Assembly: GCA_964473665.1 (NCBI GenBank)
Contig: CAYYPV010000008.1
Span: forward strand, 607 to 64,606
DNA: 64,000 nt
Direction: 5' to 3'
Source of the DNA: an uncultured Candidatus Bathyarchaeia archaeon
Lineage (GTDB): Archaea; Thermoproteota; Bathyarchaeia; RBG-16-48-13; CAYPFQ01
Part shown: positions 1 to 64,000 of the stretch, in pieces
Layout: every line of letters begins with the position of its first letter
Position numbering within the stretch: position 1 is the stretch's first letter
Made by a program: the position numbers and the translations under genes
The notes under the pieces: generated by a model
Databases searched by the model: none
Seen by the model: only the letters and a program-made list of their open reading frames with translations
Told to the model about the DNA's origin: nothing

Positions 1-99
1 ATACGATATTAAGCCAAAAATAGTTCTTATATGTTCTAACCATCACACAATTGTTCATCTACAAAAAACCCAAGAGGAGTTAGCTAAGTCCGCTAGCTC

Positions 100-1647
100 T
101 TAAACCGTAGGAGTATGGGGATCTGTTTTAAACGCGGATTGCTGCCTTTGCCACTGGTCTAAAGAAACAGCAAAATTCCTCTCAACATTTTTCCTGTGCA
201 ACGAATTGTATGAGCAGAATGGGATTATTCTTCCGTCAGGGAGGCCGTAGTGAATTGCGCATCTTTGTACACGTTCTAAGTCGAAGTTATATGGGTCCAT
301 AAAATGCATCATTCCTATCATTATCATTTTTTTGTGTAGGTTGCCTAGTGCTTCGTAGGATCCTTCCATAAGTATGCCGGTTACAAATGGGCGTAGCATT
401 GACCATTTTATGTGGCGTGTCCCTCCTAGTAGACGAAGTTGTGCTCTGCGTTTTCGGCCTTTCTTTACGTCCTGGTAAACTTTCTCCATTGTTTTTACGA
501 ATTTTTCTATTTCGATGTATCTGCCTATTGGAACGTATTTTCCGTTGTTTGGAAATATGTATGTCGCCATTCCGCAGTGCGGGTGTACTGTGAATTCTAC
601 GTAGCGTTTGCCTTTTAATGCGCCTATTGCCTGCGAGATTGGTGTAACGAACGGCACCGTGTAGAAGTCTGAGGTCTTTATCTGTCCGCCGGTTTGTTCT
701 TCTATTAGTTTTATGCAGTCGGGTATTGTTATGCGCATTTCTTTTCTTTTATCGTAGTCGACGCGGCCAGTTATGGATACTGGTTGAAAGTTTACTGCTC
801 GGATTATGTCAGCGTTTTCAACAGCGAATTTTATTATGTCTCCGAGTTGGTTATCATTAACGCCTTTAACTATGGTCGGAACGAGAACCATGCTGTCTAA
901 TCCCGCTTTTCTGCAGTTTTCGATAGCCTGTAATTTTGTTTTTAGAAGATCTCGTCCCCGAGTGGCGCTGTATACATTTGGGGTTACTCCGTCGAATTGA
1001 AGGTAAATTGTACTTACTCCAGCATCTAGCAGTTCTTTACAAAATTCAACACTTTCAGCCAGTCGAATCCCATTCGAGTTGACTTCAACATGGGAAAAAC
1101 CAACTTCTTTCGCCATTCTGACAAGTTCAGGCAGGTCTTCCCGAATTGTGGGTTCTCCCCCCGAAAACTGAAGCGCAGGAGGCTTAACAGGTTCATTTTT
1201 ATAAAAATTTTCAAGAACTCCGCGGATTTGCTGCTTGCTAGGTTCATACACGTATCCAGCTGCAGCCGCATTCGCGAAACAGATTGGACATCTGAGATTG
1301 CAGCGGTTAGTTATGTCAATTATAGCTAATACTGTATGCGTTTTATGGTTAGGACAAATCCCGCAGTCATATGGGCAGCCCAACACTGTTTTAGTTCTTG
1401 GGTTGTATAGTCCATCTCCTTCATGTCTAAATTTTTCCGCTCTCATGTATTCGTCATAGTCTGACCAGTAGAGGTCTTGGAAGCTTCCGTGCGTGGGACA
1501 TGTTTTCTTTATTAGGACTTGCCCGTTTTCTTTGTAGATGGTCGCTTTAATTACTGTTAAGCATTCGGGGCATATGCTTTGAGTTTCTTTAATCGTGTCC
1601 ATTTTTATCACAAATAGTAATAATTGAGTGGTTAAAACTTCGCTCAC
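100..1647 (-). CDS. Radical SAM protein with N-terminal rubredoxin-like Cys cluster; tetraether lipid synthase (Tes/GDGT-MAS)-like
   Basis: N-terminus CPEC...(x19)...CPTHG resembles a Zn/Fe ribbon. A CNLRCPIC (CxxxCxxC) radical SAM motif lies about 100 aa in. The roughly 515-aa length and domain order match the Tes family. The true start may be the internal Met at 1602 (MDTIKETQSICPEC). Confidence 0.5.
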   Translation of the reverse strand: MSEVLTTQLLLFVIKMDTIKETQSICPECLTVIKATIYKENGQVLIKKTCPTHGSFQDLYWSDYDEYMRAEKFRHEGDGLYNPRTKTVLGCPYDCGICPNHKTHTVLAIIDITNRCNLRCPICFANAAAAGYVYEPSKQQIRGVLENFYKNEPVKPPALQFSGGEPTIREDLPELVRMAKEVGFSHVEVNSNGIRLAESVEFCKELLDAGVSTIYLQFDGVTPNVYSATRGRDLLKTKLQAIENCRKAGLDSMVLVPTIVKGVNDNQLGDIIKFAVENADIIRAVNFQPVSITGRVDYDKRKEMRITIPDCIKLIEEQTGGQIKTSDFYTVPFVTPISQAIGALKGKRYVEFTVHPHCGMATYIFPNNGKYVPIGRYIEIEKFVKTMEKVYQDVKKGRKRRAQLRLLGGTRHIKWSMLRPFVTGILMEGSYEALGNLHKKMIMIGMMHFMDPYNFDLERVQRCAIHYGLPDGRIIPFCSYNSLHRKNVERNFAVSLDQWQRQQSAFKTDPHTPTV

Positions 1648-1962
1648 TTTTAATGTTTTTCGTTAACCTACGAATCCACTTTACAATAAGATTAATGTGA
1701 ATTAATAGTGTTCTAGATTAACTGAAGTTAAAGTTAGAAGTCAAATGTTCGAAGACCGAATGATTTCTGAGAAAAAAGCTGCAATGTTCCTAAGTAGATG
1801 AGATTAGGCCTAATGTTACAATTTTGCCAGACCACATTGGGTTGCTAAGTTCGGCTAAGGATATTTCGAGTCTCTGGAAAGATTCATTAAGGTTTAAGTA
1901 GCAAGAAAAAGTGGTATTTAAATCGTATTACATTAAAAATACGGAGCGTGATAGGTTTGGTT

Positions 1963-2109
1963 ATGAAATTAGTCACAGTTAAGCTCCCTGACGCTTTAAT
2001 TGACGGCTTAGATCAGCTTGTGAGAGCGGGTATGTATAACAGTAGAAGCGCGGCCATAAGGGCAGCTGTCAGGGACTTGGTTAAGAAAGAGGTATGGCGG
2101 CAGGATTAA
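1963..2109 (+). CDS. Ribbon-helix-helix (CopG/NikR-like) small DNA-binding protein, 48 aa
   Basis: Manual translation gives MKLVTVKLPDALIDGLDQLVRAGMYNSRSAAIRAAVRDLVKKEVWRQD. This has the beta-strand then two-helix RHH pattern (KLP..L...D.....G.Y.SRS..IR.A). The gene is absent from the ORF track because it is under 60 aa. Confidence 0.5.
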   Translation: MKLVTVKLPDALIDGLDQLVRAGMYNSRSAAIRAAVRDLVKKEVWRQD

Positions 2110-2172
2110 AAAACTCACGATTTTTGTTTTGTGCGTTATTTAACCCTGTTTAGAGTAACGGCTTACGTCTCT

Positions 2173-3273
2173 CTATCGTTCTCTTTTGCCTTTAATGAAT
2201 TCGTCCACCCATCTCTTTGCCACTTCGTATGGTGCCTGAACTGGCGGATGCTTGAATGCGTATGCAGATATGCTTGTTAATGGGCCTGAAATTTTCCTAT
2301 CTAGCCCTATTTTCGCGGCTCTTATTGCATCAATAACTACGCCGCCGCTGTTCGGTGAGTCCCAAACGTCTAACTTAACATCGATTGTACAAGGAGTGTC
2401 TCCGAAGTATTTGCCTTCAATGGAAATGTAACATATTTTTTTATTTTCAAGAAAATCTACAAAATCGCTCGGTCCTATATGTAGCGGAATCGTGTAGGGA
2501 ACCATTGCTTTCACGGCGCTGGTTTTACTTATTCTTTTTGAAACTAACCGTGTTTGTTCAAGCATATTTAGAAAATCGGTGTCGCCGCCTATGTTTAGTT
2601 GGTAGCTTTCACCTATTCTTACGCCGCGTTCAACCAGCATTTTAACGATTGACTTATGCAAGACAGTTGCGCCGATCTGCCCCATGACATCGTCGCCAAT
2701 TACTGGCAGTTTTGCTTTCTGAAATTTTTCCTGCCAATCTTTATCGGAAGCTATGAAAACAGGCATACAATTCAAAAATGCGCATCCGGCGTCGATTGCC
2801 TGTTGAGCGTACCAACGAGTTGCCTGTTCGCTTCCCACAGGCAAATAGTTTAAGACTACGTCAACCTCTGTTTCGCGAAGGATAGCTGCAACATCTGCTG
2901 CCCTATTTTTCTTATCGACTTTTACGATTGGTTTTACGTATTTTCCTATACTGTCCATGATCTGCCCTTGCATAACTTGGACTCCGAGTTCTGGAACTTT
3001 GCAGAAGACTCGAGTATTGTTTGGTGGACTGTAAATAGCGTCTCCGAGATCTTTTCCTACTTTTCGCGAATCAATGTCGAATGCTGCAACGAATTTTATA
3101 TCCCTGATGTGGTATTCGCCGAATTTAGTGCGTAGCAATCCTGGTACAGTTTGATTCTCCTTAGCATTCTGATAGTAGTGTACTCCTTGAATTAATGCTG
3201 AGGAACAGTTCCCCACTCCGATGATTCCAACATTTATTCCATTTTTAGCCAACTGTATCCTCTTATTTTTCAT
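2173..3273 (-). CDS. myo-inositol-1-phosphate synthase (archaeal type)
   Basis: N-terminal NAD-binding GIIGVGNCSSALIQG motif. The NYLPVGSEQATRWYAQQAIDAGCAFLNCMPVF block matches the MIPS family, and the length is about 366 aa. Confidence 0.85.
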   Translation of the reverse strand: MKNKRIQLAKNGINVGIIGVGNCSSALIQGVHYYQNAKENQTVPGLLRTKFGEYHIRDIKFVAAFDIDSRKVGKDLGDAIYSPPNNTRVFCKVPELGVQVMQGQIMDSIGKYVKPIVKVDKKNRAADVAAILRETEVDVVLNYLPVGSEQATRWYAQQAIDAGCAFLNCMPVFIASDKDWQEKFQKAKLPVIGDDVMGQIGATVLHKSIVKMLVERGVRIGESYQLNIGGDTDFLNMLEQTRLVSKRISKTSAVKAMVPYTIPLHIGPSDFVDFLENKKICYISIEGKYFGDTPCTIDVKLDVWDSPNSGGVVIDAIRAAKIGLDRKISGPLTSISAYAFKHPPVQAPYEVAKRWVDEFIKGKRER

Positions 3274-3467
3274 TGACTTGAAGGAAAATGACCTTGTTGA
3301 TAAAGTTATATTTAAATAATTTTTATCAAATTGTTTTCTGTTTATTGACTTAATTAATCCCTTAATTTATTCTAATAGCCTTCTTATCCTGTAATCCAGT
3401 AAACAGGATTAAGAAAATGAATGCTGTACAGTACCAAAGTTTGAAGAATTAAGGAGATTAAGCGGCT

Positions 3468-4160
3468 TTACGCCTTCACTATCTCTTCTGCATTCAACTT
3501 ATGTTTGCCGGTTACCATTGGTGACAGGTAGTGCAGTATAGCCATCGAGTAGACATGCAGTATTATCAATGCTACGAATAGGTAAGCGAGGAACAAGTGA
3601 AGTATTCTAGTGGCTATCATCGGGTCGTTTACGCCGAAAATTGAACCTAGCCAACCAATCCAAGTGTATAGAAAGTGGAAGCCAACTTTTGTTAGGAAGT
3701 CTGGGAAGCCCTGCATGACTCCTGTTAGACCGATAAGCAGAGTTAGGATAGCAAATCCCCAGAAATCAATCCATACGCCTGGATCAACTTTCCGTATGAA
3801 TTTTTTCTTGTCAACATCATATTTGATAGGTTCTCCTGGTCCCGACCTAAATCCTAGCCACGCCATTGTTTCCGCATAAAGATATTTGATACCCCATATG
3901 TTTGGGATTTCCCATTGGATTGCGCCGGTTATACTGAGGTAGTATATGTTTATGATTACTGCGGCAAGCCAGAATCCGCCTATCCAAACATGCAGCTCAT
4001 GTACGTTGTTGAAGAATCCGAGTACGTTTTTCCCGCCCAACTCGTATAAGCCGCTGATTTCAAAGCCGGTTATGAGCAGCAGTACCATAGCTGCGAAGTT
4101 CACCCAGTGAATAATACGTAAAGCAAGGGTATGGCGTTGGACGGTTACTCCTTCAACCAT
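3468..4160 (-). CDS. [NiFe]-hydrogenase b-type cytochrome membrane subunit (HyaC-like)
   Basis: The first predicted helix carries the RIIHWVNF His motif. Further conserved His residues lie in later hydrophobic helices (HELHVWIGG, ILHVYSMAILH). The gene sits immediately downstream of the hydrogenase large subunit. Confidence 0.75.
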   Translation of the reverse strand: MVEGVTVQRHTLALRIIHWVNFAAMVLLLITGFEISGLYELGGKNVLGFFNNVHELHVWIGGFWLAAVIINIYYLSITGAIQWEIPNIWGIKYLYAETMAWLGFRSGPGEPIKYDVDKKKFIRKVDPGVWIDFWGFAILTLLIGLTGVMQGFPDFLTKVGFHFLYTWIGWLGSIFGVNDPMIATRILHLFLAYLFVALIILHVYSMAILHYLSPMVTGKHKLNAEEIVKA

Positions 4161-4187
4161 TTTTCATCCTCTCCGCCATTTACAGCA

Positions 4188-6026
4188 CTAAAGTTTTGTT
4201 ATCAGTCTTTTTCCTTCGGGTGTTATTATGTGGACAGCGCATGCGAGGCATGGATCGAATGACCTGATGATGGCCAAGGCTAAGGAAGTATTATAACTGT
4301 CGACACCAGCGGTAACAGGTGCAGGCTCCATGTTAAGGTCTGTTAGATGATGCGGCGCCAGCGCGATTCCTAATGAGTCACCCCACTTTTGCGGTGCAGC
4401 AACACCCCACGCTGAGAGATTAACGTTTGCAGTTGGGTATATGGCGTTGGCTACGTCTGAAACTCTCAAGTTTTTAGGCAGCCATGTGGTTCCGCAGGAT
4501 AGTGCATATTCAGCTATGCCCAGTCTACCCTGGTCATCTCTTGGTGAAAAGAGCCAGGTGCCGGGTACAACGCATTGGTATCTGCTGATCTTCTTGCCGC
4601 TGATTTCCAAATAGTGTAATAATGCACCGCGTGGAGCATCCCATAATCCAAGCCCTGAACCTGTTGTGGGGACATCTACATAGTTAACAATAGGACTGTT
4701 CATGTAGGATTTTAGGGCAGCTATCCACTCGAACATTTTGTTGGCAACTGCTAAGCTGAAGAAAACTCTTCCCGCAACTCTATCAACCACTGAACCGTTA
4801 GGATTCAGTACGGTCCATGAAACACTTCCAGTTTTACCTGGAGAAACATCTAATCCGGTTGCTGGATTAATTGTGCTGAAGGCGACAGGGTCCTTCCACG
4901 TCAGTCCCCATGTGTTAATCATTCGTGCAAGCGGTCCTACTTCGTATACTTTATTGTTGTAGCGTGGAGCCTTTAACCATGAGTAAGCTGCGGGTTTTTG
5001 GGATGACTGATTTGCAGGTTGTATAGGAACTGTTTCGCCTACTGTTGGATTTAATTCACTTCCACTGCTGTACCATGAATATCCTACATCCTCTAAAACC
5101 AGAGTTGGGTCAAATAGTGTTTGCTTTGGAGCAGTATCACCGCTTTGCCAGGCACCACTCCATGCGAGTGAATTCTTTCTTCCGTTCTTAGGGTCAATCC
5201 AGTCAGCGTAATTTTGATAATCAGGGAAGCAACCGTATGATAAGAAGTTCCCGGTTCCTTGACCGATTTTGTCTAATCCAACAGATGCGCCGATAAGACT
5301 GTCTATTGCGCTGGCTATAGTGCTGTTTTGAGCAACTACTGCGTTAAAGTCGGCCTGCATGGTTGTTGCTACAAATTCCCATAGATTAACCATTCGGGCG
5401 TATGTGGCCGCTATTTTATCAAGTGTTGGTTGGGCGCTAATACCTCCTGGATATTCCGTCATATGGTGCGGAAATTTTCCTCCCCAAATTGCTACAATTT
5501 CACTGGCGAGTCTTTGGATCTGGACCGCTGCTGCGTAGCTCGATCCTAGGTTTATGCTTGATATACCAAGAGTACCGAGTGCAGGTGGCACCATTGGCGG
5601 GTATTTGGCGAGTACACCTAGTTCCGGTCCCATGAGTATGTAGAAGTGAAGTACGTGATCATACAAGTAGTATGCACCGTGTAGGATGTTTCGAATTAAA
5701 ACAGCTGCAGTTGGTAAACTGTCTTCCACGCCGAACGCTTGGTCTAGGGCTAATATGGATGTCTGACCATGTGGAGCTGGGCAGACGCCGCATATTCTCT
5801 GAGCGATCATCCATGCATCTCGCGGATCTCTTCCATTAAGGAAAATTTCGAATCCTCTGAACATTGTGCCTGTGCTGTATGCTCCTCCATTTTTACCAGT
5901 TGAGTCAACAACTTGTACTCGCTGCCATGGATTTACAGCACCTGTTCCAGATACGTTTTCCAGATTCATCTGTATCTTAAGGTGCCCCTCAATCCTAGTT
6001 ATCGGATCAATTGTTACTGTTACCAT
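4188..6026 (-). CDS. [NiFe]-hydrogenase large subunit (group 1 membrane-bound uptake type)
   Basis: N-terminal RICGVCPAPHG (RxCGxCxxxH) and C-terminal DPCLACAVH motifs are present. A C-terminal extension after the His is available for endopeptidase processing. The gene is paired with a Tat-dependent small subunit. Confidence 0.9.
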   Translation of the reverse strand: MVTVTIDPITRIEGHLKIQMNLENVSGTGAVNPWQRVQVVDSTGKNGGAYSTGTMFRGFEIFLNGRDPRDAWMIAQRICGVCPAPHGQTSILALDQAFGVEDSLPTAAVLIRNILHGAYYLYDHVLHFYILMGPELGVLAKYPPMVPPALGTLGISSINLGSSYAAAVQIQRLASEIVAIWGGKFPHHMTEYPGGISAQPTLDKIAATYARMVNLWEFVATTMQADFNAVVAQNSTIASAIDSLIGASVGLDKIGQGTGNFLSYGCFPDYQNYADWIDPKNGRKNSLAWSGAWQSGDTAPKQTLFDPTLVLEDVGYSWYSSGSELNPTVGETVPIQPANQSSQKPAAYSWLKAPRYNNKVYEVGPLARMINTWGLTWKDPVAFSTINPATGLDVSPGKTGSVSWTVLNPNGSVVDRVAGRVFFSLAVANKMFEWIAALKSYMNSPIVNYVDVPTTGSGLGLWDAPRGALLHYLEISGKKISRYQCVVPGTWLFSPRDDQGRLGIAEYALSCGTTWLPKNLRVSDVANAIYPTANVNLSAWGVAAPQKWGDSLGIALAPHHLTDLNMEPAPVTAGVDSYNTSLALAIIRSFDPCLACAVHIITPEGKRLITKL

Positions 6027-6028
6027 TT

Positions 6029-7165
6029 TTACATTTCCTCCTGCTTCGGTTTTCTTACAGTCCTAATTACTAAGTGAGCTGCAACTCCAACTGCGCTAGC
6101 GATTACTAGAGCTTCACCCCAGTCTTTAGCTGAATATCCTAATAATACTGGCAGATTTGGAAGTTCACCGTAAAGTGCGCCTTGGTTTCCCGGAATGTCG
6201 GGGAATGTTGGTTGAGCGCAGCCAATGCAAGGCGCGCCTGGCTCCACACAGTAGCTAACATGGTCATTCCACAGTCTAATAGCGCAATCTGTGTAAGTCA
6301 CTGGACCTTTGCAGCCGAGTTTGTATCGGCATCCTTCTTCTCCAGGTTTAAGCGCGAACTGCCCATGATCATAGTATGGTCGGAATGGGCACCTATTGTC
6401 ATGCATAAGATATTGATAGAATGCTTCAGGTCTACCGTATTCATCTAGAGTGGGCACAATGCCCTGAATGAGGTCAGCTAAGGTTAATATAAGGTGATCT
6501 GGATGACCTGGGCATGTGGCGCCTGCAACTATTGCTTTTCCAGCTATGCCGACATTAGTTAGACCCTGTTGATCTAGGAATTTTTGCAGCCCGATAGCGC
6601 CTGTCACGTTGTTAGCGACTGTAGAATATGAGAGGGGAGAATATTCGCCTGGCACTCCTCCAAATGAGCCGCAGTTTCCAAATGAAATTAAGACATCAGA
6701 GGAACCTAGAGTTTTTACAGCGGCTACTACAATATCCCTGAAATCTTTTCCGGCTACTGTAGTATATCCAGGATCCTGCATTGCTCCTTCAACTATTAGA
6801 ATTCGTTTTCCAGGTGTAGCGTTCGCCCAGACAGTATCCTTTAGGTACTCTAGTAATGAGCCTGATGCAGGATGTAACGTTTCTTGGTAGTCGGGCAGCC
6901 TTATGCCTAATGGTTGGTTGCCTACCATTGTAGTGTCGTTGCCGACTATTATTTCTGTGAGCAGTTGCACTACGTCTGGGTTGACTGCTTGAGCGAAAGA
7001 GACAGTACACCCACTGCACGCTGCTCCATGTAGCCAGCATATGTGCCAATAGTCAGTTGCTGCTGCTGCGAATACTTCCTTTATCTCTGGTTTGTATAGC
7101 TCGATTGTTGCTGCTGCGCCGATTACTCCTGCTAGCTTTATGAAGTCACGTCTTTTTATTTTCAT
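6029..7165 (-). CDS. [NiFe]-hydrogenase small subunit with twin-arginine signal
   Basis: N-terminus MKIKRRDFIKLAGVIGAAA carries the Tat motif RRxFxK. Multiple Cys clusters are present for Fe-S ligation. A C-terminal hydrophobic anchor helix is present. The gene is adjacent to the large subunit. Confidence 0.9.
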   Translation of the reverse strand: MKIKRRDFIKLAGVIGAAATIELYKPEIKEVFAAAATDYWHICWLHGAACSGCTVSFAQAVNPDVVQLLTEIIVGNDTTMVGNQPLGIRLPDYQETLHPASGSLLEYLKDTVWANATPGKRILIVEGAMQDPGYTTVAGKDFRDIVVAAVKTLGSSDVLISFGNCGSFGGVPGEYSPLSYSTVANNVTGAIGLQKFLDQQGLTNVGIAGKAIVAGATCPGHPDHLILTLADLIQGIVPTLDEYGRPEAFYQYLMHDNRCPFRPYYDHGQFALKPGEEGCRYKLGCKGPVTYTDCAIRLWNDHVSYCVEPGAPCIGCAQPTFPDIPGNQGALYGELPNLPVLLGYSAKDWGEALVIASAVGVAAHLVIRTVRKPKQEEM

Positions 7166-7323
7166 ACCCTATTTTTCCTCCAACAATTCTGAAAATTGGA
7201 TAACGTTTGTCATTTTTTGTCACTTTAAGGTATTTAATGCTTATCATCATTTGCAATACATCTTTTCGGATATTTAGAAAAAACATAACAATCATTAAAT
7301 TCATTTATGTGAGATACAAATCC

Positions 7324-8409
7324 ATGAAGTTAAGTGATTACCGGGATCCCGCCTTAACTAATGCGATCGCTGAGAAAATAAAAGATTTAACTTCGACAGC
7401 TCACGTTAAGTTTTGTCATATATGCGGCACTCACGAATATGCGGTTACTCATTATGGTCTGCGCACTCTTCTTCCAAGAAATCTTGAGGTAATAGCTGGG
7501 CCTGGCTGTCCAGTTTGTGTAGTCCCAGCTAGGGATATTGATGAGGCTGTTTGGCTTGCTCTTAACGGTGTAACTGTTGCAACTTTCGGCGATATGCTTC
7601 GTGTTCCGGGATCAGACATGTCTTTGGCCGATGCGAAAGCTAAGGGGGGCGATGTTCGGGTTGTTTACGGTGTTGATGAAGCAGTTAAGATGGCGTTGAA
7701 ATATCCTGAGAAAAGTTTTGTGTTTTTCGCTGTCGGTTTCGAAACTACCGTTCCAGCTAATGCTGCTGAAATATTAAGTGGCCCTCCGAAGAACTTGAGT
7801 TTTCTTGTTTCACATAGATTGATTCCTCCTGCTATGGAGCTTCTTCTTGGTGTAGGCGACCTTAAAATCGACGGCTTCATCTGCCCTGGACATGTTGCAA
7901 CGGTAATCGGCGTTAAGGCGTTCAGAATGTTTCCTGAAGTTTACAGTATGCCTACAGTGATAGCTGGCTTCGAACCTGTGGACGTGATGATTAGTCTTTA
8001 CATGTTGATGAAACAGTTGAAGGAGAACTCAGCCCGTGTTGACAATGAGTACACCCGTTCAGTAACTGAGGAAGGGAATGTTAAGGCTCAGAAAATTATT
8101 GAAGAAGTCTTTGAAGTTGATGGGGGTAATTGGAGAGGAATTGGAAGAGTACCGTCTTCAGCGTATAAATTGAAGGGTGAATATGCTAATTACGATGCCA
8201 GAGTAATATATGACATTAAAGTAGGTCCAGCGAAAGACATCCAGCCGGGCTGCAGCTGCCATTTAGTGATTATTGGAAAAATAAAGCCTAATGAATGCAC
8301 GATGTTCATGAAGACCTGCACGCCTGAAAATCCATATGGACCTTGCATGGTTTCGCATGAGGGTACTTGTCGTATATGGGCGGAACATGGTGAATATCAA
8401 ACTCTTTAG
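7324..8409 (+). CDS. hypD: Hydrogenase maturation factor HypD
   Basis: CGxH-type motifs (CHICGTHE, CPVCVVP, FAVGFETT, CPGHVA) are present. The ORF track begins at 7207, but the family-typical start is MKLSDYRDPAL at 7324. The gene is divergent from the hydrogenase structural operon. Confidence 0.85.
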   Translation: MKLSDYRDPALTNAIAEKIKDLTSTAHVKFCHICGTHEYAVTHYGLRTLLPRNLEVIAGPGCPVCVVPARDIDEAVWLALNGVTVATFGDMLRVPGSDMSLADAKAKGGDVRVVYGVDEAVKMALKYPEKSFVFFAVGFETTVPANAAEILSGPPKNLSFLVSHRLIPPAMELLLGVGDLKIDGFICPGHVATVIGVKAFRMFPEVYSMPTVIAGFEPVDVMISLYMLMKQLKENSARVDNEYTRSVTEEGNVKAQKIIEEVFEVDGGNWRGIGRVPSSAYKLKGEYANYDARVIYDIKVGPAKDIQPGCSCHLVIIGKIKPNECTMFMKTCTPENPYGPCMVSHEGTCRIWAEHGEYQTL

Positions 8410-8516
8410 AAGCATTCCTTGGAGTTTACTGAAATGTTTAGGTGCATAAATTCGCTGGGTAAATGAACATAAATTTAAGGATAATTAAATTAAATTTAAA
8501 TTGAATTTCCATATTA

Positions 8517-8723
8517 ATGCCTAAAGGCGAATTTATGAGTGCTGAATTAAAAATTGCTGTCGACTCAATGAAATGTATTCCCTGCGGTGTTTGCGTTCTC
8601 ATATGCCCTAAAGATGCGCTTATGATCAATGAGCGGGGAGTTGAGCAGATTAAGGGTTGCAACGGTTGTGAGCTCTGCGTTAAATATTGTCCGCTTGTTG
8701 CGATTGAGGTGAAGAAAGAGTAA
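8517..8723 (+). CDS. 2x[4Fe-4S] ferredoxin
   Basis: Two CxxCxxCxxxCP motifs are present (CIPCGVCVLICP and CNGCELCVKYCP) in a 68-aa protein. Confidence 0.8.
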   Translation: MPKGEFMSAELKIAVDSMKCIPCGVCVLICPKDALMINERGVEQIKGCNGCELCVKYCPLVAIEVKKE

Positions 8724-9895
8724 TGTATGATGTCATAGTTGTCGGGGCTAGCCCTGCGGGTATAATGGCAACGTGGAAAGCTTCGTTATCCGGGGCAAGA
8801 GTTCTTCTTTTAGATAGAAAAACGCGTTTAGGGGTTGACCATCAACCTGCTGATACTACTTTTACGGGAATGTTTAAGCGAACTGGGCTGAATATTCGAG
8901 ATGAGTATTTGGTTCACAGAGTAAGAGGCATGCATATAGTATCTCCGGCGGGTTTTCGTTTCGCTATAAATAGTCCAGGTTTTGTTGTAGATAGGCAGGC
9001 GTTTGACCTCTATTATCTAGGTTTAGCTCATGATTCAGGTGCTGAAATTAAAGCGGGCGCCCTGGTAGTTGGGCTGGAAAATTCACTAGGAAAAAGGCGT
9101 GTTATTGTTAGGGAATTAGGTGAAAAGAAAATTTATGATGGAAAGATCATTGTTGGAGCAGACGGCATTGAATCTTATATTGCAAAGTGGGCTGGAATTA
9201 GACCTATGGTTCACCCTAATGAAATAGCGTCATCTGTTCAAGCGGAAATGATTGGGGTGGAAAATGAATATCCGGACTATTTCCAATACTTCTTAGGAAG
9301 TCAAGTAGCGCCTGGCTGGAAAGCTACTGTTTCGCCGAAGGGAGATTCTAAGGCTAGTGTGGGTGCATTTGTACGTAATGCACCTAGGCCTGCCATTTAT
9401 TATTTTAATAATTTTGTCTATAAAAATGGAAAAGAAAAATTTAGAGATGCAAAAATCTTGAAAATGCAGGCGGGAGGAGATCCTGTGGCTACAATACCTA
9501 ACCAAACTGTCGGCGATGGAGTAATGGTTGTTGGAGGCGCGGCTGGTCAAGCAGGATTGTCGTATGGAATGTTATGCGGTATTTTTTGCGGCGAAGTGGC
9601 TGCTGAATCAATTGAAGCTGATGACCAATCAAAGCCTTTTCTTTCCAAGTACCAGCAGAGATGGCGCAAGGAACTGTTAACGGAATATAGGTTAGGATAC
9701 TATATGCTTAAGGCGATTGAGAAAATGCGTGACGAGGATCTAGATAGTATTGTGAAAAGCCTTCAGGATACCGATGTTTCTGAGCGAATTCCTAGACATC
9801 AATCTCTATTTGGAAAGGGTATGTCTGGGGCGCTTTTAGTAATGCAGAAAGATCCCAGAATTCTTAATCTAGTAACACGTATATTGCCAGTTTAA
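8723..9895 (+). CDS. FAD-dependent geranylgeranyl reductase family oxidoreductase
   Basis: N-terminal YDVIVVGASPAGIMA Rossmann FAD motif and a GADGIES block. The gene is translationally coupled to the upstream ferredoxin, since the fd stop overlaps this start. Confidence 0.6.
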   Translation: MYDVIVVGASPAGIMATWKASLSGARVLLLDRKTRLGVDHQPADTTFTGMFKRTGLNIRDEYLVHRVRGMHIVSPAGFRFAINSPGFVVDRQAFDLYYLGLAHDSGAEIKAGALVVGLENSLGKRRVIVRELGEKKIYDGKIIVGADGIESYIAKWAGIRPMVHPNEIASSVQAEMIGVENEYPDYFQYFLGSQVAPGWKATVSPKGDSKASVGAFVRNAPRPAIYYFNNFVYKNGKEKFRDAKILKMQAGGDPVATIPNQTVGDGVMVVGGAAGQAGLSYGMLCGIFCGEVAAESIEADDQSKPFLSKYQQRWRKELLTEYRLGYYMLKAIEKMRDEDLDSIVKSLQDTDVSERIPRHQSLFGKGMSGALLVMQKDPRILNLVTRILPV

Positions 9896-11130
9896 TCATC
9901 GGATTCAAGCTTTGAAATAGGATAGGGTAAAATTACGCCCTCGGGTATTTTTTGGATATAGCTCTTTCTAAACTCGGAATTTTGCATAAGACAACTGGGC
10001 ACGTTAGTCGAAAAGATTTTATGTTTTCTTATGCGTTTCCATATTTTTTGCAGCGTTTCATCTCGAACGTTCCCAAATGTTAACGGAATATATGCGCACG
10101 GGGTTACGAAGCCATGTGGATTGACGTAAACCCATCTTTTTCCAGCTATGCAACCAAGTCCTGTTGGACCTTTCATACAAGAGGTCGTGGAAACTCTAGG
10201 TGTTCGCGAGTTTGGTGAACTGTAAGTTTTTTCTAGTTGAACTAACCGTTCTCTATCTTTCACAGTCAGAATGACATCTTCTCTCCTGAGCAATTTTCCC
10301 GTTGGAATGATATCTGCTACTGTAATTTCATGCACCCCAAGTTCCTCTGAGAAGTGTATTAAATCGTCAATGTCGCCGTTATTGAGGCGATCCGTAGTTG
10401 CGTACGTGGAGACCCCGACAAGGAGACCGGCGTTTAGGCATGCCTTGATGGTATTTACAGCTTTGCTGTGCGCTCCTTTTAGTTGAACTAGTCCGTCATG
10501 TATGTTTGAATCTCTGCTGTGGAGAACTATGAAGATAGCGTCTAACCCCGCATTCTTCAATTTTTTTGCAGTATCGTCCGTAAAGGTTGCTGCGGGAGTG
10601 AATAATACGCACCAGCATTCTTTGGATTTAACGTATTTTATGATGTCGAAAACATCTTTTCGTAAGATGGGGTCGCCTCCATAAATTGTGACGCTGAAAG
10701 CCCCCATTTGAACAACATCATCGATTATGGATTTCAGCTCTTTATTTGTAAGTTCATTAGCGTAGTCGTAGCTACCCATGTAGCCGCAGTAGATACAATC
10801 GCATGCACATGCACGCGTAACAGCTATTGTAGCTGCCCCTGGATTCCTTTGCTTTGTTAATTCAGATTTTATTTCACCCCACATAGCTCTGCTGAAAGTT
10901 TTACTTGGAATGGGTGGAAAGAAAAGTGAAAAAACAATGTAGTCTTTGTTTGCAAATGCTGGCTTTTCTTTACATACAAATTCTTTGAACAGGTTTAATG
11001 CTGGTTTAGCGAAGGGGGATAAGGGTCCTTCACTACAGACTTCGTTAACAACCCCGTTATTGACTTCAGCGCTGATCTTCAGACCGGGCTGCCGTAGCAA
11101 GGTTACCTTCAAATTAGTCCTTTCTCCCAT
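9892..11130 (-). CDS. Radical SAM protein with C-terminal twitch/SPASM-like Cys domain (paralog A)
   Basis: CACDCIYCGY (CxxxCxxC) lies at residues 108-115. The C-terminal GCIAGKRW...TPC...SC auxiliary-cluster region follows. An N-terminal domain of about 100 aa is shared with paralogs B and C, with motifs GPLSPF and FFPPIPSKTFSR. Confidence 0.7.
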   Translation of the reverse strand: MGERTNLKVTLLRQPGLKISAEVNNGVVNEVCSEGPLSPFAKPALNLFKEFVCKEKPAFANKDYIVFSLFFPPIPSKTFSRAMWGEIKSELTKQRNPGAATIAVTRACACDCIYCGYMGSYDYANELTNKELKSIIDDVVQMGAFSVTIYGGDPILRKDVFDIIKYVKSKECWCVLFTPAATFTDDTAKKLKNAGLDAIFIVLHSRDSNIHDGLVQLKGAHSKAVNTIKACLNAGLLVGVSTYATTDRLNNGDIDDLIHFSEELGVHEITVADIIPTGKLLRREDVILTVKDRERLVQLEKTYSSPNSRTPRVSTTSCMKGPTGLGCIAGKRWVYVNPHGFVTPCAYIPLTFGNVRDETLQKIWKRIRKHKIFSTNVPSCLMQNSEFRKSYIQKIPEGVILPYPISKLESDD

Positions 11131-12433
11131 CTAGTTTGCTTATTGGATAAGGTAAATTTTTTTCATTGATACTGTCTTGAATCTTCTTAAAGTAATGTTG
11201 CTTGTAGTAAGGATCAGCCCATGCGCAGTTTTTTGGTGCTTTTTTAAATAGAGGATGCTTCCTCATCGCCTTCCAGATATCCTTCATGCTTTGATTGCGT
11301 GTATTCCCAAATGAAATGGGGACATGAAAGCAAGGCATAACTTCACCTGTGGGGGATAGCCACATCCATTTTCGACCTGCAAAACACCCAATAATTTTGG
11401 GATCGCGGAGAATGAGGGAGCCGCACACTCTGGATCCTTCCAGTTCGTTAGCTTCGTTTTGGAATTTTACTAATCGTGCCCGATCTTCTTCTTTCAATAC
11501 GTCATTTTCACGATACGCCCATCTACCTGCTGGAACAACTTCGTCGATTAAAATCTCTTGCACCCCTATAGAGCTACAATATTGATAAAGATCATTCAGC
11601 GCTTTAATATCTGAATTTCCTGGAGCGGCGGTATATTCTATTATTACGACCAATCCCTCTTCCACCGCATACTTAACGTCTGATGCAACTTTTTCAAAAA
11701 TCCCGTTAATTCCTCTGAACTTGTCGTGAATATTGGGGTATGGGCTGTCAAGGCTTAGATGGAGATAATCAAGCCCTGCCTCCTTCAACTTTTTCACGTA
11801 TGCTTGAGTTAAAAGAAAGCCGTTGGTTATCAGATGACTGGTGGCTTTATTTTTATCGATATGTGAGATCAAATCAAAGATATCTTTCCGAAGTGTAGGT
11901 TCGCCTCCTTCAAAGCTTACGTTGTAGGTTCCCAGTTCAATTGATTGGTCTATAGCATTACAGAGCTCTTCCGTTGATAATTCTGGATCACCTCTTATGC
12001 CGAACGCTATACAATGTTGGCAGGTGCATTGGCATTTGCTTGTAGTCAATATCATTAGACTTTCAGGTGTGTATTTGCCGAAGAGGCGATTGTTTATTTG
12101 GGCTTTAATAAGTCGGTTGAAGGGTCCGCTAGGAGCAGGAGGTATTAAACTGGATATGACAACATCATTTCCGCGGACGGCGGTCACTTTCTCCAACGAC
12201 GCATACGTGTTAAATCCTTCACATATGGGCCTTGCCAGTCTGGAAAGTGGACCTTGAGCAGTTACGTGCGCCTTTTTGCCTTCAAGTTCGAGGAAAAGCT
12301 CAAAGCCTAACCCTTTGTAGATGAAATGTTTCACAATGGACTCCACTATGTTTTGTAAAAAAATAAGATTAATAACAAAAAGCTTTCTATGGATTAAGCT
12401 GTGCGCGCTATGATAGATTATCAAGTGTATCAT
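11114..12433 (-). CDS. Radical SAM protein with twitch/SPASM-like domain (paralog B)
   Basis: CQCTCQHC radical SAM motif. C-terminal GCFAGRKW...MPC...NC region. N-terminal domain motifs GPLSRL and LIPPAPSGPFNR. The first 29-33 aa of the ORF-track model overlap the divergent neighbour. A GTG at 12346 or 12334 is a more plausible start. Confidence 0.7.
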   Translation of the reverse strand: MIHLIIYHSAHSLIHRKLFVINLIFLQNIVESIVKHFIYKGLGFELFLELEGKKAHVTAQGPLSRLARPICEGFNTYASLEKVTAVRGNDVVISSLIPPAPSGPFNRLIKAQINNRLFGKYTPESLMILTTSKCQCTCQHCIAFGIRGDPELSTEELCNAIDQSIELGTYNVSFEGGEPTLRKDIFDLISHIDKNKATSHLITNGFLLTQAYVKKLKEAGLDYLHLSLDSPYPNIHDKFRGINGIFEKVASDVKYAVEEGLVVIIEYTAAPGNSDIKALNDLYQYCSSIGVQEILIDEVVPAGRWAYRENDVLKEEDRARLVKFQNEANELEGSRVCGSLILRDPKIIGCFAGRKWMWLSPTGEVMPCFHVPISFGNTRNQSMKDIWKAMRKHPLFKKAPKNCAWADPYYKQHYFKKIQDSINEKNLPYPISKLDGRKD

Positions 12434-13609
12434 CGGAGAGGGCTTTCAGTAAATATTGAGGGCGATGAAAAAAAATTAAGACTAAGAGCTCACGGTCCTC
12501 TCGCAGTTTTTACCAGTCCAATCCTAAATAAAATAAACAGGATGCTTGAAAGTGAAAAGCCGATAGCTGTCAAAAAAGATGCAGTCATATTTTCAACTTG
12601 GTTACCGCCAATTCCAAGCGGATCCTTTAAAAGGTTAATAGATGCGGAGATCGATATCGCTCTGCACCATAAATACGTGCCTCAAGCTGTGTCTCTTAAC
12701 GCTTTCAAGCAATGTAGTTACAGTTGCGAGAACTGCAATATGGTGAGATCTCCCGGACCTGAACTTTCAACTGAGGAATTAAAGGGGTTCATCGATCAGG
12801 TGGTAGATCTCGGCGCAGTCACGATAGGTTTTTCGGAGGGAGATCCGCTTACACGCGAAGACATAGTGGATTTGGTTAGATATGTTGATAAGAATAAGGC
12901 AATTGCCAGCATATTCACTCCTGGTGCAATGTTGACTGAGTCGCAGGCTGAGAATTTAAAGAGGGCGGGACTTTACGCCGTGATCATAGGTTTCTGCAGT
13001 CCTATTCCAGATGAGCATGATGCGGCTAGAGGGGTAAAGGGAGCTTTTTCAATGGCGACGAAATCCATAAAAAATGCATTAGATGCAGGGTTATATGTCT
13101 CGATTCATACGCATGCAAATCCACGTATGATTGCAGAGAAAAAGCTCGACGGCCTCTACGACCTTGCATCTCAGCTGAATGTCCATGAGTTTACAATATG
13201 GGAAGCAATTCCTTCATGGGGTTACCGCGATAAGGATGATTTAATGCTGAACAAAGCGCAGAGAGATTACATTCTAGAAATGCGTAGAAAATTGAATAAA
13301 ATGCCGGCTGGCCCGAGAATATTTTCTATGAGCTTCTTTGAGGGACCTGACTTTTTAGGATGTATGGCTGGTAGGCGGTGGCTGAATTTGGTGGATTCGG
13401 GAGACTTAACGCCGTGCATTTATACGCCTATATCTTTTGGAAATATAAAAAATGAGAAAGTTGCAGATATATGGAAAAAAATGCGTGAGAACCCATTGTA
13501 CAGACGTAGTGAAAAATCATGCATGATGCTAAATCCCGAATTTAGATCCAAGTTTATCAAAAAAATACCTTATAACGCTAAGCTTCCAGTTCCTCTAGAA
13601 ACTTTATGA
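12401..13609 (+). CDS. Radical SAM protein with twitch/SPASM-like domain (paralog C)
   Basis: CSYSCENC radical SAM motif. C-terminal GCMAGRRW...TPC...SC region. N-terminal motifs GPLAVF and WLPPIPSGSFKR. An alternative start ATG at 12410 (MIDYQVY) avoids overlap with paralog B. Confidence 0.7.
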   Translation: MRAMIDYQVYHRRGLSVNIEGDEKKLRLRAHGPLAVFTSPILNKINRMLESEKPIAVKKDAVIFSTWLPPIPSGSFKRLIDAEIDIALHHKYVPQAVSLNAFKQCSYSCENCNMVRSPGPELSTEELKGFIDQVVDLGAVTIGFSEGDPLTREDIVDLVRYVDKNKAIASIFTPGAMLTESQAENLKRAGLYAVIIGFCSPIPDEHDAARGVKGAFSMATKSIKNALDAGLYVSIHTHANPRMIAEKKLDGLYDLASQLNVHEFTIWEAIPSWGYRDKDDLMLNKAQRDYILEMRRKLNKMPAGPRIFSMSFFEGPDFLGCMAGRRWLNLVDSGDLTPCIYTPISFGNIKNEKVADIWKKMRENPLYRRSEKSCMMLNPEFRSKFIKKIPYNAKLPVPLETL

Positions 13610-13677
13610 TTTCTTGTAGCCTATTCTTAGTTATAAAAAATTTTTACATGGTTGTTTAATTTCAGGAATTATTAATT

Positions 13678-14676
13678 CTATAATTTTGGGATAGCCATCA
13701 GTATATTGTATGCTGCAGCCGCATTGATTATAACAAGCATGATTGTGTAGTTGATTACGCCTATATATGCGAATTTTATGTGAGCTATTTGCTCACTTGA
13801 ATGGTTATAGGCATTTATCGTTGCACGGATCTTGAAGAGACCGATTATAAAATACAATGCTAGGAAAAACCACGGTAGTGCGAAGACGTACCAAACTACT
13901 ATGAGCCAAAGATATTCAGCTATGCTCATGGTGAATGTAAATAGTATGGTTTGTTTGGATGTTAAGGGGTTAAAACGCATAGAGTCTTTATCGTGGTAAG
14001 CTAAACAACCGATTATACTTGCAAGGTATATGACAGCTGCTTGCCATGAAAGTATTTTCCCGGGTGCTACGACAGCTATTCCGCCAGCTACTATTAGCCC
14101 GCTTAGGGATCGGTATATTCGTCTTTGGAGTTCTGTAATTTTTTTAAAAGGTGGACTGGCAGAGTAAGTAAATCCCCAGACAAGCATCAGTAGAGCCACA
14201 GCGAAACATGTGAAATTGAATACGAAATTTGCAACATATAGGCAAAGCACTGTCTCAATAACAATAAAAGAAATAACAAGTTTAGGTGACAGCAGTCCAG
14301 TTACAAGCGGTAATGTTGAATTTGGCGGACCTAACCTTTCATCTTCACCTGTCCACCAATCATATAGCATATCGGCCTGTGAGATGACCCTGGTCAGCAG
14401 TCCTGCCACAAATATGCCTAATATTAGCTTCCATAAAGGAAGAATAGGCACTCCGATGCTCATAAACAAAAGTGCACCAGCACTAGCAGTTAATGCACCC
14501 CATGGCAACCATAGTATTCTATGTACGCAGAAAATCGCTTGAATTTTAGCCTTAAGATCTTTACCAGTAGGCCCAGCTACGCCGAACCCGATATCCCATA
14601 TAGTAGGGTTAAACTGATGAATTAGCCGGTCAGCCTTATCGCTATTCTTCGCCATATTCACATTTCTCACAAACAT
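13678..14676 (-). CDS. Polytopic membrane protein, divergent UbiA-prenyltransferase-like
   Basis: At least eight hydrophobic segments. An Asp-rich loop, ADMLYDWWTGEDERLGPPNSTLPLVTG, resembles the UbiA NDxxDxxxD...RPL..G motif. A second HDKDS motif is present. The assignment is tentative. Confidence 0.35.
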   Translation of the reverse strand: MFVRNVNMAKNSDKADRLIHQFNPTIWDIGFGVAGPTGKDLKAKIQAIFCVHRILWLPWGALTASAGALLFMSIGVPILPLWKLILGIFVAGLLTRVISQADMLYDWWTGEDERLGPPNSTLPLVTGLLSPKLVISFIVIETVLCLYVANFVFNFTCFAVALLMLVWGFTYSASPPFKKITELQRRIYRSLSGLIVAGGIAVVAPGKILSWQAAVIYLASIIGCLAYHDKDSMRFNPLTSKQTILFTFTMSIAEYLWLIVVWYVFALPWFFLALYFIIGLFKIRATINAYNHSSEQIAHIKFAYIGVINYTIMLVIINAAAAYNILMAIPKL

Positions 14677-14811
14677 TAAACTTATCGACTTTACTGTTAA
14701 TCAATACCTCGCATAGAATATACTGCAATTTAGCAGCACTTCTCTATTCCTCGTAACCATTTTTGTAAAGTCTGTATGCTCTACCTTTTCCTGGGTCAAG
14801 GACGTTTATTC

Positions 14812-15309
14812 CTAGTAAACGTATGGAATGAGCTTTTTACTATGTTGCATATAGTCCTGATATTCTTTTCCGAATTTCGCGATGAGTACGCGTTCCTCGA
14901 TTTTTATTCTGTAAAGAATAATGGGTATTATGAAGATTGTTATTAGAAGGCCGTATAAGCTGTGAAAGAATATGGGAACAAGAAAATAGCCTAATATAAC
15001 CCCAAAGTAAATGGGGTGCCGGACATTTTTGTAAATGCCGTATGTGATCAACTTGTGTTTTGGCAATGTTCTTACCATTAGCGACCACTGTTTACCCAGA
15101 GTACGTTTAGCTTGTATGCCGATAGCAACTCCTATTGTGCCAAGTGTTAGTCCAGCGAAACTTACAATATCAAAGCGGTAAATCATTCTTTGAACAAAAG
15201 TGAAGTCTAAGACACTTATGGCTAAGGCGGAAAACCAAATTATTCCTCCGAGGAGGAGTTCTATGTCTAATTGCCTTTTTTTTTTGCATGTCTTAAATAG
15301 CGCCTTCAT
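14812..15309 (-). CDS. Isoprenylcysteine carboxyl methyltransferase / phospholipid methyltransferase family membrane protein
   Basis: Conserved NVRHPIYFGVILGYFL motif (RHPxY...G) typical of the ICMT/PEMT family. Four to five TM helices, 165 aa. Confidence 0.7.
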   Translation of the reverse strand: MKALFKTCKKKRQLDIELLLGGIIWFSALAISVLDFTFVQRMIYRFDIVSFAGLTLGTIGVAIGIQAKRTLGKQWSLMVRTLPKHKLITYGIYKNVRHPIYFGVILGYFLVPIFFHSLYGLLITIFIIPIILYRIKIEERVLIAKFGKEYQDYMQHSKKLIPYVY

Positions 15310-15483
15310 ATTTTGGCTATACCTCTTCAGGCATTTTCTTTTACACCTGATTATATCGTTTTAGGCGTTTAGACTAATCTTGAATCTTCGCTAACAAATC
15401 CTTCCTTTTTGCCTGAAACTCTTCTTAGGTTATTCGACCGACGCCTAAAGGTTCGTTCTGCCAGGTATTCGTCAGGCTACTCG

Positions 15484-16362
15484 CTATTTGCGTAAAGATA
15501 GTGCCTTCTTCAACAGAGTGAAGTTGTAAAAATCTTCTGGAACTTTTTTTATGTAACCCAACTCCACCATAAGGTTAGTGACCTGCGTCATTGCTTTTAC
15601 GCTTTCAGATATGTCGATATGAGGGCGATTATAGTTCAAAGCTTCTCTAATGGTTTCAGCGGAAATTCCTATGTAGTTGGAACTGATCTCTGCAGCTTCA
15701 TCAGGATTAGTGCTGCAAAATTTCTCAGCTTTTATACATGCGTTTATGAATTTTAAGGCTAAATCGGAGTGGTTTCGGAGATAATCATCTGTTACGGTTA
15801 TACTACAACCGGGTGTTTTCGGAAAAATATCTTTTCCTCTTACTAGAATCTTTGCCACCCCCAGCTTAACCATCATCGTGGCATAAGGCTCGACATTAGT
15901 TGTTGAATCAACAGCTCCACTTATCAGAGCGAGAATAGCCGCATCCCCGCTTGGAAACCTAAGTATCTTTGTATTCCTAGATGTTATATTGTATTTTTTG
16001 AAAAAAGCTTGAGAGGTTAAATCTTTCATTCCACCTTCATTGGGCAATCCAATTCTTTTTCCTTTAAGTTCATAAAAATCGTTTACATTCGCATCATTGC
16101 GAACTACTGTAACTGGTTCTTCATAACCTGAACCAGCGATAACTACCATCGGATCTCCATTGGCTCTTCCGCTTACAACTCGTGTCCAAGGCATAACTGC
16201 AAACGAAATTTCGCCGGAGATCAATTTATTCGGCAGCATCCAAGCTGTCGGTTCAACTGTTAAAGAAATGTTTAGATTTTGCTCTTTGAAAAATCCCTTT
16301 TCGTACGCTATGTATGTAGGCATTTGACATACGCCTCTTATAACTCCAACTCCGATGGACAA
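15484..16362 (-). CDS. NMT1/THI5-like (substrate-binding-protein fold) protein, apparently cytoplasmic
   Basis: YEKGFFKEQNLNISL and GLPNEGGMKD blocks are typical of NitT/TauT-type SBP and NMT1 domains. No signal peptide or lipobox is present. The start is TTG with a GGAGGT RBS 8 nt upstream. Confidence 0.5.
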   Translation of the reverse strand: MSIGVGVIRGVCQMPTYIAYEKGFFKEQNLNISLTVEPTAWMLPNKLISGEISFAVMPWTRVVSGRANGDPMVVIAGSGYEEPVTVVRNDANVNDFYELKGKRIGLPNEGGMKDLTSQAFFKKYNITSRNTKILRFPSGDAAILALISGAVDSTTNVEPYATMMVKLGVAKILVRGKDIFPKTPGCSITVTDDYLRNHSDLALKFINACIKAEKFCSTNPDEAAEISSNYIGISAETIREALNYNRPHIDISESVKAMTQVTNLMVELGYIKKVPEDFYNFTLLKKALSLRK

Positions 16363-16468
16363 TGCATTACCTCCAATTTTCTAGCGAATAACATCAAGAT
16401 TTGTCAGAATGTCATTTAAAAGTATATATTTAAGAATGCAAACCTTACGAAAAAATAGGTAAGAGCAA

Positions 16469-17386
16469 ATGTCAGTTTCACTACGTGACATACTTTACGG
16501 ATTTGCAGCACCGAAAGAGCGCACATTAAAGAATAGAATTTTAGGTTTCGTCACACTTCAAAAACCAGCAGTAACAGCTATGGGCGTACCATTCGCGTTG
16601 GCCGGCGCAGTATTAGCAGAGAGGCAATTAGGGATAACTTGGCGACTAATAATCTCTCAAAAACTTATGTCATTTATTTTAGGATTACTCGCGGTCTGGT
16701 TGCTAATTAGTGCTACGCTTACCATTAACAGTATAATCGATGTTGAAAGAGATAAGAAAAAGTACACTATGCGCCCTATAGCAACGGGGCTGATTAAAAG
16801 ATGGGAGGCCACTGTGTATGCGTTAGTCATGGCTGTCGTTGCCTTGATTATAACGTATTTAACTTTCAATTGGGCAGCTGCAGCTATAGGATTTCTTGCT
16901 TTAGTGCTGGGAACAGTTTATGCTGCCTATACACGCGACAAAATCGGTTATTTAACTATGGTTTTTATTCCAGCACTTATGCCGATTGGGGGCTGGGCAG
17001 CGATATCAATTGGAACTTTATTAACGCCTTTACCTTGGTTGCTTTTTCTCTGTCTTATTTTCCATCAAACTGCGCATGGCATTGCTGCTCAGGCACATTA
17101 CCCGTATGTTAAGGCTTTCTTTGTAAGACCTCGACCAAACATAGAAGCGATGATGTACCGTCTTTGCTTTGTGATTGAACCCTTCATAGTACTTTTGATG
17201 TATTACTACGTAACCATAAATTTGCTATTTTTAGTGATAGTATTATTTTTAACAATCTATGGTCTACATTCAGCCTCATACCTGAAAGAGCCCAGAACTT
17301 TTGAGAAAGGCGCAAAAGCACGTGTGGCTATCGGTAATTACGGTATCATCTTCTTTTTGTCATTAAGTATTCTAGCTGGAATTTAA
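16469..17386 (+). CDS. UbiA family prenyltransferase (DGGGP-synthase-like)
   Basis: NSIIDVERDKKKYTMRPIATG matches the UbiA NxxxDxxxD...RP..G first Asp-rich motif. About 8 TM helices, 305 aa. Confidence 0.75.
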   Translation: MSVSLRDILYGFAAPKERTLKNRILGFVTLQKPAVTAMGVPFALAGAVLAERQLGITWRLIISQKLMSFILGLLAVWLLISATLTINSIIDVERDKKKYTMRPIATGLIKRWEATVYALVMAVVALIITYLTFNWAAAAIGFLALVLGTVYAAYTRDKIGYLTMVFIPALMPIGGWAAISIGTLLTPLPWLLFLCLIFHQTAHGIAAQAHYPYVKAFFVRPRPNIEAMMYRLCFVIEPFIVLLMYYYVTINLLFLVIVLFLTIYGLHSASYLKEPRTFEKGAKARVAIGNYGIIFFLSLSILAGI

Positions 17387-17497
17387 AGAGGAAAATATTT
17401 TTTTCTTATTAATGGTAATGCTTAGAAAGGTTTGAATATACTAAAAATATTCTCACCTATTGTTGATTGTGCGACAATAAATGATAAGTGATTAAGA

Positions 17498-18709
17498 TTG
17501 ACTTTGAAATATGATGTCGTGGTGGTTGGGGCGGGTCCTGCTGGCTCGATGGCGGCAAAGCACGCTGCTGATAAAGGATCCAAGGTATTGTTGGTTGAGC
17601 GGAAGAATGAAGTTGGAGTTCCGAGCCACTGTGCAGGCTTTATTATGAGGCGCGCGGAAAACTATGTAAATTTAAACGATGAGATAGTCGCGAATAAGAT
17701 TTATGGGTTCAGATGCTATGGCCCAAATGGGATTAGCGCGGTTGCCAGAAGCAAAGATTGTATTGGTTATACTATTAGGCGTGAAGCTTTAGACAAGTAC
17801 ATTGCTAACCAAGCGATTAATTCTGGCGTTGACTTGATGATAGGTGGGACGGCTGTTGGTGCGCGGAGAGTTTCAGGCGAAGTTAAAGTGAATATTATGC
17901 ATTTAAATGAGAAAATTCCTGTTGATGCAAAAATTATAATTGGTGCAGACGGGGTAGAGTCGAATGTTGCTAAATGGTTTGGGATGAAGAAACCTTCGGA
18001 TTTGATGTCCTGTATGCAGTTTGATGCTTTAAGTGAAAGCCCTGAATTACCACGCGATTTAATTGAAATGTACATAGGTCAATGTTGGACGCCTAAGGGG
18101 TTCGGATGGATTTTCCCTAGAGGCAACGACGTAGTTAAGGTCGGTGTAGGTGTGAAAGCGGGGAAAAAACCAGCCGTATCATATTTGAAAGACTTAATTG
18201 ATTTACATCCTGTAGTATCTAAGAAACTTGCGCAAGCAAAAATTGTTAGATTAAGTGGAGGAATAGTACCATTAAGCGGTCCAGTTGAAAGAACTGTTGA
18301 TAACAATATTGTATTGACTGGCACAGCTGCCGGATTGATTAATCCTCTGAGCGGCGGAGGCAACGATTATGCGATAGTTTGTGGAGGTTTAGCTGGCGAT
18401 ATCGCGGGAGAAGCTGCTGAAGAAAAAAATTTTTCCAAAAAATTCTTATGTAAATATGAGGATCAATGGAAGAATATTTTTGGTAAAGAGCTTAGAAATG
18501 GATATTGGGGAAGAATGGTTTTTCAAAATATGCCTGATAAATTATATCAAAAGTTTATTCCAACTTTGCAAGAGGTGGAAGATTTAACGAATATGTTTGT
18601 GAGCTACGATGTTGGACGTCTACTTGATGTGGTTGCTAAAAAATCGCCAGTATTATCTTCATTTATTAAAAGTGTTAAGCGCTTTGGTTTTTTGCCTACT
18701 TTAAATTAA
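17498..18709 (+). CDS. Geranylgeranyl reductase (digeranylgeranylglycerophospholipid reductase family)
   Basis: YDVVVVGAGPAGSMAA FAD motif. The conserved catalytic SHCAGF Cys is present. GADGVES and PKGFGWIFPRG blocks are typical of archaeal GGR. Confidence 0.85.
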   Translation: MTLKYDVVVVGAGPAGSMAAKHAADKGSKVLLVERKNEVGVPSHCAGFIMRRAENYVNLNDEIVANKIYGFRCYGPNGISAVARSKDCIGYTIRREALDKYIANQAINSGVDLMIGGTAVGARRVSGEVKVNIMHLNEKIPVDAKIIIGADGVESNVAKWFGMKKPSDLMSCMQFDALSESPELPRDLIEMYIGQCWTPKGFGWIFPRGNDVVKVGVGVKAGKKPAVSYLKDLIDLHPVVSKKLAQAKIVRLSGGIVPLSGPVERTVDNNIVLTGTAAGLINPLSGGGNDYAIVCGGLAGDIAGEAAEEKNFSKKFLCKYEDQWKNIFGKELRNGYWGRMVFQNMPDKLYQKFIPTLQEVEDLTNMFVSYDVGRLLDVVAKKSPVLSSFIKSVKRFGFLPTLN

Positions 18710-18786
18710 GGATTTTCCAATAATGTCTAGCTAACGATAGATGTAGCGCGTGACATGAATTGACTAAGCGTGCAAGTGCCTGTTAA

Positions 18787-19908
18787 TTATTTGAGCATTT
18801 TCTTCAAAATCTCAGCTATGTACTCTAACTGTTCGTCTTGTACTTTTGGATGAATGGGTAGCGATAATACTTGTCTTGCAGCTGTCTCTGTTTTAATTAA
18901 TGTACCCTTTTCAAATGGGAATTGCTCTCTATAATAGGGCATAAGGTGTATAGGCACGGGATAGTAAATTGTTGCATCAATTTTCTTCTCCCTAAGTTTT
19001 TCAACAACCTTGTTTCGTTTACCTGCGTTAGCACCTCTTAAACGAACAGTGTATACGTACCAACTGTGCTTGTAGCCTTCAGGTACGGCGGGAAGTTTAA
19101 GTTTCCCAATTCCACTAAGTTTACTTGTTAATGTTTCAGCGTTTTTTCTTCTAGTATCTAAAAAGCGCGGCAGTTTGGAGATTTGCGCTACGCCTAACGC
19201 GCCACATATTTCACTCATTCTGTAGTTGTGTCCTACCATTATTGACTTGTATTCTTTTTGTTCTCCGTGATTTCTTATTTCGCGCAGCGTTTCAGCATAC
19301 TCAGAGTTATTCGTTGTTATCATTCCGCCTTCTCCAGTAGTCATGTTCTTTGTTGCGTAGAAACTAAAGCAGGCCATATCGCCTAAAGATCCAGTTTTTT
19401 TGGTCTTGTATTCAGCACCGTGAGCTTGAGCAGCGTCCTCTATTACTGTTACGTCGTGTTTATGAGCTAATTCTAGTATTGGATCCATATCACATGCTAA
19501 ACCGTAAAGATGCGTCGGAATAATTGCCTGTGTTCTCGACGATATTCGTTCTTCAAGATTTTCTAAGTCCATACAGTAAGTATCGGCATTTATATCGACA
19601 AATACAGGCTTTCCTCCAGCTAACACAACTGCCTCGGTTACCGCCACAAAACTGAAACTTGGAATTAACACTTCGTCACCCGGCCTCAGCCCGATAGCCA
19701 TAAGAGCTGCATGAAGAGAGGCTGTTCCACTGCTAAGCGCCACAGCGTATTTTGTCCCAATAAATCTTGCGAACTCTTGCTCAAATTGAGACACGTAAAA
19801 ACCGCCTCCTCCTTTTTCAGTCAATATTCCGCTTCTCAGAACCTTTAAAACAAGTTGAATTTCTTCGTCGCCCAGAATAGGTTGATTTATCGGTATTGAT
19901 AACCTCAT
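18787..19908 (-). CDS. DegT/DnrJ/EryC1/StrS family PLP-dependent sugar aminotransferase
   Basis: The whole protein follows the family pattern. This includes ALSSGTASLHAALMA, a DAAQAHGA block, and the FSFYATKNMTTGEGG region carrying the lysine. Confidence 0.85.
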   Translation of the reverse strand: MRLSIPINQPILGDEEIQLVLKVLRSGILTEKGGGGFYVSQFEQEFARFIGTKYAVALSSGTASLHAALMAIGLRPGDEVLIPSFSFVAVTEAVVLAGGKPVFVDINADTYCMDLENLEERISSRTQAIIPTHLYGLACDMDPILELAHKHDVTVIEDAAQAHGAEYKTKKTGSLGDMACFSFYATKNMTTGEGGMITTNNSEYAETLREIRNHGEQKEYKSIMVGHNYRMSEICGALGVAQISKLPRFLDTRRKNAETLTSKLSGIGKLKLPAVPEGYKHSWYVYTVRLRGANAGKRNKVVEKLREKKIDATIYYPVPIHLMPYYREQFPFEKGTLIKTETAARQVLSLPIHPKVQDEQLEYIAEILKKMLK

Positions 19909-20178
19909 AAAACCCTCTTCTTACGGCAGAAGCCACATTCAAATAGTTGGATATTTCTCCTCTTCTTCCACTTTACTTTTCTCTCAGAATCTAAACTTAT
20001 TGCCTTTGCTGTTAATTAATACCTTGCATAAAAAATTCTTTCTATAACGGTTCGTAATGTGGAAATTGCACGGATCTTCAAATATAAACCGTCTGAAATT
20101 AGTCATAAATTGTATAAAATCTCTCTGTAAAATGACTAATAACTTTCATGTTCTTCTTTGCAATAAATATTTAAATGG

Positions 20179-21510
20179 ATGATTCATAATCCTAGCTTTT
20201 TTAAGTTAAGACAATACTCTAGTACATACACTCGAGGGATACTCTTGGAACCGCCAACCCTTCTTTTAATTCCTGTTACTTCTTGGACACATAGAGATAG
20301 AGCCATAGAGCCATCAAAAAGGGCTCGTGAACTTTTAGAGGAAGCAGGTCTGAAGGTTTTCGGACCTATAAACCCTATAACGAAGATTGAGGAGGTGCCG
20401 AAAACTAAGGAGGAGTTTGATGCCACAGTTGTCTTTATTGCAAGCGGAGGGTCAGCTGAGCTAGCTGTTCCATTGATTAAGACCAGAAGAGCGCTTATGT
20501 GGGCTTACCATGAAAATAATAGTTTAGCTTCAGCATTGAGTGCAAGAGAAAAACTTGTGGCTGAGGAAGCGTGGCAAGGTCAAATATTATATAATAGCCT
20601 AAACTATGTCCCAAAAGAGATTGTTGCGGAAGCCCAAGCCAATAAATTAATTCGTAGTATGAAAAGTGCAAAGATTGGTCTAGTGGGTGATGAAGATGAT
20701 TACAATGCGCACACCCGCGACGTGGAAATGCTTAAGGCAATTTTCGGAATAGACGTTTCTCTCGTAGATTTTGATGCCGTAAAACAAGAATGGGCAAACG
20801 TTTCTGAAGATGCTGCTGGAAAAATAATTGATGAACGGTTATCAAAATTTGAATTAGTTGAACCCAATAAACGGGATTTAATAAAGGCAGCCAGGCTCTA
20901 TTTGGCCCTTAGAAAGATATCCGCTGACAAAAATCTGGATGCGATAACTGTTGACTGCTTTAAGTTTCTGAAGAAAACAGGCACATTACCATGCATCGCT
21001 TTTGCTCTGCTGAATGATGATGGGATGAACGCTGCTTGCGAAGCGGATTTACGTGCAGCAACACTGATGTTGATATATAGAACTTTGACCGGTAACCCGT
21101 CTTGGATCGCTAACCTAGTTCAAGTTGATTCGAAGCTTGGAACGATAACGCTGTGCCACTGCACTGCAGCAACCAGTCTTGCAGAGACAGGTCGCACTAT
21201 TCGTATTAGAGACCATTTTGAATCAGGACAGAGCGTATCGCTTGATGTACCTTTAAAGAGACAATTGGCAACCATCGCTAATATTCAGACCAAACCTACT
21301 AAGTTAACGGTCACCACAGGCGAAGTCATAGATTCCCAGATGGGAAATTTAACAATTTGTCGAACTCAAGCTAAAATAAAATTAGCTGGAAACATTGAAA
21401 TGCTCTTGGAACAAACTGGTAACCATCAGGTTCTAGCTTATGGTGATTTCGGAGACCTTTTTAAAGCGCTCTCTGAAAAAATTCCAGCATTACAAACGAT
21501 TGTAATTTAA
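20179..21510 (+). CDS. Hypothetical protein; weak resemblance to L-fucose/L-arabinose isomerase-like proteins
   Basis: 443-aa soluble protein. NAACEADLRAATL and CHCTAATS blocks are reminiscent of the metal-binding region of sugar isomerases. I cannot verify this without a search. The N-terminus of the ORF-track model is probably too long. Confidence 0.25.
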   Translation: MIHNPSFFKLRQYSSTYTRGILLEPPTLLLIPVTSWTHRDRAIEPSKRARELLEEAGLKVFGPINPITKIEEVPKTKEEFDATVVFIASGGSAELAVPLIKTRRALMWAYHENNSLASALSAREKLVAEEAWQGQILYNSLNYVPKEIVAEAQANKLIRSMKSAKIGLVGDEDDYNAHTRDVEMLKAIFGIDVSLVDFDAVKQEWANVSEDAAGKIIDERLSKFELVEPNKRDLIKAARLYLALRKISADKNLDAITVDCFKFLKKTGTLPCIAFALLNDDGMNAACEADLRAATLMLIYRTLTGNPSWIANLVQVDSKLGTITLCHCTAATSLAETGRTIRIRDHFESGQSVSLDVPLKRQLATIANIQTKPTKLTVTTGEVIDSQMGNLTICRTQAKIKLAGNIEMLLEQTGNHQVLAYGDFGDLFKALSEKIPALQTIVI

Positions 21511-21733
21511 CATTTTATCAGTTAAATCTACATTTTACCTTTCTTTGACTTTCTCGCCTTTGCCGTTGACAAATACATAGTATAAAAATGCTTCATATTT
21601 CAAAGTCAAACTTTAATTAGATGTATTAAAGGCGTAATATGCGTAATAAGTTGCGCTTCATCTTACCGTAAGGCATATAAATTAAAGTTAGTATGTTTGG
21701 TTTTAGCATTTTGAATATTTGGAGAGGATAAAT

Positions 21734-23379
21734 ATGGCTGAAGGAGTACCCGCCGAGATATCTGGACAACCAGTCTTAATATTGAAGGAAGGAACAGCTA
21801 GAACAAGAGGGAGAGAAGCTCAGCACTCAAATATTATGGCCGCAAGAATCGTTGCTGAGTCGGTTAAAAGTTCTCTTGGACCGAAAGGCATGGATAAGAT
21901 GCTTGTAGACAGTTTTGGAGATGTTACAATAACAAATGATGGAGCCACTATTTTATCTGAAATGGATGTTCAGCATCCGTCTGCAAAAATGATGGTGGAG
22001 GTTGCTAAGACACAGGATAAAGAGGTTGGTGATGGAACAACCACTGCAGTGGTTCTAGCCGGTGAACTTTTAGGTAAAGCAGAGGAGTTGATCGCGAAGG
22101 AAGTTCATCCAACGGTAATAATTGATGGTTACAGGAAGGCAATGGAGAATTCTTTGGAATTCATAGAAGACATAGCTATTCAGGTAAAGCCAGGCGATCG
22201 TCCAACTTTAAGGAAGATTGCGATGACATCTATGGCTACTAAATTTATTTCTGAGAGTAGGGAATTTCTCGCCGATATCGCCGTTGATGCTGTGCTTCAA
22301 GTCGCTAAGAAAGTTGATGGAAATTATAAGATTGACATTGATGACATAAAGGTGGATAAAAGGCGGGAGGGTCTGTGACTGACACGAAGCTAATTCAAGG
22401 CTTGGTTCTCGACAAAGAAGTAGTTCATTCGGGTATGCCAAGACGGGTTGAAGAGGCAAAAATAGCTTTGATAAGTAGTGCGTTAGAACTTGAGAAAACC
22501 GAGTTTGATGCGAAAATCAATATTGAGAACCCTGAGCAGATGAAAGCTTTCCTTGATGAGGAGGAAACAATGCTCAAGGACATGGTGGACAAAATAGTGG
22601 CGTCAGGTGCCAATGTTGTCATATGTCAAAAGGGCATTCATGATTTGGTTCAACATTTTCTAGCCCGAAAAAACATTATGGCTCTTCGGCGTGTTAAGGA
22701 ATCTGATATGGATAAATTATCAAAGGCAACTGGGGCCGATATCGTTAACAACCTGAGCGAGTTGGTAAATGCGAACTTAGGTTACGCGAAGCTTGTTGAG
22801 GAGAGGAAGCTTGGTGATGATAAGTGGACTTTTATTGAGGGATGTAAGAACGCGAAAGCGGTAACTATACTAATCAGAGGCGGAACTGAAAGGGCGGTTG
22901 ATGAAGCTGAGCGCTCGATACATGATGCCTTATGTGTTGTTCGAGATGTTGTTCAAGAACCTAAGGTTGTAGCTGGTGGAGGAGCGCCTGAAACTGAAAT
23001 GGCTCATAACTTGAGGGAGTATGCAGAACAACTCGCAGGTAGAGAACAGCTTGCAGTTCAAGGTTTCGCTGAAGCGCTAGAAAGCATTCCTACGATACTT
23101 GCGGAAAATGCTGGTTTAGACCCGATCGATACTATTGTTGAGTTAAGATCAAAACATGATAAAGGCCAAAAATGGACTGGTGTGGATGTGATGGCGGGTA
23201 AGGTGCAGGATATGTCAAAAATAGATGTGTTAGAGCCGATAGGTGTTAAAAAACAGATTATTAAATCCGCCACCGAATCCGCTACCATGATCCTTAAAAT
23301 TGACGACGTTATTGCCTCATCGAAGGGCCCAGGAAGGATGCCAGGAGCACATAGAGGTGGCGAAGAGGTCGGCGAATAA
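21734..23379 (+). pseudogene. ths: Thermosome (group II chaperonin) subunit, interrupted by a 1-nt frameshift near 22357-22360
   Basis: ORFs 21719-22378 and 22375-23379 together encode a complete thermosome, running from GPKGMDKM...GDGTTT through the equatorial and apical domains to the C-terminus. The frame is lost in an A-run (ataaaagg). Reading ...VDK then switching frame gives (K)[13 protein letters not shown], matching the family consensus EKKxGGSVxDTxLIxG. The cause may be a sequencing error or a genuine lesion. Confidence 0.85.
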
Positions 23380-23662
23380 GTCGAAGGCTGAACTTGTACC
23401 TACACAGCAGGTCCTTATCGGCCCTCAAAAACTAACGCGTTTTGAAAGAGCACGAATTGTTGGAGCGAGAGCTTTGCAGATTTCTATGGGTGCACCGGCA
23501 CTTGTGAAGCCCCCGCGTTCTGGAGCAAGTCATATAGACATAGCTATAGCCGAGCTGGATTCGGGCATACTCCCGATGACGATTAGACGCACTTTACCGG
23601 ATGGAACTTATCAGGACATTGCTGTTAAGATGTTGATACAAAAAGTAGAGAAAAAAGCCTAA
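23357..23662 (+). CDS. rpoK: DNA-directed RNA polymerase subunit K (Rpb6/omega-like)
   Basis: LTRFERARIVGARALQISMGAP is the RpoK signature. The ORF-track start at 23300 overlaps the thermosome gene. An in-frame GTG at 23357 is the more plausible start. Confidence 0.6.
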   Translation: MAKRSANKSKAELVPTQQVLIGPQKLTRFERARIVGARALQISMGAPALVKPPRSGASHIDIAIAELDSGILPMTIRRTLPDGTYQDIAVKMLIQKVEKKA

Positions 23663-23865
23663 AAGTTTTCTTACCGCTCTGCTTCAGCTTCACATTTCTA
23701 ACAGAAATTGACCTTGAGACAGGTAGCATCATAAGGGTAATAAGGATAAAATGAGCGCGTCTAGATTATACGGATTAATATGCATGTTAAGCGGTTTATT
23801 TCTGAAAGAATTTGAAAGAAGTCTTTAAATCTTTATAGCGTAAAATCGAATATGCACTTTCGGAG

Positions 23866-24225
23866 GTGACAGATACGACCAGTGAAACAGGGGCTGAAAT
23901 TCCAGAAGAGACGGAGAAGAAAATCGCGAATCAAAACGCACCACCACAGACTTCCCTACAGAACGTCATTTTAGTCGGTAAGAAACCTGCTATGAACTAT
24001 GCTTTGGCAACGATAATCCAGTTCAATCAAGGTGCAAAAGAAGTTACAGTGAAGGCACGTGGTATGGCTATCTCAAAGGCGGTTGACGTCGTAGAGATTG
24101 TCAGACGCAGGTTCATGGAGGAATCTGTTAAGGTTAAGGACATCAAGATTGGAACAGAGGTTTTAGGGGAAGGAGATAACGTAAGAAACGTTTCAACGAT
24201 GGAAATAGTAATCTCAAAGATTTAG
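23866..24225 (+). CDS. albA: Alba DNA/RNA-binding chromatin protein with acidic N-terminal extension
   Basis: [51 protein letters not shown] is a near-canonical Alba core. An acidic extension of about 30 aa precedes it. Confidence 0.8.
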
Positions 24226-24281
24226 CCCTTTGAACTCAAATGAAAACATTGCGTTCATAGTTAACTTAGGTTGGATGTTAA

Positions 24282-24530
24282 ATGGATAAAGAAGATGCCC
24301 AGGAGATTCAGAGCTGGCGCATATCAGTAGGAGTTATACTATTGATAGCTTTCTCCTTATTTTTGTATCAGCAGTTTATTAACGAAATTTTTGATTATAC
24401 GTTCAGTCTTTTCATATTCTACGTTCCAGCAGTTATCTCAGTGGTGACATACATCATACTGATAAGAAAGAGTAATAGAAAGGCCTCTATTTGCGGTTCA
24501 GGTTATTCAGTTTGTAAAAACTTAATTTAG
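24282..24530 (+). CDS. Small hypothetical membrane protein
   Basis: 82 aa with two hydrophobic helices. No recognisable motif. Confidence 0.3.
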   Translation: MDKEDAQEIQSWRISVGVILLIAFSLFLYQQFINEIFDYTFSLFIFYVPAVISVVTYIILIRKSNRKASICGSGYSVCKNLI

Positions 24531-24750
24531 TCTAATATTTCAATGAAAATTTGCTTAATACATGGCAACCGTATTTTTTGACTTTCCCCTGTAATTCTAA
24601 CAGTCTCTTTCTGCTGCGTTTCAGTACATTACATGCAAACACTAAGGTTGCCGCAGATTGAGTTTGAGTTTCCACTAATAATAGTCATTTACCGTGTATA
24701 TCAGATAGCGCCAAAAATGGAAATGTTAGACCGTTAATTAAAATGTCTGT

Positions 24751-25275
24751 TTAATACGGCTTATCTGTATCAGGTAACTCGCTTAGTCGTAGTTTTCTAG
24801 CCATAATGAAGGCGTCCTCACCGTCGCGGTAATAATCTCTAATAGTATTCAGAGCTTGGAAGCCTAATTCTTTATAAATTTTTATTGCCTGCTCGTTTGT
24901 AACTCTTACTTCAAGGAAGCATTCACTTGCTTTGTATTCGATCATACCTCGCATCGCCTCGGTTATTAGGGCGGTTCCGATTCCATGGAGTCTAGATTCG
25001 GGTAGAACGGCTAAAGAAACTATGTGGCCTTTACGAGTGAAGCCAAATGGAGTTCTTTTGAATTCGGATCCGCCTATCTCAATTCTACACATTATGTAAC
25101 CAACTATTTTATTGTCCACTTGTGCTACTAAGAAAATTTTTGGGAAATGTTCGTATAATTCAAGGTAGAAATAGGAGCTATAGTTCTCAGGTAAAGTTCT
25201 TAGGTTGATGTCCATAACAGACTCTAAGTCTTCGGGCTTGAACAGCCTTAAATCGTAATCTTTTATTAGTATCAA
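24751..25275 (-). CDS. GNAT family N-acetyltransferase (Ard1/RimI-like)
   Basis: The HIVSLAVLPESRLHGIGTAL acetyl-CoA binding motif (Q/RxxGxG/A) is present. The protein is 174 aa. Confidence 0.8.
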   Translation of the reverse strand: MILIKDYDLRLFKPEDLESVMDINLRTLPENYSSYFYLELYEHFPKIFLVAQVDNKIVGYIMCRIEIGGSEFKRTPFGFTRKGHIVSLAVLPESRLHGIGTALITEAMRGMIEYKASECFLEVRVTNEQAIKIYKELGFQALNTIRDYYRDGEDAFIMARKLRLSELPDTDKPY

Positions 25276-25368
25276 CGTACTTTCTCCTAGGATATACCTA
25301 CTTTAAACGTAGATATTTATCTAAAACTCTAAATTTAATTTAACTATAAGATAGGAATATGCTTAAAA

Positions 25369-26469
25369 TTGAGTGAAACTCCGCCTATTACACCACCAAT
25401 AGAGCCTTCATTACTTATTCCACCTGATTTTTTCTTCGAAGTTAAGAGTTTGGTTGAATCGGAGTTCACAGTCCAAGATGGATATATGAAGCAGGGAATT
25501 CCGACGTTCATTATAGCACCAAAGGAAACAAAAGAGCCCTTCAAAAGACTTGTGTTAAAAATGAAGAGCAGCGGCTACGTACCGTTTCTAAGAAAAGAGG
25601 AGGCAGGGTTAACAATTCGCGCATCATTAAAACCACCCGCAACAAAACCGTCAAGGATAAGAGTTAACATTTTGCTGCTTTTCATCACATTGAGCACAGT
25701 TTTCGTTACAGGTTACTTATGGGGGTTAAATTACTCATCAGTTCTTAAAGAACTAGATATGCCTCAGGTGAATTCTCTAATAATTGCAGCACTTTATTTG
25801 GCGAGTATATTTGGAATAATCGCTTTGCATGAACTTGGACACAAATTAACGGCGGATAAAAGGGGAGTAGAATCTACTTTGCCCTATTTTATTCCAGGCC
25901 CTCCCCCATATGGGACATTCGGAGCAGTCATAATGCAAAAGGAGCCGCCGATAAACCGCGATCAACTTTTTGACCTAGGATCCAGCGGTCCACTTATAGG
26001 CTTCATCATTACCGTAATAGTTGCTATTGTCGGCATTAAATTGTCGCCGGTAGGTCCAGAAATTTCGGGTGCAAGTGTTTTGCCAACTCCTCTATTATTT
26101 AATATAATAGCAATGACTCGCTCGATTCCGCAGGGATTCACATTGTATATGCATCCTGTGGCGTTTGCGGCGTGGTTTGGCTTCGTTTTAACATTTATGA
26201 ATCTAATGCCAGCGTGGCAACTTGATGGCGGACATGTAGCTAGAGCTGTTCTGGGTCCTCAGTGGCATTTAGCGTCCTCATTCATAGGAGCATTGATATT
26301 AATTTTAACTAACTGGTGGCTAATGGGAATACTTGTATTGTTTCTTTCTATTAGAGGGAGGCATCCTGGACCGTTAGATGATGTGTCTCCTTTGTCGAAA
26401 TCCAGAAATGTAATCGCTGTTGTAATAGTGCTGGTTATAGCTCTGTCATTAGTTAGTGCGCCATTATAA
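25369..26469 (+). CDS. Site-2 protease family (peptidase M50) membrane metalloprotease
   Basis: The HELGHKLTA HExxH motif sits within a TM helix. A downstream LDGG block is present. The body is polytopic and hydrophobic. Confidence 0.7.
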   Translation: MSETPPITPPIEPSLLIPPDFFFEVKSLVESEFTVQDGYMKQGIPTFIIAPKETKEPFKRLVLKMKSSGYVPFLRKEEAGLTIRASLKPPATKPSRIRVNILLLFITLSTVFVTGYLWGLNYSSVLKELDMPQVNSLIIAALYLASIFGIIALHELGHKLTADKRGVESTLPYFIPGPPPYGTFGAVIMQKEPPINRDQLFDLGSSGPLIGFIITVIVAIVGIKLSPVGPEISGASVLPTPLLFNIIAMTRSIPQGFTLYMHPVAFAAWFGFVLTFMNLMPAWQLDGGHVARAVLGPQWHLASSFIGALILILTNWWLMGILVLFLSIRGRHPGPLDDVSPLSKSRNVIAVVIVLVIALSLVSAPL

Positions 26470-27732
26470 TTAATTTTTGAGCAAAGGCAGGGTTGTAGAT
26501 CCGTTGGGTACAACGTAAATTTTTGATTTTTTGCCGACAATGTTGAAAGCCGTATTAAGCGCGGCGTTCACTGTTTTTGAAGTTTTTAGCTTAAAGACCC
26601 CAGTCGCATAATAATCGGGCATCGTTGAAACTAGAATGATTTTGGCTTTCTCCAATGTCTTAAGAAGATAGTAGGCTTTATGCCCACCTAACATGAAATT
26701 TCTCTTAACTTCTTTTTCAACATCTTCAAGATTTTTAAGTCTAGTCATCCAATCGTAGAAAACCTGGTTTCCGTAACCTTCACGGCACTCTGCCACCAGA
26801 ATTATTACTCCGCCTTCTTTTACTATGCATTTAGCATTCTCCACAGCTTTCAAGGCTTGGTAAAGGTCGATGTCGTGTGGATCACCATCGGCACTGGTTA
26901 TAACTATCTCTGCTGGCTGTTCGACATGTACCTTATACATCTCATCGACAACCTTGACTCCGTCAAGGAAGGCTTGTTCAAGGTCGCCTGCAAAGGCTCC
27001 GACTATTTCTTTCCGAGTATTTAGGACAACATTTAGTATGAAATCTACTTTTGCCAATCTAGCGGATTCAGTCATGTCTTCATGCACGGGATTTCCTTCA
27101 AGTATACCGACAGTAGCTTTGGGATCCAAAAGCATGGAATGGTTATGCTGTATCGTATCTAGACTTCCAATAGCGGGAACTACGCCTTTTCTTCCACCGC
27201 CATAGCCAGCATAGTAATGAAGTTCAATGTCACCAACCAATATCTTGACGTCAGCGTCAAAGAAGATCTTGTTCACACACACTTTTGTTTTGAATTTTGT
27301 TTCTCCAATAGCACAAACTATTTCTGCAGATTTACAATCATGACTGACAACCTTAATTCGCCTGTAAACATCTTCTCCAACAAGTTTAGCTGCTTCCTCC
27401 GGTGTAGCTAGGCGGTGAGTACCACAGCCGATTAGTATGGTTATATCCTCATCTTTCACTCCAGCCCTATTCAATTCATCCAAGATTGGAGGAATCATTA
27501 GATAGCTAGGCGAAGGTCGGGTAACGTCGTCTATAACTATTGCAGCTTTGTTTCCAGGTTTCGCTATCTCAATAAGCCTCTTGCTTTTTATCGGGTTTTC
27601 GAGAGCTCGAATTATCTCAGCTTTAGGATCGGCAACTCCCTGTTTTTCGTTTGGAGTTATTATTCCAAGCAGGTTCTCGTCAGGCACTTTAACAGGAATT
27701 TCAGTTCGGCCGTAGGGTAACCATATTTCCAT
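26470..27732 (-). CDS. LarA family protein (lactate racemase-like, nickel-pincer cofactor dependent family)
   Basis: GCGTHRLATPEE and HYYAGYGGGRKG blocks are characteristic of LarA/DUF2088. The protein is 420 aa. No larB, larC or larE lies in the window. Confidence 0.7.
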   Translation of the reverse strand: MEIWLPYGRTEIPVKVPDENLLGIITPNEKQGVADPKAEIIRALENPIKSKRLIEIAKPGNKAAIVIDDVTRPSPSYLMIPPILDELNRAGVKDEDITILIGCGTHRLATPEEAAKLVGEDVYRRIKVVSHDCKSAEIVCAIGETKFKTKVCVNKIFFDADVKILVGDIELHYYAGYGGGRKGVVPAIGSLDTIQHNHSMLLDPKATVGILEGNPVHEDMTESARLAKVDFILNVVLNTRKEIVGAFAGDLEQAFLDGVKVVDEMYKVHVEQPAEIVITSADGDPHDIDLYQALKAVENAKCIVKEGGVIILVAECREGYGNQVFYDWMTRLKNLEDVEKEVKRNFMLGGHKAYYLLKTLEKAKIILVSTMPDYYATGVFKLKTSKTVNAALNTAFNIVGKKSKIYVVPNGSTTLPLLKN

Positions 27733-28050
27733 GTCTTAACCTTCTGCCTTTATTGTTGTATATTTGCCAACTTATATTTGCCTCATTAACTACACTTATA
27801 ATTAAATCAATAGATGTACTGTCACTTTAGAAAAAAGGATTTATATAATTTCAAGTTTTTAGGCTAAGTTCTCCTTAAGACTCCTAACGGTTGTGTAATG
27901 CAAACTTATTAAATATTTATGCAGGATGGCAATTTTCAATTACGTTTTTACATCATTTTCTGTAAAAGTTTTAACATCAAACGTAACGCAGGCTATTCGC
28001 GTTAAACACAAACTTTTACTGTGACCTTAGCTTTGATTTAATAAAAAATA

Positions 28051-29064
28051 TTGCTGAAAGCGAAAGTGAAGCTGTTGGAGCATGTTATAGAGACTAACGA
28101 ACTTACAAAAAGCTTCAACGGACTTGTAGCAGTTGACAGGCTGAACATTTCGGTTGAACAAGGAGAAATTTTCGGTTTATTAGGGCCAAATGGCGCCGGA
28201 AAAACCACCACGATTTCCATGCTTTGCAGTATACTGAAGCCAACTTCTGGCACAGCAAAGGTCAACGGTTTTGACATTGTTAAAGAATCCATGCAAGTGC
28301 GAAAGTCAATAGGTCTGGTTTTTCAAGATCCGAGCGTTGACGATAGAATGACTGGGCGTGAAAATCTTTTCATGCACGCTAATCTTTACGGTGTTCCTGT
28401 AAGCGAACAGAAGGATCGAATCGAAAATGTTCTGAAATTGGTTGAGCTAGGTGAAAGGGCGGATGACCTGCTGCGAACTTACTCGGGTGGGATGAGGCGT
28501 AGATTAGAGCTCGCTCGAGGGCTGATTCATTATCCCAAAGTTCTTTTTCTGGATGAGCCCACGATAGGACTTGATCCGCAAACTAGGGATCACGTTTGGA
28601 GATACATTCGAGAATTGAAAGAAGCTCACGACATAACAGTAGTTTTGACAACACATTACATGGATGAGGCGGACAGGCTTTCTGACCGTATAGCGATAAT
28701 GGATTATGGAAAAATAATTGCTCTAGACACATCTTATAAACTGAAAGAAACTCTTGAAGGCGATGTTATAATAGTTAAAGCAAACAATCTTGAGGCGCTT
28801 TCCGCGATAATCAAAGAGAAAATGGATCTTCAGAAAACTCGAATAGTTGAGGATACTATTGAAATAACCGTTAAAAATGGGAAAAGCCTGCTGCCGAGAA
28901 TAGTGGATGTCGCAACGCAAAATAAAATATACATTGAGTCTGTAGCTTTACGTGAACCAAACCTTGAAGATGTTTTTTTACATTATACTGGCAGATCCAT
29001 ACGGCCGGAGGCGGGTAAAGAGCTTCACGGTGTATCAGCGGCACGCAGAAGGGCGGTAAAGTGA
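28051..29064 (+). CDS. ABC transporter ATP-binding protein (ABC-2 exporter type)
   Basis: Walker A GPNGAGKTTT. ABC signature YSGGMRRRLELA. Walker B LFLDEPT. H-loop TTHYMDEA. Confidence 0.85.
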   Translation: MLKAKVKLLEHVIETNELTKSFNGLVAVDRLNISVEQGEIFGLLGPNGAGKTTTISMLCSILKPTSGTAKVNGFDIVKESMQVRKSIGLVFQDPSVDDRMTGRENLFMHANLYGVPVSEQKDRIENVLKLVELGERADDLLRTYSGGMRRRLELARGLIHYPKVLFLDEPTIGLDPQTRDHVWRYIRELKEAHDITVVLTTHYMDEADRLSDRIAIMDYGKIIALDTSYKLKETLEGDVIIVKANNLEALSAIIKEKMDLQKTRIVEDTIEITVKNGKSLLPRIVDVATQNKIYIESVALREPNLEDVFLHYTGRSIRPEAGKELHGVSAARRRAVK

Positions 29065-29822
29065 CTGAGCTTAGAGGTTTTTACACGTTATGGCTTCGCG
29101 AACTAAAACGTTACCTAAGGGACAGGGTAAGAATAGTTAGCAGTTTTGTCACACCTTTATTGTGGTTAGTCATATTTGGCACAGGAGTACGTCTGCAGCT
29201 TCCAATTCCTGGCCTGAATTATCAAGAGTATATTTTTCCAGGAATAATTGGGCAAACTCTGCTTTTCACTTCAATGTTTATGGGCATCTCCGTTCTCTGG
29301 GACAGAGAATTCGGCTTCATGAAAGAAATACTAGTCGCGCCTATTTCACGTATATCCGTTTTCTTAGGGAAGATGATCGGCGACAGCACTGACGCTGTAA
29401 TTCAGGGGATAATCGTTTTCGTTCTGGGTATACTATTAGGAATAAAGCTCAGCGTACCCATGTTTTTTGAGCTTTTGCCAATAATGCTACTCATCACCTT
29501 TGGCTTGGTCAGCATAGGATTAACGATAGCCAGTTTTCTCGAAAGCTTGGAGGGCTTCGGCACTATTTCGAGCTTTGTTAACCTGCCTCTGTTCTTCCTT
29601 AGCGGTGCTCTATTTCCACTTAGCGGTACGGGTATTCCGACCTGGTTGCAAATCGCTTCAAAATTGAATCCTTTAACTTACGGCGTTGATGCTCTAAGAA
29701 TAATCGTTTTGGGAGCAGCGTGGCAACCGCTTCAGCCTTTGATTTACGACATAGCCATAGTAGGCGGCTTCGACATTATCATGATTATCATTGGAACTTT
29801 TGCTTTTAGCAGAATGCATTAA
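29061..29822 (+). CDS. ABC-2 family transporter permease
   Basis: Six TM helices with 4-nt overlap to the upstream ATPase gene. This is the typical ABC-2 architecture. Confidence 0.7.
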   Translation: MTELRGFYTLWLRELKRYLRDRVRIVSSFVTPLLWLVIFGTGVRLQLPIPGLNYQEYIFPGIIGQTLLFTSMFMGISVLWDREFGFMKEILVAPISRISVFLGKMIGDSTDAVIQGIIVFVLGILLGIKLSVPMFFELLPIMLLITFGLVSIGLTIASFLESLEGFGTISSFVNLPLFFLSGALFPLSGTGIPTWLQIASKLNPLTYGVDALRIIVLGAAWQPLQPLIYDIAIVGGFDIIMIIIGTFAFSRMH

Positions 29823-30019
29823 ATGATCATTTTAGCATAATTCTATGCTTCTTTGGGTCTTATTCGAGTTTAGAAAGTTTAGAAGTTAATTCTTTAGAGT
29901 TTTTGGTATATTAACACGGCTTTTTCGACGGGTTAAATTGTTATAGTGTAGAAATTTTAACCATTCTTTCTTCGTTACGATATTAATCAGTTAATTATCC
30001 AGAATTTTTTTCATTTATC

Positions 30020-30376
30020 CTACTTTTGATCTTGCATAATCAGTCGTTGGAGCTCATTAAATATTACAGCTCCAAGGAGAGATTCTGTTTCTTTCTTGTA
30101 TTTGGCGGTTAAAAGTTCAATTAATTTTCTACTTCCTTTCTTGGTCGTGGAAATGCCCATCCGCTCAGCTCTGATGATCAATCCTTCTTTCTCCAATGTT
30201 GCGAAATGCGGGAGCACATAGTAGTGGGGTATTTGTAAGTGATCCGCTAACTTTCGAGTGGTGGGTAACCGTATGGAGATGTTATTCCTAGTAAAGGTGA
30301 TAGTTATGGAGTGGTCGATAGCGAGAAGGATTTGTATGGCTGCTTCAAGGATATCTTCGTCAGTGAGGACTTTCAT
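30020..30376 (-). CDS. Putative winged-helix transcriptional regulator
   Basis: 118-aa soluble protein with a helix-turn-helix-like segment (RKLADHLQIPHYYVLPHFATLEKEGLI). Confidence 0.35.
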   Translation of the reverse strand: MKVLTDEDILEAAIQILLAIDHSITITFTRNNISIRLPTTRKLADHLQIPHYYVLPHFATLEKEGLIIRAERMGISTTKKGSRKLIELLTAKYKKETESLLGAVIFNELQRLIMQDQK

Positions 30377-30420
30377 AGTCTTCGCTGGTTTATTTGGAGA
30401 TATGCAGTAATATTAGGAGT

Positions 30421-30648
30421 TTACTTCTTCTTTCCTCGTTTGCTTTCTGGGACAGGTTCGAGATAGACGATTTCAGCGTTCACATCTTTTGCAATCTGTT
30501 CAATTTCCACCTTTCTGAAGTGAACTCCTTCAATTTTAAGTGGGACATGTTCTTTTGCGGTACCGGTTACTGCTAAAACTCTGAATTTCGGCTCTTTAAC
30601 ACCGCTTCCCACTTTCAAGCGTTCACGCACATAAATTTTTAAACCCAT
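30421..30648 (-). CDS. Small basic hypothetical protein (75 aa, Lys-rich C-terminal tail)
   Basis: Beta-rich sequence ending KRGKKK. This may be a nucleic-acid-binding barrel. I did not recognise a family. Confidence 0.25.
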   Translation of the reverse strand: MGLKIYVRERLKVGSGVKEPKFRVLAVTGTAKEHVPLKIEGVHFRKVEIEQIAKDVNAEIVYLEPVPESKRGKKK

Positions 30649-30800
30649 TCATCAAACCTCCTTATCAGCTGTTATACCAGTTAATATATGCTAAAGGTTT
30701 AATATATTTTTTGTTGAATTTCTTATCGTTGATTCATATGGTAGAACGCCGTGAATTAGCATCCTCACTAAGAGGGGAAACGTTGGTGCGGAAGGGGCTA

Positions 30801-31544
30801 ATGAAGAAAATAGACGATATCCCGCAAATGAGAATTATACCAGATCTGAACGTGGTCAAAATAGGTGGAAATGGAATCATCGACTATGGCCGAAAAATAG
30901 TTATGCCTTTAATAGAAGAAATTGGACAACTTTCAAAAAAATATAAGCTCTTAATTGTTACAGGCGGAGGTGTTAGAGTCCGCCATATTCTGGATATAGG
31001 GATTGAGTTGGGTATGCCTACTGGTGTTCTAGCTGAGTTGGCTGGTAAAATTAGTGAACAAAATGCCATTATGATGTCTGTTCTCCTCTCAAGGTTTAAT
31101 GGCGTAAGAATACACACTAGTGATCTCTTAGATGTGTCCACCTTGCTTGCTATGGGACTACTGCCGGTGATCCCCGGCACTCCGCCTTATGGACTTTACG
31201 AGCATCCACCGCGAAAGGGATCAATTCCTCCCCATCGAACTGATACAGGGGCATTCCTTATGGCTGAGGTGCTTGGTGCAAAGAACTGTATCTTAGTTAA
31301 GGACGTAGACGGCCTTTATTCTGAAGACCCTAGGGTAAATCCCAAAGCTAAATTAATCCCTAAAATTACTGCTGAAGAGTTTCTTAAGAAAGACTTCGAG
31401 GATGCGGTGCTTGAAAGAACCCTTGTTGAACTGCTTCTGAACGCTAAACACGTAAAGGAAGTTAAAATCATAAACGGGCATTTATCTTGGAATCTAACAA
31501 AAGCAATTCAAGGAGAGACAGTGGGAACGGTAATACACCGCTAA
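30801..31544 (+). CDS. Amino-acid-kinase family protein, isopentenyl phosphate kinase/FomA-like
   Basis: VKIGGNG is the Gly-rich N-loop. LLIVTGGGVRVRH, TDTGAFLMAEVLGA and VKDVDGLYSEDPRVNP blocks follow the IPK/UMP-kinase fold order. The ORF track starts at 30711. The ATG at 30801 has a GGAAGGGG RBS. Confidence 0.45.
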   Translation: MKKIDDIPQMRIIPDLNVVKIGGNGIIDYGRKIVMPLIEEIGQLSKKYKLLIVTGGGVRVRHILDIGIELGMPTGVLAELAGKISEQNAIMMSVLLSRFNGVRIHTSDLLDVSTLLAMGLLPVIPGTPPYGLYEHPPRKGSIPPHRTDTGAFLMAEVLGAKNCILVKDVDGLYSEDPRVNPKAKLIPKITAEEFLKKDFEDAVLERTLVELLLNAKHVKEVKIINGHLSWNLTKAIQGETVGTVIHR

Positions 31545-31690
31545 ACCCAAGGTATGGTCACCTGCCGCCTATAACTTAGTGTGTCACCTATAATCTGGTT
31601 AAATTATTTTGCAGAACGTATTAACATATAAATAGGTATTACAAATCCATTGAATGTTTCCCTTTCAATCGCGAGGAGTGTATCGAAAGG

Positions 31691-32377
31691 ATGTCTATTG
31701 AAGAATTAGAGAATATGTCACTGAGGAGAAGTGAAATAGCTTTCATTTGGCTAAACGACTATGCTGGACTTATAGTAAAGAGCCCAAATCGAGTTATGGT
31801 TATTGATCCTGCTGAAGTGAATCCAGATGATTTCTCCAAGGTAACTGTCACTTTGATTACGCATGAACACTATGACCATCTAGATGAGTCTATAGTGGGA
31901 AGCATACATGCAAACACGAAGTGTTCTGTAATAGCGGATCATACGTCTTATCGAAGACTGCGCGAGCTAATTCCTTCGGATAAGCTTATTGAAGCAAGAA
32001 TTGGCGAAAAAATAGATGTCGATGACATTAATGTGAATGTGGAACCGAGCAACCACCCACCTGCAAGCACTCCAGTATCATTTGTAATTGCAGCTGAAAA
32101 TGGGGTTACTTTCTACCACACTAGTGACAGCTTACCATTTTCTGAAATGAATAAAATAGGCTTAACTTACAAACCTGATATTACATTCTGCACAATCGGA
32201 ATAGCACCAGGGACTTCACCTAAAACTGGTGCGGAGATAGCTAAATTGACTCGCCCGAAACTCGCAATTCCATATCATGGTACCCAGTCAAGTGAATTTA
32301 TTAAAATTCTTTCAAAAGAAGCTCCAAACATTAAATCCATGGCGATGCAGAAGAATAAACTATACAAGTACCCTTAA
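31691..32377 (+). CDS. Metallo-beta-lactamase fold hydrolase
   Basis: LITHEHYDHLD (HxHxDH) metal-binding motif. Downstream His and Asp ligands are present. Confidence 0.65.
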   Translation: MSIEELENMSLRRSEIAFIWLNDYAGLIVKSPNRVMVIDPAEVNPDDFSKVTVTLITHEHYDHLDESIVGSIHANTKCSVIADHTSYRRLRELIPSDKLIEARIGEKIDVDDINVNVEPSNHPPASTPVSFVIAAENGVTFYHTSDSLPFSEMNKIGLTYKPDITFCTIGIAPGTSPKTGAEIAKLTRPKLAIPYHGTQSSEFIKILSKEAPNIKSMAMQKNKLYKYP

Positions 32378-32379
32378 GA

Positions 32380-33015
32380 GTGATAAATTTGGTTCCCCAA
32401 AAAAGCTTAGATGAAGCGAAAGTACAGATTTCCACAATCTTAACTAGAATTGGCGCTTTAAGATTCGGAACTTTCACACTTTCAAGTGGTGTCCTAAGTC
32501 CATATTATGTTGATTTGAGAATAATTCCGAGCTACCCTGAAGCATTTCAGAAAATTACAGATCTCTATGTAGAGCTGGCGAAGAAAAAAATTGGACTTAA
32601 CAAATTTGATAGAATTGCAGGTATACCGACAGCTGGTATGCCTTTCTCCTCAGTTGTGGCTCTTAAGCTAAGCAAACCCTTTCTCTACGTGAGAAAAGAA
32701 GCAAAAACTCACGGAAGGGAAAGAAGAATTGAAGGGATACTTATGCCTGGAGACCGCGTATTACTAGTAGATGACTTAGTCACAAGCGGTGGAACACTTA
32801 TTGATGCAGCCGACGCGGTTAGAGCTGAAGGCGCTGTTGTTAACGATGCGCTTATCCTTTTAGATCGGGAGGAGGGAGCGAAGAATAGCATGATTAAGGT
32901 TGGGATAAATCTAAATTGTTTAATGGGAATGACAGAAGTGGCTAAAATCCTCTATGATCGAGATACTATTGACAAGGAACAGTTTAAGAGTATAATGAAA
33001 ACGGTTAAGGGATAA
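32380..33015 (+). CDS. pyrE: Orotate phosphoribosyltransferase
   Basis: RFGTFTLSSGVLSPYYVDLR and the PRPP-binding VLLVDDLVTSGGT motif are present. Confidence 0.85.
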   Translation: MINLVPQKSLDEAKVQISTILTRIGALRFGTFTLSSGVLSPYYVDLRIIPSYPEAFQKITDLYVELAKKKIGLNKFDRIAGIPTAGMPFSSVVALKLSKPFLYVRKEAKTHGRERRIEGILMPGDRVLLVDDLVTSGGTLIDAADAVRAEGAVVNDALILLDREEGAKNSMIKVGINLNCLMGMTEVAKILYDRDTIDKEQFKSIMKTVKG

Positions 33016-33215
33016 TGGCGTTTTATAATTCTGCTAAATTATTAGCCTTCCAATTCTTTTTTATAACGTCCCTTTCTAGCAGCCAAAAAATTAACACAGA
33101 TAATAAAATAATATAGTTTTCTTATTGTTGAAATTTCAAGTTTTTTATAAATACTTGTCATCATTAAGGTCGCAAAGTGTTACTTGCATATATTTCTACA
33201 TATTGCTAGGTACGT

Positions 33216-33446
33216 TTGAATCTTTTAGTGATTCTCAAGCTTTATTCTTATTTGAAGGGCATAAAATTGTTTAAGAGATTATGTCAATTCTGTAAAAGGG
33301 AAATATCTGCGGATGCATCTGTTGAACCTAAAAAAGAGCAAAGCCGCTACCTCTTCAACAAATGCGGGTTTATCTTAGTTGAGAAATATATGGCGATCGG
33401 AGCTGTAACTGAGACAGAGTTCAACTATGATTGGATCAGGTGTTAA
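33216..33446 (+). CDS. Hypothetical small protein with CxxC...C Zn-ribbon-like spacing
   Basis: 76 aa with CQFCKREI...NKCGF. No family recognised. The coding call is weak. Confidence 0.2.
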   Translation: MNLLVILKLYSYLKGIKLFKRLCQFCKREISADASVEPKKEQSRYLFNKCGFILVEKYMAIGAVTETEFNYDWIRC

Positions 33447-33449
33447 ACA

Positions 33450-33653
33450 TTGACTTTAAGTGAAGTTGTTTCCTCTAACGAGTATGATAAATATAAAAGG
33501 ATTATAGACCAGCTGGACGCTCCTCTGGTAATAATAGTTCATATTGATAATTTACTAGACCATTTAAAGAGGGGAAATTTAAAGAAGAAAACGTTCGAGG
33601 GTTTACTTGAAAACTATGAACGAATATACGGTGAAAGACAGCCTGCACCCTAA
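33450..33653 (+). CDS. Hypothetical small protein
   Basis: 67-aa charged helical ORF immediately after the previous one. Weak. Confidence 0.2.
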   Translation: MTLSEVVSSNEYDKYKRIIDQLDAPLVIIVHIDNLLDHLKRGNLKKKTFEGLLENYERIYGERQPAP

Positions 33654-33885
33654 AATTCTTTGCTAGAACTTCAAAAACAGTCGAATAATCGGTTGATTTT
33701 TCTCTACGTACAGATGACGATTGATAAATTTTTTCTTACATAAGAATTCAGATTTAAAGAATGAAAAAGCGTATTTTGCTTTATCCCTGATTAAAGGAGT
33801 ACACTTTCAAAAGAACTTACATAAAGGGAGATAAACCTAAAATCGACGAGGGAAAACGTAATTCCCGCAAATCTTCGGTAGCAAG

Positions 33886-34332
33886 CTAACCTTTTTTCTT
33901 CTCTAGTACGGTTTGCCACCCGTAAGCGTGATCTTCTTCATCCGACACTATTTCTTCCAGCATTAGTCTGGTAGTTGTGTCTCCAAGTTTAGCGGCAAGG
34001 GCGATGTTTTGCTTGTATGTCTTAATCGCATTATTTTCGCCGTCTAAGTCGTCCTGAATCATCTTTTTTAGGCTGCCGCCCATCTTTATTTCATTTATTT
34101 TTGTTGTCGGTACGCCGCCTAAGTAATCTACGCGATTTAGAAATTTCTCAAGGTGTTTCATTTCCACTTGAGCTAGGTCTTCCTGCATTTCACTAATCTC
34201 CGGGCTTTCCATACCGGCTGACATAATGTGGTGGTAGACATACTGTATTATTGCACCTAGTTCGAGTGAGACGTCGTGATTTAGAGCTTCAATCAGTGCT
34301 TTTTTATCTTCTTTGCTTAATAGAAAACTCAT
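33886..34332 (-). CDS. Ferritin-like (bacterioferritin/rubrerythrin-like) di-iron four-helix-bundle protein
   Basis: Four E/H-containing helix motifs (ELGAIIQYVYHH, EMKHLEKF, ENNAIKTY, EEIVSDEEDHAYGW) are spaced as in the ferritin-like superfamily. Confidence 0.6.
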   Translation of the reverse strand: MSFLLSKEDKKALIEALNHDVSLELGAIIQYVYHHIMSAGMESPEISEMQEDLAQVEMKHLEKFLNRVDYLGGVPTTKINEIKMGGSLKKMIQDDLDGENNAIKTYKQNIALAAKLGDTTTRLMLEEIVSDEEDHAYGWQTVLEKKKG

Positions 34333-34454
34333 TTTTAAAATCCCCTACATTTGCATAGCTAATAGTCAATCTTAGAATTTAAAAGCTTATTCATCATTGA
34401 TTTAACCGAGTAGAATTAAAAGTGAAAGACAAAAGACATGCATTATGCATTCGC

Positions 34455-34498
34455 TAATATAAATTTCATCATGATTTATCATGATTTTGAAATGGAGG
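34455..34498 (+). promoter_or_regulatory. cdh operon promoter region: TATA box, tandem 10-bp repeat, Shine-Dalgarno
   Basis: TAATATAAAT lies at 34455-34464. It is followed by a perfect tandem ATCATGATTT ATCATGATTT at 34468-34487, each unit containing the palindrome TCATGA. GGAGG at 34494-34498 lies 7 nt before the cdhA ATG at 34506. Confidence 0.5.
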
Positions 34499-34505
34499 CA
34501 ATTGT

Positions 34506-36872
34506 ATGAGTGAAAAGAAAGTTAGAGTCAAAGTTAAGGAGTTGAAGACAACTTTTGGGGTAATACAGGATTTAGAGTTGGTAATAGGCAAAGTTGTTGA
34601 GGAAACTTTAACTGAACCACAAGGTCCAACGCCTTATCCTTCAGTTGCGGACCTTAGGAACTGGGACTTCAAATTAATGCAGCGTTACAAGCCTTTCTAT
34701 TCACCTTTGTGCGATATGTGTTGCTTTTGCACCTTGGGTAAATGTGATTTATCTGGAAATAAGCGGGGAGCATGCGGTATTGATATAGGTACCCAGCAAG
34801 GTAGGATGTCGGTTTTGCTTTCGACAACAGGTGCGGCGTGCCACGTTGCGCATGCCCGGCACTTAGTTGAACATTTGATTAAAAAATATGGAAGAGATCA
34901 CCAAATTAATCTTGGAGAAGGCACTGAAGTTGAAGCGCCTGTAATTCGTTTGGTTTGCGGAATTAAACCTCGAACGCTCGGAGACTTAGAGGCTGTATTA
35001 GACTATGCAGAGAAACAGGTAACTAATGTATTAGCAACTTTTCATACGGGTCAAGAAGGAAGCTATTTAGACTATGAGTCAAAGGCTTTGCATTCTGGAA
35101 TGGTGGACCATGTTGGAATGGAGGTGGCGGATATAGCTCAGATTTCAGCATACGGCTTCCCGAAAGGTGACCCGAATGCGCCTCTTGTAGACATAGGTTT
35201 CGGAACTATTGATGTGAGTAAGCCTGTTGTTCTATGCGTTGGACACAATGTTGCGTCTAGTGTTGAAATTGTTGATTACATGAAGAAGAATGGGCTTGAA
35301 GATAAAGTTGAGATTTGTGGAATCTGCTGCACAGCCCATGACCTAACACGTTATCATGATCACGCGAAGGTAGTAGGGTCAATATCACAACAGATTAAGT
35401 TTGTTCGTTCAGGAGTGGCGGATGTGCTGGTGGTTGATGAGCAATGTGTCAGGACGGATATGTTGAATGAGGCTCAGAAAGTTAAGACGCCCATAATTGC
35501 GGTTACTGACAAAATATGTTTAGGTCTTAAAGATCGGACGAAAGATCCTGTTGATGAAATTGTAGAAGACCTCACTTCAGCTCATGTTCAAGGAGTTTTA
35601 ATTCTTGATCCCTTTAAAGCTGGAGAGGTCGCGGTGAAGACCGCGATTAAAGTGACTCCTATCAGGGGTAAGTTTAAGGCTATTCCAAGTAGAGAGCAGC
35701 TGATAGAGATAGCAAGAAGGTGTGGTAGGATTTGTAGATCCTGTAGGAGATCGTGCCCAATTGATCTACCGATAGATGAGGCTTTGGGTCTGGCTGCTGA
35801 AGGAAAAATGGAGAAATTGGCTGAGCTTTACGACCTTTGCCTTGGCTGCGTCCGGTGTGAAAGTGCTTGCAGATCCGGGATACCTATCGTAAGTTTGATG
35901 GAGAAAGCTGCTGAAGCAAAGATTAAGGGAGAAAAGTATAGGATGCGGACAGGTCGAGGACCAATTCACGACGTTGAAATTCGAAATGTAGGTTCCTCTA
36001 TTGTTTTAGGTGAAATTCCAGGAGTCATAGCGTTTGTAGGCTGCCCGAATTATCCTAATGGACCAAAAGAGCTTGCTGAGCTATGTCAGGAGTTTTTGAA
36101 ACGTCGATACATTGTGATTGCCTCCGGATGCTCAGCGATGGATTTAGCGATGTATAAAGATGAAGAGGGACAGACGCTTTATGAAAGATATTCTGGAAAC
36201 TTTGACGCTGGATGCTTAATCAATGTTGGATCATGTGTTTCAAATGCACACATTGTAGGTGCAACAATAAAGATTGCGAGCATTTTTGCTAGGAGACCAT
36301 TACAGGGTAATTATGAGGAAATTGCTGATTATGTCCTGAACAGAGTTGGAGCAGTATGCATAGCTTGGGGTGCAATGTCGCAGAAAGCTTACGCCATAGC
36401 TAGCGGCGCAAACAGGTTGGGAATACCTGTAATTTTTGGACCTCACGGCTCAAAGTATAGACGAATGTTTTTGGGAATAAAAGAAAATGAAAAAGATTGG
36501 AGGGTGTATGACGCAAGAACTGGTAACAAGACCTACATCGGCCCAGCTCCAGAGCACTTAGTTTATGTGGCGGAAACAAAAGAGGAGGCTATTGTCATGG
36601 CAGCTAAGCTGTGCATTAGACCTAATGATACTACTAAAGGAAGAGCTGTAAAGCTGACACACTACATTGACTTGCATAAAAAATTCTATGGAAAAATGCC
36701 TGATGACATACAATTGTTAGTTAGATCTGAATACGATATTCCAATCACAATTAAAGATGAAGTAAAGGATATTCTGAAGAATAAAAATTGGAAACCGACG
36801 CCTTCTCCGATTCCGGATCCGACTCTTCTTGATAGAATGATACGAAAAGGAAGAAGTGAGAAAGATGACTGA
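34506..36872 (+). CDS. cdhA: Acetyl-CoA decarbonylase/synthase complex subunit alpha (CO dehydrogenase catalytic subunit)
   Basis: CDMCCFCTLGKCDLSGNKRGACGI is the CdhA N-terminal Fe-S motif. Internal ferredoxin-like inserts CRSCRRSCP and CLGCVRCESACRSGIP are present. The protein is 788 aa. Confidence 0.95.
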   Translation: MSEKKVRVKVKELKTTFGVIQDLELVIGKVVEETLTEPQGPTPYPSVADLRNWDFKLMQRYKPFYSPLCDMCCFCTLGKCDLSGNKRGACGIDIGTQQGRMSVLLSTTGAACHVAHARHLVEHLIKKYGRDHQINLGEGTEVEAPVIRLVCGIKPRTLGDLEAVLDYAEKQVTNVLATFHTGQEGSYLDYESKALHSGMVDHVGMEVADIAQISAYGFPKGDPNAPLVDIGFGTIDVSKPVVLCVGHNVASSVEIVDYMKKNGLEDKVEICGICCTAHDLTRYHDHAKVVGSISQQIKFVRSGVADVLVVDEQCVRTDMLNEAQKVKTPIIAVTDKICLGLKDRTKDPVDEIVEDLTSAHVQGVLILDPFKAGEVAVKTAIKVTPIRGKFKAIPSREQLIEIARRCGRICRSCRRSCPIDLPIDEALGLAAEGKMEKLAELYDLCLGCVRCESACRSGIPIVSLMEKAAEAKIKGEKYRMRTGRGPIHDVEIRNVGSSIVLGEIPGVIAFVGCPNYPNGPKELAELCQEFLKRRYIVIASGCSAMDLAMYKDEEGQTLYERYSGNFDAGCLINVGSCVSNAHIVGATIKIASIFARRPLQGNYEEIADYVLNRVGAVCIAWGAMSQKAYAIASGANRLGIPVIFGPHGSKYRRMFLGIKENEKDWRVYDARTGNKTYIGPAPEHLVYVAETKEEAIVMAAKLCIRPNDTTKGRAVKLTHYIDLHKKFYGKMPDDIQLLVRSEYDIPITIKDEVKDILKNKNWKPTPSPIPDPTLLDRMIRKGRSEKDD

Positions 36873-37383
36873 ACCTTGGCAATTTGGAAATGTTCCAGGC
36901 AGGCTTCAGGCGAATTTGATAACGGACTCTAAGATTGTTGCAGCTTTTATTAAGAATGCAAAACATCCGATAATTGTTATAGGAAGCCAGACATTTGATA
37001 CTGCTCTAGGAAAAAGTGATACAGCTAAACTTATGGAGAAACTGCATGAGAATAATGTCCAAATGGTGGCGACAGCTAACATGAAAGAACTTGCAGAGGT
37101 AGGTTTCAGAGATACACCCTGGATGGGAGTAGTCGATATAACCAATAGGCTTACTGACTCAGCATGGATGGGCGTCGATGGAAGAGGACAATATGACTTG
37201 GTATTATTCATCGGAGTCATTTACTACTTACAATCGCAAATGTTATCTACGCTGAAACATTTTGCGCCAAAGTTAAAAACTGTAGCCTTAGACAGATACT
37301 ATCATCCAAACGCTAGCTGGTCTTTTTCACTTTCAGAGGATGAATGGCACAAAAATATGGTTGAATTAATGAACCAAATATAG
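36856..37383 (+). CDS. cdhB: Acetyl-CoA decarbonylase/synthase complex subunit epsilon
   Basis: 175-aa protein with the typical MTEPWQFGNVPGR N-terminus. It overlaps the cdhA stop. Confidence 0.85.
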   Translation: MRKMTEPWQFGNVPGRLQANLITDSKIVAAFIKNAKHPIIVIGSQTFDTALGKSDTAKLMEKLHENNVQMVATANMKELAEVGFRDTPWMGVVDITNRLTDSAWMGVDGRGQYDLVLFIGVIYYLQSQMLSTLKHFAPKLKTVALDRYYHPNASWSFSLSEDEWHKNMVELMNQI

Positions 37384-37427
37384 GAGAATAAAAGTGCCTA
37401 ACGCCTCTAATAGACACTGAATTTAGT

Positions 37428-38849
37428 TTGGTGGTAAGAGTGGTAGAAATAGGTTTAGGAATACCGGTTGATGTTGGAATTATACATGAAGGGGCAAGGA
37501 TTAGAGGCCCGGATATGTATATAGAGTTTGGAGGAGTGAATACCCAATTTAAATTTGAGCTTGTTCAGGTAAAACCAATAAAAGATGTTACTGACGGAAA
37601 GATCGAGATAATAGGGCCAGACATCAAAGACCTTAAAGAAGGCGGGACCTATCCGCTTGGAATTTATATTGAAGTCACCGGGGAAAAACTTGAGAAAGAC
37701 TTAGAGGGAGTTATCGAACGGTATATCCACGCTTACTTCAACTACATTGAAGGATTAATGCACATAAATTCACGATACGACATTTGGATAAGACTGAGCA
37801 AAAACTCGTACAAGAAGGGTTTAAACTCATTCAAGTTTATCGGATTAGTTTTACAGCGACTTTTCAAAGCGGAATTCCCGATAATTGAGAGCATGCAGGT
37901 AACATTCGTCACTGATGAAAATAAAGTTCACGAAATGTATTCCAACGCTGTGAAGATCTATGAAAAAAGGGACGCTAGAGCTAGGACTCTTAAAGATGAG
38001 GACGTAAGTGAATTTTATGGTTGCACTCTCTGTCAATCGTTTGCGCCTACGCATGTATGCATCATTACGCCCAACAGAGTGTCTCTATGCGGCTCAACAA
38101 ATTGGTTCGACGCTCGTGCCGCTGTCCGAATAAATCCTAAAGGCTTTAACTTCAAAGTTGAGAAAGGCGAATGCCTCGACCCTGTTAAGGGAGAATATGC
38201 CGGAGTAAATGAAAAAGTTAAGGAGAAGTCTCTTGGCGAAGTTGAGCATGTCTATCTCCACGCATTTATGGGGCATCCGCCTACATCTTGTGGCTGCTTT
38301 GAAGCAATAGCGTTTTATATACCTGAAGTTGACGGCGTCGGTGTAGTTAACCGAGATTATAGAGGCCCCACAGTAATCGGCACACCTTTTGCCTCATTAG
38401 CGGCGCAAACTGGTGGAGGAAAACAAACTGAAGGCCTCGTCGGAATAGCTGTAGAGTATCTTAGGTCACCGAAGTTCTTTCAAGCTGACGGAGGATGGAA
38501 TAGAGTAGTTTGGCTTCCAGCATCGGTAAAAGCGCGTGTAAAAAATGCTATACCAGTTGAGCTGATTGATAAGATTCCGACTGAAAATGACGTAAAGAAT
38601 CTTGATGAGTTAAAGAAATATTTGGAAATGCATAATCACCCAGTTGTTTCAGGCTGGAAAGCATCGGAGGTTCCGCTAAATGCTACATCAGTCATTGAAG
38701 ATACGAAGGGTTTGGTGCCAGTTATAGAGATCCCTGGATTGATTCCTTCAACTGATGTTCCTCCTGAAGGCTTTAGAATTGTGCTTAAGGGCGTCAAAAT
38801 TCATTGCGATGCTATAGTGATAAAGAAAGCGGAAAAAGAAAAAGAATAG
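37428..38849 (+). CDS. cdhC: Acetyl-CoA decarbonylase/synthase complex subunit beta (A-cluster acetyl-CoA synthase)
   Basis: The conserved A-cluster motif PTSCGCFEAIAF (CGCFE) is present. The protein is 473 aa. Confidence 0.9.
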   Translation: MVVRVVEIGLGIPVDVGIIHEGARIRGPDMYIEFGGVNTQFKFELVQVKPIKDVTDGKIEIIGPDIKDLKEGGTYPLGIYIEVTGEKLEKDLEGVIERYIHAYFNYIEGLMHINSRYDIWIRLSKNSYKKGLNSFKFIGLVLQRLFKAEFPIIESMQVTFVTDENKVHEMYSNAVKIYEKRDARARTLKDEDVSEFYGCTLCQSFAPTHVCIITPNRVSLCGSTNWFDARAAVRINPKGFNFKVEKGECLDPVKGEYAGVNEKVKEKSLGEVEHVYLHAFMGHPPTSCGCFEAIAFYIPEVDGVGVVNRDYRGPTVIGTPFASLAAQTGGGKQTEGLVGIAVEYLRSPKFFQADGGWNRVVWLPASVKARVKNAIPVELIDKIPTENDVKNLDELKKYLEMHNHPVVSGWKASEVPLNATSVIEDTKGLVPVIEIPGLIPSTDVPPEGFRIVLKGVKIHCDAIVIKKAEKEKE

Positions 38850-38855
38850 AGGTTT

Positions 38856-40043
38856 TTGCTGTTGGGTGAAGAGATAGATATTAATGAACAATTGGAAAAA
38901 TTAAGGAAAATTTTAAGAGAAAACAAATCTGTTGAAATGCAAAATGTGGATTTTTCTGCGAATGAGCTTGAGCTTCACATTAAACCAATGAAAGCAAATT
39001 CTACTTCACCTAGACCTAAACCTGTAGGATTGACAGAAGCTTCATTCACACCGCCTACAAAGAAATATGCTGGAGAAATAGTCGAGGTTAAACTTGGCGC
39101 GACAAAAAATGAAGGCGGTACGCGTGATAGAGTTCGAGTTATCGGTGGAGAGAAGGTTCCACCATTTTACAGATTTGAGACGACTGCACCGAATAAGCCA
39201 GTTATAGCCTTCGATGTTTTTGATATGAAGATACATCTCCCGAAACCTGTAAGGATGCATTTTGAAGATGTGCTCGAAGATCCCGCGGAGTGGGCTAGAA
39301 GATGCGTTGAAAAATTCGGTGCTGAAATGATTACGATACACCTCATAAGTACAGACCCATTAACTCAGAATACATCCGCAGCTAAAGCGGCTAAAACTGT
39401 TGAAAATGTTCTTCAAGCTGTAAAGGTGCCGATTGCAATTGGAGGATGTGGAAACCCTGATAAGGACCCTGAGGTTTTGGAGAAAGCTGCCGAAGTGGCC
39501 TCCGGCGAGAGAGTCTTACTTAATTCAGCGCGTAGAAATATGGATTATAAACGCGTAGCCAAAGCGGCTAATGCCTATGGGCATGTTGTACTATCGGTCA
39601 CCGAATTGGATTTGAATAACCAAAAAATGTTGAATCGAGAATTACTTGATGCGGGTGTATCGAAAGATAGAATTGTAATGGATCCTACAACAGCGGCTCT
39701 AGGCTATGGAATTGAATACAGTTTCAGTGTCATGGAAAGAATAAGGTTGGCTGGGTTGCTAGGGGATAAAGATCTGCAAATGCCTTTAGCTTCGGGTACA
39801 ACGAATACGTGGGCTGCTCGTGAGGCTTGGATGGAAAGTGCGGAGTGGGGTCCAAGGGAACTTCGGGGTCCATTGTGGGAAATAACTACAGGTCTAACTT
39901 TACTACTGGCTGGCTGCGACTTCTTCATGATGATTCATCCTGACGCTGTAAAAAGCGTTAAAGAAATAATCGAAGTTCTAGCGAGCGGCGCTAAGGGAAA
40001 ACCCCAAACAATTGGCAGTTGGGTTAATAAGAAGATAAGGTGA
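38856..40043 (+). CDS. cdhD: Acetyl-CoA decarbonylase/synthase complex subunit delta (corrinoid Fe-S protein small subunit)
   Basis: TIM-barrel corrinoid-protein-like sequence located between cdhC and the gamma subunit. 395 aa. Confidence 0.85.
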   Translation: MLLGEEIDINEQLEKLRKILRENKSVEMQNVDFSANELELHIKPMKANSTSPRPKPVGLTEASFTPPTKKYAGEIVEVKLGATKNEGGTRDRVRVIGGEKVPPFYRFETTAPNKPVIAFDVFDMKIHLPKPVRMHFEDVLEDPAEWARRCVEKFGAEMITIHLISTDPLTQNTSAAKAAKTVENVLQAVKVPIAIGGCGNPDKDPEVLEKAAEVASGERVLLNSARRNMDYKRVAKAANAYGHVVLSVTELDLNNQKMLNRELLDAGVSKDRIVMDPTTAALGYGIEYSFSVMERIRLAGLLGDKDLQMPLASGTTNTWAAREAWMESAEWGPRELRGPLWEITTGLTLLLAGCDFFMMIHPDAVKSVKEIIEVLASGAKGKPQTIGSWVNKKIR

Positions 40044-40044
40044 A

Positions 40045-41454
40045 GTGAAAATGCCGAAAGCCCGCCCACTCGAAATCTATGCGCTCATGCCGAAGAGTAA
40101 TTGCGGTAAATGTGGTGAATCAAATTGCATGGCGTTCGCGATTAAATTACTTGATAGATCAATAGAGTTAAATGCCTGCGTAGAACTCGACCAGCCTAAA
40201 TATAGGGATCAGAAGCAAAAGCTGACTGGACTTTTAGAACTACCAATTAAGGAGATAGTAATAGGTTCTGGCGAAAAAGCTGTAAAAATCGGCGGTGAAG
40301 AAGTGATGTACCGCCATGAATTGACGTACAATAATCCAACAGCAATTGCAATAGACGTAGATGATGAGATGACTGAGGATGAGTTACTTAGGCGAGCTAA
40401 AACTGTTGAAGAATTTCAGATAAATCGTGTAGGACAGATTTTGAGGGTAAATATGATTGCGATTAGGAACGTTTCTGGCCAAGCGGGTAAATTTGCTGAA
40501 GCTGTTTCATTCTTAGTTAAAAATTCTAAAATGCCGCTGATTCTATGCTCATTTGATGTTAATGTGTTGGAAGCGGGGTTAGCTGCATCCAAAGGTATGA
40601 ATCCTCTAATTTATGCGGCTACTAAGGATAATTGGCAGCGGGTGGGAGAGCAAGCGTTAGCGTATGACTGTCCTTTGGCAATTTTCGCTCCTAATGACCT
40701 GAAATTGCTCCGCTCATTATCCAGCTCCCTCATGGATATGGGTGTAAATAACTTAGTTTTGGATCCAGGGACATTCTCTGATGATGGACTGAGTGACACT
40801 ATAGATAATTTCACGATGTTGAGGCGGGCTGGAGTGGAGCTGGGTGACAAAAAACTAGGATTCCCCTTGATAGGAGTGCCAGCTACTGTTTGGGTTAAGG
40901 ATGGGAGAAAAAATGGATTAGATGAAATGAAAGAGTCGTATTTGGCGTCGATGCTACTTGCAAGATATGCGAGTATACTGATTATGCATAGTATTGATTC
41001 TTGGGCGCTTCTTCCAGTGCTTACCTTAAGGCAGAACCTCTATACTAACCCGAGGAAACCTGTGGCTGTGGAACCTGGATTAAAGAAGTTAGGAGAACCT
41101 GATGAAAACTCCCCAGTGTTGGTTACCTCTAACTTTGCATTAACATATTATACGGTGACAAGTGATATTGAGTCGACAAAAATTAGTTGTTATCTATTAA
41201 TAGTGGATACTGAAGGTCTAAGTGTTCAGACGTCTGTTGCAGGTAAGAAATTTACAGCCAGTAAAGTGGCTGATTTAATCAAGAGCACAGGAATTGAAGG
41301 CATGGTTAAACATAGGAAGCTGATAGTTCCAGGATATGCAGCCCGTCTTAAAGGGGATATTGAAGAGCTAACTGGCTGGGAAGTGCTTGTCGGACCAATT
41401 GATAGCTCAGGCATTTCTGCATTTTTAAAGGAAAATTGGAACCTGAAGGCGTAG
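40045..41454 (+). CDS. cdhE: Acetyl-CoA decarbonylase/synthase complex subunit gamma (corrinoid Fe-S protein large subunit)
   Basis: N-terminal [4Fe-4S] motif NCGKCGESNCMAFA. 469 aa. Positioned in the operon. Confidence 0.85.
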   Translation: MKMPKARPLEIYALMPKSNCGKCGESNCMAFAIKLLDRSIELNACVELDQPKYRDQKQKLTGLLELPIKEIVIGSGEKAVKIGGEEVMYRHELTYNNPTAIAIDVDDEMTEDELLRRAKTVEEFQINRVGQILRVNMIAIRNVSGQAGKFAEAVSFLVKNSKMPLILCSFDVNVLEAGLAASKGMNPLIYAATKDNWQRVGEQALAYDCPLAIFAPNDLKLLRSLSSSLMDMGVNNLVLDPGTFSDDGLSDTIDNFTMLRRAGVELGDKKLGFPLIGVPATVWVKDGRKNGLDEMKESYLASMLLARYASILIMHSIDSWALLPVLTLRQNLYTNPRKPVAVEPGLKKLGEPDENSPVLVTSNFALTYYTVTSDIESTKISCYLLIVDTEGLSVQTSVAGKKFTASKVADLIKSTGIEGMVKHRKLIVPGYAARLKGDIEELTGWEVLVGPIDSSGISAFLKENWNLKA

Positions 41455-41473
41455 AAGGGAGGGCTGATGCGTT

Positions 41474-42247
41474 ATGACTTCGAAAAGGGGAGTAGTTGTT
41501 ACTGTTACTGGGAAAGGTGGAACGGGAAAGACTACGCTAGTTTCCTTGATGCTGAAACTTCTTTTGAGGAATGATGGAAAGAAAATACTGGTTGTTGACG
41601 CTGATCCTGCTACAAATTTACCTGACGTTCTTGATGCGCCTGTGGCAGTAACTGTTGGAATGGTTGCTACTCAGCTTAAGAAGAAAATTGCAGGTGATGA
41701 AATACCTCCAGATATGGATAAGAAAAGTTTACTTGAGGGTTTGATAATGCAGGTACTAGTTGAAAAGCCTCAGTTTGACTTATTAGCCATGGGTAGGACT
41801 GAGGGGGAAGGGTGCTACTGTCTCCTCAATAATTTACTTACCGACATCATCGACACTCTCGCGAAGAACTATGATTTAGTTTTAATCGACATGGAGGCGG
41901 GTCTTGAACACCTGAGTAGAAGAACTGCACGCGATGTCGATGTGATGTTTATACTTACGGATCCGTCAAAAATGGGTTTTCAGACGGTAAAAAGAATAAG
42001 AGATCTTGTTAATGAAGTGCATATAAAATTTAAAAAGCTCTACTTGGTTGGAAATACATTTCCTGAGAGTGCTGTTGAAATGCTTAAAGAGGAGTCAGAA
42101 AATTTAGGCGTTGAGCTGGCAGGCATAATTCCAGCGGATAATAATGTTGTATTATACAATATTGCAGGTAAATCCTTGTTAGATCTTCCTAACGATTCAC
42201 CGGCATTTACTGCTGTTAAGAGGATTCTCGATAAAGCAGGATTTTAA
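41474..42247 (+). CDS. cooC: CooC/AcsF-type nickel-insertion accessory ATPase
   Basis: The Walker A motif TGKGGTGKTT is of the MinD/CooC deviant type. 257 aa. It is the last gene of the cdh operon. Confidence 0.8.
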   Translation: MTSKRGVVVTVTGKGGTGKTTLVSLMLKLLLRNDGKKILVVDADPATNLPDVLDAPVAVTVGMVATQLKKKIAGDEIPPDMDKKSLLEGLIMQVLVEKPQFDLLAMGRTEGEGCYCLLNNLLTDIIDTLAKNYDLVLIDMEAGLEHLSRRTARDVDVMFILTDPSKMGFQTVKRIRDLVNEVHIKFKKLYLVGNTFPESAVEMLKEESENLGVELAGIIPADNNVVLYNIAGKSLLDLPNDSPAFTAVKRILDKAGF

Positions 42248-42295
42248 GCGCAAATACGGCCCATAAGCTAAAGAGGTTTTTGATGTTTAGGCGCT

Positions 42296-43114
42296 TCATA
42301 AATTCCATCCTCTTGTTCTTAAAGCTCTAACTAGCGGGACACATACGATTGCAGCTATTAATGATTGAAAAATCCTAACTGCAGGATAATAAAGGGGACT
42401 AATTAAAAATAATAAACGAACTGCCTCAGTGGAGTATCCAAATATTCCTTTATACACAAATGGAAGCGCAAAAATTAAATTACCTACAGATGCATCCGAT
42501 TGATTTCCTACGAATGCTAGCAGAAAGAAAAATGCGAATGTGCGCTTTTGCGTCGTGGAAAATTTTTTAGCGATTAAGATTGTTGGAATGATCAGTAGCC
42601 ATGCTATTATTTTATCAAAGTTAGCAGCGATTCCTATGTAATACGTCGGAATTGTGTTTACTTTATGTACGGATGTTACTGTTCCATTCGCTATAAATAC
42701 ATACGAATTGATTGGTTGGCATAGTGGCGTAGCCCAAAAAGCTAAAGCCAAAAACCCGAGAACGATAAAGGCGACTATCCAACCGTTTTTGTATTTCGGC
42801 GATTCTGTTGACAGATTGCTACTCTTAAAAACGAATCCTGAAACCAAAGCATTCATTGGAGGGGACAGTAGGAAAGGCGCACCGAGAATAAAGCTACTTG
42901 GCGATAGTACCAAAGCGGTAACTGCACTCAGTAAAGCTGCGAGAAATCCTAAGTATGGACCGAGCATTATGCCGAAAATAGTTGCTATAGCTGCTCCTAA
43001 CCCGATTGTTGGTGCGGCAACGCCTAGGATCGGAATTCCTGGAAGTAAAGAGATAATGTAGTAAAACGCGACAAGAATAGCGATAAGAGATATTTTTCTC
43101 GTTGATAGCTTCAT
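42296..43114 (-). CDS. Polytopic membrane protein (possible ECF-transporter S-component-like)
   Basis: 272 aa with 6-7 hydrophobic helices and Gly/Ala-rich helices. The family assignment is uncertain. Confidence 0.3.
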   Translation of the reverse strand: MKLSTRKISLIAILVAFYYIISLLPGIPILGVAAPTIGLGAAIATIFGIMLGPYLGFLAALLSAVTALVLSPSSFILGAPFLLSPPMNALVSGFVFKSSNLSTESPKYKNGWIVAFIVLGFLALAFWATPLCQPINSYVFIANGTVTSVHKVNTIPTYYIGIAANFDKIIAWLLIIPTILIAKKFSTTQKRTFAFFFLLAFVGNQSDASVGNLIFALPFVYKGIFGYSTEAVRLLFLISPLYYPAVRIFQSLIAAIVCVPLVRALRTRGWNL

Positions 43115-43208
43115 AGGTTTAACCTAGTGTAGTTTTCTACATAGAGAGGCATTTAATTACATGGCATATTTATATGTTATATTTACTCGTTAGTTTGGAG
43201 CGATAAGT

Positions 43209-43700
43209 ATGGAAGAATTATGGCCTTACATTTTGCCATTACCGACAAAATCGACGCAACAATACAAAATTTTACTGTCGATCTTTAAATACAAAGCATC
43301 CCCGCAAATATTAAAGTCCATTTCAGTGGATAAACTAACTTATCAAAAGGACTTAATTAAAAAACTTCGTCCTTACTCTAACAAAACTGTCATTCAAAGT
43401 TTGAATACCCTAGTAGGCGCAGGAATTCTTGAAGAGGGAATGAAAAAAATTGTTATTAAAGGCAAGGGTGTTTGGGTTAAATGGTATAAACCTACCTCCC
43501 TTGGGAAGTGGCTTGTTCTATTCCTTATTCCACTAAAGCAAATTCCGCGCAATGAGGTAGAGAGAACTTTGAAGGAACTTTTTGAATTCTACGTTAAAAG
43601 CACCGTTAACTTCTGTGTAAATTATGGTATAGATCCTCAGTCCATAAAAAAGACCTTTGAAGAAACTTATCAACGAGCTGTGGCTGTGCACCTTGGATAG
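43209..43700 (+). CDS. Hypothetical protein, possible winged-helix domain
   Basis: 163 aa with a TVIQSLNTLVGAGILEE helix-turn-helix-like segment. Its 3' end overlaps the next gene. Confidence 0.25.
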   Translation: MEELWPYILPLPTKSTQQYKILLSIFKYKASPQILKSISVDKLTYQKDLIKKLRPYSNKTVIQSLNTLVGAGILEEGMKKIVIKGKGVWVKWYKPTSLGKWLVLFLIPLKQIPRNEVERTLKELFEFYVKSTVNFCVNYGIDPQSIKKTFEETYQRAVAVHLG

Positions 43701-44712
43701 AAAAAATGTAGGCCGTTTGAGGGCGGTTGAAGAAATTACGAATGCTGCTCAGCTTGCAGCCCTTTTAGAGGTTAGCGGCTGGCCTAAGCCGGGTAATGTA
43801 CATAGAACCGCTAATCTTCCCGATACGCGGTACGAGCATTTTCTCGCTGGAGCGGTTGCTATGGGTGCGGCTGTCAAAAATGCGGCTATCAGCGGAGTTA
43901 AAGCTGGCGAAGGCAAAATTAAGTTAGATGAAATAGGTGTTGGGAACCAAATTAAGAAGATGGTTTCTGACATTAAGAACTCGCATTTTGGAGGGAATAC
44001 TCACCTCGGCGTAAGTTTGCTTTTTATTCCCTTAGCTGCATCCGCTGGTAAAACTTATGTGGAAGATGATAAAATAGACGCAAAAAACCTTCGTAAAAAT
44101 TTAGAGCTTATTATGCGTTCGACAACTCCTAGAGATGCTGCCATGGTATACGATGCCATCCTGATGGTGAGTTCAGTGGAAGAGTTAGGTAAAATGAAGG
44201 ATGTGAAGAGCCCTGACCTCTACGATGAGAGCGCAAAGAGGAGGCTTCTTGAAAATAAGATTTCGCTTCATGAAGTAATGAGGGAATCCTCGAAGTTTGA
44301 TGACGATGCAAAAGAGCTGGTTACCGGGATGAGAACGTCTTTTGAAATTGGTTACCCTACAATTATAAAAGTTTTCAGAGAAACTGGTGACATCAATATA
44401 GCCACTGTGCACACTTTTTTGACAATTCTCTCAAAGTCTCCTGATACATTCATTGCAAGAAAAATTGGATTAAAAGAGGAGGTATATATAACTGAAGCAG
44501 TGATGGTCGGTAGGAAAAAGTCTAAGTGGATTTCGGAAACGGCTGAATCGATTCTTAAATTAGGCGGTCTAAAAACAAAGGAAGGAAGAAGAGCTCTTTA
44601 TGGGTTTGACAGATTACTTCATCGCGCTGGTGGTGAACTGAACCCTGGCACATCAGCTGATTTGACAGCGGCTTCTCTCTTTATCGCAATCCTATGCGGA
44701 TTGCGGTTTTAG
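43657..44712 (+). CDS. CitG family (triphosphoribosyl-dephospho-CoA synthase-like) protein
   Basis: N-terminal KPGNVHRTANLPDTRYEHF and C-terminal NPGTSADLTAASLF blocks match the CitG/MdcB family. Confidence 0.6.
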   Translation: MKKLINELWLCTLDRKNVGRLRAVEEITNAAQLAALLEVSGWPKPGNVHRTANLPDTRYEHFLAGAVAMGAAVKNAAISGVKAGEGKIKLDEIGVGNQIKKMVSDIKNSHFGGNTHLGVSLLFIPLAASAGKTYVEDDKIDAKNLRKNLELIMRSTTPRDAAMVYDAILMVSSVEELGKMKDVKSPDLYDESAKRRLLENKISLHEVMRESSKFDDDAKELVTGMRTSFEIGYPTIIKVFRETGDINIATVHTFLTILSKSPDTFIARKIGLKEEVYITEAVMVGRKKSKWISETAESILKLGGLKTKEGRRALYGFDRLLHRAGGELNPGTSADLTAASLFIAILCGLRF

Positions 44713-44766
44713 CTTTTAAAGTAAATTCCTATTTGAAATCACTTATTACTTCAACTTGCCATAACT

Positions 44767-45774
44767 TCAACCGTTTAGTTGTAGCGTTTTTTTAAGAAGT
44801 GCTATATCCAACTTTCCCGCATTATATTTTTTTTCTGTTTTAATGTCTGTGATTGTTACTTTAGCCACTGAGAAAAGTTCAGGGTCAATCTTATAGAAAT
44901 CGAAATTCGCCTTTTTTAGGATGTCATAGAATGGGATTCCGTATTCTTTTGATGCTGATGATGGCATGCGTGAAATTAATTTATCAATTTCCATTTTTCC
45001 TATTTCTGCTTCGTACCAAGCTTGGCCAGCTGCTAGAAGCATATCGTTAACGCGTCCCATCATCTGCGAATTATCAGAAACCACAGGCGCAATAGGAGCT
45101 AAACCTGTAGCGGATTTAACTTTTCTCACGTCGAAGCCCAAGTTCCGAAGTTTAAGCAGACCCGCTTCTACAGCCCGTCCTGAAACCTGTGTGCTTCCAG
45201 CTAGTGAAGTTGTTGGTGCGACTAGGACGTAGAGTCTTTTTGGATCCACATGACATGCTTTTGCAAGTTCTTTAAGCAGGCTGTCTGTTGGAGGAGCCGC
45301 TGATTCTAGGACTATAACGGCTACATTTGAGCGCTCACTGTAATTCAGCAGTTCATATATTTCACGCGGTTTTTCGGCTAAAATGCGGGCTGGACCGCTT
45401 CCCATTGCAAAATACTCTTCGCTTTTAATTTTCCATCCAGCCATCTGCGAACCTAGACATGCAATAGCAGGTGAATCAGTGGATACTGAGATTGCTGGTA
45501 GAGAATAGCTGTTGAAATGCATTTCAGTTAATCCAACTTTACCTAATCCGGCTAGACAGATCTCTGTTAGGCTTTTACCTGCCTCGTAACTACCTTTGAC
45601 TTTAATTCCGCAGTCAACTATTGTTGCACCATCACCGGATTTTTTTACCTCAATTTTTAGTTTGTCAGAATTATCGATCATCAGATCTACGAGTCTTTTC
45701 GCTTTAATATTTAAAGAGAATTGAGACGGATTTTTTTTTAGGTCAGGATTGTTTTCTTTGTTGTAATTGCGCAT
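44767..45774 (-). CDS. mch: Methenyltetrahydromethanopterin cyclohydrolase
   Basis: KIEVKKSGDGATIVDCGIKVKGSYEAGKSLTEICLAGLG closely follows the Mch N-terminal consensus. 335 aa. Confidence 0.85.
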   Translation of the reverse strand: MRNYNKENNPDLKKNPSQFSLNIKAKRLVDLMIDNSDKLKIEVKKSGDGATIVDCGIKVKGSYEAGKSLTEICLAGLGKVGLTEMHFNSYSLPAISVSTDSPAIACLGSQMAGWKIKSEEYFAMGSGPARILAEKPREIYELLNYSERSNVAVIVLESAAPPTDSLLKELAKACHVDPKRLYVLVAPTTSLAGSTQVSGRAVEAGLLKLRNLGFDVRKVKSATGLAPIAPVVSDNSQMMGRVNDMLLAAGQAWYEAEIGKMEIDKLISRMPSSASKEYGIPFYDILKKANFDFYKIDPELFSVAKVTITDIKTEKKYNAGKLDIALLKKTLQLNG

Positions 45775-45993
45775 TGTTCAGCCTTCCATGTATTTGCATA
45801 CATTTGCCTTTCCGTAGCTTTGATTGATATCTCACATAATCTATCTTACACAATAAGAGACATTTATCCATCTTGCTGCTTATGTTGGCTGATGTAGAGA
45901 GAATTCGAAGTAGGTTGTCTGAAGCATAATTGCGTAAAGTCTATATTAAGAGGAAATTATGAACATCAAATCACAGATTAGGAATGTTGGAGA

Positions 45994-46917
45994 ATGAAGG
46001 AAACACTGAAGGACGTAATAATTTTCTTAGATACTGACAAACATGTGAGCCCCTTTGATCAATTGATTATATCTGATAATTTCCCTAATGTCCAAATTTT
46101 TAATTACAGTCAAGTTGAGCCTTCGGAAGCGGCGACATTAATTCAGGATGCTATGTTTCCGCGAGGCCCTAAAGGCGCAGTTCACACGAAGATTTTCATC
46201 GGTGGATATGACATTGAAAAAGCTGAAGGAATTTTAAAAATTGCTAAGGCTACTATGTTTCCTCCATTTGAGTTGGCGATAATAGTTGACCCTAGAGGCG
46301 CGAATACAACCGCTTCAAGCATGGTGGCAAAGGTTTTTGAAAATTTAAGCAAAATAAAGTTCGGCGGATTTATCGGAAAGAAAGTTACGATCCTAGGTGG
46401 AACTGGACCTGTTGGTCAAGTTTGCGCAAAAATAATGTCGCAGGAAGGTGCTGATGTAACGATTACTTCAAGGCATATTGAGAAAGCTAATGCAACAACG
46501 GAGAAGCTGAGCGTTGAATCTAAAGCGGATAGGATTCGCGGAGTGCAGGTATCCAGCCTAGAAGAAGCGGCGAAGGCTGTTAGGGATGCTGAGATAGTTT
46601 TGGCTACGGGCTCTGCGGGTGTGCAGCTTTTACCCTTGAGCATTTTGAAAGAACAGGCGAAACAATGTAAAGTTGTCGCTGATGTGAACGCCGTTGCGCC
46701 TTATGGAATTGAGGGTCTCAATCCTAATGATGACGGAGCGGAATTTTCTACGGGTATTTTGGGAGTTGGGGCTCTCGCTATAGGTTCGTTAAAAAATGAG
46801 GTTGAAGTTAAGCTGATAGGTAAAGCGTTAGAGTCTCAAAAGGGAATATTTGATTTTAAAGTTGCCTATGAAATAGCTAAGTCCTTAATAAAATGGCCTG
46901 ACAGTTTGGTTTTGTAA
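45994..46917 (+). CDS. NAD(P)-dependent methylene-tetrahydromethanopterin dehydrogenase, MtdA/MtdB-like
   Basis: FLDTDKHVSPFDQ N-terminus and the GGTGPVGQ dinucleotide motif sit at the same relative positions as in methylotroph MtdA/B. The protein is 307 aa. Confidence 0.65.
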   Translation: MKETLKDVIIFLDTDKHVSPFDQLIISDNFPNVQIFNYSQVEPSEAATLIQDAMFPRGPKGAVHTKIFIGGYDIEKAEGILKIAKATMFPPFELAIIVDPRGANTTASSMVAKVFENLSKIKFGGFIGKKVTILGGTGPVGQVCAKIMSQEGADVTITSRHIEKANATTEKLSVESKADRIRGVQVSSLEEAAKAVRDAEIVLATGSAGVQLLPLSILKEQAKQCKVVADVNAVAPYGIEGLNPNDDGAEFSTGILGVGALAIGSLKNEVEVKLIGKALESQKGIFDFKVAYEIAKSLIKWPDSLVL

Positions 46918-46987
46918 TCAGGCGCTGGAGAATCGATTAACTAGCTTAATAAATCTTATATATGTTAAAGAATTTAGAGATATTGTC

Positions 46988-48031
46988 GTGAAAAAAATGG
47001 AAGAGGCAGAATCAAAATATCTTGCAGATCAAGAGAGAATCGCGTTAGCCGCAAAGATGTCTAAGCCTCAAGTCTGCGTTATAGGAATTGGAGGAGCTGG
47101 TTGCAATATTGTATCTTGGATAAAGCAGAAGGGAATGATTGGAGGCAAACTTATTGCCATAAACACTGATGCAAATCACTTATCCATTACTAAAGCGGAT
47201 AAACGCATTTTAATAGGTGAGAAGACCACCCACGGTCAAGGAGCCGGCGGATACCCTGAGAAAGGAGTAGCTGCAATTAAGGAAAATCTTGATGAAGTTG
47301 AAAAAGAAATAGCAGGCGCAAATATTATCTTCGTTGTGGCCGGTCTCGGTGGAGGTACTGGAACAGGTGCTTCGGCTGCATTAACCGAAGCATTAAAGGA
47401 TTCAGGTGCTTTACTCGTAGGAGTTGTCACATTACCATTCGCTATCGAGAGAGTTCGGATGGATACTGCAAGAAAAGGTATTGAGCGTCTTAAGAAGGCT
47501 TGCGACACGGTCGTCACTATTGATAATAACAAGTTAGTGAAAGTTGCTGGTGAACTGCCGTTCCAAGATGCCCTCGGCGTAGCTAACGAGCTTGTAGGAG
47601 TTTTCGTTAAGGAAATTACTGAGACAATAACGACTGCTAGTCTAATCAACTTAGACTATGCAGATTTAAGAACTATTATGGAGAAAAAAGGTATAGCTGC
47701 TATAGGATCAGGCTTAACCAAAGGAAAAGACAGAGTGGAAAAAGCGGTTAAGATAGCTCTGGAAGCACAGTTACTGGACATAAATGATGTCACTAAGGCG
47801 TTTGGAGTGCTGATTCATGTTTCAGGCGGAAAAGATTTAACACTTGAAGAGGTCTACCACTCGGGAGAGCTGGTCACGAGAGCGGTTTCACCCAAGTCGA
47901 AGATTGTCTGGGGAGCCAGGGTAAACCCCGAAATGAAAGGAGAAGCCCACGTATTCGTCTGCTTAACCGGTGTTGAAAGCGCATTCCTACTGCAACAAGA
48001 ACAGAGGCCTCGCCGCTTAAGAATCTTTTAA
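46988..48031 (+). CDS. ftsZ: FtsZ/tubulin family GTPase (FtsZ or CetZ-like)
   Basis: IGIGGAGCN G-box. GLGGGTGTGAS tubulin signature. T7-loop NLDYADLRTIM. Confidence 0.7.
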   Translation: MKKMEEAESKYLADQERIALAAKMSKPQVCVIGIGGAGCNIVSWIKQKGMIGGKLIAINTDANHLSITKADKRILIGEKTTHGQGAGGYPEKGVAAIKENLDEVEKEIAGANIIFVVAGLGGGTGTGASAALTEALKDSGALLVGVVTLPFAIERVRMDTARKGIERLKKACDTVVTIDNNKLVKVAGELPFQDALGVANELVGVFVKEITETITTASLINLDYADLRTIMEKKGIAAIGSGLTKGKDRVEKAVKIALEAQLLDINDVTKAFGVLIHVSGGKDLTLEEVYHSGELVTRAVSPKSKIVWGARVNPEMKGEAHVFVCLTGVESAFLLQQEQRPRRLRIF

Positions 48032-48332
48032 CTCCACATAAACTTCTGTTATTTTTGGTTTCCATTAATTCGTCAGTAGAGACCAAAAAAAATTGCTGGG
48101 CTGTATTTTCTATATTCTAATTTGGTTTTTACCGTGGCACATTCAAAAGACAGATCATTCTCCATGAGAGAAACCATGTTGACAAAGTTTTATCGTTATT
48201 AAGCACTCTTAATTTTTACTGAGTTACATGCTCCGACGAAAGGATGATACTCTGAGCATAATAGAGAAGTTTCCTGTGCGGCTAGAAAAATTTAAATAAT
48301 GTAAATTCTCAACTTAGAGTAAGGTAAGAAAA

Positions 48333-48656
48333 ATGTCCAAGAAAACTAAGAGTGCCCAGAAATCTAAGAAAGCCGAGATTAATGAAAGTGAATATTGGTG
48401 TACACCAACCGAGAGGATGTCTTGCTGCCAGATGGAGGGAGTGATAAGCGTAGATCAACGAGGACAGATAGCCCTTCCAAAAGAGCTAAGAGATAAGGCA
48501 AACATCCGGGCTGGCGATAAACTAGCGGTTATAAGTTGCGAAGAGGGAAAAACTTGGTCAATCTCTTTGACTAAGGCTGAAAATGTCACAAAAGGTTCAA
48601 TCGCGAACATTGATCTCGGGTATTGTATGGTTGCAGTAAAACCCAAGACTCGTTGA
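48333..48656 (+). CDS. SpoVT/AbrB (swapped-hairpin) domain protein with Cys-containing N-terminal region
   Basis: ISVDQRGQIALPKELRDKANIRAGDKLAV matches the AbrB/MazE swapped-hairpin consensus. A CxxxxxxCC region precedes it. Confidence 0.5.
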   Translation: MSKKTKSAQKSKKAEINESEYWCTPTERMSCCQMEGVISVDQRGQIALPKELRDKANIRAGDKLAVISCEEGKTWSISLTKAENVTKGSIANIDLGYCMVAVKPKTR

Positions 48657-49065
48657 AGAACGCCATAAAAGAATGCTTAAGCAGCTTATTGGGTTCGGAA
48701 TGAAGGATAAGTATCGGCGAACATGAAGTCTCATCTTTAAGTGTAACCAATTTTTGTGAATCATCTAAGCTTTTTCCATGAGTAATCTGCCAGGCGATTA
48801 TATGTCTGAACTTTGTAAGGTTCGGTTTAACTAAATTATCCTGACCAAAACTTTTTCCTCTTAATCATTATTCGAGCATTAACTCAGGAAATTGAAATGT
48901 TTTTCGTCTACAGATTTTCTAATATACTTAGCGTTAAAAGATACATTAAAATCTAGAGGCGCCTAATAACTGAGTGTACACTGTGATTTACCCTAAAGCG
49001 CATATTTGGCTATAATATTGCCTGATAGTTGCTAAAATTAACTAGGTAATTTGAGGACATAATCC

Positions 49066-49722
49066 ATGATAATAACTGAGTTGAAACCGCTAGAAGAGAT
49101 ACTGAGCGCTGTTAAGGGATACCAAAATGTGTTAATAGCTTCTTGCGGAGGCTGTGCCACAGTTTATAGAACCGGGGGGAGAACGGAGGCAGAGACCTTG
49201 AAGAGTTCACTTCAAGCTAAGGGAATAAAGTCAAATGTAGCTTTAGTTACACGCCAATGTAATAAACAGATGGTGGAGAGCACGCTTCGACCTTTGATTG
49301 GGAACTATGATATCGTGGTATCAACGGCGTGCGGAGTTGGGCCGCAGACCATATCCGACGTATTTAAAAGTGTCCCGATTTTTTCAGCTCAGAATACTAG
49401 GTTCATTTCTATGTATAATCCTGAAGTTGAAAAGTTTTCTGAGTACTGTAATGCGTGCGGTGAATGTATTCTTAATTTTACCGGCACTGTCTGCCCAATA
49501 ACTCGATGCGCTAAGGGCATGTTAAACGGTCCCTGCGGAGGACAAAGCAATGGTAAATGCGAGGTCGGCGGATGGAAGAATGACTGCGCATGGACACTAA
49601 TTTACGACCGATTAAAGGCTCAGGGCAAGCTGGATGCACTCAAGAAATTTACACCTCCAAGAGATTATCGTCATTCTAATAGCCCACGCCACATTTTGAG
49701 AGAAAGAAAGGAGACTGCTTGA
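49066..49722 (+). CDS. metV: Methylene-tetrahydrofolate reductase C-terminal-domain protein (MetV-like Zn/Fe-S subunit)
   Basis: Cys-rich motifs SCGGCAT, CNACGEC, CPITRCAKG and the diagnostic GPCGG are present. It lies immediately upstream of and overlapping metF. Confidence 0.7.
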   Translation: MIITELKPLEEILSAVKGYQNVLIASCGGCATVYRTGGRTEAETLKSSLQAKGIKSNVALVTRQCNKQMVESTLRPLIGNYDIVVSTACGVGPQTISDVFKSVPIFSAQNTRFISMYNPEVEKFSEYCNACGECILNFTGTVCPITRCAKGMLNGPCGGQSNGKCEVGGWKNDCAWTLIYDRLKAQGKLDALKKFTPPRDYRHSNSPRHILRERKETA

Positions 49723-50633
49723 TGGAGCAAATTTACAGCAGCCTGATGAAAAGTCTGAGTGATGGAAAATTCGTTTTCACCGGAGAAATTGAGCCTAGAA
49801 AAACTACTAGTTTAAATGAGATCATTGAAACGGCGAAAGTTCTGAAGAAATATGTTGTAGCAGCCAACCTAACCGACAACCCAGCTGGAATGGCTTTTAT
49901 GAACTCTCTTGTTCCATCATACATTATTCAAAAAGAAGTAGGCCTAGAGGCGGTTTACCAAATCACTTGTCGAGATAGAAATAGAATAGCGATTTTCTCA
50001 GATTTGCTTGCAGCTGGCGCCTTGGGAATTAAAAATGTCCTTGCAATAACAGGCGATCACCCTGCATTAGGCGATAACCCTCAGGCTAAACCTGTTTTCG
50101 ATTTAGACTCACAGCAACTAGTTTACATGATACGCAAGATGGTGGATGAAGGAGTTGATTTGACTGGACATAAAATAGAGAACCCTCCAAAGTTTCATGT
50201 GGGCGTAGCTGCATCACCAGCAGTTAAGCCGTTAGAACCTGAAATAATTAAGCTTGAAAGAAAAGCGGAGTTAGGAGCAGAATTTGTACAAACACAGATT
50301 GTCTATGATATAGAAGTAGCGAAAAAATTCCTAGCGGATACAAACCACATTAAGATTCCGATAATTATTGGGGTTTGCCCCCTAAAATCAGTGGGTATGG
50401 CTGAGTGGATGTCTAAAAACTTGCCAGGCGTAATGATTCCGAGTGAGCTGATTGATAGATTAAAAAAAGCTGAAGAAAAAGGTAAAGATGCAATAATGCA
50501 GGAGAATATAGCGATTTTTAGAGAATTCATAAAAGAACTTAAGAATACACGCGCTTCAGGAGCTCACTTGATGGCCGTCCATTATCCGATGACTGAATTA
50601 AACTTTCTTTTAAACGGCATACTAAGTGTTTAA
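49719..50633 (+). CDS. metF: Methylenetetrahydrofolate reductase-like protein
   Basis: ITCRDRNR and LAITGDHP motifs of the MTHFR TIM barrel. 304 aa. Confidence 0.75.
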   Translation: MMEQIYSSLMKSLSDGKFVFTGEIEPRKTTSLNEIIETAKVLKKYVVAANLTDNPAGMAFMNSLVPSYIIQKEVGLEAVYQITCRDRNRIAIFSDLLAAGALGIKNVLAITGDHPALGDNPQAKPVFDLDSQQLVYMIRKMVDEGVDLTGHKIENPPKFHVGVAASPAVKPLEPEIIKLERKAELGAEFVQTQIVYDIEVAKKFLADTNHIKIPIIIGVCPLKSVGMAEWMSKNLPGVMIPSELIDRLKKAEEKGKDAIMQENIAIFREFIKELKNTRASGAHLMAVHYPMTELNFLLNGILSV

Positions 50634-50650
50634 CTTCGGAACAGCAGCTA

Positions 50651-51415
50651 CTAGGCTAAGACTTTATTTATAGCGTCCTTAAATTCAGCGGCAGCTTTCG
50701 AAGGATTTTCTGCTTCGAAAATTGCACGACCTATTATTAGGTACTTTGAACCTGCCTTTACGGTTTCTATGATATTTCCACCTTGAATGACTAAGCCGGG
50801 TGAATAAATTGGAATCCGACCTTTGAGTATTTTATTAACGGCCCTTATTTTGTCAGGGTATGTTGCACCAACAATAACCCCTGCAGCACCCCAATTAAGT
50901 GCTTTTCCAGCAAAGATCTCGTACTGCATTTTAGCTATACCAGTTTTGGAATCCAGAACTTTCTGTCCATAACCTTCATCAGAGCCTTTATGACTCATGT
51001 AGACAAGTAAAATGACACCTCCGTCTTTATTTTCAGCTGTTTCAAACACTGGCTTTATTCCTTCTTCCCACCCCACAAAGGGGCTTGCAGTAACTGCGTC
51101 AAAGCCTAAATTGAAATAGTGTTCAGCGATTGACCTATTTGTGTGACCTACGTCGTTTATTTTACAGTCCATTATTGCTGGAAGACCTAGTTCATGGGCT
51201 AAATTAACTATTTTTTCTGTTCCATCTTTAAGTCCGAGTGGAAGAACTATTTGTCGGTTTAATTTAACTGCACAAATGAAGGCAGCTGTTTCTTTTAGAG
51301 TATTTAGGCTACGTTGAAGGAGTAGCTTTGGGTCAGCGATGGTGTAGTCGAGTGCTAATACTATGTTTGATTTATTCTTCTTTGAAGCTTTTTCAATCCG
51401 TTTATTATAGGTCAT
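50651..51415 (-). CDS. pyrF: Orotidine 5'-phosphate decarboxylase
   Basis: LALD and IMDCKINDVGHTN (DxKxxDIxxT) motifs plus a C-terminal PGLVIQGGN phosphate loop. The ORF track extends to 51547. The internal Met MTYNKRIEK at 51415 is the probable start. Confidence 0.7.
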   Translation of the reverse strand: MTYNKRIEKASKKNKSNIVLALDYTIADPKLLLQRSLNTLKETAAFICAVKLNRQIVLPLGLKDGTEKIVNLAHELGLPAIMDCKINDVGHTNRSIAEHYFNLGFDAVTASPFVGWEEGIKPVFETAENKDGGVILLVYMSHKGSDEGYGQKVLDSKTGIAKMQYEIFAGKALNWGAAGVIVGATYPDKIRAVNKILKGRIPIYSPGLVIQGGNIIETVKAGSKYLIIGRAIFEAENPSKAAAEFKDAINKVLA

Positions 51416-51488
51416 TATGTTTATCCTCACCAAATTTGTTCGCAACCGATATATGTCCTTATAGGATAACCCTTCAACATGAGGTTTA

Positions 51489-52220
51489 ATGATGTCAACC
51501 CCTAATGTTAAAGAAAATGTCACTTTGAAGGTTGCCGGAGAAATCATCCTTTCAAACGAACCTGGCGTAACGATGAAGAAGTGGCGAGAAATTTTCGGCG
51601 TATCCCAGATAAAATTAGCTACGAAAATGAACGTATCCCCATCAGTAATTAGTGACTATGAAGGCGGTAGAAGACCGTCGCCTGGAACACGTTTCTTAAG
51701 GAGATTTGTAGAATCCCTAGTTGCTATTGATGAGGAGGAAGGGGGAAAACTTCTAAGAGAGTTTTCGCGAATTGGGGGCATTCCAACGGGCGCCATTTTA
51801 GATATTAAAGAATTTCCTGCGCCGGTTTTGGCTAGAGAATTATGCAAGATTGTGGACGGCAAAGTTTTGACAGGGAGCCAACTGTTGGATCGAAATATAT
51901 ACGGGTATACTGTCGTAGACAGTGTGAAGGCAATATTGGCACTTACTGATTTTACTCCCATATTTGGTTCTACTACTGAGAGGGCGTTGGTATTTGTTAA
52001 CGTTAGTTTCGGTCGTTCCCCGATGATAGCTGTTAGAGTTGCACCGCTGAAGCCCAGACTAGTTGTTCTCCATAAACCAGAAAAGCCGGATGAGGTGGCT
52101 ATAAAACTAGCAGAAATTGAACACATCCCGCTAGTTGTTTCAGAAATGCCTGATTCTAGCTCCCTAATCAGAGCCTTAAAGGAGCTATATTCGACGGTGA
52201 GCAAGAAGCAATCTGCGTAG
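51489..52220 (+). CDS. HTH XRE-family domain protein
   Basis: WREIFGVSQIKLATKMNVSPSVISDYEGGRR is a cro/C1-type helix-turn-helix. A C-terminal domain of about 150 aa and unknown function follows. Confidence 0.5.
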   Translation: MMSTPNVKENVTLKVAGEIILSNEPGVTMKKWREIFGVSQIKLATKMNVSPSVISDYEGGRRPSPGTRFLRRFVESLVAIDEEEGGKLLREFSRIGGIPTGAILDIKEFPAPVLARELCKIVDGKVLTGSQLLDRNIYGYTVVDSVKAILALTDFTPIFGSTTERALVFVNVSFGRSPMIAVRVAPLKPRLVVLHKPEKPDEVAIKLAEIEHIPLVVSEMPDSSSLIRALKELYSTVSKKQSA

Positions 52221-52292
52221 GTAATAGAAATTCTAGTTAAAGATTAACCTTAAAAGATAGAGCTTAACCCTTAATGTGAGTTATGGCTAAGG

Positions 52293-53096
52293 TTGAATGG
52301 CCAATTGGATTTTTCAGTCATATTAATAAGTATAATTGTTTTTGCTGTGATCGGCGTCGTTTCGTTAAGGTTTAAACTGCTTAATCCAAGCGGCACAGTT
52401 GCAAGCCTGTTTGTGGGATTTGTAATCCTTCTATTCGGCGGATTAAAGTGCCTTGCACTTGTGTTGGTATTCTTTGCTTTAGCTATGTTTTTTACAAGGT
52501 TTAAGTTTGGTAAAGAGGGATACCTGCTTAACGGTGAAATAAGGACTTGGCGTAACGTTTTAGCTAATGGCGGTGTCGCAACTTTTTTTATTATAGTTGA
52601 AGGCTTAATGCCGTTCAACATATTTATAATAGGATTCCTCGGAGCGATTAGTACAACTACAGCGGACACGCTTGCTACTGAGATAGGATTACTTAACCCT
52701 CGTAATCCGAGATTGATTACTGACCTCAATAAAGAAGTACCTGCTGGAACTTCTGGTGGAATATCTCCGCTTGGAGAGATCGCGATGCTAGGAAGTGTAT
52801 TTATTATAGGCCTTGCTGCATGGGTTCTGGGAATTCATCCTGCTACATGGTCTATTTATAATATCCTTTTTGTGGTGGTTATCTCGGGGTTAATCGGTGG
52901 GACTGTTGATAGCGTTCTAGGTGCTACTATTCAAGGAAAATACAAATGTTCGGTGTGCGGAAGGTTAACTGATAACCGTGTGCACTGCGATAAACCCACA
53001 ATTTACATTAAGGGTTGGAAATCGATTGATAACGATACTGTAAACTTTTTGTCAACGTTAATCGGCGCATTAGTTGCAATAATTTTAATTCTTTGA
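52293..53096 (+). CDS. Integral membrane protein (DUF92/TMEM19-like)
   Basis: Seven hydrophobic helices with an FTRFKFGKEGY loop. The family assignment is tentative. Confidence 0.35.
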   Translation: MNGQLDFSVILISIIVFAVIGVVSLRFKLLNPSGTVASLFVGFVILLFGGLKCLALVLVFFALAMFFTRFKFGKEGYLLNGEIRTWRNVLANGGVATFFIIVEGLMPFNIFIIGFLGAISTTTADTLATEIGLLNPRNPRLITDLNKEVPAGTSGGISPLGEIAMLGSVFIIGLAAWVLGIHPATWSIYNILFVVVISGLIGGTVDSVLGATIQGKYKCSVCGRLTDNRVHCDKPTIYIKGWKSIDNDTVNFLSTLIGALVAIILIL

Positions 53097-53515
53097 TAAT
53101 TTTAAAAGCCATCCTAACATATCGTTAGCGAAAGAAATTAAGATAAACACCGGCCTTTATCTTTACAAACTTTTACTTAACCCAATAATCAACGCTTGTT
53201 TGACCCTATTCTTCGCTCCTAACATCTTGATTTTAACTTTTCCTCACTTTCTTACAAATTCAATTAAAAGGCTTTACCTGCTCACGGAGTTTTTAACAAG
53301 GTTTGTCCGAATATGTTCTCCATTAATAATTATTCCTGTACGATAGGTGGAAGCGCCGTAAAATTCCAATTCTAAATGGATGAAATAGGCTAGTTCGAAA
53401 AAAGGTTTTAGCAAAACTAATATTAGCTCAAATGGAGCTAATTTTGAAATAATTTGAAATACAACTTAACCTTACTAATATTTTATTAACTCTATGTAGA
53501 TGTAGGTGATATGCG

Positions 53516-53995
53516 ATGAATTTTCCCGCGGAAGTTACTGTTAGTCAACTTAGAGCTTTCCTCAGATTAGTTTGTGGCTCAGAAGAAACTACGCATGTGC
53601 ATACGGTAGCGTCAGAGCTTCATATGAATCTTACAAGACTTCTCCCAATACTCGATGCAGCGGAAATACTTGGCTTAGTAACTGTAGAGAAGGGAGAGAT
53701 TAAGCGTACAAAAGATGGAAATAACGCGTGTATGAGGTGGGAAAGCGTCCCTGTGATGGGCGGCGCTCTTTCAAAGGTGGAGCCCTTTACTACAGCTTTA
53801 AAATTCGAAAAAAAGTTCAGTGGAGAAGATGTTGCAAAGAAGCTTTCACATAAGGGAATAAGATGGCACCATGAAAATGAATTGAACTCCTTAATTGTAG
53901 GTGAAATACTGATTCGCTGGGGCATTCGTTCAGGATTATTCGATTATGACGGCTCGGTCTTCACTCGCAAAATTAGACCCGATGGGTCAAGTTAG
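53516..53995 (+). CDS. Hypothetical protein
   Basis: 159-aa soluble protein. Its 3' end overlaps the convergent ABC ATPase gene by 9 nt. Confidence 0.25.
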
Positions 53996-54790
53996 AAGAG
54001 AATATATTTTATCTACATATTTATGGAAATCTTGAGAATTTTTATTCCTAGGTCTATCTAAATCGATCTGCATATCCTCAATTATCTTGGCGGGCCTATT
54101 CGACAGGATTACTGCTCTATCAGCCAGTTCGACTATTTCTTCAACATCGTGGCTTACCATCAACACTACTGCGATGGGGGATTCGGTACCTATTAAGAGT
54201 GAGTAGATTTCGCTCCTCAAATGCTCTGCAGTCAGGCCGTCCAACGCATTAAACGGTTCATCCATTAATAGTATCTCGGGTTCGACTGCTAACGCTCTCG
54301 CTATTCCTACCCTTTGCTTCATGCCTCCACTTAGTTCGCCGGGGTACATTTTCTCGAAGCCTTTGAGGCCTACGTCATCAATCACCTTCAACGCCTTCAT
54401 TTGACACTGATTCGACGCTAATTTGCACCTCGATAGCAAGGGAATTTCTATATTATCTAATACATTTTTCCATGGAAACAAAGCGAAATTCTGGAAAATC
54501 ATGAATACCTCATCAGTTGGACTATCCACCTCGCGACCCTTGATTTTAATTGTGCCTGAAGATGGATGCTGCAATCCCGCTATTAACCTCATCAGAGAAG
54601 ACTTACCGCAACCCGAATGCCCGGTTATCGCTACGAATTCGTTCTTTGTTGCGGTGAAAGTGATGTCATCTATCACCTTTAGGCTCTCTTTTCCAATCTG
54701 GTAACTGAGACCTACATGTTCCACAGTGAGCAAAGGAGAAGGGATGCCCACGTCCTGTGAATTTATTCTCGTTTCATTTCCAACTGCCAT
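53987..54790 (-). CDS. ABC transporter ATP-binding protein (nitrate/sulfonate/taurine NitT/TauT type)
   Basis: Walker [11 protein letters not shown]. Signature [15 protein letters not shown]. Walker [12 protein letters not shown]. Confidence 0.85.
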
Positions 54791-54805
54791 GTCTGTTTGT
54801 CCTCT

Positions 54806-56419
54806 TTATCTTCTATACGAGAACCTCGTCGTTGTATATTTGTATAATCTTCTCCAGAAAATAATATTCACGGTTAATATGAGTACTGTCATTGAGAAAA
54901 TAGTTAGCCCCATAAGAAGCAGGTCGCTGGTATTGGTAGCTACGTTAAGCAGTACACCAATTCCATTAGAAACCCGGGTAATCACAGACCCTGATATATT
55001 GAAATATTCGGCGACTATTAACGTGTTCCATGCTGCTCCAATTCCAGTTATTGAACCTGTAACGAATGAGGGAAGGACAGCTGGGATTAGTACATTTTTC
55101 CAATAAGCCCAACCCTTCAGTCTCATGAGTTTTGATAACTCAAATATTTCATTCGGAATCGACCGAATTCCGGCTATCACGTTGAAGATAATGTACCAGA
55201 TAGTACCAAGAAAAATTACTATTGCAGCTGTCACCTCGCCGCTGTAGGGCAAAGTAGCTACTATTATCGCGATGGGGGGAAGGAGTGCTGTTGCGGGAAT
55301 TGAGGATATTATTTGCAGAACCGGTAATCCGGTGTGATAAAGCTTGGAATGCAAGGCAACAACAATTCCAAGTGGAAGCCCGACTGCTACAGAAATAATG
55401 TAAACGTACCAAACTCTGACGAATGAGTATGCAAGCCCAACTAGAACTGTTGACTCCTTACTAGCTATAACGCTGAAAGATATGCCTGCCGCAGCAAACA
55501 GGTGGAAAATTTCAGTCACAATTATGACCAACACGCCTACTATTATCAAGGCGGCTACAATTTTGAGGAATTTAGTGTTGCGCGGTTTTACTGCATGCGT
55601 CTGTTTAGCGTGGACTACAGGTGACGGAGTTGTCGGCAGACGAAGAGACATTGGCTTTGAAAGCACGGAGAAGACTTTGGACGCTGCGCGTGTGTTTATC
55701 CAAGAATAAAAGCGGTATATCGGATCCTTTCTAACTGGGCGTGGCTCTTCAATTATTTTGAACTTTTCGGACCAAGTCGAAAACTCTCCGAGGAAAAAGA
55801 ACCATGTCAGTATAACTGCAATGATGAATATTCCTATTGCAACTGCATATGCGCTCCAGTTTCCTTGAGAAGAAAATGTCGCTATGTCCACCCCGATTCC
55901 ATGTGTCACATGGTAGTTTTTGGTTCCCAGTGAAAATATTTCGCTTGAGATAAGGTAAAAGAGCCCCACCGACCAAGAAACAGCCGAGTTGTAAGCGACC
56001 TTGGACCAGCTTGCTGGGATGTACAGCCCAGTTATTCTTCTCCATAATCCTAGCTTCCCGATAGAGGCGAGGTCAAAATACTCCTGCGGGATGGATAAAA
56101 CCGCCTCGTAGACTGCAAACGATATGTTCCAAGACATGCTTGTGAATATGAGAAATATAACCGCGATGTTTACGCCGACCCAACCAGGAAAGAGCGCGAC
56201 AAAGACGACTAGGGCTACGGGGAAAAATCCTAATATAGGTATCGACTGAAGCACGTCGAGGGCAGGTATTATTATTCTGTTGGCAGTTCTATTTCGCGCC
56301 GCCGCTATTCCTACAACCCAGCTGAAGATGATGCTAACGATAAGTGCCAACGACATTCTTACCCATGAATAGGCAGTGTCAGCCAAGAGGCCTATAATCT
56401 GTTGGCCAATCATATGCAT
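54806..56419 (-). CDS. ABC transporter permease, duplicated TauC/SsuC-like transmembrane domains
   Basis: 537 aa with two repeats of a 6-TM permease domain. It lies directly upstream of the NitT/TauT ATPase. Confidence 0.8.
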   Translation of the reverse strand: MHMIGQQIIGLLADTAYSWVRMSLALIVSIIFSWVVGIAAARNRTANRIIIPALDVLQSIPILGFFPVALVVFVALFPGWVGVNIAVIFLIFTSMSWNISFAVYEAVLSIPQEYFDLASIGKLGLWRRITGLYIPASWSKVAYNSAVSWSVGLFYLISSEIFSLGTKNYHVTHGIGVDIATFSSQGNWSAYAVAIGIFIIAVILTWFFFLGEFSTWSEKFKIIEEPRPVRKDPIYRFYSWINTRAASKVFSVLSKPMSLRLPTTPSPVVHAKQTHAVKPRNTKFLKIVAALIIVGVLVIIVTEIFHLFAAAGISFSVIASKESTVLVGLAYSFVRVWYVYIISVAVGLPLGIVVALHSKLYHTGLPVLQIISSIPATALLPPIAIIVATLPYSGEVTAAIVIFLGTIWYIIFNVIAGIRSIPNEIFELSKLMRLKGWAYWKNVLIPAVLPSFVTGSITGIGAAWNTLIVAEYFNISGSVITRVSNGIGVLLNVATNTSDLLLMGLTIFSMTVLILTVNIIFWRRLYKYTTTRFSYRR

Positions 56420-57056
56420 TACACCTTTTCTTCTTTTTTTAAATTTTAGCAGCTAGCGCCTTCATCAATCGACTCCTTAATTAAATTCGTTTAGAAAATC
56501 GCGTTTCGCTTATACGTTTATCGGTATATTTTGCCGTTTACTCAAATATGGAACTGGCCTTTAATGCATCACTCGCCTCATTTGATAACAATGACTAATT
56601 TCGATTAGACCTGCGCCTAACTAAATGTGAATAAAAGAAGATTCACTAACAAATAGATTTTTAGTAGACAGCTAATCATTTAGTTTCCATGCGAAGAAGG
56701 GCTGAAAGGCTGAGATAGCCTTTAAGGCCAAAAAAATACGGTAATAAACATTGAATTGAAGAACATACTTACGAAGCCAAAGCGTCCAATAATTAAGATA
56801 TTTAACCTAATCCATGCGGTTTATATTTTTTGGGATAAACTGGTGTCAAAAAATCCTGTTGCTTATATAAGGCTTCACGACCTTGAAAGTAGATATAATT
56901 ACGGTTACATTTACACTAGTAAAGACCTGAAAAGTTGCTTGAGAAAGTACAGCAGTTAAAGGGTAAAAAAGAAATGTTCATTCTTTTCAATAATACTGCT
57001 ATGCAAGATTCATCTAATCTATTTCGAAATATGTTTAGGGTGCAGGGTGTGGAGAT

Positions 57057-57968
57057 TTGATTTACGATGTATTAATTGTTGGAGCTGGTCCAGCAGGCTT
57101 TGCTGCCGCTATCTACGCGGCTAGAAGAAAGGCGGCAACAGTGATACTTGAGGCTGAAAGTATTGGGGGACAAATAGCGAAGGCTCACCTTGTGGAGAAT
57201 TATCCTGGAATAATGAATATTAGCGGGCTTGATCTGGCTAAGGCGATGAGTGAGCAGGTAAAGGCGTTGGGAGTTGAGATCAGATATGAAAAAGTTGTTG
57301 ATCTCAATAAAGACAACGATTCATTTGTAGCAAGGACTGATAAAGGGGAGTATAAAGCGAGGACCGTTATTTTGGCGACTGGTGCGCAGCCGAGAAAACT
57401 TGGCACTTCAGACGAGGACAAATACGTTGGAAAAGGAGTTTCCTACTGTGCGATATGCGATGCACCTTTCTTTAAAGGTAAAGCTGTTGCGATTGCTGGA
57501 GGTGGTGACGCAGCGGTTAAGTCAGCTTTGCTTCTAGCTGAGTATGCTGGCAAAGTGTATCTTATACATAGAAGGAGTGAATTGAGAGCGGAGGAGGTTG
57601 TGCAAGAAAAACTTTTTGCCAATAAGAAAGTGGAAGTGCTCTGGAATAAGATAATCACTGGGATAAGAGGGGAAAGCATGGTTGAAGAAATTGAGTTACA
57701 GGATACTCAAACGGCTGAGAAGACGAATATGAAGGTTAGTGGGGTTTTTGTTGAAATTGGCGGAGTACCCGCTGGGGTTTTAGCAGGGAAGTTGGGGGTT
57801 GAAGTTGACGATAAAGGTTACGTGAAAGTTGACAAAGGTCAGAGAACAAATATTTCAGGTTTTTTTGCAGCGGGCGACATTACAGATTTTTCATTAAAGC
57901 AGGTTTCCACAGCAGTAGGACAGGGAGCAACAGCTGCAACAAATGCATGTGAATTCACCGGAAAGTAA
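57057..57968 (+). CDS. trxB: Thioredoxin reductase
   Basis: YDVLIVGAGPAGFAAAIYAAR FAD motif. Redox-active SYCAICDAPFF (CxxC). Second dinucleotide motif AIAGGGDAA. Confidence 0.85.
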   Translation: MIYDVLIVGAGPAGFAAAIYAARRKAATVILEAESIGGQIAKAHLVENYPGIMNISGLDLAKAMSEQVKALGVEIRYEKVVDLNKDNDSFVARTDKGEYKARTVILATGAQPRKLGTSDEDKYVGKGVSYCAICDAPFFKGKAVAIAGGGDAAVKSALLLAEYAGKVYLIHRRSELRAEEVVQEKLFANKKVEVLWNKIITGIRGESMVEEIELQDTQTAEKTNMKVSGVFVEIGGVPAGVLAGKLGVEVDDKGYVKVDKGQRTNISGFFAAGDITDFSLKQVSTAVGQGATAATNACEFTGK

Positions 57969-57972
57969 ATGT

Positions 57973-59154
57973 TTATTTTTCTTCTTCCAAATCGAGCTCG
58001 AATAAGTCCCCACGCCTAAGACCTTTAAGTTTGTGGGCTACTTTCTTGGCTTCTTCTTCGGTTATTGATAAACCGAGAGAATCTAGAAGGAATGCAGCGG
58101 CATGCTTTCCTGAGGATTCGCCGAAAACTACGCGTCGGGTGTTTCCTACTAGTTTAGGTGGAAATGGTTCGTAAGTGGCTGGGTTTTGCAAGATAGCGGA
58201 TATGTGAGTTCCGCTCTTATGTCTGAAGGCGTTCTTGCTTACTATTGGTGCAAAGTCCGATGTAGGAATACCAGAGTAGGATGCGACGAATTGGGATAAT
58301 TCTTCAAGCATATCTGTTCTGACTTTCAGTTTAACACCTTGGCATATCAAAGCCATTGTAACTTCTGCCAATGAAGGGATTCCGGTCCTTTCACCTAGTC
58401 CATTGACTGTGACGTGGACTTGATCGGCTCCAGCCTCTAGGCCAGCCATAGAATTTGCTAAAGCGAAGCCCAGATCATTGTGGCAATGTATATCAAGCGG
58501 AACATTTACGACCTCCCGAACGGTTTTTACGAGATTATATACCCCTTGTGGACGAAGAATCCCAACTGTGTCGGTTACACTTATTCTGTCGGCGCCAGCT
58601 TCCGCGATGCTCTTACAGAATTTTTTAAGAAAAGCGGGTTCGGTTCTGCTGCCGTCTTCAGGTGTAAACCGCAGTTTTAGACCATGTTTCTTTGCGTATT
58701 CGATCGAGGTTACAGCTCTTTCGATGGCTTCTTCATGATTTATTTTTAGTTTACTCATCATCTGTATGTCTGAAACTGATAGGTACATCGCTATCCATTT
58801 AGCGTCGCATCTTAGAGCTACATCGATGTCTTCTTCTAGAGCTCTAAGATGGGCAACTACGTCGGCGCTTAATCCTTGATGAATTAATGTTTTACAAACT
58901 TCTTCATGTTCACGGGTGACTACTGGGCTTATTTCAATCATGTTTACACCGAATCTGTCAAGCATCCAAGCCAGTTGAAGTCGTTGACTTTTTGTGAAAG
59001 AAACTCCGGGCGCTTGTTCACCTTCTCGCAAAGTTGAGTCCAGAATTTGCACTTTCTCAGGAAGCTTGCTAGGAGGATTGTATGTGTTTGTGGAGGGATT
59101 TAGAAGTAAGTTCTCTTCTCTTGAGCGTCCTTTATAGAAAAATGGGCTGCTCAT
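57973..59154 (-). CDS. 2-isopropylmalate/homocitrate/citramalate synthase family protein (short form, no LeuA regulatory domain)
   Basis: ILDSTLREGEQAPG and HCHNDLGFALANSMAGLEAGAD motifs of the DRE-TIM aldolase (LeuA/NifV/CimA) family. 393 aa. Confidence 0.8.
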   Translation of the reverse strand: MSSPFFYKGRSREENLLLNPSTNTYNPPSKLPEKVQILDSTLREGEQAPGVSFTKSQRLQLAWMLDRFGVNMIEISPVVTREHEEVCKTLIHQGLSADVVAHLRALEEDIDVALRCDAKWIAMYLSVSDIQMMSKLKINHEEAIERAVTSIEYAKKHGLKLRFTPEDGSRTEPAFLKKFCKSIAEAGADRISVTDTVGILRPQGVYNLVKTVREVVNVPLDIHCHNDLGFALANSMAGLEAGADQVHVTVNGLGERTGIPSLAEVTMALICQGVKLKVRTDMLEELSQFVASYSGIPTSDFAPIVSKNAFRHKSGTHISAILQNPATYEPFPPKLVGNTRRVVFGESSGKHAAAFLLDSLGLSITEEEAKKVAHKLKGLRRGDLFELDLEEEK

Positions 59155-59439
59155 TCTACCACCTTATTTACGCTCAACACAGTATAAGGGGCATTATATA
59201 AAGTTTTTAGTAAAAATAATCATTTTTTCGTATTTATATGTATAATTTTTGGAAAATATTCGTAATTTATTTTCTATTCACGTCTAATTCACCGGTAGGC
59301 GTGGATAAATATTGGTCAATGCTCAACATCTCTGTTACATTCTGAAAAATGTTATCTTAAATCTGAGTTGATGTTTTTCACTAAGCGGAGATACGCCTAA
59401 TTTTATATCCTAGGCTATCACTATAAGAGAGGAAACTGG

Positions 59440-59712
59440 TTGATAACGATGGCTAAAAATTCATTTATAGTTGTTGCAGCCGTTGGGAAAGATAGGCCTG
59501 GCTTGATTGCTGGTTTATCTTCCGCAGTAGCTTCAATAAATGGAAACATTGAGGATATGGACGAAGTTGTTTTGAGAAATTCAGTATTTGTTATGTCAAT
59601 GGTTGTTGACATTTCTCTTACTAAAAAGAATTTTAATGAAGTAAAGGGAATTCTTGCAACGAAAGGTCAAAGACTTGGGTTAAAAGTTCTAGTCGATCGC
59701 GTTGATCTTTAG
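59440..59712 (+). CDS. Stand-alone ACT domain protein
   Basis: The IVVAAVGKDRPGLIAGLSSAVASINGNI ACT fold signature is present. 90 aa. It ends 10 nt before the ACT-SerB gene. Confidence 0.55.
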   Translation: MITMAKNSFIVVAAVGKDRPGLIAGLSSAVASINGNIEDMDEVVLRNSVFVMSMVVDISLTKKNFNEVKGILATKGQRLGLKVLVDRVDL

Positions 59713-59722
59713 GCGCTTGAAA

Positions 59723-60646
59723 ATGGATAAAAAAATAGTAGTCACAATTGTTGGTAGAGATCGCCCAGGAATAGTTGCGGGCATAACAACTGCTCTCGCG
59801 AATCTTAATGCGAACATAGTTAAGGCCAGAGCGTCTTCATTATCCGATTTGTTCTTAATGATGCTTGTAATTGACGTTAAAGAAGTTAAGGTTCCATTAA
59901 GTGGATTGTTGGATAAACTGAAAAGTGAAGGGGAAAAGGTGGGGGTTGGGGTTTCAGTGGAGACAGGGGATAATTACAAGAAGGAAAAGCGGCTGATCGT
60001 CCTCGATATGGATGATACTGTTGTAGATACAGAAGTTATTAATGAACTGGCCAAAATGGCTGGAGTTGAAAAAGAGGTAAAAGCCATAACAGCAGCTGCT
60101 ATGGAAGGAAAAATGGAATTTAAAGAAGCCTTAACTAAGAGGGTGGGGCTCCTTAAAGGATTGCCCGTTAAAAAAATTTACGAATTCAGAAGCAGAATCC
60201 CCATTGTTCCCGGCGCTCTGGAAGTTATTTCCGAATTGAAAAAAACGGGTTTTGTTACTGTTTTGATGACTGGAAGCTTCGACATTGTAGCTAATTATGT
60301 TGGAAAGAAACTTGGATTCGACTATGTTTTCGCTAATAAGCTTATGGTTAAAAATGGTAAACTCACAGGTGAAGTCAAAGGCAAAGTTCTGAGCCCAGAA
60401 TCGAAACTTGAATTATTAAAAAAAATAGCTAAAAAGGAAGATATACCACTAGAAGAGTGCGCCGCTGTAGGTGACGGTGCAAACGATCTTCTGATAATTA
60501 AGAATGCTGGCTTAGGCATCGGCTTTAATCCTAAGAAGCTCATAAAAAAGGAGGCTGACGCATTCGTTAACGTGAAAGATTTGAAAGTGCTTCTTGCATT
60601 TGTCGGCGGTGGAAAACTTAGAGAAGACATTAAGAGCCGTCTATAA
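59723..60646 (+). CDS. serB: Phosphoserine phosphatase with N-terminal ACT domain
   Basis: ACT motif IVVTIVGRDRPGIVAG. HAD motifs LIVLDMDDTVV (DxDxT) and AVGDGANDL. The start is taken at MDKKIV. Confidence 0.8.
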   Translation: MDKKIVVTIVGRDRPGIVAGITTALANLNANIVKARASSLSDLFLMMLVIDVKEVKVPLSGLLDKLKSEGEKVGVGVSVETGDNYKKEKRLIVLDMDDTVVDTEVINELAKMAGVEKEVKAITAAAMEGKMEFKEALTKRVGLLKGLPVKKIYEFRSRIPIVPGALEVISELKKTGFVTVLMTGSFDIVANYVGKKLGFDYVFANKLMVKNGKLTGEVKGKVLSPESKLELLKKIAKKEDIPLEECAAVGDGANDLLIIKNAGLGIGFNPKKLIKKEADAFVNVKDLKVLLAFVGGGKLREDIKSRL

Positions 60647-60666
60647 TATTTCGAAGTGATTTTTTT

Positions 60667-60885
60667 ATGACTTGTTACTTTAGGCATCTTCAGACGATTT
60701 TTAAGAAGGCGGGAATAAAAGTTACGAGTGAAAATAAACAAAAAGTTGACAGAGTCATTCACAGCATTGTGGGTGTCAAATATAAGAATTGCCCAGCTGT
60801 TTGGAGAGAGGTTAAGAAGAGTATAGCGGAAGATGAAGAGGGTTTCATTTCTAAGTTGAAACAGGCATGGAGGAAACAAGCATAA
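60667..60885 (+). CDS. Hypothetical small protein
   Basis: 72-aa basic protein. No motif recognised. Confidence 0.25.
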   Translation: MTCYFRHLQTIFKKAGIKVTSENKQKVDRVIHSIVGVKYKNCPAVWREVKKSIAEDEEGFISKLKQAWRKQA

Positions 60886-60962
60886 GCTATACGTAGTTAA
60901 TTACAGAAACATGAAGAAATTCTGAAAAAAATGTATATATTACATATAGCAAAAAATGGGGC

Positions 60963-61709
60963 ATGGAAAAAATTAACGGCAAGGATTTAAGGCTTAGACT
61001 GAAAGAGTGGTCTTCTCTACTGGTGAATGACCTTAGGTATGATCCGCAAGCCAAGCGATCTGTTTTTCTAGGAATAGTAGCAGGAATTGCCACATGGTTC
61101 TGGACCATAATCCTAAATTTATATACATTAGATCCAGCCAAAACTTATACTAGTTTTATCAATTCAATAGATAGCGGAATAGAAGTAATCACACTGCAAA
61201 AGTTATCAAACCCCGCAACAGACTATTTCTTCACTTATTTTTACTTGTTCGCCGGATTCATCGTGATATTCACACTTTCTGCATTAATAATTAGTAGAAG
61301 ATGGAAGGATGTGGGCAGGCTGTCTCTGTGTTCTATTTTAATTCTGGTTCCAGCCTTTATTGCGCCTCTCTTTTTCCCAGTGGCTCCTCCAAAGTTAGTA
61401 GTAAGAAATGTAATTTCCATTAAGGATAAGATACTACCTTCCAGTGAAAGTCTAATACCCTTAGGATTCAGATACGCCTCTTTTCCATCGCTTCATGTAG
61501 TAGGCGCAACATTTTCCTTGCTGTGCATATATTCGTCCAAAATGGGGAAATCTTACGTGTATTCATGGATAGTTATACTCTTTTTAACATCCCTCTCAAC
61601 AATATTCCTAGGTGAACACTACTTAGTGGATGTAATTGCAGGCTTCTTTGTAGGTGTTGCAATCTGGATGATTGCAGGTAAACTTCAACGTATGGTAAAT
61701 TTAAGATAG
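60963..61709 (+). CDS. PAP2 superfamily membrane phosphatase
   Basis: PAP2 motif 2 FPSLH (PSGH-like) and motif 3 EHYLVDVIAG (SRxxxxxHxxxD-like). Six TM helices. Confidence 0.6.
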   Translation: MEKINGKDLRLRLKEWSSLLVNDLRYDPQAKRSVFLGIVAGIATWFWTIILNLYTLDPAKTYTSFINSIDSGIEVITLQKLSNPATDYFFTYFYLFAGFIVIFTLSALIISRRWKDVGRLSLCSILILVPAFIAPLFFPVAPPKLVVRNVISIKDKILPSSESLIPLGFRYASFPSLHVVGATFSLLCIYSSKMGKSYVYSWIVILFLTSLSTIFLGEHYLVDVIAGFFVGVAIWMIAGKLQRMVNLR

Positions 61710-62032
61710 AATTTTCGAAATCGCAGTGCAAAAACTCACTAGAAATACTTGGGATAGATGCGCCCGGTTTATTGAATGCAATTTTCAAAACGCTGTTTGC
61801 AGGTATTACGACCTTTTAGACATAGTTATTAAGGGAACTTTAAAGAATGCTGGTCAATTTTGCTTGGAGATATATGGCGAATAGAAAAATGAAAATAGAA
61901 AAAAATTCGTTTATATCTAATGCGTGAAGAAAATAAGCATAAGCTACGCTTAATTATTCGTATTTAAGGAAAAAAATGAAAAAATGATGTTTAACTTGTT
62001 GTGCCTTGTGATTTACTTCTTCTTTGCCTTAG

Positions 62033-62179
62033 GTTTTACAGGCTTCATTGGTGTGCCGCAACACACAAAGTGGCTTTCAGTAACACATCCGCACGGCTCA
62101 TCAACAGTAACCATAACACCGCACTCTTCACAAGTATATTTGTCACCTTTCTTTGCCATTTAATTCACCTCCCAAATCC
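62033..62179 (-). CDS. Desulforedoxin-like (Dx) Cys4 metal-binding mini-protein, 48 aa
   Basis: Minus-strand translation gives MAKKGDKYTCEECGVMVTVDEPCGCVTESHFVCCGTPMKPVKPKAKKK. This matches the desulforedoxin pattern GDxYxCExCG...CCGxxM. The ORF track only shows the antisense artefact ORF 62001-62189 (+). Confidence 0.6.
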
Positions 62180-62476
62180 TTCTGATTAATAATGCAAAAT
62201 TTTAAGCTTCTAAACTTTACTCTTTCTATTCAATACAGTTTTTAACACTTTGCCTAGATTCAGCTTATAAAAATGCATCATATTTCAGGATAAAAATAAT
62301 TTATTGCGTTCCCTATTATCCTAATAAATTGCAAGCAGCATTATCTTAATAGCTATTTTTCAATATTTTTAATTTCGTAGTAAATAATTTTTTTAGGTAT
62401 TTGATAGAGTGTTTGAACTCGTGCGATGTATGGGAAGCTAATTCTCGTTTTCACGGTATTTGCGTATGTAGAAAAA

Positions 62477-63631
62477 TTACAGGTGAGAGGCAAAAGTATT
62501 TTTAGCTGCTTCTAAGCCTGCTTCCAAATCAACTTGGTGACCGAGATCTATTAGCGACATCCCAATAGCGCGTATTGTAGTGTTCACTTCGGCTTCGGAG
62601 ACTATTCCCATGCTGCCTATTCTGATTACGGTTCCCTTTGTGTTACCCATTCCGCCTGCAACAATGACGCCGTATTTTTCACGCATTTTTTCTCTCCAAT
62701 CTTTGTCAGCAATGCCTTGAGGTATTTTCACAACCAGAACTGTGTTAGATAGATAACGTGGATCCGCGAATAGTTGTAGCCCCATTTTGCGGAATGCGTT
62801 GTAGAAGGCTTCGGCGCATTTTTTATGTCTGTTGATTCTATTCTCAAGTCCTTCTTCTTTCAGCATTTTTAGAGCTTCATCTAACGCGTAGTATATGGGT
62901 AGGGCAGGGGTGAATGGTGTTTCTTCTTTCTCGTGAAATTCTTTGCATTTGGGTAGGCTGAAGTAATATGACGTGCGCTTTACTGCGTGGATTACTTGCC
63001 ATGCTTTTTCGCTTACGGAGACTAAAGCTAAGCCGGGTGGACAGGCCAAACATTTCTGGGTGCCAGTTACACATAAATCAACTTTCCACGCATCAACTGG
63101 TAGATTGTCACCGCATAGAACTGAGACAGCGTCAACGAGAAGAAGCGCATTATGTTTTTCCGCTATTCTTCCAACCTCATCCAAGCCGCGCATCGTAACT
63201 CCGGTTGAAGTTTCATTGTAGACAATTGCAATTGCTCTAACATTCTTCTCGCGTTCAACAGCTTCTCTAATTTGATTTGGCGTAGCAGCTTTACCCAATT
63301 CTACTGGAATTTCTATTGGAATGCCTCCGTAGGTCTCTATTTTCTCCTTGAGACGCTGGCTGAAACCGCCGTTGACAGGAATTACTACTTTATCACCCTG
63401 AGAAATCGTGTTGCTGACGGCGCATTCCACTCCTCCTGTTCCAGAGCTAGTTAATGCAAAAACATGATTCTTAGTTTGAAAAGCATACTGCATACCATCA
63501 TAGAGGCTTCGATAAAGTTGACGGAACTCAGGACCACGATGATTAATCATAGGTCGCTGCATTGCCGCCATTATTCTGTTAGGTACATTCGTGGGACCTG
63601 GTACCATGAGTAAGTTTCCAGTTTTTTGCAC
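62477..63631 (-). CDS. Class V aminotransferase (AGT/SerC-like; candidate phosphoserine aminotransferase)
   Basis: MVPGPTNVP N-terminus and an overall AGT-family pattern. 384 aa. It lies about 2 kb from serB. Confidence 0.8.
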   Translation of the reverse strand: MQKTGNLLMVPGPTNVPNRIMAAMQRPMINHRGPEFRQLYRSLYDGMQYAFQTKNHVFALTSSGTGGVECAVSNTISQGDKVVIPVNGGFSQRLKEKIETYGGIPIEIPVELGKAATPNQIREAVEREKNVRAIAIVYNETSTGVTMRGLDEVGRIAEKHNALLLVDAVSVLCGDNLPVDAWKVDLCVTGTQKCLACPPGLALVSVSEKAWQVIHAVKRTSYYFSLPKCKEFHEKEETPFTPALPIYYALDEALKMLKEEGLENRINRHKKCAEAFYNAFRKMGLQLFADPRYLSNTVLVVKIPQGIADKDWREKMREKYGVIVAGGMGNTKGTVIRIGSMGIVSEAEVNTTIRAIGMSLIDLGHQVDLEAGLEAAKNTFASHL

Positions 63632-63825
63632 GTAATCATCCTCTTAGAGTATTTTACTTTTAGACATGGATACTTAAAGATTAATTGTAGGTGTGGAAGT
63701 TGATATTGGTTTCATCCAGTTTTTATATATTTTTCGGGTTAATCGAAAAAGCACCTTAAAGCGATAAGCGAGTTATAGAAATAGGGCACTTCCTGTGTGT
63801 ATAGTTCTTCTAAATGATTGAAGGC

Positions 63826-63849
63826 TTTGTATTTTAGTTTGTATTTTAG
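63826..63849. repeat. Perfect tandem duplication of 12-bp unit TTTGTATTTTAG
   Basis: Direct reading of the AT-rich intergenic tail: tttgtattttag tttgtattttag. Confidence 0.6.
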
Positions 63850-64000
63850 TTATTTGCTTTGTTTTTTTATTTAATCTCAATTTTATAGAATGCAAAATGA
63901 GGTCTGACCTGGAACTGTTTATCGAAAATTTAGGGAGTCCTGCGTAAATCATTTAGCGATTTCTAAAGTTTCAATTTCAGCCTTCTTATTAATCGATATG

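Follow-up and report, generated by a model that had tools for sequence, protein, structure and literature searches.

A conserved archaeal module of radical SAM paralogues, a UbiA-type prenyltransferase and a GGR-like flavoprotein: candidate genes for a methanophenazine-like carrier

The window, a 64,000-nucleotide stretch of archaeal DNA, holds a conserved gene module consisting of an NMT1-like protein, a divergent UbiA-type prenyltransferase, three radical SAM paralogues and a GGR-like flavoprotein. We propose, with a probability of roughly one half, that this module makes a prenylated small molecule, for which methanophenazine, or a lipophilic redox carrier close to it, is the likeliest identity. 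The lineages using such a carrier would most likely be cytochrome-containing relatives of the Methanosarcinales. The proposal draws on the observed gene content, on family features and synteny, and on the phyletic pattern and expression of the genes.

All genes named in the first-pass annotation were found at the positions it gave (Table 1), whereas its statement that they all act on polyprenyl or ether-lipid substrates is an interpretation and not an observation. The TAA stop of the ferredoxin gene overlaps the ATG of the GGR-like gene (8723) by one base, the genes for paralogues 2 and 1 overlap by 17 nt, and paralogues 3 and 2 are divergently transcribed. In the window, the module adjoins a hydrogenase of Vht/Hya type, cytochrome b subunit included; this adjacency is not kept in other loci.

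Table 1 Genes of the module and its surroundings in the window.
Feature	Coordinates	Strand	Length (aa)	Remarks
Tes (bona fide)	100-1647			NF045702 673.7 bits (cut-off 450)
Myo-inositol-1-phosphate synthase (MIPS)	2173-3273			Nearby gene
2x[4Fe-4S] ferredoxin	8517..8723	+	68	Pfam Fer4 families
GGR-like flavoprotein, module family F1	8723..9895	+	390	TIGR02032 126.9, under cut-off 158.8
Radical SAM paralogue 1	9892..11130	-	412	Pfam Radical_SAM and partial SPASM
Radical SAM paralogue 2 (type A)	11114..12334	-	406	GTG start 12334; ORF extends to 12433
Radical SAM paralogue 3 (type C)	12401..13609	+	402	Pfam
Divergent UbiA-superfamily membrane prenyltransferase, family F4	13678..14655	-	325	ATG 14655; ORF extends to 14676
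ICMT/PEMT-type membrane methyltransferase	14812..15309	-	165	Pfam ICMT 51.1 bits
NMT1/THI5-fold cytoplasmic protein, leaderless, family F3	15484..16362	-	292	Pfam NMT1 84.2 bits
Second UbiA prenyltransferase	16469-17386	+		Pfam UbiA 81.4 bits
Canonical GGR	17498-18709	+		TIGR02032 238 bits (cut-off 158.8)
DegT	18787-19908			Nearby gene

The module core recurs in about 28 loci, in MAGs labelled Methanocellales (Met12, Met33H, UBA148) and in Methanonatronarchaeia, and is maintained across class-level lineages even when divided between two loci. A fourth, small radical SAM gene accompanies it in most of these loci. Conservation of the neighbourhood, proposed earlier as a check, thus holds for this core, but not for the ferredoxin, ICMT, second UbiA, canonical GGR, Tes, MIPS and DegT genes, none of which stands beside the core in other loci. 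Orthologues of the second UbiA and the canonical GGR (72% and 79% identity) are paired in contigs L093/L094 among other neighbours, without the radical SAM module, and form a separate pair outside it. The earlier view that the radical SAM triplet sits in an isoprenoid-related setting is borne out by its non-random, conserved association with a GGR-family flavoprotein and a prenyltransferase of UbiA type. Methanosalsum zhilinae DSM 4017 and Methanosarcinaceae MAGs have a tight operon of UbiA, GGR-like and radical SAM genes with the same family signatures; its UbiA in M. zhilinae is no orthologue of the divergent UbiA of the window. For the NMT1-like protein and the divergent UbiA, no orthologues were detectable in Methanosarcinales; the two occur solely in the lineages of the window, Met12 and Methanonatronarchaeia. 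Expression of the module is seen in Methanonatronarchaeum (AMET1) and, in situ, in Met12.

The three radical SAM proteins of the window share 32-36% mutual identity over their full length and form, as the first-pass annotation had it, a distinct subfamily. Only three auxiliary cysteines are invariant, so that the proteins are twitch-like rather than full SPASM proteins, and the ‘SPASM’ domains of the earlier description are half-domains. Three such cysteines also imply an open iron site as in MoaA, where the free iron of a 3-Cys auxiliary cluster binds the polar substrate. An additional N-domain of ~95 residues carries an invariant PPxPSxxFxR motif. Paralogue 1 lies on a long branch of the tree without a close orthologue (≤37% identity to every family member), retains all six invariant Cys and occupies the slot in which other loci have the small fourth radical SAM gene. 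Paralogue 2 (P0001) is 100% identical to HYB93267.1 (406 aa); its orthologues (48-66% identical) always adjoin the NMT1-like and divergent UbiA genes. Orthologues of paralogue 3 are 45-63% identical and belong to arCOG00943 in AMET1 and Met12. The next-closest homologues of the radical SAM proteins are from Methanothrix and Methanocrinis.

The divergent UbiA matches no Pfam or NCBIfam family with its own sequence, while its orthologues (52-75% identical), which always follow the NMT1-like gene, match PF01040 UbiA. This family is tiny, with 24 clusters among 5.8e9 proteins and two representatives among 1.84e9, and has an invariant Asp-rich motif, DMLYDxxxxEDER...PLVTG. Its weak matches are to BchG/ChlG, ubiA_other, MqnP and 4HB-PT and never to DGGGPS, and these faint matches suggest that it resembles aromatic or tetrapyrrole prenyltransferases rather than DGGGPS. 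The NMT1-like protein has a periplasmic-binding-protein fold, and its orthologues are 48-70% identical. Only in the window lineage is an ICMT gene (NCBIfam isopcys_mtase 80.8, under the cut-off of 160) inserted between these two; no other locus has it.

Orthologues of the GGR-like flavoprotein are 35-60% identical in 21 loci and 38-40% identical in M. zhilinae and Methanosarcinaceae MAGs. Family-wide, the SHCAG Cys motif has become PA(D/N)T, YxWxFP has become GWK(A/S)TxSP, and the GxxGxG loop is shortened by four residues; judged by these signatures, the family is a distinct branch of the GGR superfamily with a predicted remodelled active site. The translationally coupled ferredoxin is probably its electron donor. 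This association is specific to the window, with no such ferredoxin beside the GGR-like genes of other loci; a similar overlapping ferredoxin/GGR pair is AMET1_0182/0183 in M. thermophilum.

Phyletic data were taken from the orthologue clustering of 21 genomes by Suzuki et al. 2024 (PMC11176372). The GGR-like cluster and two of the three clusters of large radical SAM proteins share the pattern 0000|1|00|1|0|111111111111: Met12, Methermicoccus and 12/12 Methanosarcinaceae and Methanotrichaceae (thus 13/13 Methanosarcinales plus Met12) carry them, and Methanoflorens, three Methanocella, two Syntrophoarchaeum and Methanoperedens do not. The third cluster of large radical SAM proteins (arCOG00941) extends to Methanocella, and that of the small radical SAM protein (arCOG00938) to Methanoflorens. 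HdrDE and Fpo show the same pattern with three exceptions; Methanoperedens and Syntrophoarchaeum have HdrDE/Fpo without the module, whereas Met12 has the module without HdrDE/Fpo. In Methanocella, a Hya/Vho cytochrome b is present and the module is not. Methanoperedens has no methanophenazine and encodes the futalosine route to menaquinone (PMC5244752), and Syntrophoarchaeum was assigned an F420H2:quinone oxidoreductase by Suzuki et al. (PMC11176372). Presence in all Methanosarcinales and absence from menaquinone-using relatives point to a role interchangeable with that of a quinone. The distribution of the radical SAM and GGR-like orthologues thus appears to track methanophenazine users and no known lipid trait.

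We infer the substrate, the product and each catalytic step as follows. The soluble NMT1-fold protein would bind or convert a polar precursor, which is probably aromatic. Building or remodelling the head group would fall to the three large radical SAM paralogues, joined in most genomes by the small fourth, through successive radical C-C or C-N couplings, or decarboxylations; each enzyme has the shared N-domain and a single 3-Cys auxiliary cluster whose iron site is open. The UbiA-type membrane enzyme would attach a polyprenyl chain, in which the GGR-like flavoprotein would saturate one specific double bond, with electrons supplied, in the window only, by the coupled ferredoxin. In the window lineage, the inserted ICMT-type enzyme possibly methylates the product of the module.

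This proposal is consistent with published work on Methanonatronarchaeia, in which ‘methanophenazine-like carriers’ are part of a cytochrome-b/HdrDE chain (PMC9796771). The literature yielded no measurement of methanophenazine for any organism with the full module, and the route from primary metabolites to phenazine is not predictable from the module families. As the NMT1-like protein and divergent UbiA are missing from Methanosarcinales, the product in the window lineage may differ from authentic methanophenazine. Against a respiratory carrier, Met12 expresses the module though it is without HdrDE, Fpo and a hydrogenase cytochrome b; an electron carrier in Met12 would have few known partners, namely Rnf and MmcX.

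The Met12 gene content would suit a prenylated metabolite of non-respiratory function, made by the same logic of head group, prenylation and reduction, such as a membrane-anchored antioxidant, a pigment, a prenylated tetrapyrrole or a vitamin-like cofactor. The synteny evidence serves this alternative equally well. Tetrapyrrole enzymes recur among the matches, with (bacterio)chlorophyll synthase the commonest weak match of the divergent UbiA (12/20 members), NirJ2 and AhbD the best-scoring NCBIfam families for the radical SAM proteins, and BchP/ChlP matched by the GGR-like protein at 90 bits. These tetrapyrrole-type matches all lie far under the family cut-offs (108-138 bits vs 500), no compound of such a kind is known in these archaea, and the phyletic pattern argues for a quinone-interchangeable role; we therefore regard this alternative as unlikely.

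Distinctly unlikely is the ether-lipid tailoring locus of the first-pass annotation, in which the radical SAM paralogues would put rings, cross-links or methyls into archaeol/GDGT chains, with the GGR-like and UbiA-like proteins acting on the same lipids. There is precedent in Tes and Gms, radical SAM enzymes with auxiliary clusters that form C-C bonds in archaeal lipids (PMC13459092), and several paralogues acting on one substrate would be like GrsA/GrsB. Tes is also detectable among the PDB sequence matches of paralogue 2 (seventh-best, 34 bits), the conserved core includes a GGR-family gene, and Tes, MIPS and the canonical GGR all lie within 10 kb in the window. Retention of the module in the 1-Mb Met12 genome would suit a housekeeping membrane role. 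However, none of the lipid genes (Tes, MIPS, canonical GGR, second UbiA, ICMT, ferredoxin) accompanies the module in other loci. The lipids of module carriers are ordinary: in Methanonatronarchaeum (AMET1), which expresses the module, and in Methanohalarchaeum (HMET1) they are limited to archaeol, GDGT-0 and minor GDGT-1 (PMC6423904), and GDGT-1 is also known from Methanocalculus, outside the lineages in which the module was found. Met12 keeps a canonical DGGGP synthase, GGR and Tes alongside the module, the phyletic pattern fits no known lipid trait (Methanoperedens is without the genes), and the faint matches of the divergent UbiA never include DGGGP synthase. Chain tailoring would also leave the soluble NMT1-fold protein and an extra prenyltransferase without a role, and the twitch-like build of the triplet, with three auxiliary Cys, is unlike that of Tes, Gms and Grs. 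The annotation had set a cofactor target against its own proposal; a cofactor is more likely to be the target of the radical SAM proteins than a lipid chain.

A very improbable reading makes the radical SAM proteins maturases of RiPP or cofactor type (like PqqE, MftC, SkfB and SuiB) that act on a ribosomal peptide or, in the manner of the suicide enzyme THI5, on the NMT1-like protein itself. In its favour, the AF2 model of paralogue 2 (pLDDT 85.7) has SkfB, SuiB, BlsE, MoaA and PqqE as top structural matches, with the RiPP maturases SkfB and SuiB best and aligned over the full length, the N-terminal extension of the paralogues sits where such maturases carry a peptide-recognition domain, THI5 is among the closest solved relatives of the NMT1-like protein, and the orthologue AMET1_1037 is abundant in M. 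thermophilum proteomes (3-20x the radical SAM proteins). Against it, no precursor peptide or lineage-spanning small ORF was found in or beside the module, no RRE was found in the radical SAM proteins, the N-domain has no Pfam match at E up to 10, the catalytic Lys62 and His66 of THI5 are replaced, and an obligatory linkage to a prenyltransferase and a GGR-like gene is not known for RiPPs.

Among known systems, the closest relatives of the triplet in sequence and structure are the twitch/SPASM enzymes MoaA, BlsE, AhbD/NirJ and PqqE/SkfB, of which AhbD, NirJ and BlsE are radical decarboxylases. The triplet differs from this group in scoring far under the family cut-offs, in its extra N-domain and in that neither a peptide substrate nor an RRE was found. 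Tes/GDGT-MAS, Gms and GrsA/GrsB are radical SAM enzymes that act on isoprenoids, and in Tes and Gms auxiliary Fe-S clusters serve C(sp3)-C(sp3) bond formation (PMC13459092). The latter two have a full SPASM domain with two auxiliary clusters, whereas the triplet combines a single 3-Cys auxiliary site with a unique N-domain; a B12-binding domain distinguishes the Grs proteins from it. These known lipid enzymes are all single genes without linkage to UbiA or NMT1-like genes, and the true Tes of the window stands separately.

The futalosine menaquinone route together with MenJ combines PBP-fold enzymes (MqnA, MqnD), paralogous head-group radical SAM enzymes (MqnE, MqnC), a UbiA-family prenyltransferase (MqnP) and a GGR-family reductase (MenJ) that reduces one isoprene unit, and its product is a membrane redox carrier. 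The module resembles it in each of these parts and is absent exactly where that pathway is present (Methanoperedens). No module gene, however, belongs to the Mqn families: the NMT1-like protein matches Pfam NMT1 rather than VitK2_biosynth, the radical SAM proteins have a twitch domain and resemble MoaA/PqqE/AhbD rather than the CofH/MqnC/MqnE type, and the MqnP and MenJ scores of the module proteins are 22-24 bits.

The methanophenazine pathway has been stated to be unknown except for the C25 prenyl synthase (PMC3017947, PMC5852551), the geranylfarnesyl diphosphate synthase MM_0789. The module has no prenyl synthase, and bacterial phz genes are not involved. The biosynthesis of such a redox carrier, with an ether-linked polyprenyl chain, needs a membrane O-prenyltransferase, a regiospecific first-isoprene reductase and a head-group pathway, and the module offers one candidate for each. 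None of the Methanosarcinales genomes compared is without its radical SAM and GGR-like families. If our reading is correct, the module thus supplies candidate genes for the biosynthesis of a methanophenazine-type carrier.

The three radical SAM (rSAM) genes of the window belong to a conserved module. The first-pass annotation had proposed an isoprenoid-linked radical SAM locus here, and this is borne out, the association being genuine and very unlikely to be accidental. Searches for homologues and look-ups of gene context defined five co-occurring families (F0 to F4). F0 comprises the large rSAM paralogues, three per genome, type A being the orthologue of window paralogue 2, type C that of paralogue 3, and A′ the sister of A. 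F1 is a flavoprotein of the geranylgeranyl reductase (GGR) family, hereafter GGR-like; F2 is a small (~330 aa) fourth rSAM protein, nearest to the PTO1314 family; F3 is an NMT1-like protein; and F4 is a UbiA-type protein orthologous to the 332-aa membrane protein of the window (52–75% identity), with PF01040 detected in about half of its orthologue clusters.

The genes usually run NMT1-like, UbiA-like, rSAM-A and GGR-like, with the small rSAM, rSAM-A′ and rSAM-C on the opposite strand. This order is found in many Methanocellales-labelled MAGs, among them Met12 and Met33H, which are closed genomes of 1 Mb. Among Methanonatronarchaeia the module is divided between two loci, NMT1-like/UbiA-like/rSAM-A and rSAM-C/rSAM-A′/small rSAM, the second with or without GGR-like. 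The window arrangement is rearranged relative to the usual order: the small rSAM gene is absent from the window, and its usual place is taken by paralogue 1, a long-branch family member without a close orthologue. A stretch without called genes immediately adjoins the module in the Met12/Met33H group (L001 2390–8206; L005 16800–19400), and conserved shadow ORFs suggest that it holds an rRNA operon and a tRNA gene.

Genes of the window at and around the module, from an ORF listing with Pfam and NCBIfam scans
Feature	Position	Strand	Remarks
Bona fide Tes (flank)	100–1647		NF045702, 673.7 bits (cut-off 450)
myo-Inositol-1-phosphate synthase (MIPS)			same flank as Tes
Vht/Hya-type [NiFe] hydrogenase	3468–7165		TAT small subunit and cytochrome b
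HypD (flank)			beside hydrogenase; together 3468–8409
Two-cluster ferredoxin	8517–8723		68 aa; stop codon overlaps GGR-like start (TAATG)
GGR-like flavoprotein	8723–9895		TIGR02032, 126.9 bits, below cut-off
rSAM paralogue 1	9892–11130	-	
rSAM paralogue 2	11114–12433 (ORF)	-	true start GTG at 12334, 406 aa; from there identical to HYB93267.1
rSAM paralogue 3	12401–13609	+	
Polytopic membrane protein (putative divergent UbiA)	13678–14676		332 aa; own sequence without Pfam match
ICMT/PEMT methyltransferase	14812–15309		
NMT1-fold protein, leaderless	15484–16362		PF09084, 84.2 bits
Second UbiA, clear member	16469–17386		PF01040, 81.4 bits
Canonical geranylgeranyl reductase	17498–18709		TIGR02032, 238.2 bits; all GGR family features present
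DegT aminotransferase			opposite flank

Conservation of the neighbourhood holds for the module families themselves, which recur, and fails for the other genes named in the first-pass annotation: Tes, MIPS, ferredoxin, ICMT, the second UbiA, the canonical GGR and DegT were found beside the module in no other locus. The ICMT gene is an insertion in the NMT1-like/UbiA-like operon, seen only in the window lineage. A conserved pair of its own is made up of the second UbiA and the canonical GGR, which recur together at 72% and 79% identity in two JGI contigs (L093 and L094) without the module. This UbiA scores 32–36 bits against the DGGGP synthase models PRK12882/PRK12883 (criterion ~300) and is not a canonical DGGGP synthase. 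Neighbours of the pair in the two contigs are another UbiA paralogue, a PNPOx-like protein, an Fe-S protein, an aldehyde:ferredoxin oxidoreductase, a GlcD-like FAD oxidase and a CCG-domain protein.

Hydrogenase genes adjoin parts of the module in two distant lineages, that of the window and Methanonatronarchaeum thermophilum, where HypB lies two genes from the small rSAM gene (AMET1_0074–0076, PMC5852551 supplement), and in none of the other loci. This adjacency may be coincidence and, not being conserved, carries little weight as evidence. Elsewhere in the window, a complete CODH/ACS operon, Mch, an MtdB-like dehydrogenase and a MetF/MetV-type methylene-H4 reductase (34506–41454, 44767–46917 and 49066–50633) were identified, and no Mer was seen. 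CODH/ACS, Mch and the MetF/MetV-type enzyme mark the host as a Wood–Ljungdahl archaeon of the Halobacteriota, and the set of enzymes recalls C1 metabolism of the ANME-1 and Syntropharchaeia type. Adjoining the DegT gene, a 443-aa protein (20179–21510) with an L-arabinose-isomerase central domain matches sulfoquinovose isomerase weakly (90.9 bits; cut-off 700) and is probably part of a sugar metabolism that has no connection with the module. The thermosome (Cpn60/TCP-1) gene at 21719–23379 is divided into two overlapping ORFs in different frames (21719–22378 and 22375–23379), matching profile positions 1–170 and 175–488, and represents a frameshift, an assembly error or a pseudogene.

Paralogues 1 to 3 share 32–36% identity over their whole length and are members of the Radical SAM superfamily (PF04055, 65.1, 78.4 and 46.4 bits; cut-off 29.5). 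Alignment of 56 distinct family members revealed exactly six invariant cysteines: the three of CX3CX2C, the motif of the SAM-binding [4Fe-4S] cluster (56/56), and three C-terminal ones, comprising a CX17C part that contains GX4C, plus one more. A full SPASM domain, with its seven-Cys C-terminal motif CX9–15GX4C…CX2CX5CX3C…C and two auxiliary clusters, is ruled out, as no more than three C-terminal Cys are invariant and the Pfam SPASM match covers only profile positions 1 to 49 or 52 of 67. The six invariant cysteines and this half-profile match indicate that the proteins are twitch-like, with one auxiliary cluster held by three protein ligands. In MoaA, a three-Cys auxiliary cluster coordinates a polar substrate, and by analogy the cluster here suggests a similar role.

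An N-terminal domain of ~95 residues with an invariant PPxPSxxFxR is common to all family members and appears in the model as a small β3-α-β2-α unit. The AlphaFold model of paralogue 2 is confident (pLDDT 85.7), and its best structural matches are SkfB, SuiB, BlsE, MoaA, PqqE and anSME. Scores for AhbD, NirJ2, PqqE, MoaA and similar families are all far under the family cut-offs, the best for AhbD/NirJ2 (TIGR04545/TIGR04055, at least 500 bits) being 108–138 bits. None of the matches listed for the three paralogues is to the Tes/GDGT-MAS model NF045702 (>450 bits; N-terminal zinc ribbon), and similarity to PDB 7TOL amounts to 34 bits. No B12-binding Pfam match was found, which excludes GrsA/GrsB (B12-binding Rossmann N-domain and radical SAM core), and the N-terminal PqqD-like element plus adjacent precursor peptide gene of an RRE-containing RiPP maturase was likewise not seen. 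More distant rSAM homologues (P0032, P0099) are unrelated single genes and were set aside as clues to context.

Members of TIGR02032 (at least 158.8 bits) carry a catalytic Cys near the flavin and a YxWxFP motif. In GGR-like, which scores below this level, the Cys motif is replaced family-wide by PADT, YxWxFP by GWKATVSP, and the glycine-rich loop is also replaced. Such a remodelled active site would fit regiospecific reduction of one isoprene unit. In M. acetivorans, MA1492 is a GGR homologue of unusual regiospecificity, and the GGR-like orthologue there may be this protein. The divergent, putative UbiA is extremely isolated, with 24 clusters among 5.8 billion proteins. Profile searches recovered two family representatives and one weak outlier among 1.84 billion representatives, and no matches in the PDB; the outlier pointed to the separate UbiA/GGR pair. 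Of the two Asp-rich motifs of the UbiA superfamily, the first is invariant in the divergent family, as is PLxxG, and the second is reduced to YHDKD. Weak NCBIfam matches are to (bacterio)chlorophyll synthase, ‘ubiA_other’, MqnP and 4-hydroxybenzoate prenyltransferases, while none of 20 family members matches DGGGP synthase (PRK12882/PRK12883) at E up to 1.

The NMT1-like protein has the THI5 fold. HMP-P synthases of the THI5/NMT1 type combine this fold with Lys62 (PLP imine) and His66 (substrate histidine), which here align to Met and Arg, so that THI5-type chemistry is ruled out. Leaderless bacterial NMT1-fold homologues are 37–46% identical to the window protein. In two loci (L089 10001–12413 and L090 2006–6610) they are followed by PaaK/F390-synthetase-like adenylate-forming enzymes, and one homologue is preceded by a DVU_1556/UbiE-like methyltransferase. 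These loci represent a distinct, apparently uncharacterised system, and their context was discarded as a clue.

The next-closest rSAM relatives (33–35% identity) are in Methanosalsum zhilinae, Methanothrix, ‘Ca. Methanocrinis’ and Methanosarcinaceae MAGs. Our scan of the genome collection missed the Methanosarcinales, because back-translated peptide patterns do not fit their sequences; they were recovered via cluster membership. M. zhilinae DSM 4017 and the Methanosarcinaceae MAGs carry a tight operon of a UbiA, a GGR-like flavoprotein with the same signatures (PA(N)T, GWKS and the deletion), and an rSAM protein with the N-domain motif and the six cysteines, closest to A′.

In the orthologue clustering of 21 genomes by Suzuki et al. 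2024 (PMC11176372), rSAM-C and rSAM-A (arCOG00943 and arCOG00942; clusters 1077 and 1105) and GGR-like (cluster 1112) share one identical phyletic pattern; the small rSAM is cluster 951. Genomes with the three are Met12, Methermicoccus and all 12 of Methanosarcinaceae and Methanotrichaceae, whereas Methanoflorens, three Methanocella, two Syntrophoarchaeum and Methanoperedens lack them. HdrD, HdrE and FpoA follow the same pattern, but occur also in Methanoperedens and Syntrophoarchaeum, and not in Met12. Methanoperedens encodes the futalosine menaquinone pathway, without methanophenazine (PMC5244752), and Syntrophoarchaeum was assigned an F420H2:quinone oxidoreductase (PMC11176372). Among lineages with membrane electron transport, the module families thus occur in those not assigned a quinone. 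The module is also carried by Methanonatronarchaeia, whose electron transport includes HdrDE, enzymes with cytochrome b and ‘methanophenazine-like carriers’ (PMC9796771). The Met12 module corresponds to ATZ61235–61241, expressed in situ near the genome median of about 0.9 (PMC11176372 and its supplementary tables). An uncharacterised 134-aa protein encoded elsewhere in Met12 (cluster1083; arCOG04388; ATZ60771) matches the 21-genome pattern of the rSAM and GGR-like clusters exactly (Suzuki et al. 2024) and may act in this pathway as an additional component.

We propose, at a probability of about 0.5, that the module is a candidate pathway to a small prenylated compound, with methanophenazine or a related carrier as the likeliest product. 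The methanogens responsible for most acetate- and methyl-derived methane use methanophenazine as their membrane electron carrier. Only the C25 prenyl synthase of its biosynthesis has been identified, and PhzF is not consistently present (PMC3017947, PMC5852551, PMC5244752). In the window, none of 47 ORFs scanned matches PhzA–G. A search of literature accessible without subscription found no paper assigning the module genes.

More tentatively, the module may constitute the missing archaeal methanophenazine-type route. Three to four twitch-type rSAM paralogues would assemble a redox-active N-heteroaromatic head group with no Phz enzyme taking part. O-prenylation would fall to a dedicated UbiA enzyme, and the single saturated isoprene unit that is characteristic of the carrier would be introduced by the remodelled GGR-family flavoprotein. 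In the lineages of the window, Met12 and Methanonatronarchaeia, an NMT1-fold enzyme and an extremely divergent prenyltransferase of their own would yield a variant of the carrier.

Several observations weaken the carrier reading. Neither the NMT1-like protein nor the divergent UbiA was detected in Methanosarcinales; the M. zhilinae operon has a UbiA, but not an orthologue of the divergent one in the window. Met12 lacks HdrDE, Fpo and cytochrome b yet keeps the module, and arCOG00941 and arCOG00938 occur also in Methanocella or Methanoflorens. Some other prenylated metabolite is weighed as the product, and we consider this unlikely beside the phyletic pattern described.

Tailoring of archaeol- or GDGT-type ether lipids, the substrate class favoured by the first-pass annotation, is improbable, and that assignment is probably wrong. 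M. thermophilum AMET1 expresses the module (AMET1_1035–1037 and AMET1_0072–0074 were detected by proteomics, the NMT1-like protein being abundant), yet the core lipids, in which nothing unusual was detected, are archaeol and GDGT-0 in both AMET1 and Methanohalarchaeum HMET1, with 7% GDGT-1 in AMET1 only (PMC6423904). Met12 encodes canonical DGGGP synthase, GGR, GGPP synthase and Tes besides the module, which is therefore neither a substitute for core lipid genes, a role we reject, nor obviously needed for them. Known lipid rSAM enzymes also differ in domain make-up. A peptide- or protein-derived product is very improbable: in an all-against-all comparison of small ORFs from 30 loci, unmasked and then intergenic only, no small ORF was conserved across lineages and no precursor candidate lay in the intergenic gaps of the window, the unmasked comparison returning only shadow ORFs of large genes and the intergenic one only rRNA/tRNA shadows and a SAMP2 leader, confined to the Met12 group.

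The module is a cluster built from uncharacterised subfamilies, and the window consolidates the candidate genes in one place. If these are methanophenazine biosynthetic genes, they would provide a genomic marker separating methanophenazine from menaquinone users among uncultured archaea, a target for methanogenesis inhibition and access to new radical SAM chemistry. Orthologues in genetically tractable Methanosarcina make this long-standing question directly testable by knockout. Should the product be a lipid or other metabolite, the module would still be a conserved, expressed and uncharacterised pathway kept in a 1-Mb streamlined genome.

Among known systems, Tes and Gms have full SPASM domains, unlike the twitch-like triplet, and Grs has a B12 domain, which the triplet lacks (Grs as described in PMC13459092). 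Comparison with the Mqn families (MqnA/C/D/E/P) gave no VitK2_biosynth, MqnC or MqnE match and 22 bits for MqnP. The likeness to the futalosine menaquinone route together with MenJ is one of architecture only, in that both bring together the same types of component: a PBP-fold enzyme, paralogous radical SAM enzymes, a UbiA prenyltransferase and a GGR-family reductase.

Follow-up and report, generated by a model that had tools for sequence, protein, structure and literature searches.

Three paralogous radical SAM proteins with a family-specific N-terminal domain among isoprenoid genes of a methanogen-related archaeon

Introduction

The radical SAM enzymes Tes, Grs, Gms and Gmm, which act on lipid tails, have reshaped the view of archaeal membranes and of palaeoclimate lipid biomarkers. 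Of these, Gms is the GMGT synthase, a cross-linker of membrane lipids that turns GDGT-0 into GMGT-0. Its AhbD-like core is preceded by an N-terminal extension of 100 aa that binds lipid (PMC11214058) and is described as a COG4001 domain of six helices, and it has a full SPASM domain holding two auxiliary [4Fe-4S] clusters that are fully ligated by cysteine (PMC11186832). Gms is close to AhbD, having 36% identity to the M. barkeri protein (E 7e-79; PMC11214058). Canonical examples are WP_062369926.1 of T. guaymasensis, PF0647 of P. furiosus and METOK_RS04425 of M. okinawensis (PMC11214058, PMC11186832), while the Gms table of Li et al. includes AAM02109.1 of M. kandleri (468 aa), AKB51788.1 of M. 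barkeri (479 aa) and 487-aa proteins of Methanohalophilus. Gms orthology calls for a place in the clade of validated Gms, separate from the outgroups, and in that study for a length above 420 aa; the minimum applied by Garcia et al. was 400 aa. The PDB holds no Gms structure. Tes, of which structures are available (PDB 7TOL/7TOM), bears a zinc-ribbon/rubredoxin domain and two additional clusters. One of its clusters is coordinated by 3Cys+Met, and a cluster-assisted coupling mechanism has been proposed (PMC13459092). Methanophenazine was described in 1998, and its biosynthetic pathway has been an open question ever since. GFPS supplies the side chain, and the remaining steps are unknown (PMC3017947, PMC8546582).

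Here we describe three adjacent radical SAM genes, W1, W2 and W3, from a methanogen-related archaeon, within a 64,000-nucleotide stretch of DNA that was analysed as a whole (the window). Like Gms, the family to which they belong lies in the AhbD/NirJ-related SPASM group, has an extension of ~100 aa before its CxxxCxxC motif, and has hosts among anaerobic archaea as well as some bacteria. For Gms the substrate has been shown to be a lipid tail, and the same is suggested for the W1-W3 family.

Results

W1 (9892..11130, minus strand) is an ORF of 412 aa, and W2 (11114..12346, minus strand) encodes ~410 aa when read from the GTG codon at 12346, a start favoured by alignment and sequence over that of the longest ORF (11114-12433, minus strand, 439 aa). 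W3 (12401..13609, plus strand), an ORF of 402 aa, is divergent from W2; all three ORFs are complete. As these two minus-strand genes overlap by 17 nt at the start of W1, they are probably co-transcribed. The AT-rich 54-bp spacer between the W2 and W3 starts (12347..12400), read directly from the sequence, is presumed to be a divergent promoter region. The three proteins share 31-34% identity over their full lengths, and match one another far beyond chance (tblastn 220-277 bits, E 1e-66 to 1e-85), confirming the proposal, made in an earlier sequence-only reading, of three adjacent paralogues.

W1, W2 and W3 each have separate orthologues in other genomes, hence their divergence is old, which as a pattern of sequence relationships would fit distinct roles. 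In a neighbour-joining tree with AhbD/NirJ-like outgroups, W1 groups with P0002 (57% identity), and both join homologues from Methanoperedenaceae/JdFR-19 (bootstrap 98), while W2 and W3 have orthologues, each at 61% identity, in a single Methanocellales MAG locus (L064). W3 deviates from the family consensus at several positions that are at least 90% conserved. When metagenomes were scanned with W3, the matches were confined to the contig of the window itself and to a few relatives with a single copy, adding no new synteny.

The N-terminal domain is a family-specific alpha/beta unit of ~95 aa, spanning 10837..11130 in W1 (aa 1-98, minus strand) and, from alignments, 12062..12346 in W2 (minus strand) and 12401..12688 in W3 (plus strand); the radical SAM motif begins at residues 104-108, counting W2 from its likely start. 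An AF2 model of W1 (pLDDT 91.7) predicts strands at residues 6-14, 17-24 and 27-34, a helix at ~38-53 and a short strand, followed by a PPxPS loop (72-76) and a helix (77-92). The domain meets the barrel through this essentially invariant loop (97-99% conservation across 175 distinct family members), which lies in the second of two motifs, FFPPIPSKTFSR, LIPPAPSGPFNR and WLPPIPSGSFKR in the three proteins; the first reads EGPLSPFAKP, QGPLSRLARP and HGPLAVFTSP, with the G of GPL conserved in 93%. Both motifs, and the C-terminal GC[IFM]AG[KR][KR]W...[TM]PC...[SN]C common to all three proteins, were present exactly as the sequence-only reading had quoted them. Its interpretation stands only in part. 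Pfam has no match in the first ~100 residues of W1-W3, nor anything at E<=1, including PqqD/RRE, for the N-domains of 17 members, and NCBIfam contains no recognised family; of 78 matches to an HMM of the domain among 1.84 billion representatives, none had a full SPASM motif. However, the architecture is not unprecedented, because the layout with an N-terminal extension was published for Gms in 2024 (PMC11214058, PMC11186832).

W1-W3 have the features that define the SPASM/twitch subgroup of radical SAM proteins, with CxxxCxxC in a partial TIM barrel and a cysteine-containing C-terminal domain. Judged by its motif, the CxxxCxxC of each (C108/C112/C115 in W1) is the canonical site for a SAM-cleaving [4Fe-4S] cluster. 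Pfam detects Radical_SAM and SPASM in W1 (65 and 34 bits, the latter over profile positions 1-49 of 67) and in W2 (78 and 38 bits), and in all three proteins the SPASM match is partial, ending at position 49-52 of 67. Across the 175 distinct members, the only cysteines conserved in at least 98% are C108/C112/C115 and the C-terminal C327/C345/C380, with H370 conserved in 90% and M382 in 89%; the motif CX2CX5CX2-3C was absent from every family member checked. Three conserved C-terminal cysteines allow one auxiliary cluster rather than two. The best-scoring curated families in NCBIfam are NirJ2 and AhbD (108-138 bits, E 1e-31 to 1e-40), with the radical SAM core and the first half of the SPASM domain aligning.

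Genes for isoprenoid enzymes surround the triplet. Convergent with W1 is a geranylgeranyl-reductase-like flavoprotein gene (8723..9895, plus strand; Pfam GGR_cat 30.8 bits; NCBIfam GG-red-SF 126.9 bits, under the 158.8 cutoff), orthologues of which flank family members in L064, L007 and L004 (tblastn 456, 218 and 166 bits). Beyond W3, a polytopic membrane protein (13678..14676, minus strand) without a match in Pfam or NCBIfam is a tentative, very divergent UbiA-superfamily candidate, matching an ad hoc UbiA HMM weakly over its whole length (20.8 bits, E 3e-8 in a 3-sequence target set). An ICMT/PEMT-family membrane methyltransferase (14812..15309, minus strand; Pfam ICMT 51 bits, PEMT 40 bits) and a periplasmic-binding-fold protein of the NMT1/THI5-SsuA family (15484..16362, minus strand; Pfam NMT1 84 bits; NCBIfam SsuA_fam 110 bits, below cutoff), the gene of which has no adjacent transporter genes, are followed by a UbiA-family prenyltransferase (16469..17386, plus strand; Pfam 81 bits, no NCBIfam equivalog at cutoff) and a geranylgeranyl reductase family protein (17498..18709, plus strand; GG-red-SF 238 bits, above the 158.8 cutoff; Pfam GGR_cat 49 bits). 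Genes for cytochrome b, a [NiFe] hydrogenase and HypD lie directly upstream of the cluster, and the window also encodes Tes (100-1647; NF045702 674 bits against a cutoff of 450, plus Zn_ribbon_HMPTM) and an inositol-1-phosphate synthase. The NMT1/THI5-like gene was considered as a ThiC-substitute head-group synthase, a candidate that was dropped; its product lacks the multi-cysteine motif that is a feature of yeast THI5.

The family extends to Methanosarcinales, ANME-2, Methanocellales, Methanopyrus and several bacterial phyla. Among the 80 genome loci with the best matches, 42 have a gene for a polyprenyl (geranylfarnesyl-type) diphosphate synthase immediately upstream of the family gene and in the same orientation; the Methanococcoides example has its top score against GFPS_Meth (342 bits, below the model cutoff). 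CcmE is found within two genes at 29 of these 42, with AhbD and an A-ATPase operon alongside. Four other loci (L005, L006, L007 and L009) have the order ThiC-UbiA-rSAM-UbiA, to which L007 adds a GGR-like gene, and both the window and L064 combine a GGR-like gene with multiple family paralogues. Neither Tes nor Mss occurs within 10 kb of bacterial members, where only generic radical SAM similarity (57-60 bits) was detected. Searches of the literature by locus tag and on methanophenazine biosynthesis found no published characterisation of the GFPS-adjacent gene, with results for MA060x mostly unrelated.

Discussion

The family is best read as a new Gms-like subfamily of isoprenoid-chain-tailoring enzymes. 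As it resembles Gms, though without its defining features, and adjoins isoprenoid genes in many genomes, its members probably modify either a lipid of isoprenoid type or an electron carrier anchored by a lipid; since the subfamily has no characterised member, substrate and reaction rest on gene context and analogy. We hold it to be somewhat probable, on that basis, that W1-W3, which are anciently diverged paralogues of an uncharacterised SPASM/twitch subfamily, modify the hydrocarbon chain of a membrane isoprenoid. In favour are the isoprenoid neighbours, the Tes gene in the same window and a family member, P0180, in which the enzyme is joined to a fatty-acyl-reductase NAD_binding_4 domain. 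Several observations count against chain tailoring. Firstly, the UbiA proteins of the window are not orthologous to those of L005-L009. Secondly, bootstrap support is weak (26-46) for the deep neighbour-joining nodes at which W1-W3 meet the GFPS-linked and UbiA-linked clades. Thirdly, some neighbours are uninformative: M. kandleri and L003 have a site-2 protease there, and several bacterial loci have photolyase or hydrolase genes.

Under chain tailoring, the N-domain and barrel would grip a long isoprenoid chain, as has been proposed for Gms, allowing the 5'-deoxyadenosyl radical to take hydrogen from an unactivated sp3 carbon. The single auxiliary cluster would then trap or oxidise the substrate radical, its ligands being three cysteines and possibly Met382 or His370, recalling the 3Cys+Met cluster of Tes, and the outcome might be C-C bond formation, as a cross-link or ring, or another tail modification. 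Outside the core W1-W3 have no similarity to Tes, with no NF045702 or zinc-ribbon match in Pfam or NCBIfam. In the window, the two UbiA-type enzymes may build the substrate, which the two GGR paralogues would saturate and the ICMT-like enzyme would methylate, with W1, W2 and W3 splitting different steps or positions between them. Candidate end products are a modified core lipid and a prenylated electron carrier akin to methanophenazine.

A more specific proposal, which we regard as rather unlikely, is that the family catalyses whatever radical SAM chemistry, in one step or several, is missing from the pathway to methanophenazine or to another prenylated membrane electron carrier. The window cluster (three radical SAM proteins, two UbiA proteins, two GGR/MenJ-like reductases, the membrane methyltransferase and the binding-fold protein) would then be a complete carrier pathway serving the adjacent cytochrome-b [NiFe] hydrogenase, and the orthologue co-transcribed with CcmE and GFPS in Methanosarcinales would be the core enzyme.

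It is unlikely that the enzymes instead form or tailor the ring of such a carrier, methanophenazine or an analogue, for that hydrogenase. The biosynthesis of the methanophenazine head group is unknown (PMC8546582, PMC5244752), the CcmE-GFPS-rSAM genes of Methanosarcinaceae adjoin AhbD and an ATP synthase operon, and the classes of enzyme in the window (binding-fold protein, radical SAM proteins, UbiA, methyltransferase and MenJ-like reductase), directly downstream of cytochrome b, the hydrogenase and HypD, echo quinone pathways. ThiC, a maker of aromatic heterocycles, lies inside the UbiA-rSAM-UbiA operon of L005-L009; however, these copies pass ordinary ThiC cutoffs, and hence may simply be thiamine genes. 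The window has no recognisable phenazine or quinone ring genes, the association with GFPS is equally compatible with chain tailoring, and the family also occurs in cytochrome-free organisms (M. kandleri and Bathyarchaeia) as well as in fermentative bacterial phyla.

Distinctly unlikely is that W1-W3 are three Gms isozymes, cross-linking the biphytanyl chains of GDGTs made by the Tes of the window, perhaps into different GMGT isomers. The common layout, the presence of Tes and inositol-1-phosphate synthase, and top NCBIfam matches to NirJ2 and AhbD would all accord with such a role. Methanosarcinaceae, all of which have the family, are mainly diether producers, which counts against it. The family passes the length minimum of Garcia et al., yet at ~400 aa is shorter than Gms (467-489 aa). 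It lacks the full two-cluster SPASM domain, its three conserved C-terminal cysteines permitting one auxiliary cluster against the two of Gms, and its N-domain, with three predicted strands plus helices, appears to differ from the six helices reported. Similarity to AhbD is also far weaker: W1-W3 match the Methanococcoides protein with 102-122 bits at 24-30% identity. Furthermore, Methanopyrus, Methanosarcina and Methanohalophilus hold a canonical Gms besides a separate family member: that of M. kandleri is WP_011019348/AAM02193.1 (403 aa), distinct from AAM02109.1, and those of the other two genera are ~390-400-aa products of GFPS-adjacent genes that are not Gms entries of Li et al. Gene context differs too, with polyprenyl synthase, UbiA and GGR beside the family, and gmm and grs beside Gms. 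Word-index homology searches returned only the W1-W3 family and AhbD/NirJ-like proteins, and AhbD was the only full-SPASM protein in the family loci examined. Set against published descriptions of Gms and the table of Li et al., the family appears to fall outside Gms orthology; by published criteria W1-W3 are not canonical Gms, and we do not think that they are ordinary GMGT synthases. Bathyarchaeota matches of 632-703 aa were dropped as candidate canonical Gms, being missing from the table of Li et al.

A role in modifying tetrapyrroles is very improbable; W1-W3 would then be AhbC/AhbD/NirJ-type enzymes that carry an accessory domain and serve the alternative haem pathway or that of haem d1. 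NirJ2 and AhbD are the best curated matches, and AhbD neighbours the family member in Methanosarcinaceae loci, but the scores are far under the 500-bit equivalog cutoffs (TIGR04545/TIGR04055), whereas the separately encoded Methanococcoides AhbD reaches 664 bits to TIGR04545. AhbD also lacks the N-terminal domain, its second-cluster motif CGxCxYxxxCGGC is absent from W1-W3, and the window cluster has no other haem genes.

That W1-W3 mature RiPPs, with the N-domain as a recognition element (RRE), can be rejected as extremely unlikely: the nearest solved structures are the RRE-bearing maturases SkfB, SuiB and CteB, and the N-domain opens with three RRE-like strands, but the SkfB and SuiB alignments span ~280 residues of core only, sequence and structure searches did not identify an RRE, and the cluster has no plausible precursor ORF in its intergenic gaps and no protease or exporter genes nearby. 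The sequence-only reading had named an RRE/PqqD domain and a nearby precursor peptide as signs of RiPP chemistry; the lipid chemistry that it preferred is the better fit, because the surrounding genes are isoprenoid, rather than peptide, genes.

Should W1-W3 tailor isoprenoid chains, they would represent a further, unstudied family of lipid-tail radical SAM enzymes. In the Methanosarcinaceae loci recovered, from several genera, the family gene shares one apparent operon with GFPS, the sole enzyme assigned to methanophenazine biosynthesis, and Methanosarcina is genetically tractable. If the product is instead a modified core lipid, the family could explain orphan isoprenoid biomarkers of methane-cycling archaea.

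Three paralogous radical SAM genes in an isoprenoid gene cluster

The sequence-only reading placed three paralogous radical SAM genes at 9892-13609, and all three proved to be complete open reading frames (ORFs): W1 (9892-11130, minus strand, 412 aa), W2 (11114-12433, minus strand, 439 aa in its longest form) and W3 (12401-13609, plus strand, 402 aa). Their products are 31-34% identical in full-length alignment, with tblastn scores of 220-277 bits, and every motif quoted for them was found exactly as quoted. W1 and W2 overlap by 17 nt. The longest W2 ORF starts ~30 residues ahead of where the alignment of the three proteins begins; if translation begins instead at the GTG at 12346, W2 is 410 aa long and matches W1 and W3, with a 54-bp AT-rich spacer to the divergent W3 start. 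Each protein has Radical_SAM and partial SPASM domains in Pfam (profile positions 1 to 49-52 of 67 for the latter), while NCBIfam returned only sub-threshold matches, the best being to the haem-pathway enzymes NirJ2 and AhbD, which scored 108-138 bits where the cutoffs are 500.

The surrounding cluster runs from a geranylgeranyl reductase (GGR)-like gene (+) through W1 (-), W2 (-) and W3 (+) to a divergent UbiA-like membrane protein (-), an ICMT-family methyltransferase (-), an NMT1/SsuA-fold protein (-), UbiA (+) and GGR (+). Upstream lie tetraether synthase (Tes; 100-1647, minus strand; NF045702, 674 bits, cutoff 450), which carries an N-terminal Zn_ribbon_HMPTM, and the adjoining myo-inositol-1-phosphate synthase (2173-3273, minus strand), from which it follows that the organism produces GDGT or macrocyclic lipids bearing inositol head groups. 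Next come cytochrome b (Ni_hydr_CYTB) with the large and small [NiFe] hydrogenase subunits (3468-7165, minus strand), then HypD (7207-8409, plus strand). Elsewhere, CODH/ACS subunits (34506-41454, plus strand) and methenyl-H4MPT cyclohydrolase (44767-45774, minus strand) mark the organism as a methanogen-related archaeon, and its CdhA, which shares 52% identity with the one from Methanomicrobia archaeon JdFR-19, gives a hint of the window's lineage. L083, a contig from JGI metagenome Ga0187770, is identical to this region. The window also holds a LarA-like lactate racemase homologue (26470-27732, minus strand), and a thermosome (Cpn60/TCP-1) gene broken into overlapping plus-strand ORFs at 21719-22378 and 22375-23379 (profile positions 1-170 and 175-488), the split being a frameshift, a sequencing error or a pseudogene.

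The triplication is old, as W1, W2 and W3 each group with homologues from other genomes. In a neighbour-joining tree, W2 and W3 pair separately with orthologues from a Methanocellales MAG locus, L064 (bootstrap 100), while W1 pairs with the homologue P0002, and this pair joins Methanoperedenaceae and JdFR-19 homologues (bootstrap 98). The clades linked to geranylfarnesyl diphosphate synthase (GFPS) and to UbiA/ThiC have bootstrap values of 80 and 99 respectively, and deeper nodes are weak (26-46). L064 repeats the core arrangement: identities to the window's genes are 59% for its GGR-like orthologue, 61% and 52% for its two W2-type genes and 61% for its single W3-type gene, and it has one further, unrelated radical SAM gene. 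At several sites with at least 90% conservation, W2 keeps the family consensus and W1 and W3 deviate from it. On sequence grounds, these departures and the age of the triplication fit functional divergence.

A conserved family with a distinct N-terminal domain

Homology searches recovered ~150 clusters of similar proteins, and 336 relatives turned up when one genome per species was scanned. Across an alignment of 175 distinct members of this family, numbered as in W1, the SAM-cluster triad C108, C112 and C115 is 100% conserved, and the C-terminal C327, C345 and C380 are 98% conserved; together these are the sole conserved cysteines. The PPxPS motif, ~36 residues ahead of the CxxxCxxC triad, is 97-99% conserved, H370 90% and M382 89%. 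The CX2CX5CX2-3C motif, which in SPASM domains of the AhbD/NirJ type builds the second auxiliary cluster, was absent from every family member checked, and is present in the AhbD genes adjoining family members. Hence, with three conserved C-terminal cysteines and without this motif, the family can bind at most one auxiliary cluster, through three cysteine ligands and perhaps a fourth that is not cysteine. The possible 3Cys+Met coordination would parallel the C-terminal cluster of Tes (PMC13459092).

The N-terminal domain, which the sequence-only reading could not recognise, had no Pfam match in the first ~100 residues of W1, W2 or W3, nor at E<=1 in a set of 17 N-domains. A profile of the domain matched only 78 of 1.84 billion representative proteins at E<=1e-3, and it directly precedes the radical SAM motif in all full-length matches but three; these three have no radical SAM motif, and two are proline-rich repeat matches. 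The AlphaFold2 model of W1 (pLDDT 91.7) predicts that the domain opens with three beta-strands and a helix, followed by a short strand, the PPxPS loop and another helix, and the isolated domain was modelled identically (pLDDT 83). In P0180, an 800-aa metagenomic homologue, the domain (aa 393-481) follows a fatty-acyl-CoA-reductase-type NAD_binding_4 domain (aa 5-242) and precedes the radical SAM core. Bacterial long-form members (464-494 aa; for example, P0012 aa 1-100) have ~45 added N-terminal residues in which a GPL-type motif repeats two or three times, suggesting that the first part of the domain is internally repeated.

Comparison with GMGT synthase

The architecture itself was less unfamiliar than first supposed, as the layout of an N-terminal extension ahead of a radical SAM core was published in 2024 for GMGT synthase (Gms), although W1-W3 do not share the published specifics. 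Gms is homologous to AhbD but is longer by an N-terminal extension of 100 aa, which is annotated COG4001 and predicted to form a hydrophobic pocket opening towards the active site (PMC11214058); the M. okinawensis enzyme has three [4Fe-4S] clusters and a six-helix N-domain (PMC11186832). Firstly, W1-W3 allow one auxiliary cluster, whereas Gms has two. Secondly, their N-domain is predicted to combine strands and helices, rather than six helices. Thirdly, they have 24-30% identity to verified AhbD, at 102-122 bits, compared with 36% and an E value of 7e-79 for Gms. Fourthly, they are ~400 aa long, whereas Gms is 467-489 aa. The homologues of Gms tabulated by Li et al. include AAM02109.1 of Methanopyrus kandleri (468 aa), AKB51788.1 of Methanosarcina barkeri (479 aa) and 487-aa proteins of Methanohalophilus. 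The M. kandleri family member is a separate gene (WP_011019348/AAM02193.1, 403 aa), as are the GFPS-adjacent genes encoding the ~390-400-aa Methanosarcinaceae members. Hence Gms and this family coexist as paralogues in the same genera, which indirectly sets the two apart as well. On the features tested, W1-W3 are therefore outside the validated Gms family, set apart by the published descriptions of Gms. They are not categorically new, as radical SAM enzymes of the lipid type that carry a substrate domain at the N-terminus are known; they are a real variant of this type, in triplicate inside an isoprenoid gene cluster.

Gene context in other genomes

Of the 80 best genome loci, 42 have a polyprenyl synthetase directly upstream of the family member, on the same strand; these 42 belong to Methanosarcina, Methanolobus, Methanococcoides, Methanohalophilus, Methanohalobium, Methanimicrococcus, Methanolapillus and three Methanocellales MAGs. 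The synthetase of Methanococcoides scored best against the methanogen geranylfarnesyl diphosphate synthase model, but under its cutoff. CcmE is within two genes of the family member in 29 loci, and the order AhbD (-), CcmE, geranylfarnesyl-type diphosphate synthase, family radical SAM gene (+) recurs in L053 (7352-11209) and ~28 other Methanosarcinales loci. In Methanosarcinaceae the true AhbD is divergent and an A-type ATPase operon follows the family member. The Methanosarcinales loci bring together cofactor genes for the membrane electron-transport chain. The published position of GFPS (MM_0789, Mmah_1452, MA0606), the one enzyme linked to methanophenazine biosynthesis to date, matches (PMC3017947, PMC8546582); searches by methanophenazine biosynthesis and locus tags found no paper on a radical SAM gene adjacent to GFPS.

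A second arrangement, ThiC-UbiA-rSAM-UbiA, occurs in two Cloacimonadota genomes, an unclassified bacterium and a Halobacteriota MAG (L006 7817-12240; L009 7813-12236; L005 3788-6029; and, in the archaeon, L007 9053-14514, where a GGR-like gene is added), suggesting that the block moved by horizontal transfer. ThiC, a thiamine-pyrimidine-type synthase, is here within a prenyltransferase operon. Several bacterial loci are uninformative, as are those of M. kandleri and a related MAG, where a site-2 protease (Peptidase_M50 and PDZ) lies upstream. In M. kandleri (AE009439.1; L081 6876-9212) and L003 (8921-11218) the protease gene runs in the direction of the family member, 6 bp away; in L001 (8065-11200) such a gene adjoins the family member divergently. 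The window's own M50 gene (25369-26469) is not adjacent to W1-W3.

Proposed function

Cofactor sites, fold and gene linkage are the only features of the family established directly; its substrate, its reaction and the role of the N-domain we infer. As the genes that recur beside it encode enzymes for building polyprenyl chains, attaching them or saturating them, and a fatty-acyl reductase is fused to one member, the family probably tailors lipid chains. If it resembles Tes and Gms, this would proceed by radical C-H activation at an unactivated carbon of the chain, with the single auxiliary cluster holding or oxidising the substrate radical.

The product may be either a modified core lipid or a prenylated electron carrier. 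The CcmE-GFPS-rSAM arrangement in other genomes is compatible with the carrier, as is the cytochrome-b hydrogenase neighbouring the window cluster; its gene arrangement is that of the methanophenazine-reducing Vht/Vho hydrogenase, which implies that a membrane-soluble electron carrier is present in this archaeon. However, the family also occurs in cytochrome-free organisms, so carrier synthesis is arguably not its sole function. A role in the haem pathway is unlikely, given the sub-threshold NirJ2/AhbD scores and the separate presence of a true AhbD in the Methanosarcinaceae loci. RiPP maturation, which the sequence-only reading had weighed against lipid chemistry, is very unlikely: no peptide-recognition element (RRE), no precursor ORF in the cluster's intergenic gaps, and no protease or exporter was found.

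Two further genes near members of this putative lipid-tailoring family, the window's ICMT-family methyltransferase (14812-15309, minus strand) and the gene for an Rce1-like CAAX prenyl protease that follows the family member in L005 (6146-6889, plus strand), represent the two enzyme families by which eukaryotes process prenylated proteins, which may be a coincidence.

Follow-up and report, generated by a model that had tools for sequence, protein, structure and literature searches.

The window, a 64-kb stretch of DNA that was analysed as a whole, comes from a divergent lineage of uncultured Bathyarchaeia. In the nearest species representative, a Bathyarchaeia MAG, the MtdB-like protein is 65% and MetF 76% identical to its counterpart in the window, and the named relatives of CdhA and MetF belong to the Bathyarchaeia and Baldrarchaeia. 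The genes listed in the original prediction (cdhABCDE, a cooC-like gene, mch, an MtdA/B-family gene and metV-metF) are all present where it placed them, and the profile matches agree (Table 1). For the CODH/ACS and mch calls, the NCBIfam curated cut-offs were applied. The window CdhA is 87% identical to the CdhA of a relative (P0251). The P-loop ATPase is called CooC-like because its position 3' of cdhE recurs in L088, L049 and L071, and it is presumed to be a nickel-insertion accessory protein.

Table 1. Genes of the C1 neighbourhood, with scores in bits given against the cut-off where there is one
Feature	Position	Strand	Profile evidence
cdhA, alpha subunit of CODH/acetyl-CoA decarbonylase-synthase	34506..36872	+	TIGR00314 1179 bits vs 781; Pfam Prismane
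cdhB, epsilon subunit	36856..37383	+	TIGR00315 142.6 bits vs 101.2; Pfam CO_dh
cdhC, beta subunit (acetyl-CoA synthase, A-cluster)	37428..38849	+	TIGR00316 620 bits vs 356; Pfam CdhC and ACS_CODH_B_C
cdhD, delta subunit (small corrinoid/FeS protein)	38856..40043	+	TIGR00381 512 bits vs 253
cdhE, gamma subunit (large corrinoid/FeS protein)	40045..41454	+	PRK04165 597 bits vs 306; Pfam FeS (N-terminal) and CdhD
CooC/AcsF-like P-loop ATPase	41474..42247	+	generic CbiA/AAA_31/ParA matches only
ECF-transporter S component, substrate unassigned	42296..43114	-	Pfam ECF-ribofla_trS
163-aa protein, no family match, paired with the S component	43209..43700	+	
CitG-family protein	43657..44712	+	Pfam CitG 215 bits; under every CitG/MdcB equivalog cut-off
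mch, methenyl-H4MPT cyclohydrolase	44767..45774	-	TIGR03120 399 bits vs 229
MtdA/MtdB-family methylene-H4MPT dehydrogenase	45994..46917	+	Pfam Mpt_N and Rossmann domain
ftsZ, within the insertion	46988..48031	+	TIGR00065 327 bits vs 295
AbrB-family small protein (HgcC-like), within the insertion	48333..48656	+	NF040962 74.3 bits vs 70; TIGR01439 AbrB domain
metV, cysteine-rich Fe-S partner of MetF	49066..49722	+	PF12225 112 bits
metF, MTHFR-fold methylene-tetrahydropterin reductase, archaeal (ANME-1/Bathyarchaeota-type) clade	49719..50633	+	PF02219 MTHFR 130 bits

The MtdB-like protein matches the solved MtdA (PDB 1LU9/6TGE) over residues 7-298 of 307 with E ~1e-43, and no NCBIfam model covers it. 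It shares only ~37% of its residues with a bacterial NAD(P)-dependent Mtd and aligns comparably well, over its full length, with MtdA, so it is assignable to neither the MtdA nor the MtdB subfamily. The enzyme is presumably NAD(P)-dependent. Many of 80 species-representative genomes have ftr, mch or fwd in linkage with its gene. An ENA contig (L093) encodes the exact Mch protein with the same neighbours as in the window, and an independent ENA assembly matches positions 42798-46791 without gaps at 99.8% identity, reproducing the junctions between the CitG-like gene, mch and the MtdB-like gene. Given the linkage across genomes and the independent assembly, the gene clustering is not due to chance.

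The genes between the CooC-like ATPase and mch also accompany H4MPT genes elsewhere. The S component and the 163-aa gene recur near H4MPT clusters in L036, L042, L055, L088 and L091. The 163-aa protein has no Pfam or NCBIfam match, and its homologues adjoin the S component or H4MPT genes in L036, L042, L055, L074 and L088. The CitG-family gene comes after mch in L077, L079 and L082, and its product is 29% identical (E = 3e-19) to a homologue from the H4MPT island of Phyllobacterium, which lies beside mch and fae. It is a conserved, recurrent member of methanopterin/methanofuran-linked islands.

The metV and metF reading frames overlap by 4 bases. In MetV, 12 of 12 cysteines are kept across 7 archaeal MetVs; there is no solved MetV structure for comparison. 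MetF falls short of the thresholds set for the NAD(P)H-MetF equivalog models and retains the pterin-activating Glu as well as the pterin-binding Asp and Gln: E23, D113 and Q193 correspond to E28, D120 and Q183 of E. coli and vary little or not at all among 120 homologues. Its best named homologues (58-65% identity) are from Bathyarchaeia and Baldrarchaeia. It is by such best hits that we place MetF in the published ANME-1-type clade.

In three relatives (L001/L002, L089 and L003), the C1 genes form one co-directional cluster, fwdDBA-ftr/mch-fwdC-mtdB-like-metV-metF, in which the genes from fwdC to metF overlap by 4 or 1 bases. Downstream of metF, these relatives carry the same genes as the window. 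In other Bathyarchaeia, a genuine mer occupies the metVF slot beside the MtdB-like gene. In L007 these two genes share 4 bases, and in L015, L039 and L041 a single ORF of 639-649 aa encodes an MtdB-like::Mer fusion; the Mer half of the L015 fusion scores 447 bits with TIGR03555 and 457 bits with PRK02271, both above the curated cut-offs. The MtdB-like family of these four is that of the window (52-55% identity). These genomes keep F420-dependent Mer where the window lineage has MetV-MetF. No description of the fwdC-mtdB-like-metV-metF operon or of this positional swap was found in the literature searched. F420-type Mtd, Mer and Hmd are absent from the 64-kb window, as had been claimed: Pfam scans that covered 60 of the 69 window ORFs of at least 100 aa gave no match to PF00296, PF01993 or PF03201, and a bona fide archaeal Mer used as tblastn query had no hit in the window. 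Nor is there a mer within ~20 kb around the clusters of the relatives. Bathyarchaeia families without mer have been reported (PMC8407382).

We consider it fairly probable that the region is an acetyl-CoA (Wood-Ljungdahl) gene neighbourhood of the MtdA/B-type and MetVF variant in a Bathyarchaeia archaeon. The comparative evidence favours what the original prediction had suggested, an H4MPT-type module in which these enzymes replace F420-dependent Mtd and Mer. CdhABCDE, with the CooC-like ATPase for maturation, would make or cleave acetyl-CoA from CO2/CO, CoA and the methyl group on tetrahydromethanopterin. Mch would interconvert formyl-H4MPT and methenyl-H4MPT. The MtdA/B-family enzyme would then use a pyridine nucleotide to reduce methenyl-H4MPT to methylene-H4MPT, and the flavin/Fe-S enzyme MetVF would reduce the latter to methyl-H4MPT. 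Replacement of Mer by MetVF on methylene-H4MPT is most likely, judging from gene context, because of the operon of the relatives, the presence of mer in the same slot elsewhere and neighbours that are of the H4MPT type and never of the folate type. The use of NAD(P)H is plausible only at the MtdB-like step and does not fit MetVF, since enzymes of the MetVF type do not accept NAD(P)H when assayed in purified form (PMC8760232). The probable electron source of MetVF is either reduced ferredoxin or a module of the Hdr/MvhD kind. It was also correctly stated that the route had been proposed earlier and is biochemically unproven: earlier work put forward the variant, with the same role of MetF, in ANME-1, Bathyarchaeota and Asgard archaea (PMC9012536), and the characterised MetF/MetVF enzymes all use methylene-tetrahydrofolate (PMC8760232). 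No MetF-family enzyme is known to act on methylene-H4MPT.

The locus is a rearranged and shortened form of the cluster of this lineage. Relatives L001, L002, L088 and L089 (~80-87% identical) carry fwdDBA, fwdC, ftr, HdrA/MvhD-like and CofE-like ligase genes here, and tblastn found no match to any of them in the 64-kb window, which is heavily rearranged against the relatives and differs from them by a 30-kb block together with two insertions of smaller size. At the mtdB-like/metV junction, an insertion of 2.15 kb carries ftsZ and the AbrB-family gene: blastn homology to the relatives ends at 46911 and resumes at 49063, and this corresponds to a single point, ~9342, in L001. FtsZ is probably not functionally part of the C1 module, and the AbrB-family protein is possibly a regulator. 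Because the window lacks fwd and ftr while the relatives have both at this place, the route is possibly incomplete in the source organism. The locus could then be a remnant that has lost its Fwd/Ftr end, where Mch, the MtdB-like enzyme, MetVF and CODH/ACS only shuttle C1 units between the acetyl-CoA methyl group and the methylene/methenyl level, for biosynthesis or methyl/formaldehyde assimilation. This would agree with nucleotide homology that stops near the ends of the retained genes, with junctions that the second assembly confirmed and with the partial loss of the H4MPT branch, with remnants, documented in archaea (PMC9635834). However, the missing genes may have moved within such a rearranged region, the visible genome is 64 kb only, and the retained C1 genes are all intact and full length. 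We regard such a loss as unlikely.

It is also rather improbable that MetVF is an ordinary methylene-tetrahydrofolate reductase, used for anabolism (methionine or other methyl groups) or in a branch of the folate type, as known from Methanosarcinaceae, while a canonical Mer encoded elsewhere carries out the H4MPT step. The substrate of the characterised enzymes speaks for this, as do the folate-linked MetFV of the Methanosarcina type (PMC9012536), the folate-type Wood-Ljungdahl genes of some Bathyarchaeia (PMC8407382), the mer next to metVF in L087, and the S component adjoining the cdh operon, which matches a folate-family model weakly. But that match (TIGR04518) reaches 33.6 bits, well under the cut-off of 60, and H4MPT clusters of Thermoproteota have the same S-component pair beside them. 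Further evidence against this reading is the translational coupling of metVF with fwdC and the MtdB-like gene in the three relatives, and the occurrence of mer in the same slot of other Bathyarchaeia. Across ten archaeal contexts, the genes around MetVF belong to the methanofuran/H4MPT set, to the Hdr/MvhD-like genes or to cdh. MetVF stands with fwd/mch in L085 and L090, with HdrA/MvhD-like genes, an F420-type MTD and ftr in L091, and L092 has, close to cdhCDE, a fused MetV::MetF after an HdrA/FlpD-like gene. The folate genes folD, fhs, glyA, purN and folP are absent from the window and from beside MetVF in all ten contexts.

MetVF does not imply the loss of F420 enzymes, because a genuine mer adjoins metV-metF in the Baldrarchaeia MAG L087 and an F420-type MTD stands near MetVF in L091. 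Both mer and metF are transcribed in Ca. Alkanophaga (PMC10322722), and the cdh cluster of one relative includes a divergent CofE-family ligase gene adjoining cooC. This is a hint that the lineage may produce F420 or another, related glutamylated cofactor, whose identity is uncertain because the CofE-like protein reaches 70 bits where the cut-off is 181. Nevertheless, it is quite improbable that nothing was replaced and that MetVF (ferredoxin/Hdr-linked) and Mer (F420-linked) both act on methylene-H4MPT as alternative entries for different redox conditions, given that MetVF of this lineage sits exactly at the mer slot of other Bathyarchaeia and that the regions searched hold no mer.

With replacement of Mer by MetVF as the preferred reading, the locus can be compared with known systems. 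Like the canonical branch of methanogens and Archaeoglobus (Fwd, Ftr, Mch, F420-Mtd and F420-Mer leading to CdhABCDE), the window has a five-subunit Cdh and Mch, and its relatives also carry Fwd and Ftr in the cluster. It differs in lacking F420-type Mtd, Mer, Hmd, fwd and ftr, and both reductive steps would be carried out by non-orthologous enzymes. With acetogen MetVF (Clostridium ljungdahlii, Thermoanaerobacter kivui and others; Öppinger et al. 2021, PMC8760232), it shares the two-gene metV-metF architecture, the MTHFR barrel with catalytic Glu, Asp and Gln, and a MetV whose many cysteines would fit several Fe-S clusters. In contrast to acetogens, the context is methanofuran/H4MPT and not folate, and the carrier is probably H4MPT. 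Other archaea have metVF beside HdrA/MvhD-like genes, as in the metFV-hdrCBA-mvhD cluster of Moorella, whereas no hdr gene lies next to metVF in the window.

The MtdB-like protein shares full-length homology, the two-domain Mpt_N/Rossmann layout and a glycine-rich GTGPVG motif with methylotroph MtdA/MtdB (Methylorubrum extorquens MtdA, 1LU9/6TGE), and islands of the fwd/fhc-ftr-mch-CitG type house this family in both domains of life. The methylotroph enzymes serve formaldehyde oxidation, while the window protein presumably works in a reductive or bidirectional acetyl-CoA pathway. The closest known system is MetF with MetV of the ANME-1/Bathyarchaeota/Verstraetearchaeota/Asgard type, a proposed Mer replacement (Chadwick et al. 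2022, PMC9012536). The window resembles it in the MetV pairing, the H4MPT-gene setting, the absence of folate genes and the proposed role; in the window and the three relatives, however, the partner is an MtdA/B-family dehydrogenase and not F420-type Mtd. The window is a new example of an already proposed pathway variant and not a new kind.

The original prediction described a hybrid C1 module in which an MtdA/B-like dehydrogenase and MetV-MetF, encoded next to CODH/ACS and Mch, replace the F420-dependent steps. Using an ORF listing with Pfam and NCBIfam scans, we found cdhABCDE, mch, the MtdA/B-family gene and metV-metF where they had been placed. The cdhABCDE genes form a contiguous, co-directional block (34506-41454), and five of five subunits score above the NCBIfam family cut-offs. 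The TIGR03120 match to Mch spans residues 20-331 of 335. The predicted cooC gene was recovered as a P-loop ATPase gene behind cdhE, a position kept in a close relative (L088) and in the two further loci L049 and L071; its name is given by position only, as the protein matches generic families. Scans of the window for tRNA genes and Rfam families gave no hits.

Genes of the C1 module and their neighbors in the window
Feature	Position	Strand	Family evidence or remark
cdhA	34506-36872		above the curated equivalog cut-off
cdhB, cdhC, cdhD, cdhE	block to 41454		each above the curated equivalog cut-off
CbiA/ParA-type ATPase, CooC-like by place	41474-42247		generic P-loop family matches only
ECF-transporter S component (ECF-S)	42296-43114	minus	
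163-aa protein	after the ECF-transporter S component, before the CitG-family gene		no family match
CitG-family protein	43657-44712		
mch	44767-45774	minus	TIGR03120, 399 bits (cut-off 228.8)
MtdB-like dehydrogenase, 307 aa	45994-46917		Mpt_N domain PF09176, 72.6 bits
ftsZ and small AbrB-family gene	between the MtdB-like gene and metV, segment 46912-49062		
metV-metF	49066-50633		ORFs overlap by 4 bases

MtdA is a bifunctional H4MPT/H4F enzyme specific for NADP, and MtdB uses only H4MPT, with NAD(P). In the protein of the window, which we call MtdB-like, an Mpt_N domain precedes a Rossmann domain. Identity to one bacterial NAD(P)-dependent Mtd is 37%, the match to MtdA is full-length and comparable, and NCBIfam has no subfamily model. 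Residues 7-298 of 307 match the solved structure of the NADP-dependent MtdA of Methylorubrum extorquens (1LU9/6TGE; E about 1e-43). Presumably, the MtdB-like enzyme catalyzes its reaction with methylene-H4MPT and NAD(P)+. The neighborhood of its gene was assessed in 83 loci (80 species-representative loci, the relatives' loci L001 and L002, and the window). Counting the 10 kb around the MtdB-like gene, 41 of these loci encode Ftr, 23 encode Mch and 18-19 encode Fwd subunits. In three Bathyarchaeia species representatives (L015, 10001-11920; L039, 9992-11923; L041, 4628-6577), an MtdB-like dehydrogenase and a bona fide F420-dependent Mer are joined, as N-terminal and C-terminal half, in one ORF of 639-649 aa. 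The Mer half of the L015 protein scores 447 and 457 bits on two Mer models, both above the cut-offs. The MtdB-like enzyme is tied to methylene-H4MPT by this fusion to Mer, of which we found no mention in the searchable literature.

Archaeal-style clusters with the MtdB-like gene, fwdDBA, ftr, fwdC and mch were also seen in bacterial MAGs, namely L077 and L079 (Caldisericota), L080 (Anaerolineales) and L082. A CitG-like gene follows mch in L077, L079 and L082, and on a Phyllobacterium plasmid a CitG-family gene adjoins mch, fae and NAD(P)-dependent Mtd. CitG-family genes thus turn up repeatedly in H4MPT islands. The ECF-transporter S component and the 163-aa protein (42296-43700) are likewise a repeated pair beside H4MPT/methanofuran clusters (L036, L042, L055, L088, L091), while L074 has the 163-aa homologue without its partner. 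The hosts of the pair are Bathyarchaeia and other Thermoproteota. The match of the S component to a folate-family model is far below the cut-off.

The nearer relatives of the window, with 80-87% amino-acid identity, come from contigs of JGI and Logan, and one such contig measures 1.25 Mb. Among species representatives, L003, the MAG of an uncultured Bathyarchaeia archaeon, comes closest, with 65% identity to the window in the MtdB-like protein and 76% in MetF. Other near relatives of the window proteins are nearly all Bathyarchaeia, and the named best matches of MetF and CdhA belong to Bathyarchaeia and Baldrarchaeia (about 58-65%). It turned out that the methyl-branch genes form one cluster in L003 and in the nearer relatives L001/L002 and L089: fwdD-fwdB-fwdA, ftr, mch and fwdC-mtdB-like-metV-metF. 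In L001, the overlaps among fwdC, the mtdB-like gene, metV and metF are 4, 4 and 1 bases. Downstream, the cluster shares with the window the genes for an OMP-decarboxylase-family protein, HTH, DUF92, thioredoxin reductase, HMGL-like and ACT-HAD proteins. Judging from its genes, the cluster of the relatives is predicted to encode every step from CO2 to methyl-pterin, and the MtdB-like enzyme and MetVF would occupy exactly the two steps performed by Mtd and Mer in methanogens. In four other Bathyarchaeia (L007, L015, L039, L041), it is a genuine mer that adjoins the MtdB-like gene, with an overlap of 4 bases in L007. The same chromosomal slot holds MetVF in some genomes and Mer in others, which matches the pattern expected of non-orthologous displacement. 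In the literature searched, we found no account of the fwdC-mtdB-like-metV-metF operon or of a mer/metVF swap beside the MtdB-like gene; we claim no priority, and the treatment of archaeal MtdB in Adam et al. 2019 (Nat Microbiol) was outside the scope of this search.

The gene context of MetVF was compared in ten archaeal loci: the window, L001, L089, L003 and the contexts L085, L086, L087, L090, L091 and L092. A folate-pathway gene stands beside MetVF in none of the ten. L085 and L090, both Bathyarchaeia contigs, have the order fwdBAC-mch-(flavoprotein)-metVF-cooC-like. The gene between mch and metV (L085, 4806-6146; L090, 4886-6226) encodes a 446-aa CoA-disulfide-reductase-like pyridine-nucleotide flavoprotein, and from its place it is possible that this protein is an NAD(P)H-linked partner of MetVF there. 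In L086, metVF stands alone. In L091, metVF and two HdrA/MvhD-like genes are divergently oriented, and an F420-type MTD gene, ftr and the ECF-S/163-aa pair lie close by. In L092, an HdrA/FlpD-like gene is followed by a fused MetV::MetF (522 aa) and then by ferredoxin, with cdhCDE about 4 kb off. The HdrA/MvhD(FlpD)-like genes adjoining metVF in L091 and L092 suggest an electron-transfer partner of the Hdr type. On the whole, gene context favors H4MPT as the carrier of MetVF. The earlier claim that MetVF takes the place of Mer on methylene-H4MPT thus gained support from the fwd/ftr/mch-linked operon, from the Mer/MetVF swap and from the absence of folate genes in the ten contexts, and we lean towards methylene-H4MPT as the substrate of MetVF.

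MetF has the MTHFR fold (PF02219, 129.7 bits). In E. coli MetF, Glu28 activates the methylene group by donating a proton, and Asp120 and Gln183 bind the pterin (PMC11094777). The equivalents of Glu28 and Asp120 in the window protein, E23 and D113, are invariant in 120 of 120 sequences (the window and 119 homologues); the position of Gln183 (Q193) is Gln in 119 and Asn in one. Most members of the clade have a residue other than Phe where E. coli has Phe223, in a stretch of uncertain alignment. The window protein scores far below the models of NAD(P)H-dependent MetF (88.6 versus 293.7 bits for TIGR00676, and 38.6 versus 382 for PRK09432) and falls outside the equivalog of the E. coli type. MetV, encoded by the gene that adjoins metF, matches PF12225 with 112 bits. 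All 12 of its cysteines are conserved across seven archaeal MetVs, and such a set would fit several Fe-S (or zinc) sites. Among solved structures, we found none resembling MetV.

The window was predicted to lack F420-dependent enzymes of this branch. None of the 60 scanned ORFs matches Mer (TIGR03555), F420-type Mtd (PF01993) or Hmd (PF03201), the 64-kb window having 69 ORFs of at least 100 aa, and a verified archaeal Mer used as a tblastn query gave no match in the same 64 kb. From its gene content, the locus is most likely an H4MPT-type acetyl-CoA pathway module in which the MtdB-like enzyme and MetVF replace the F420 enzymes. It is possible that Mer or Mtd occurs alongside MetVF. In a Baldrarchaeia genome (L087, GCA_054386075.1), metV, metF and mer are adjacent and co-directional (6339-9158; mer 500 bits on TIGR03555), so that MetVF and Mer coexist as neighbors in an Asgard archaeon. 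In Ca. Alkanophaga, mer and metF are both transcribed (Zehnle et al., PMC10322722).

FwdA, B, C and D and Ftr of the relatives have no tblastn match in the window at E ≤ 1e-5; the corresponding locus of L001, L089 and L003 carries these genes. The order in the relatives is Tes, Ino1, ferritin, cdhABCDE, cooC, a CofE-like ligase, a 240-aa gene, ECF-S, the 163-aa gene, CitG-like, CBS genes, HdrA/MvhD-like, an FeS protein, fwdDBA, V4R, mch, ftr, fwdC, mtdB-like, metV and metF. By protein and nucleotide comparison, the window lacks the CofE-like ligase, the 240-aa gene, the CBS genes, HdrA/MvhD-like, the FeS protein, fwdDBA, V4R, ftr and fwdC. It also carries a block of about 30 kb (3468-33800) between Ino1 and ferritin, absent there in the 80-87% identical relatives, an ABC-transporter insertion downstream (53516-56419) and a 2.15-kb ftsZ-abrB insertion (46912-49062) exactly at the mtdB-like/metV junction of the relatives. 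In a reading that as a whole seems unlikely to us, fwd, ftr, the HdrA/MvhD-like and the CofE-like genes were truly lost, and not moved. What remains would then be a shortened H4MPT module independent of F420 (Mch, MtdB-like, MetVF, CODH/ACS), in which MetVF is the only reductase for methylene-H4MPT and C1 units pass between acetyl-CoA and the methylene/methenyl level; the group-1 [NiFe] hydrogenase of the 30-kb block might drive this transfer. An assembly artefact as the reason for the missing fwd and ftr is ruled out at the mch junctions: an independent ENA contig reproduces window positions 42798-46791 gaplessly with 99.8% identity (the ftsZ/abrB junctions lie outside that span), and the ECF-S/CitG-like/mch/MtdB-like order without fwd and ftr is therefore real.

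The hydrogenase (3468-8409) is of the membrane-bound group-1 type and lies next to hypD. Its three subunits are a small one with a Tat signal, a large one and a cytochrome b. The AbrB-family gene of the 46912-49062 segment barely passes the model of HgcAB-associated HgcC (74.3 versus 70 bits). Beside the ABC-transporter block lies a DUF72 fragment (56762-56974; 73 aligned residues, 60% identical), probably a gene remnant, the protein being intact with 251 aa in a relative. In the cdh cluster of L088, a divergent gene of the CofE/F420-ligase family follows cooC (17742-18587) and is missing at the equivalent place of the window. Its product may glutamylate F420 or another cofactor; a score of 70 bits (cut-off 181) makes it ambiguous as evidence for F420. 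The radical-SAM gene at 100-1647 was considered as a methanopterin methylase owing to a Pfam 'HMPTM' zinc ribbon, and this was ruled out by its assignment to the tetraether lipid synthase Tes (NF045702, 674 versus 450 bits). The OMP-decarboxylase-family gene (50651-51547), for which hexulose-phosphate synthase was considered, best matches PyrF models, all below their cut-offs. Three adjacent radical-SAM/SPASM genes (9892-13609) lie by geranylgeranyl-reductase-like genes. A frameshift near 22350-22378 divides a thermosome (Cpn60/TCP-1) gene (21719-23379) into two ORFs. In translation, this fits the loss of one base from a G-rich run, and either a pseudogene or an error in the assembly may lie behind it.

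As the original prediction stated, the hybrid route is a proposal that is biochemically unproven; it is already published (PMC9012536), and the window is a further instance of it. The MetF clade is common to ANME-1, Ca. Syntrophoarchaeum, Bathyarchaeota, Verstraetearchaeota and Asgard archaea (Chadwick et al., PMC9012536). A putative activity of the MetF family on methylene-H4MPT underlies how metabolism has been modelled in ANME-1, Bathyarchaeia, Asgard archaea and alkane oxidisers, down to the energy balance and the electron carriers. The window alone is one more example of this hypothesis, and its chief value is to guide an enzyme assay. Combined with the loci of its relatives, it lends the hypothesis unusually clean support at the genome level: the fwd-ftr-mch-mtdB-like-metV-metF cluster, the mer/metVF swap and the MtdB-like::Mer fusions.

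The original prediction also let NAD(P)H serve in place of F420, and this part holds to a limited extent. Purified bacterial MetVF contains FMN and Fe-S clusters and accepts reduced ferredoxin but not NADH or NADPH (PMC8760232); hence, a role of NAD(P)H is plausible at the MtdB-like step alone. By analogy with the bacterial enzyme, ferredoxin or an Hdr/MvhD-like module is more likely to be the donor of MetVF. No Hdr/MvhD-like partner adjoins metVF in the window. The metFV-hdrCBA-mvhD cluster of Moorella is echoed by the archaeal contexts L091, L092 and L001.
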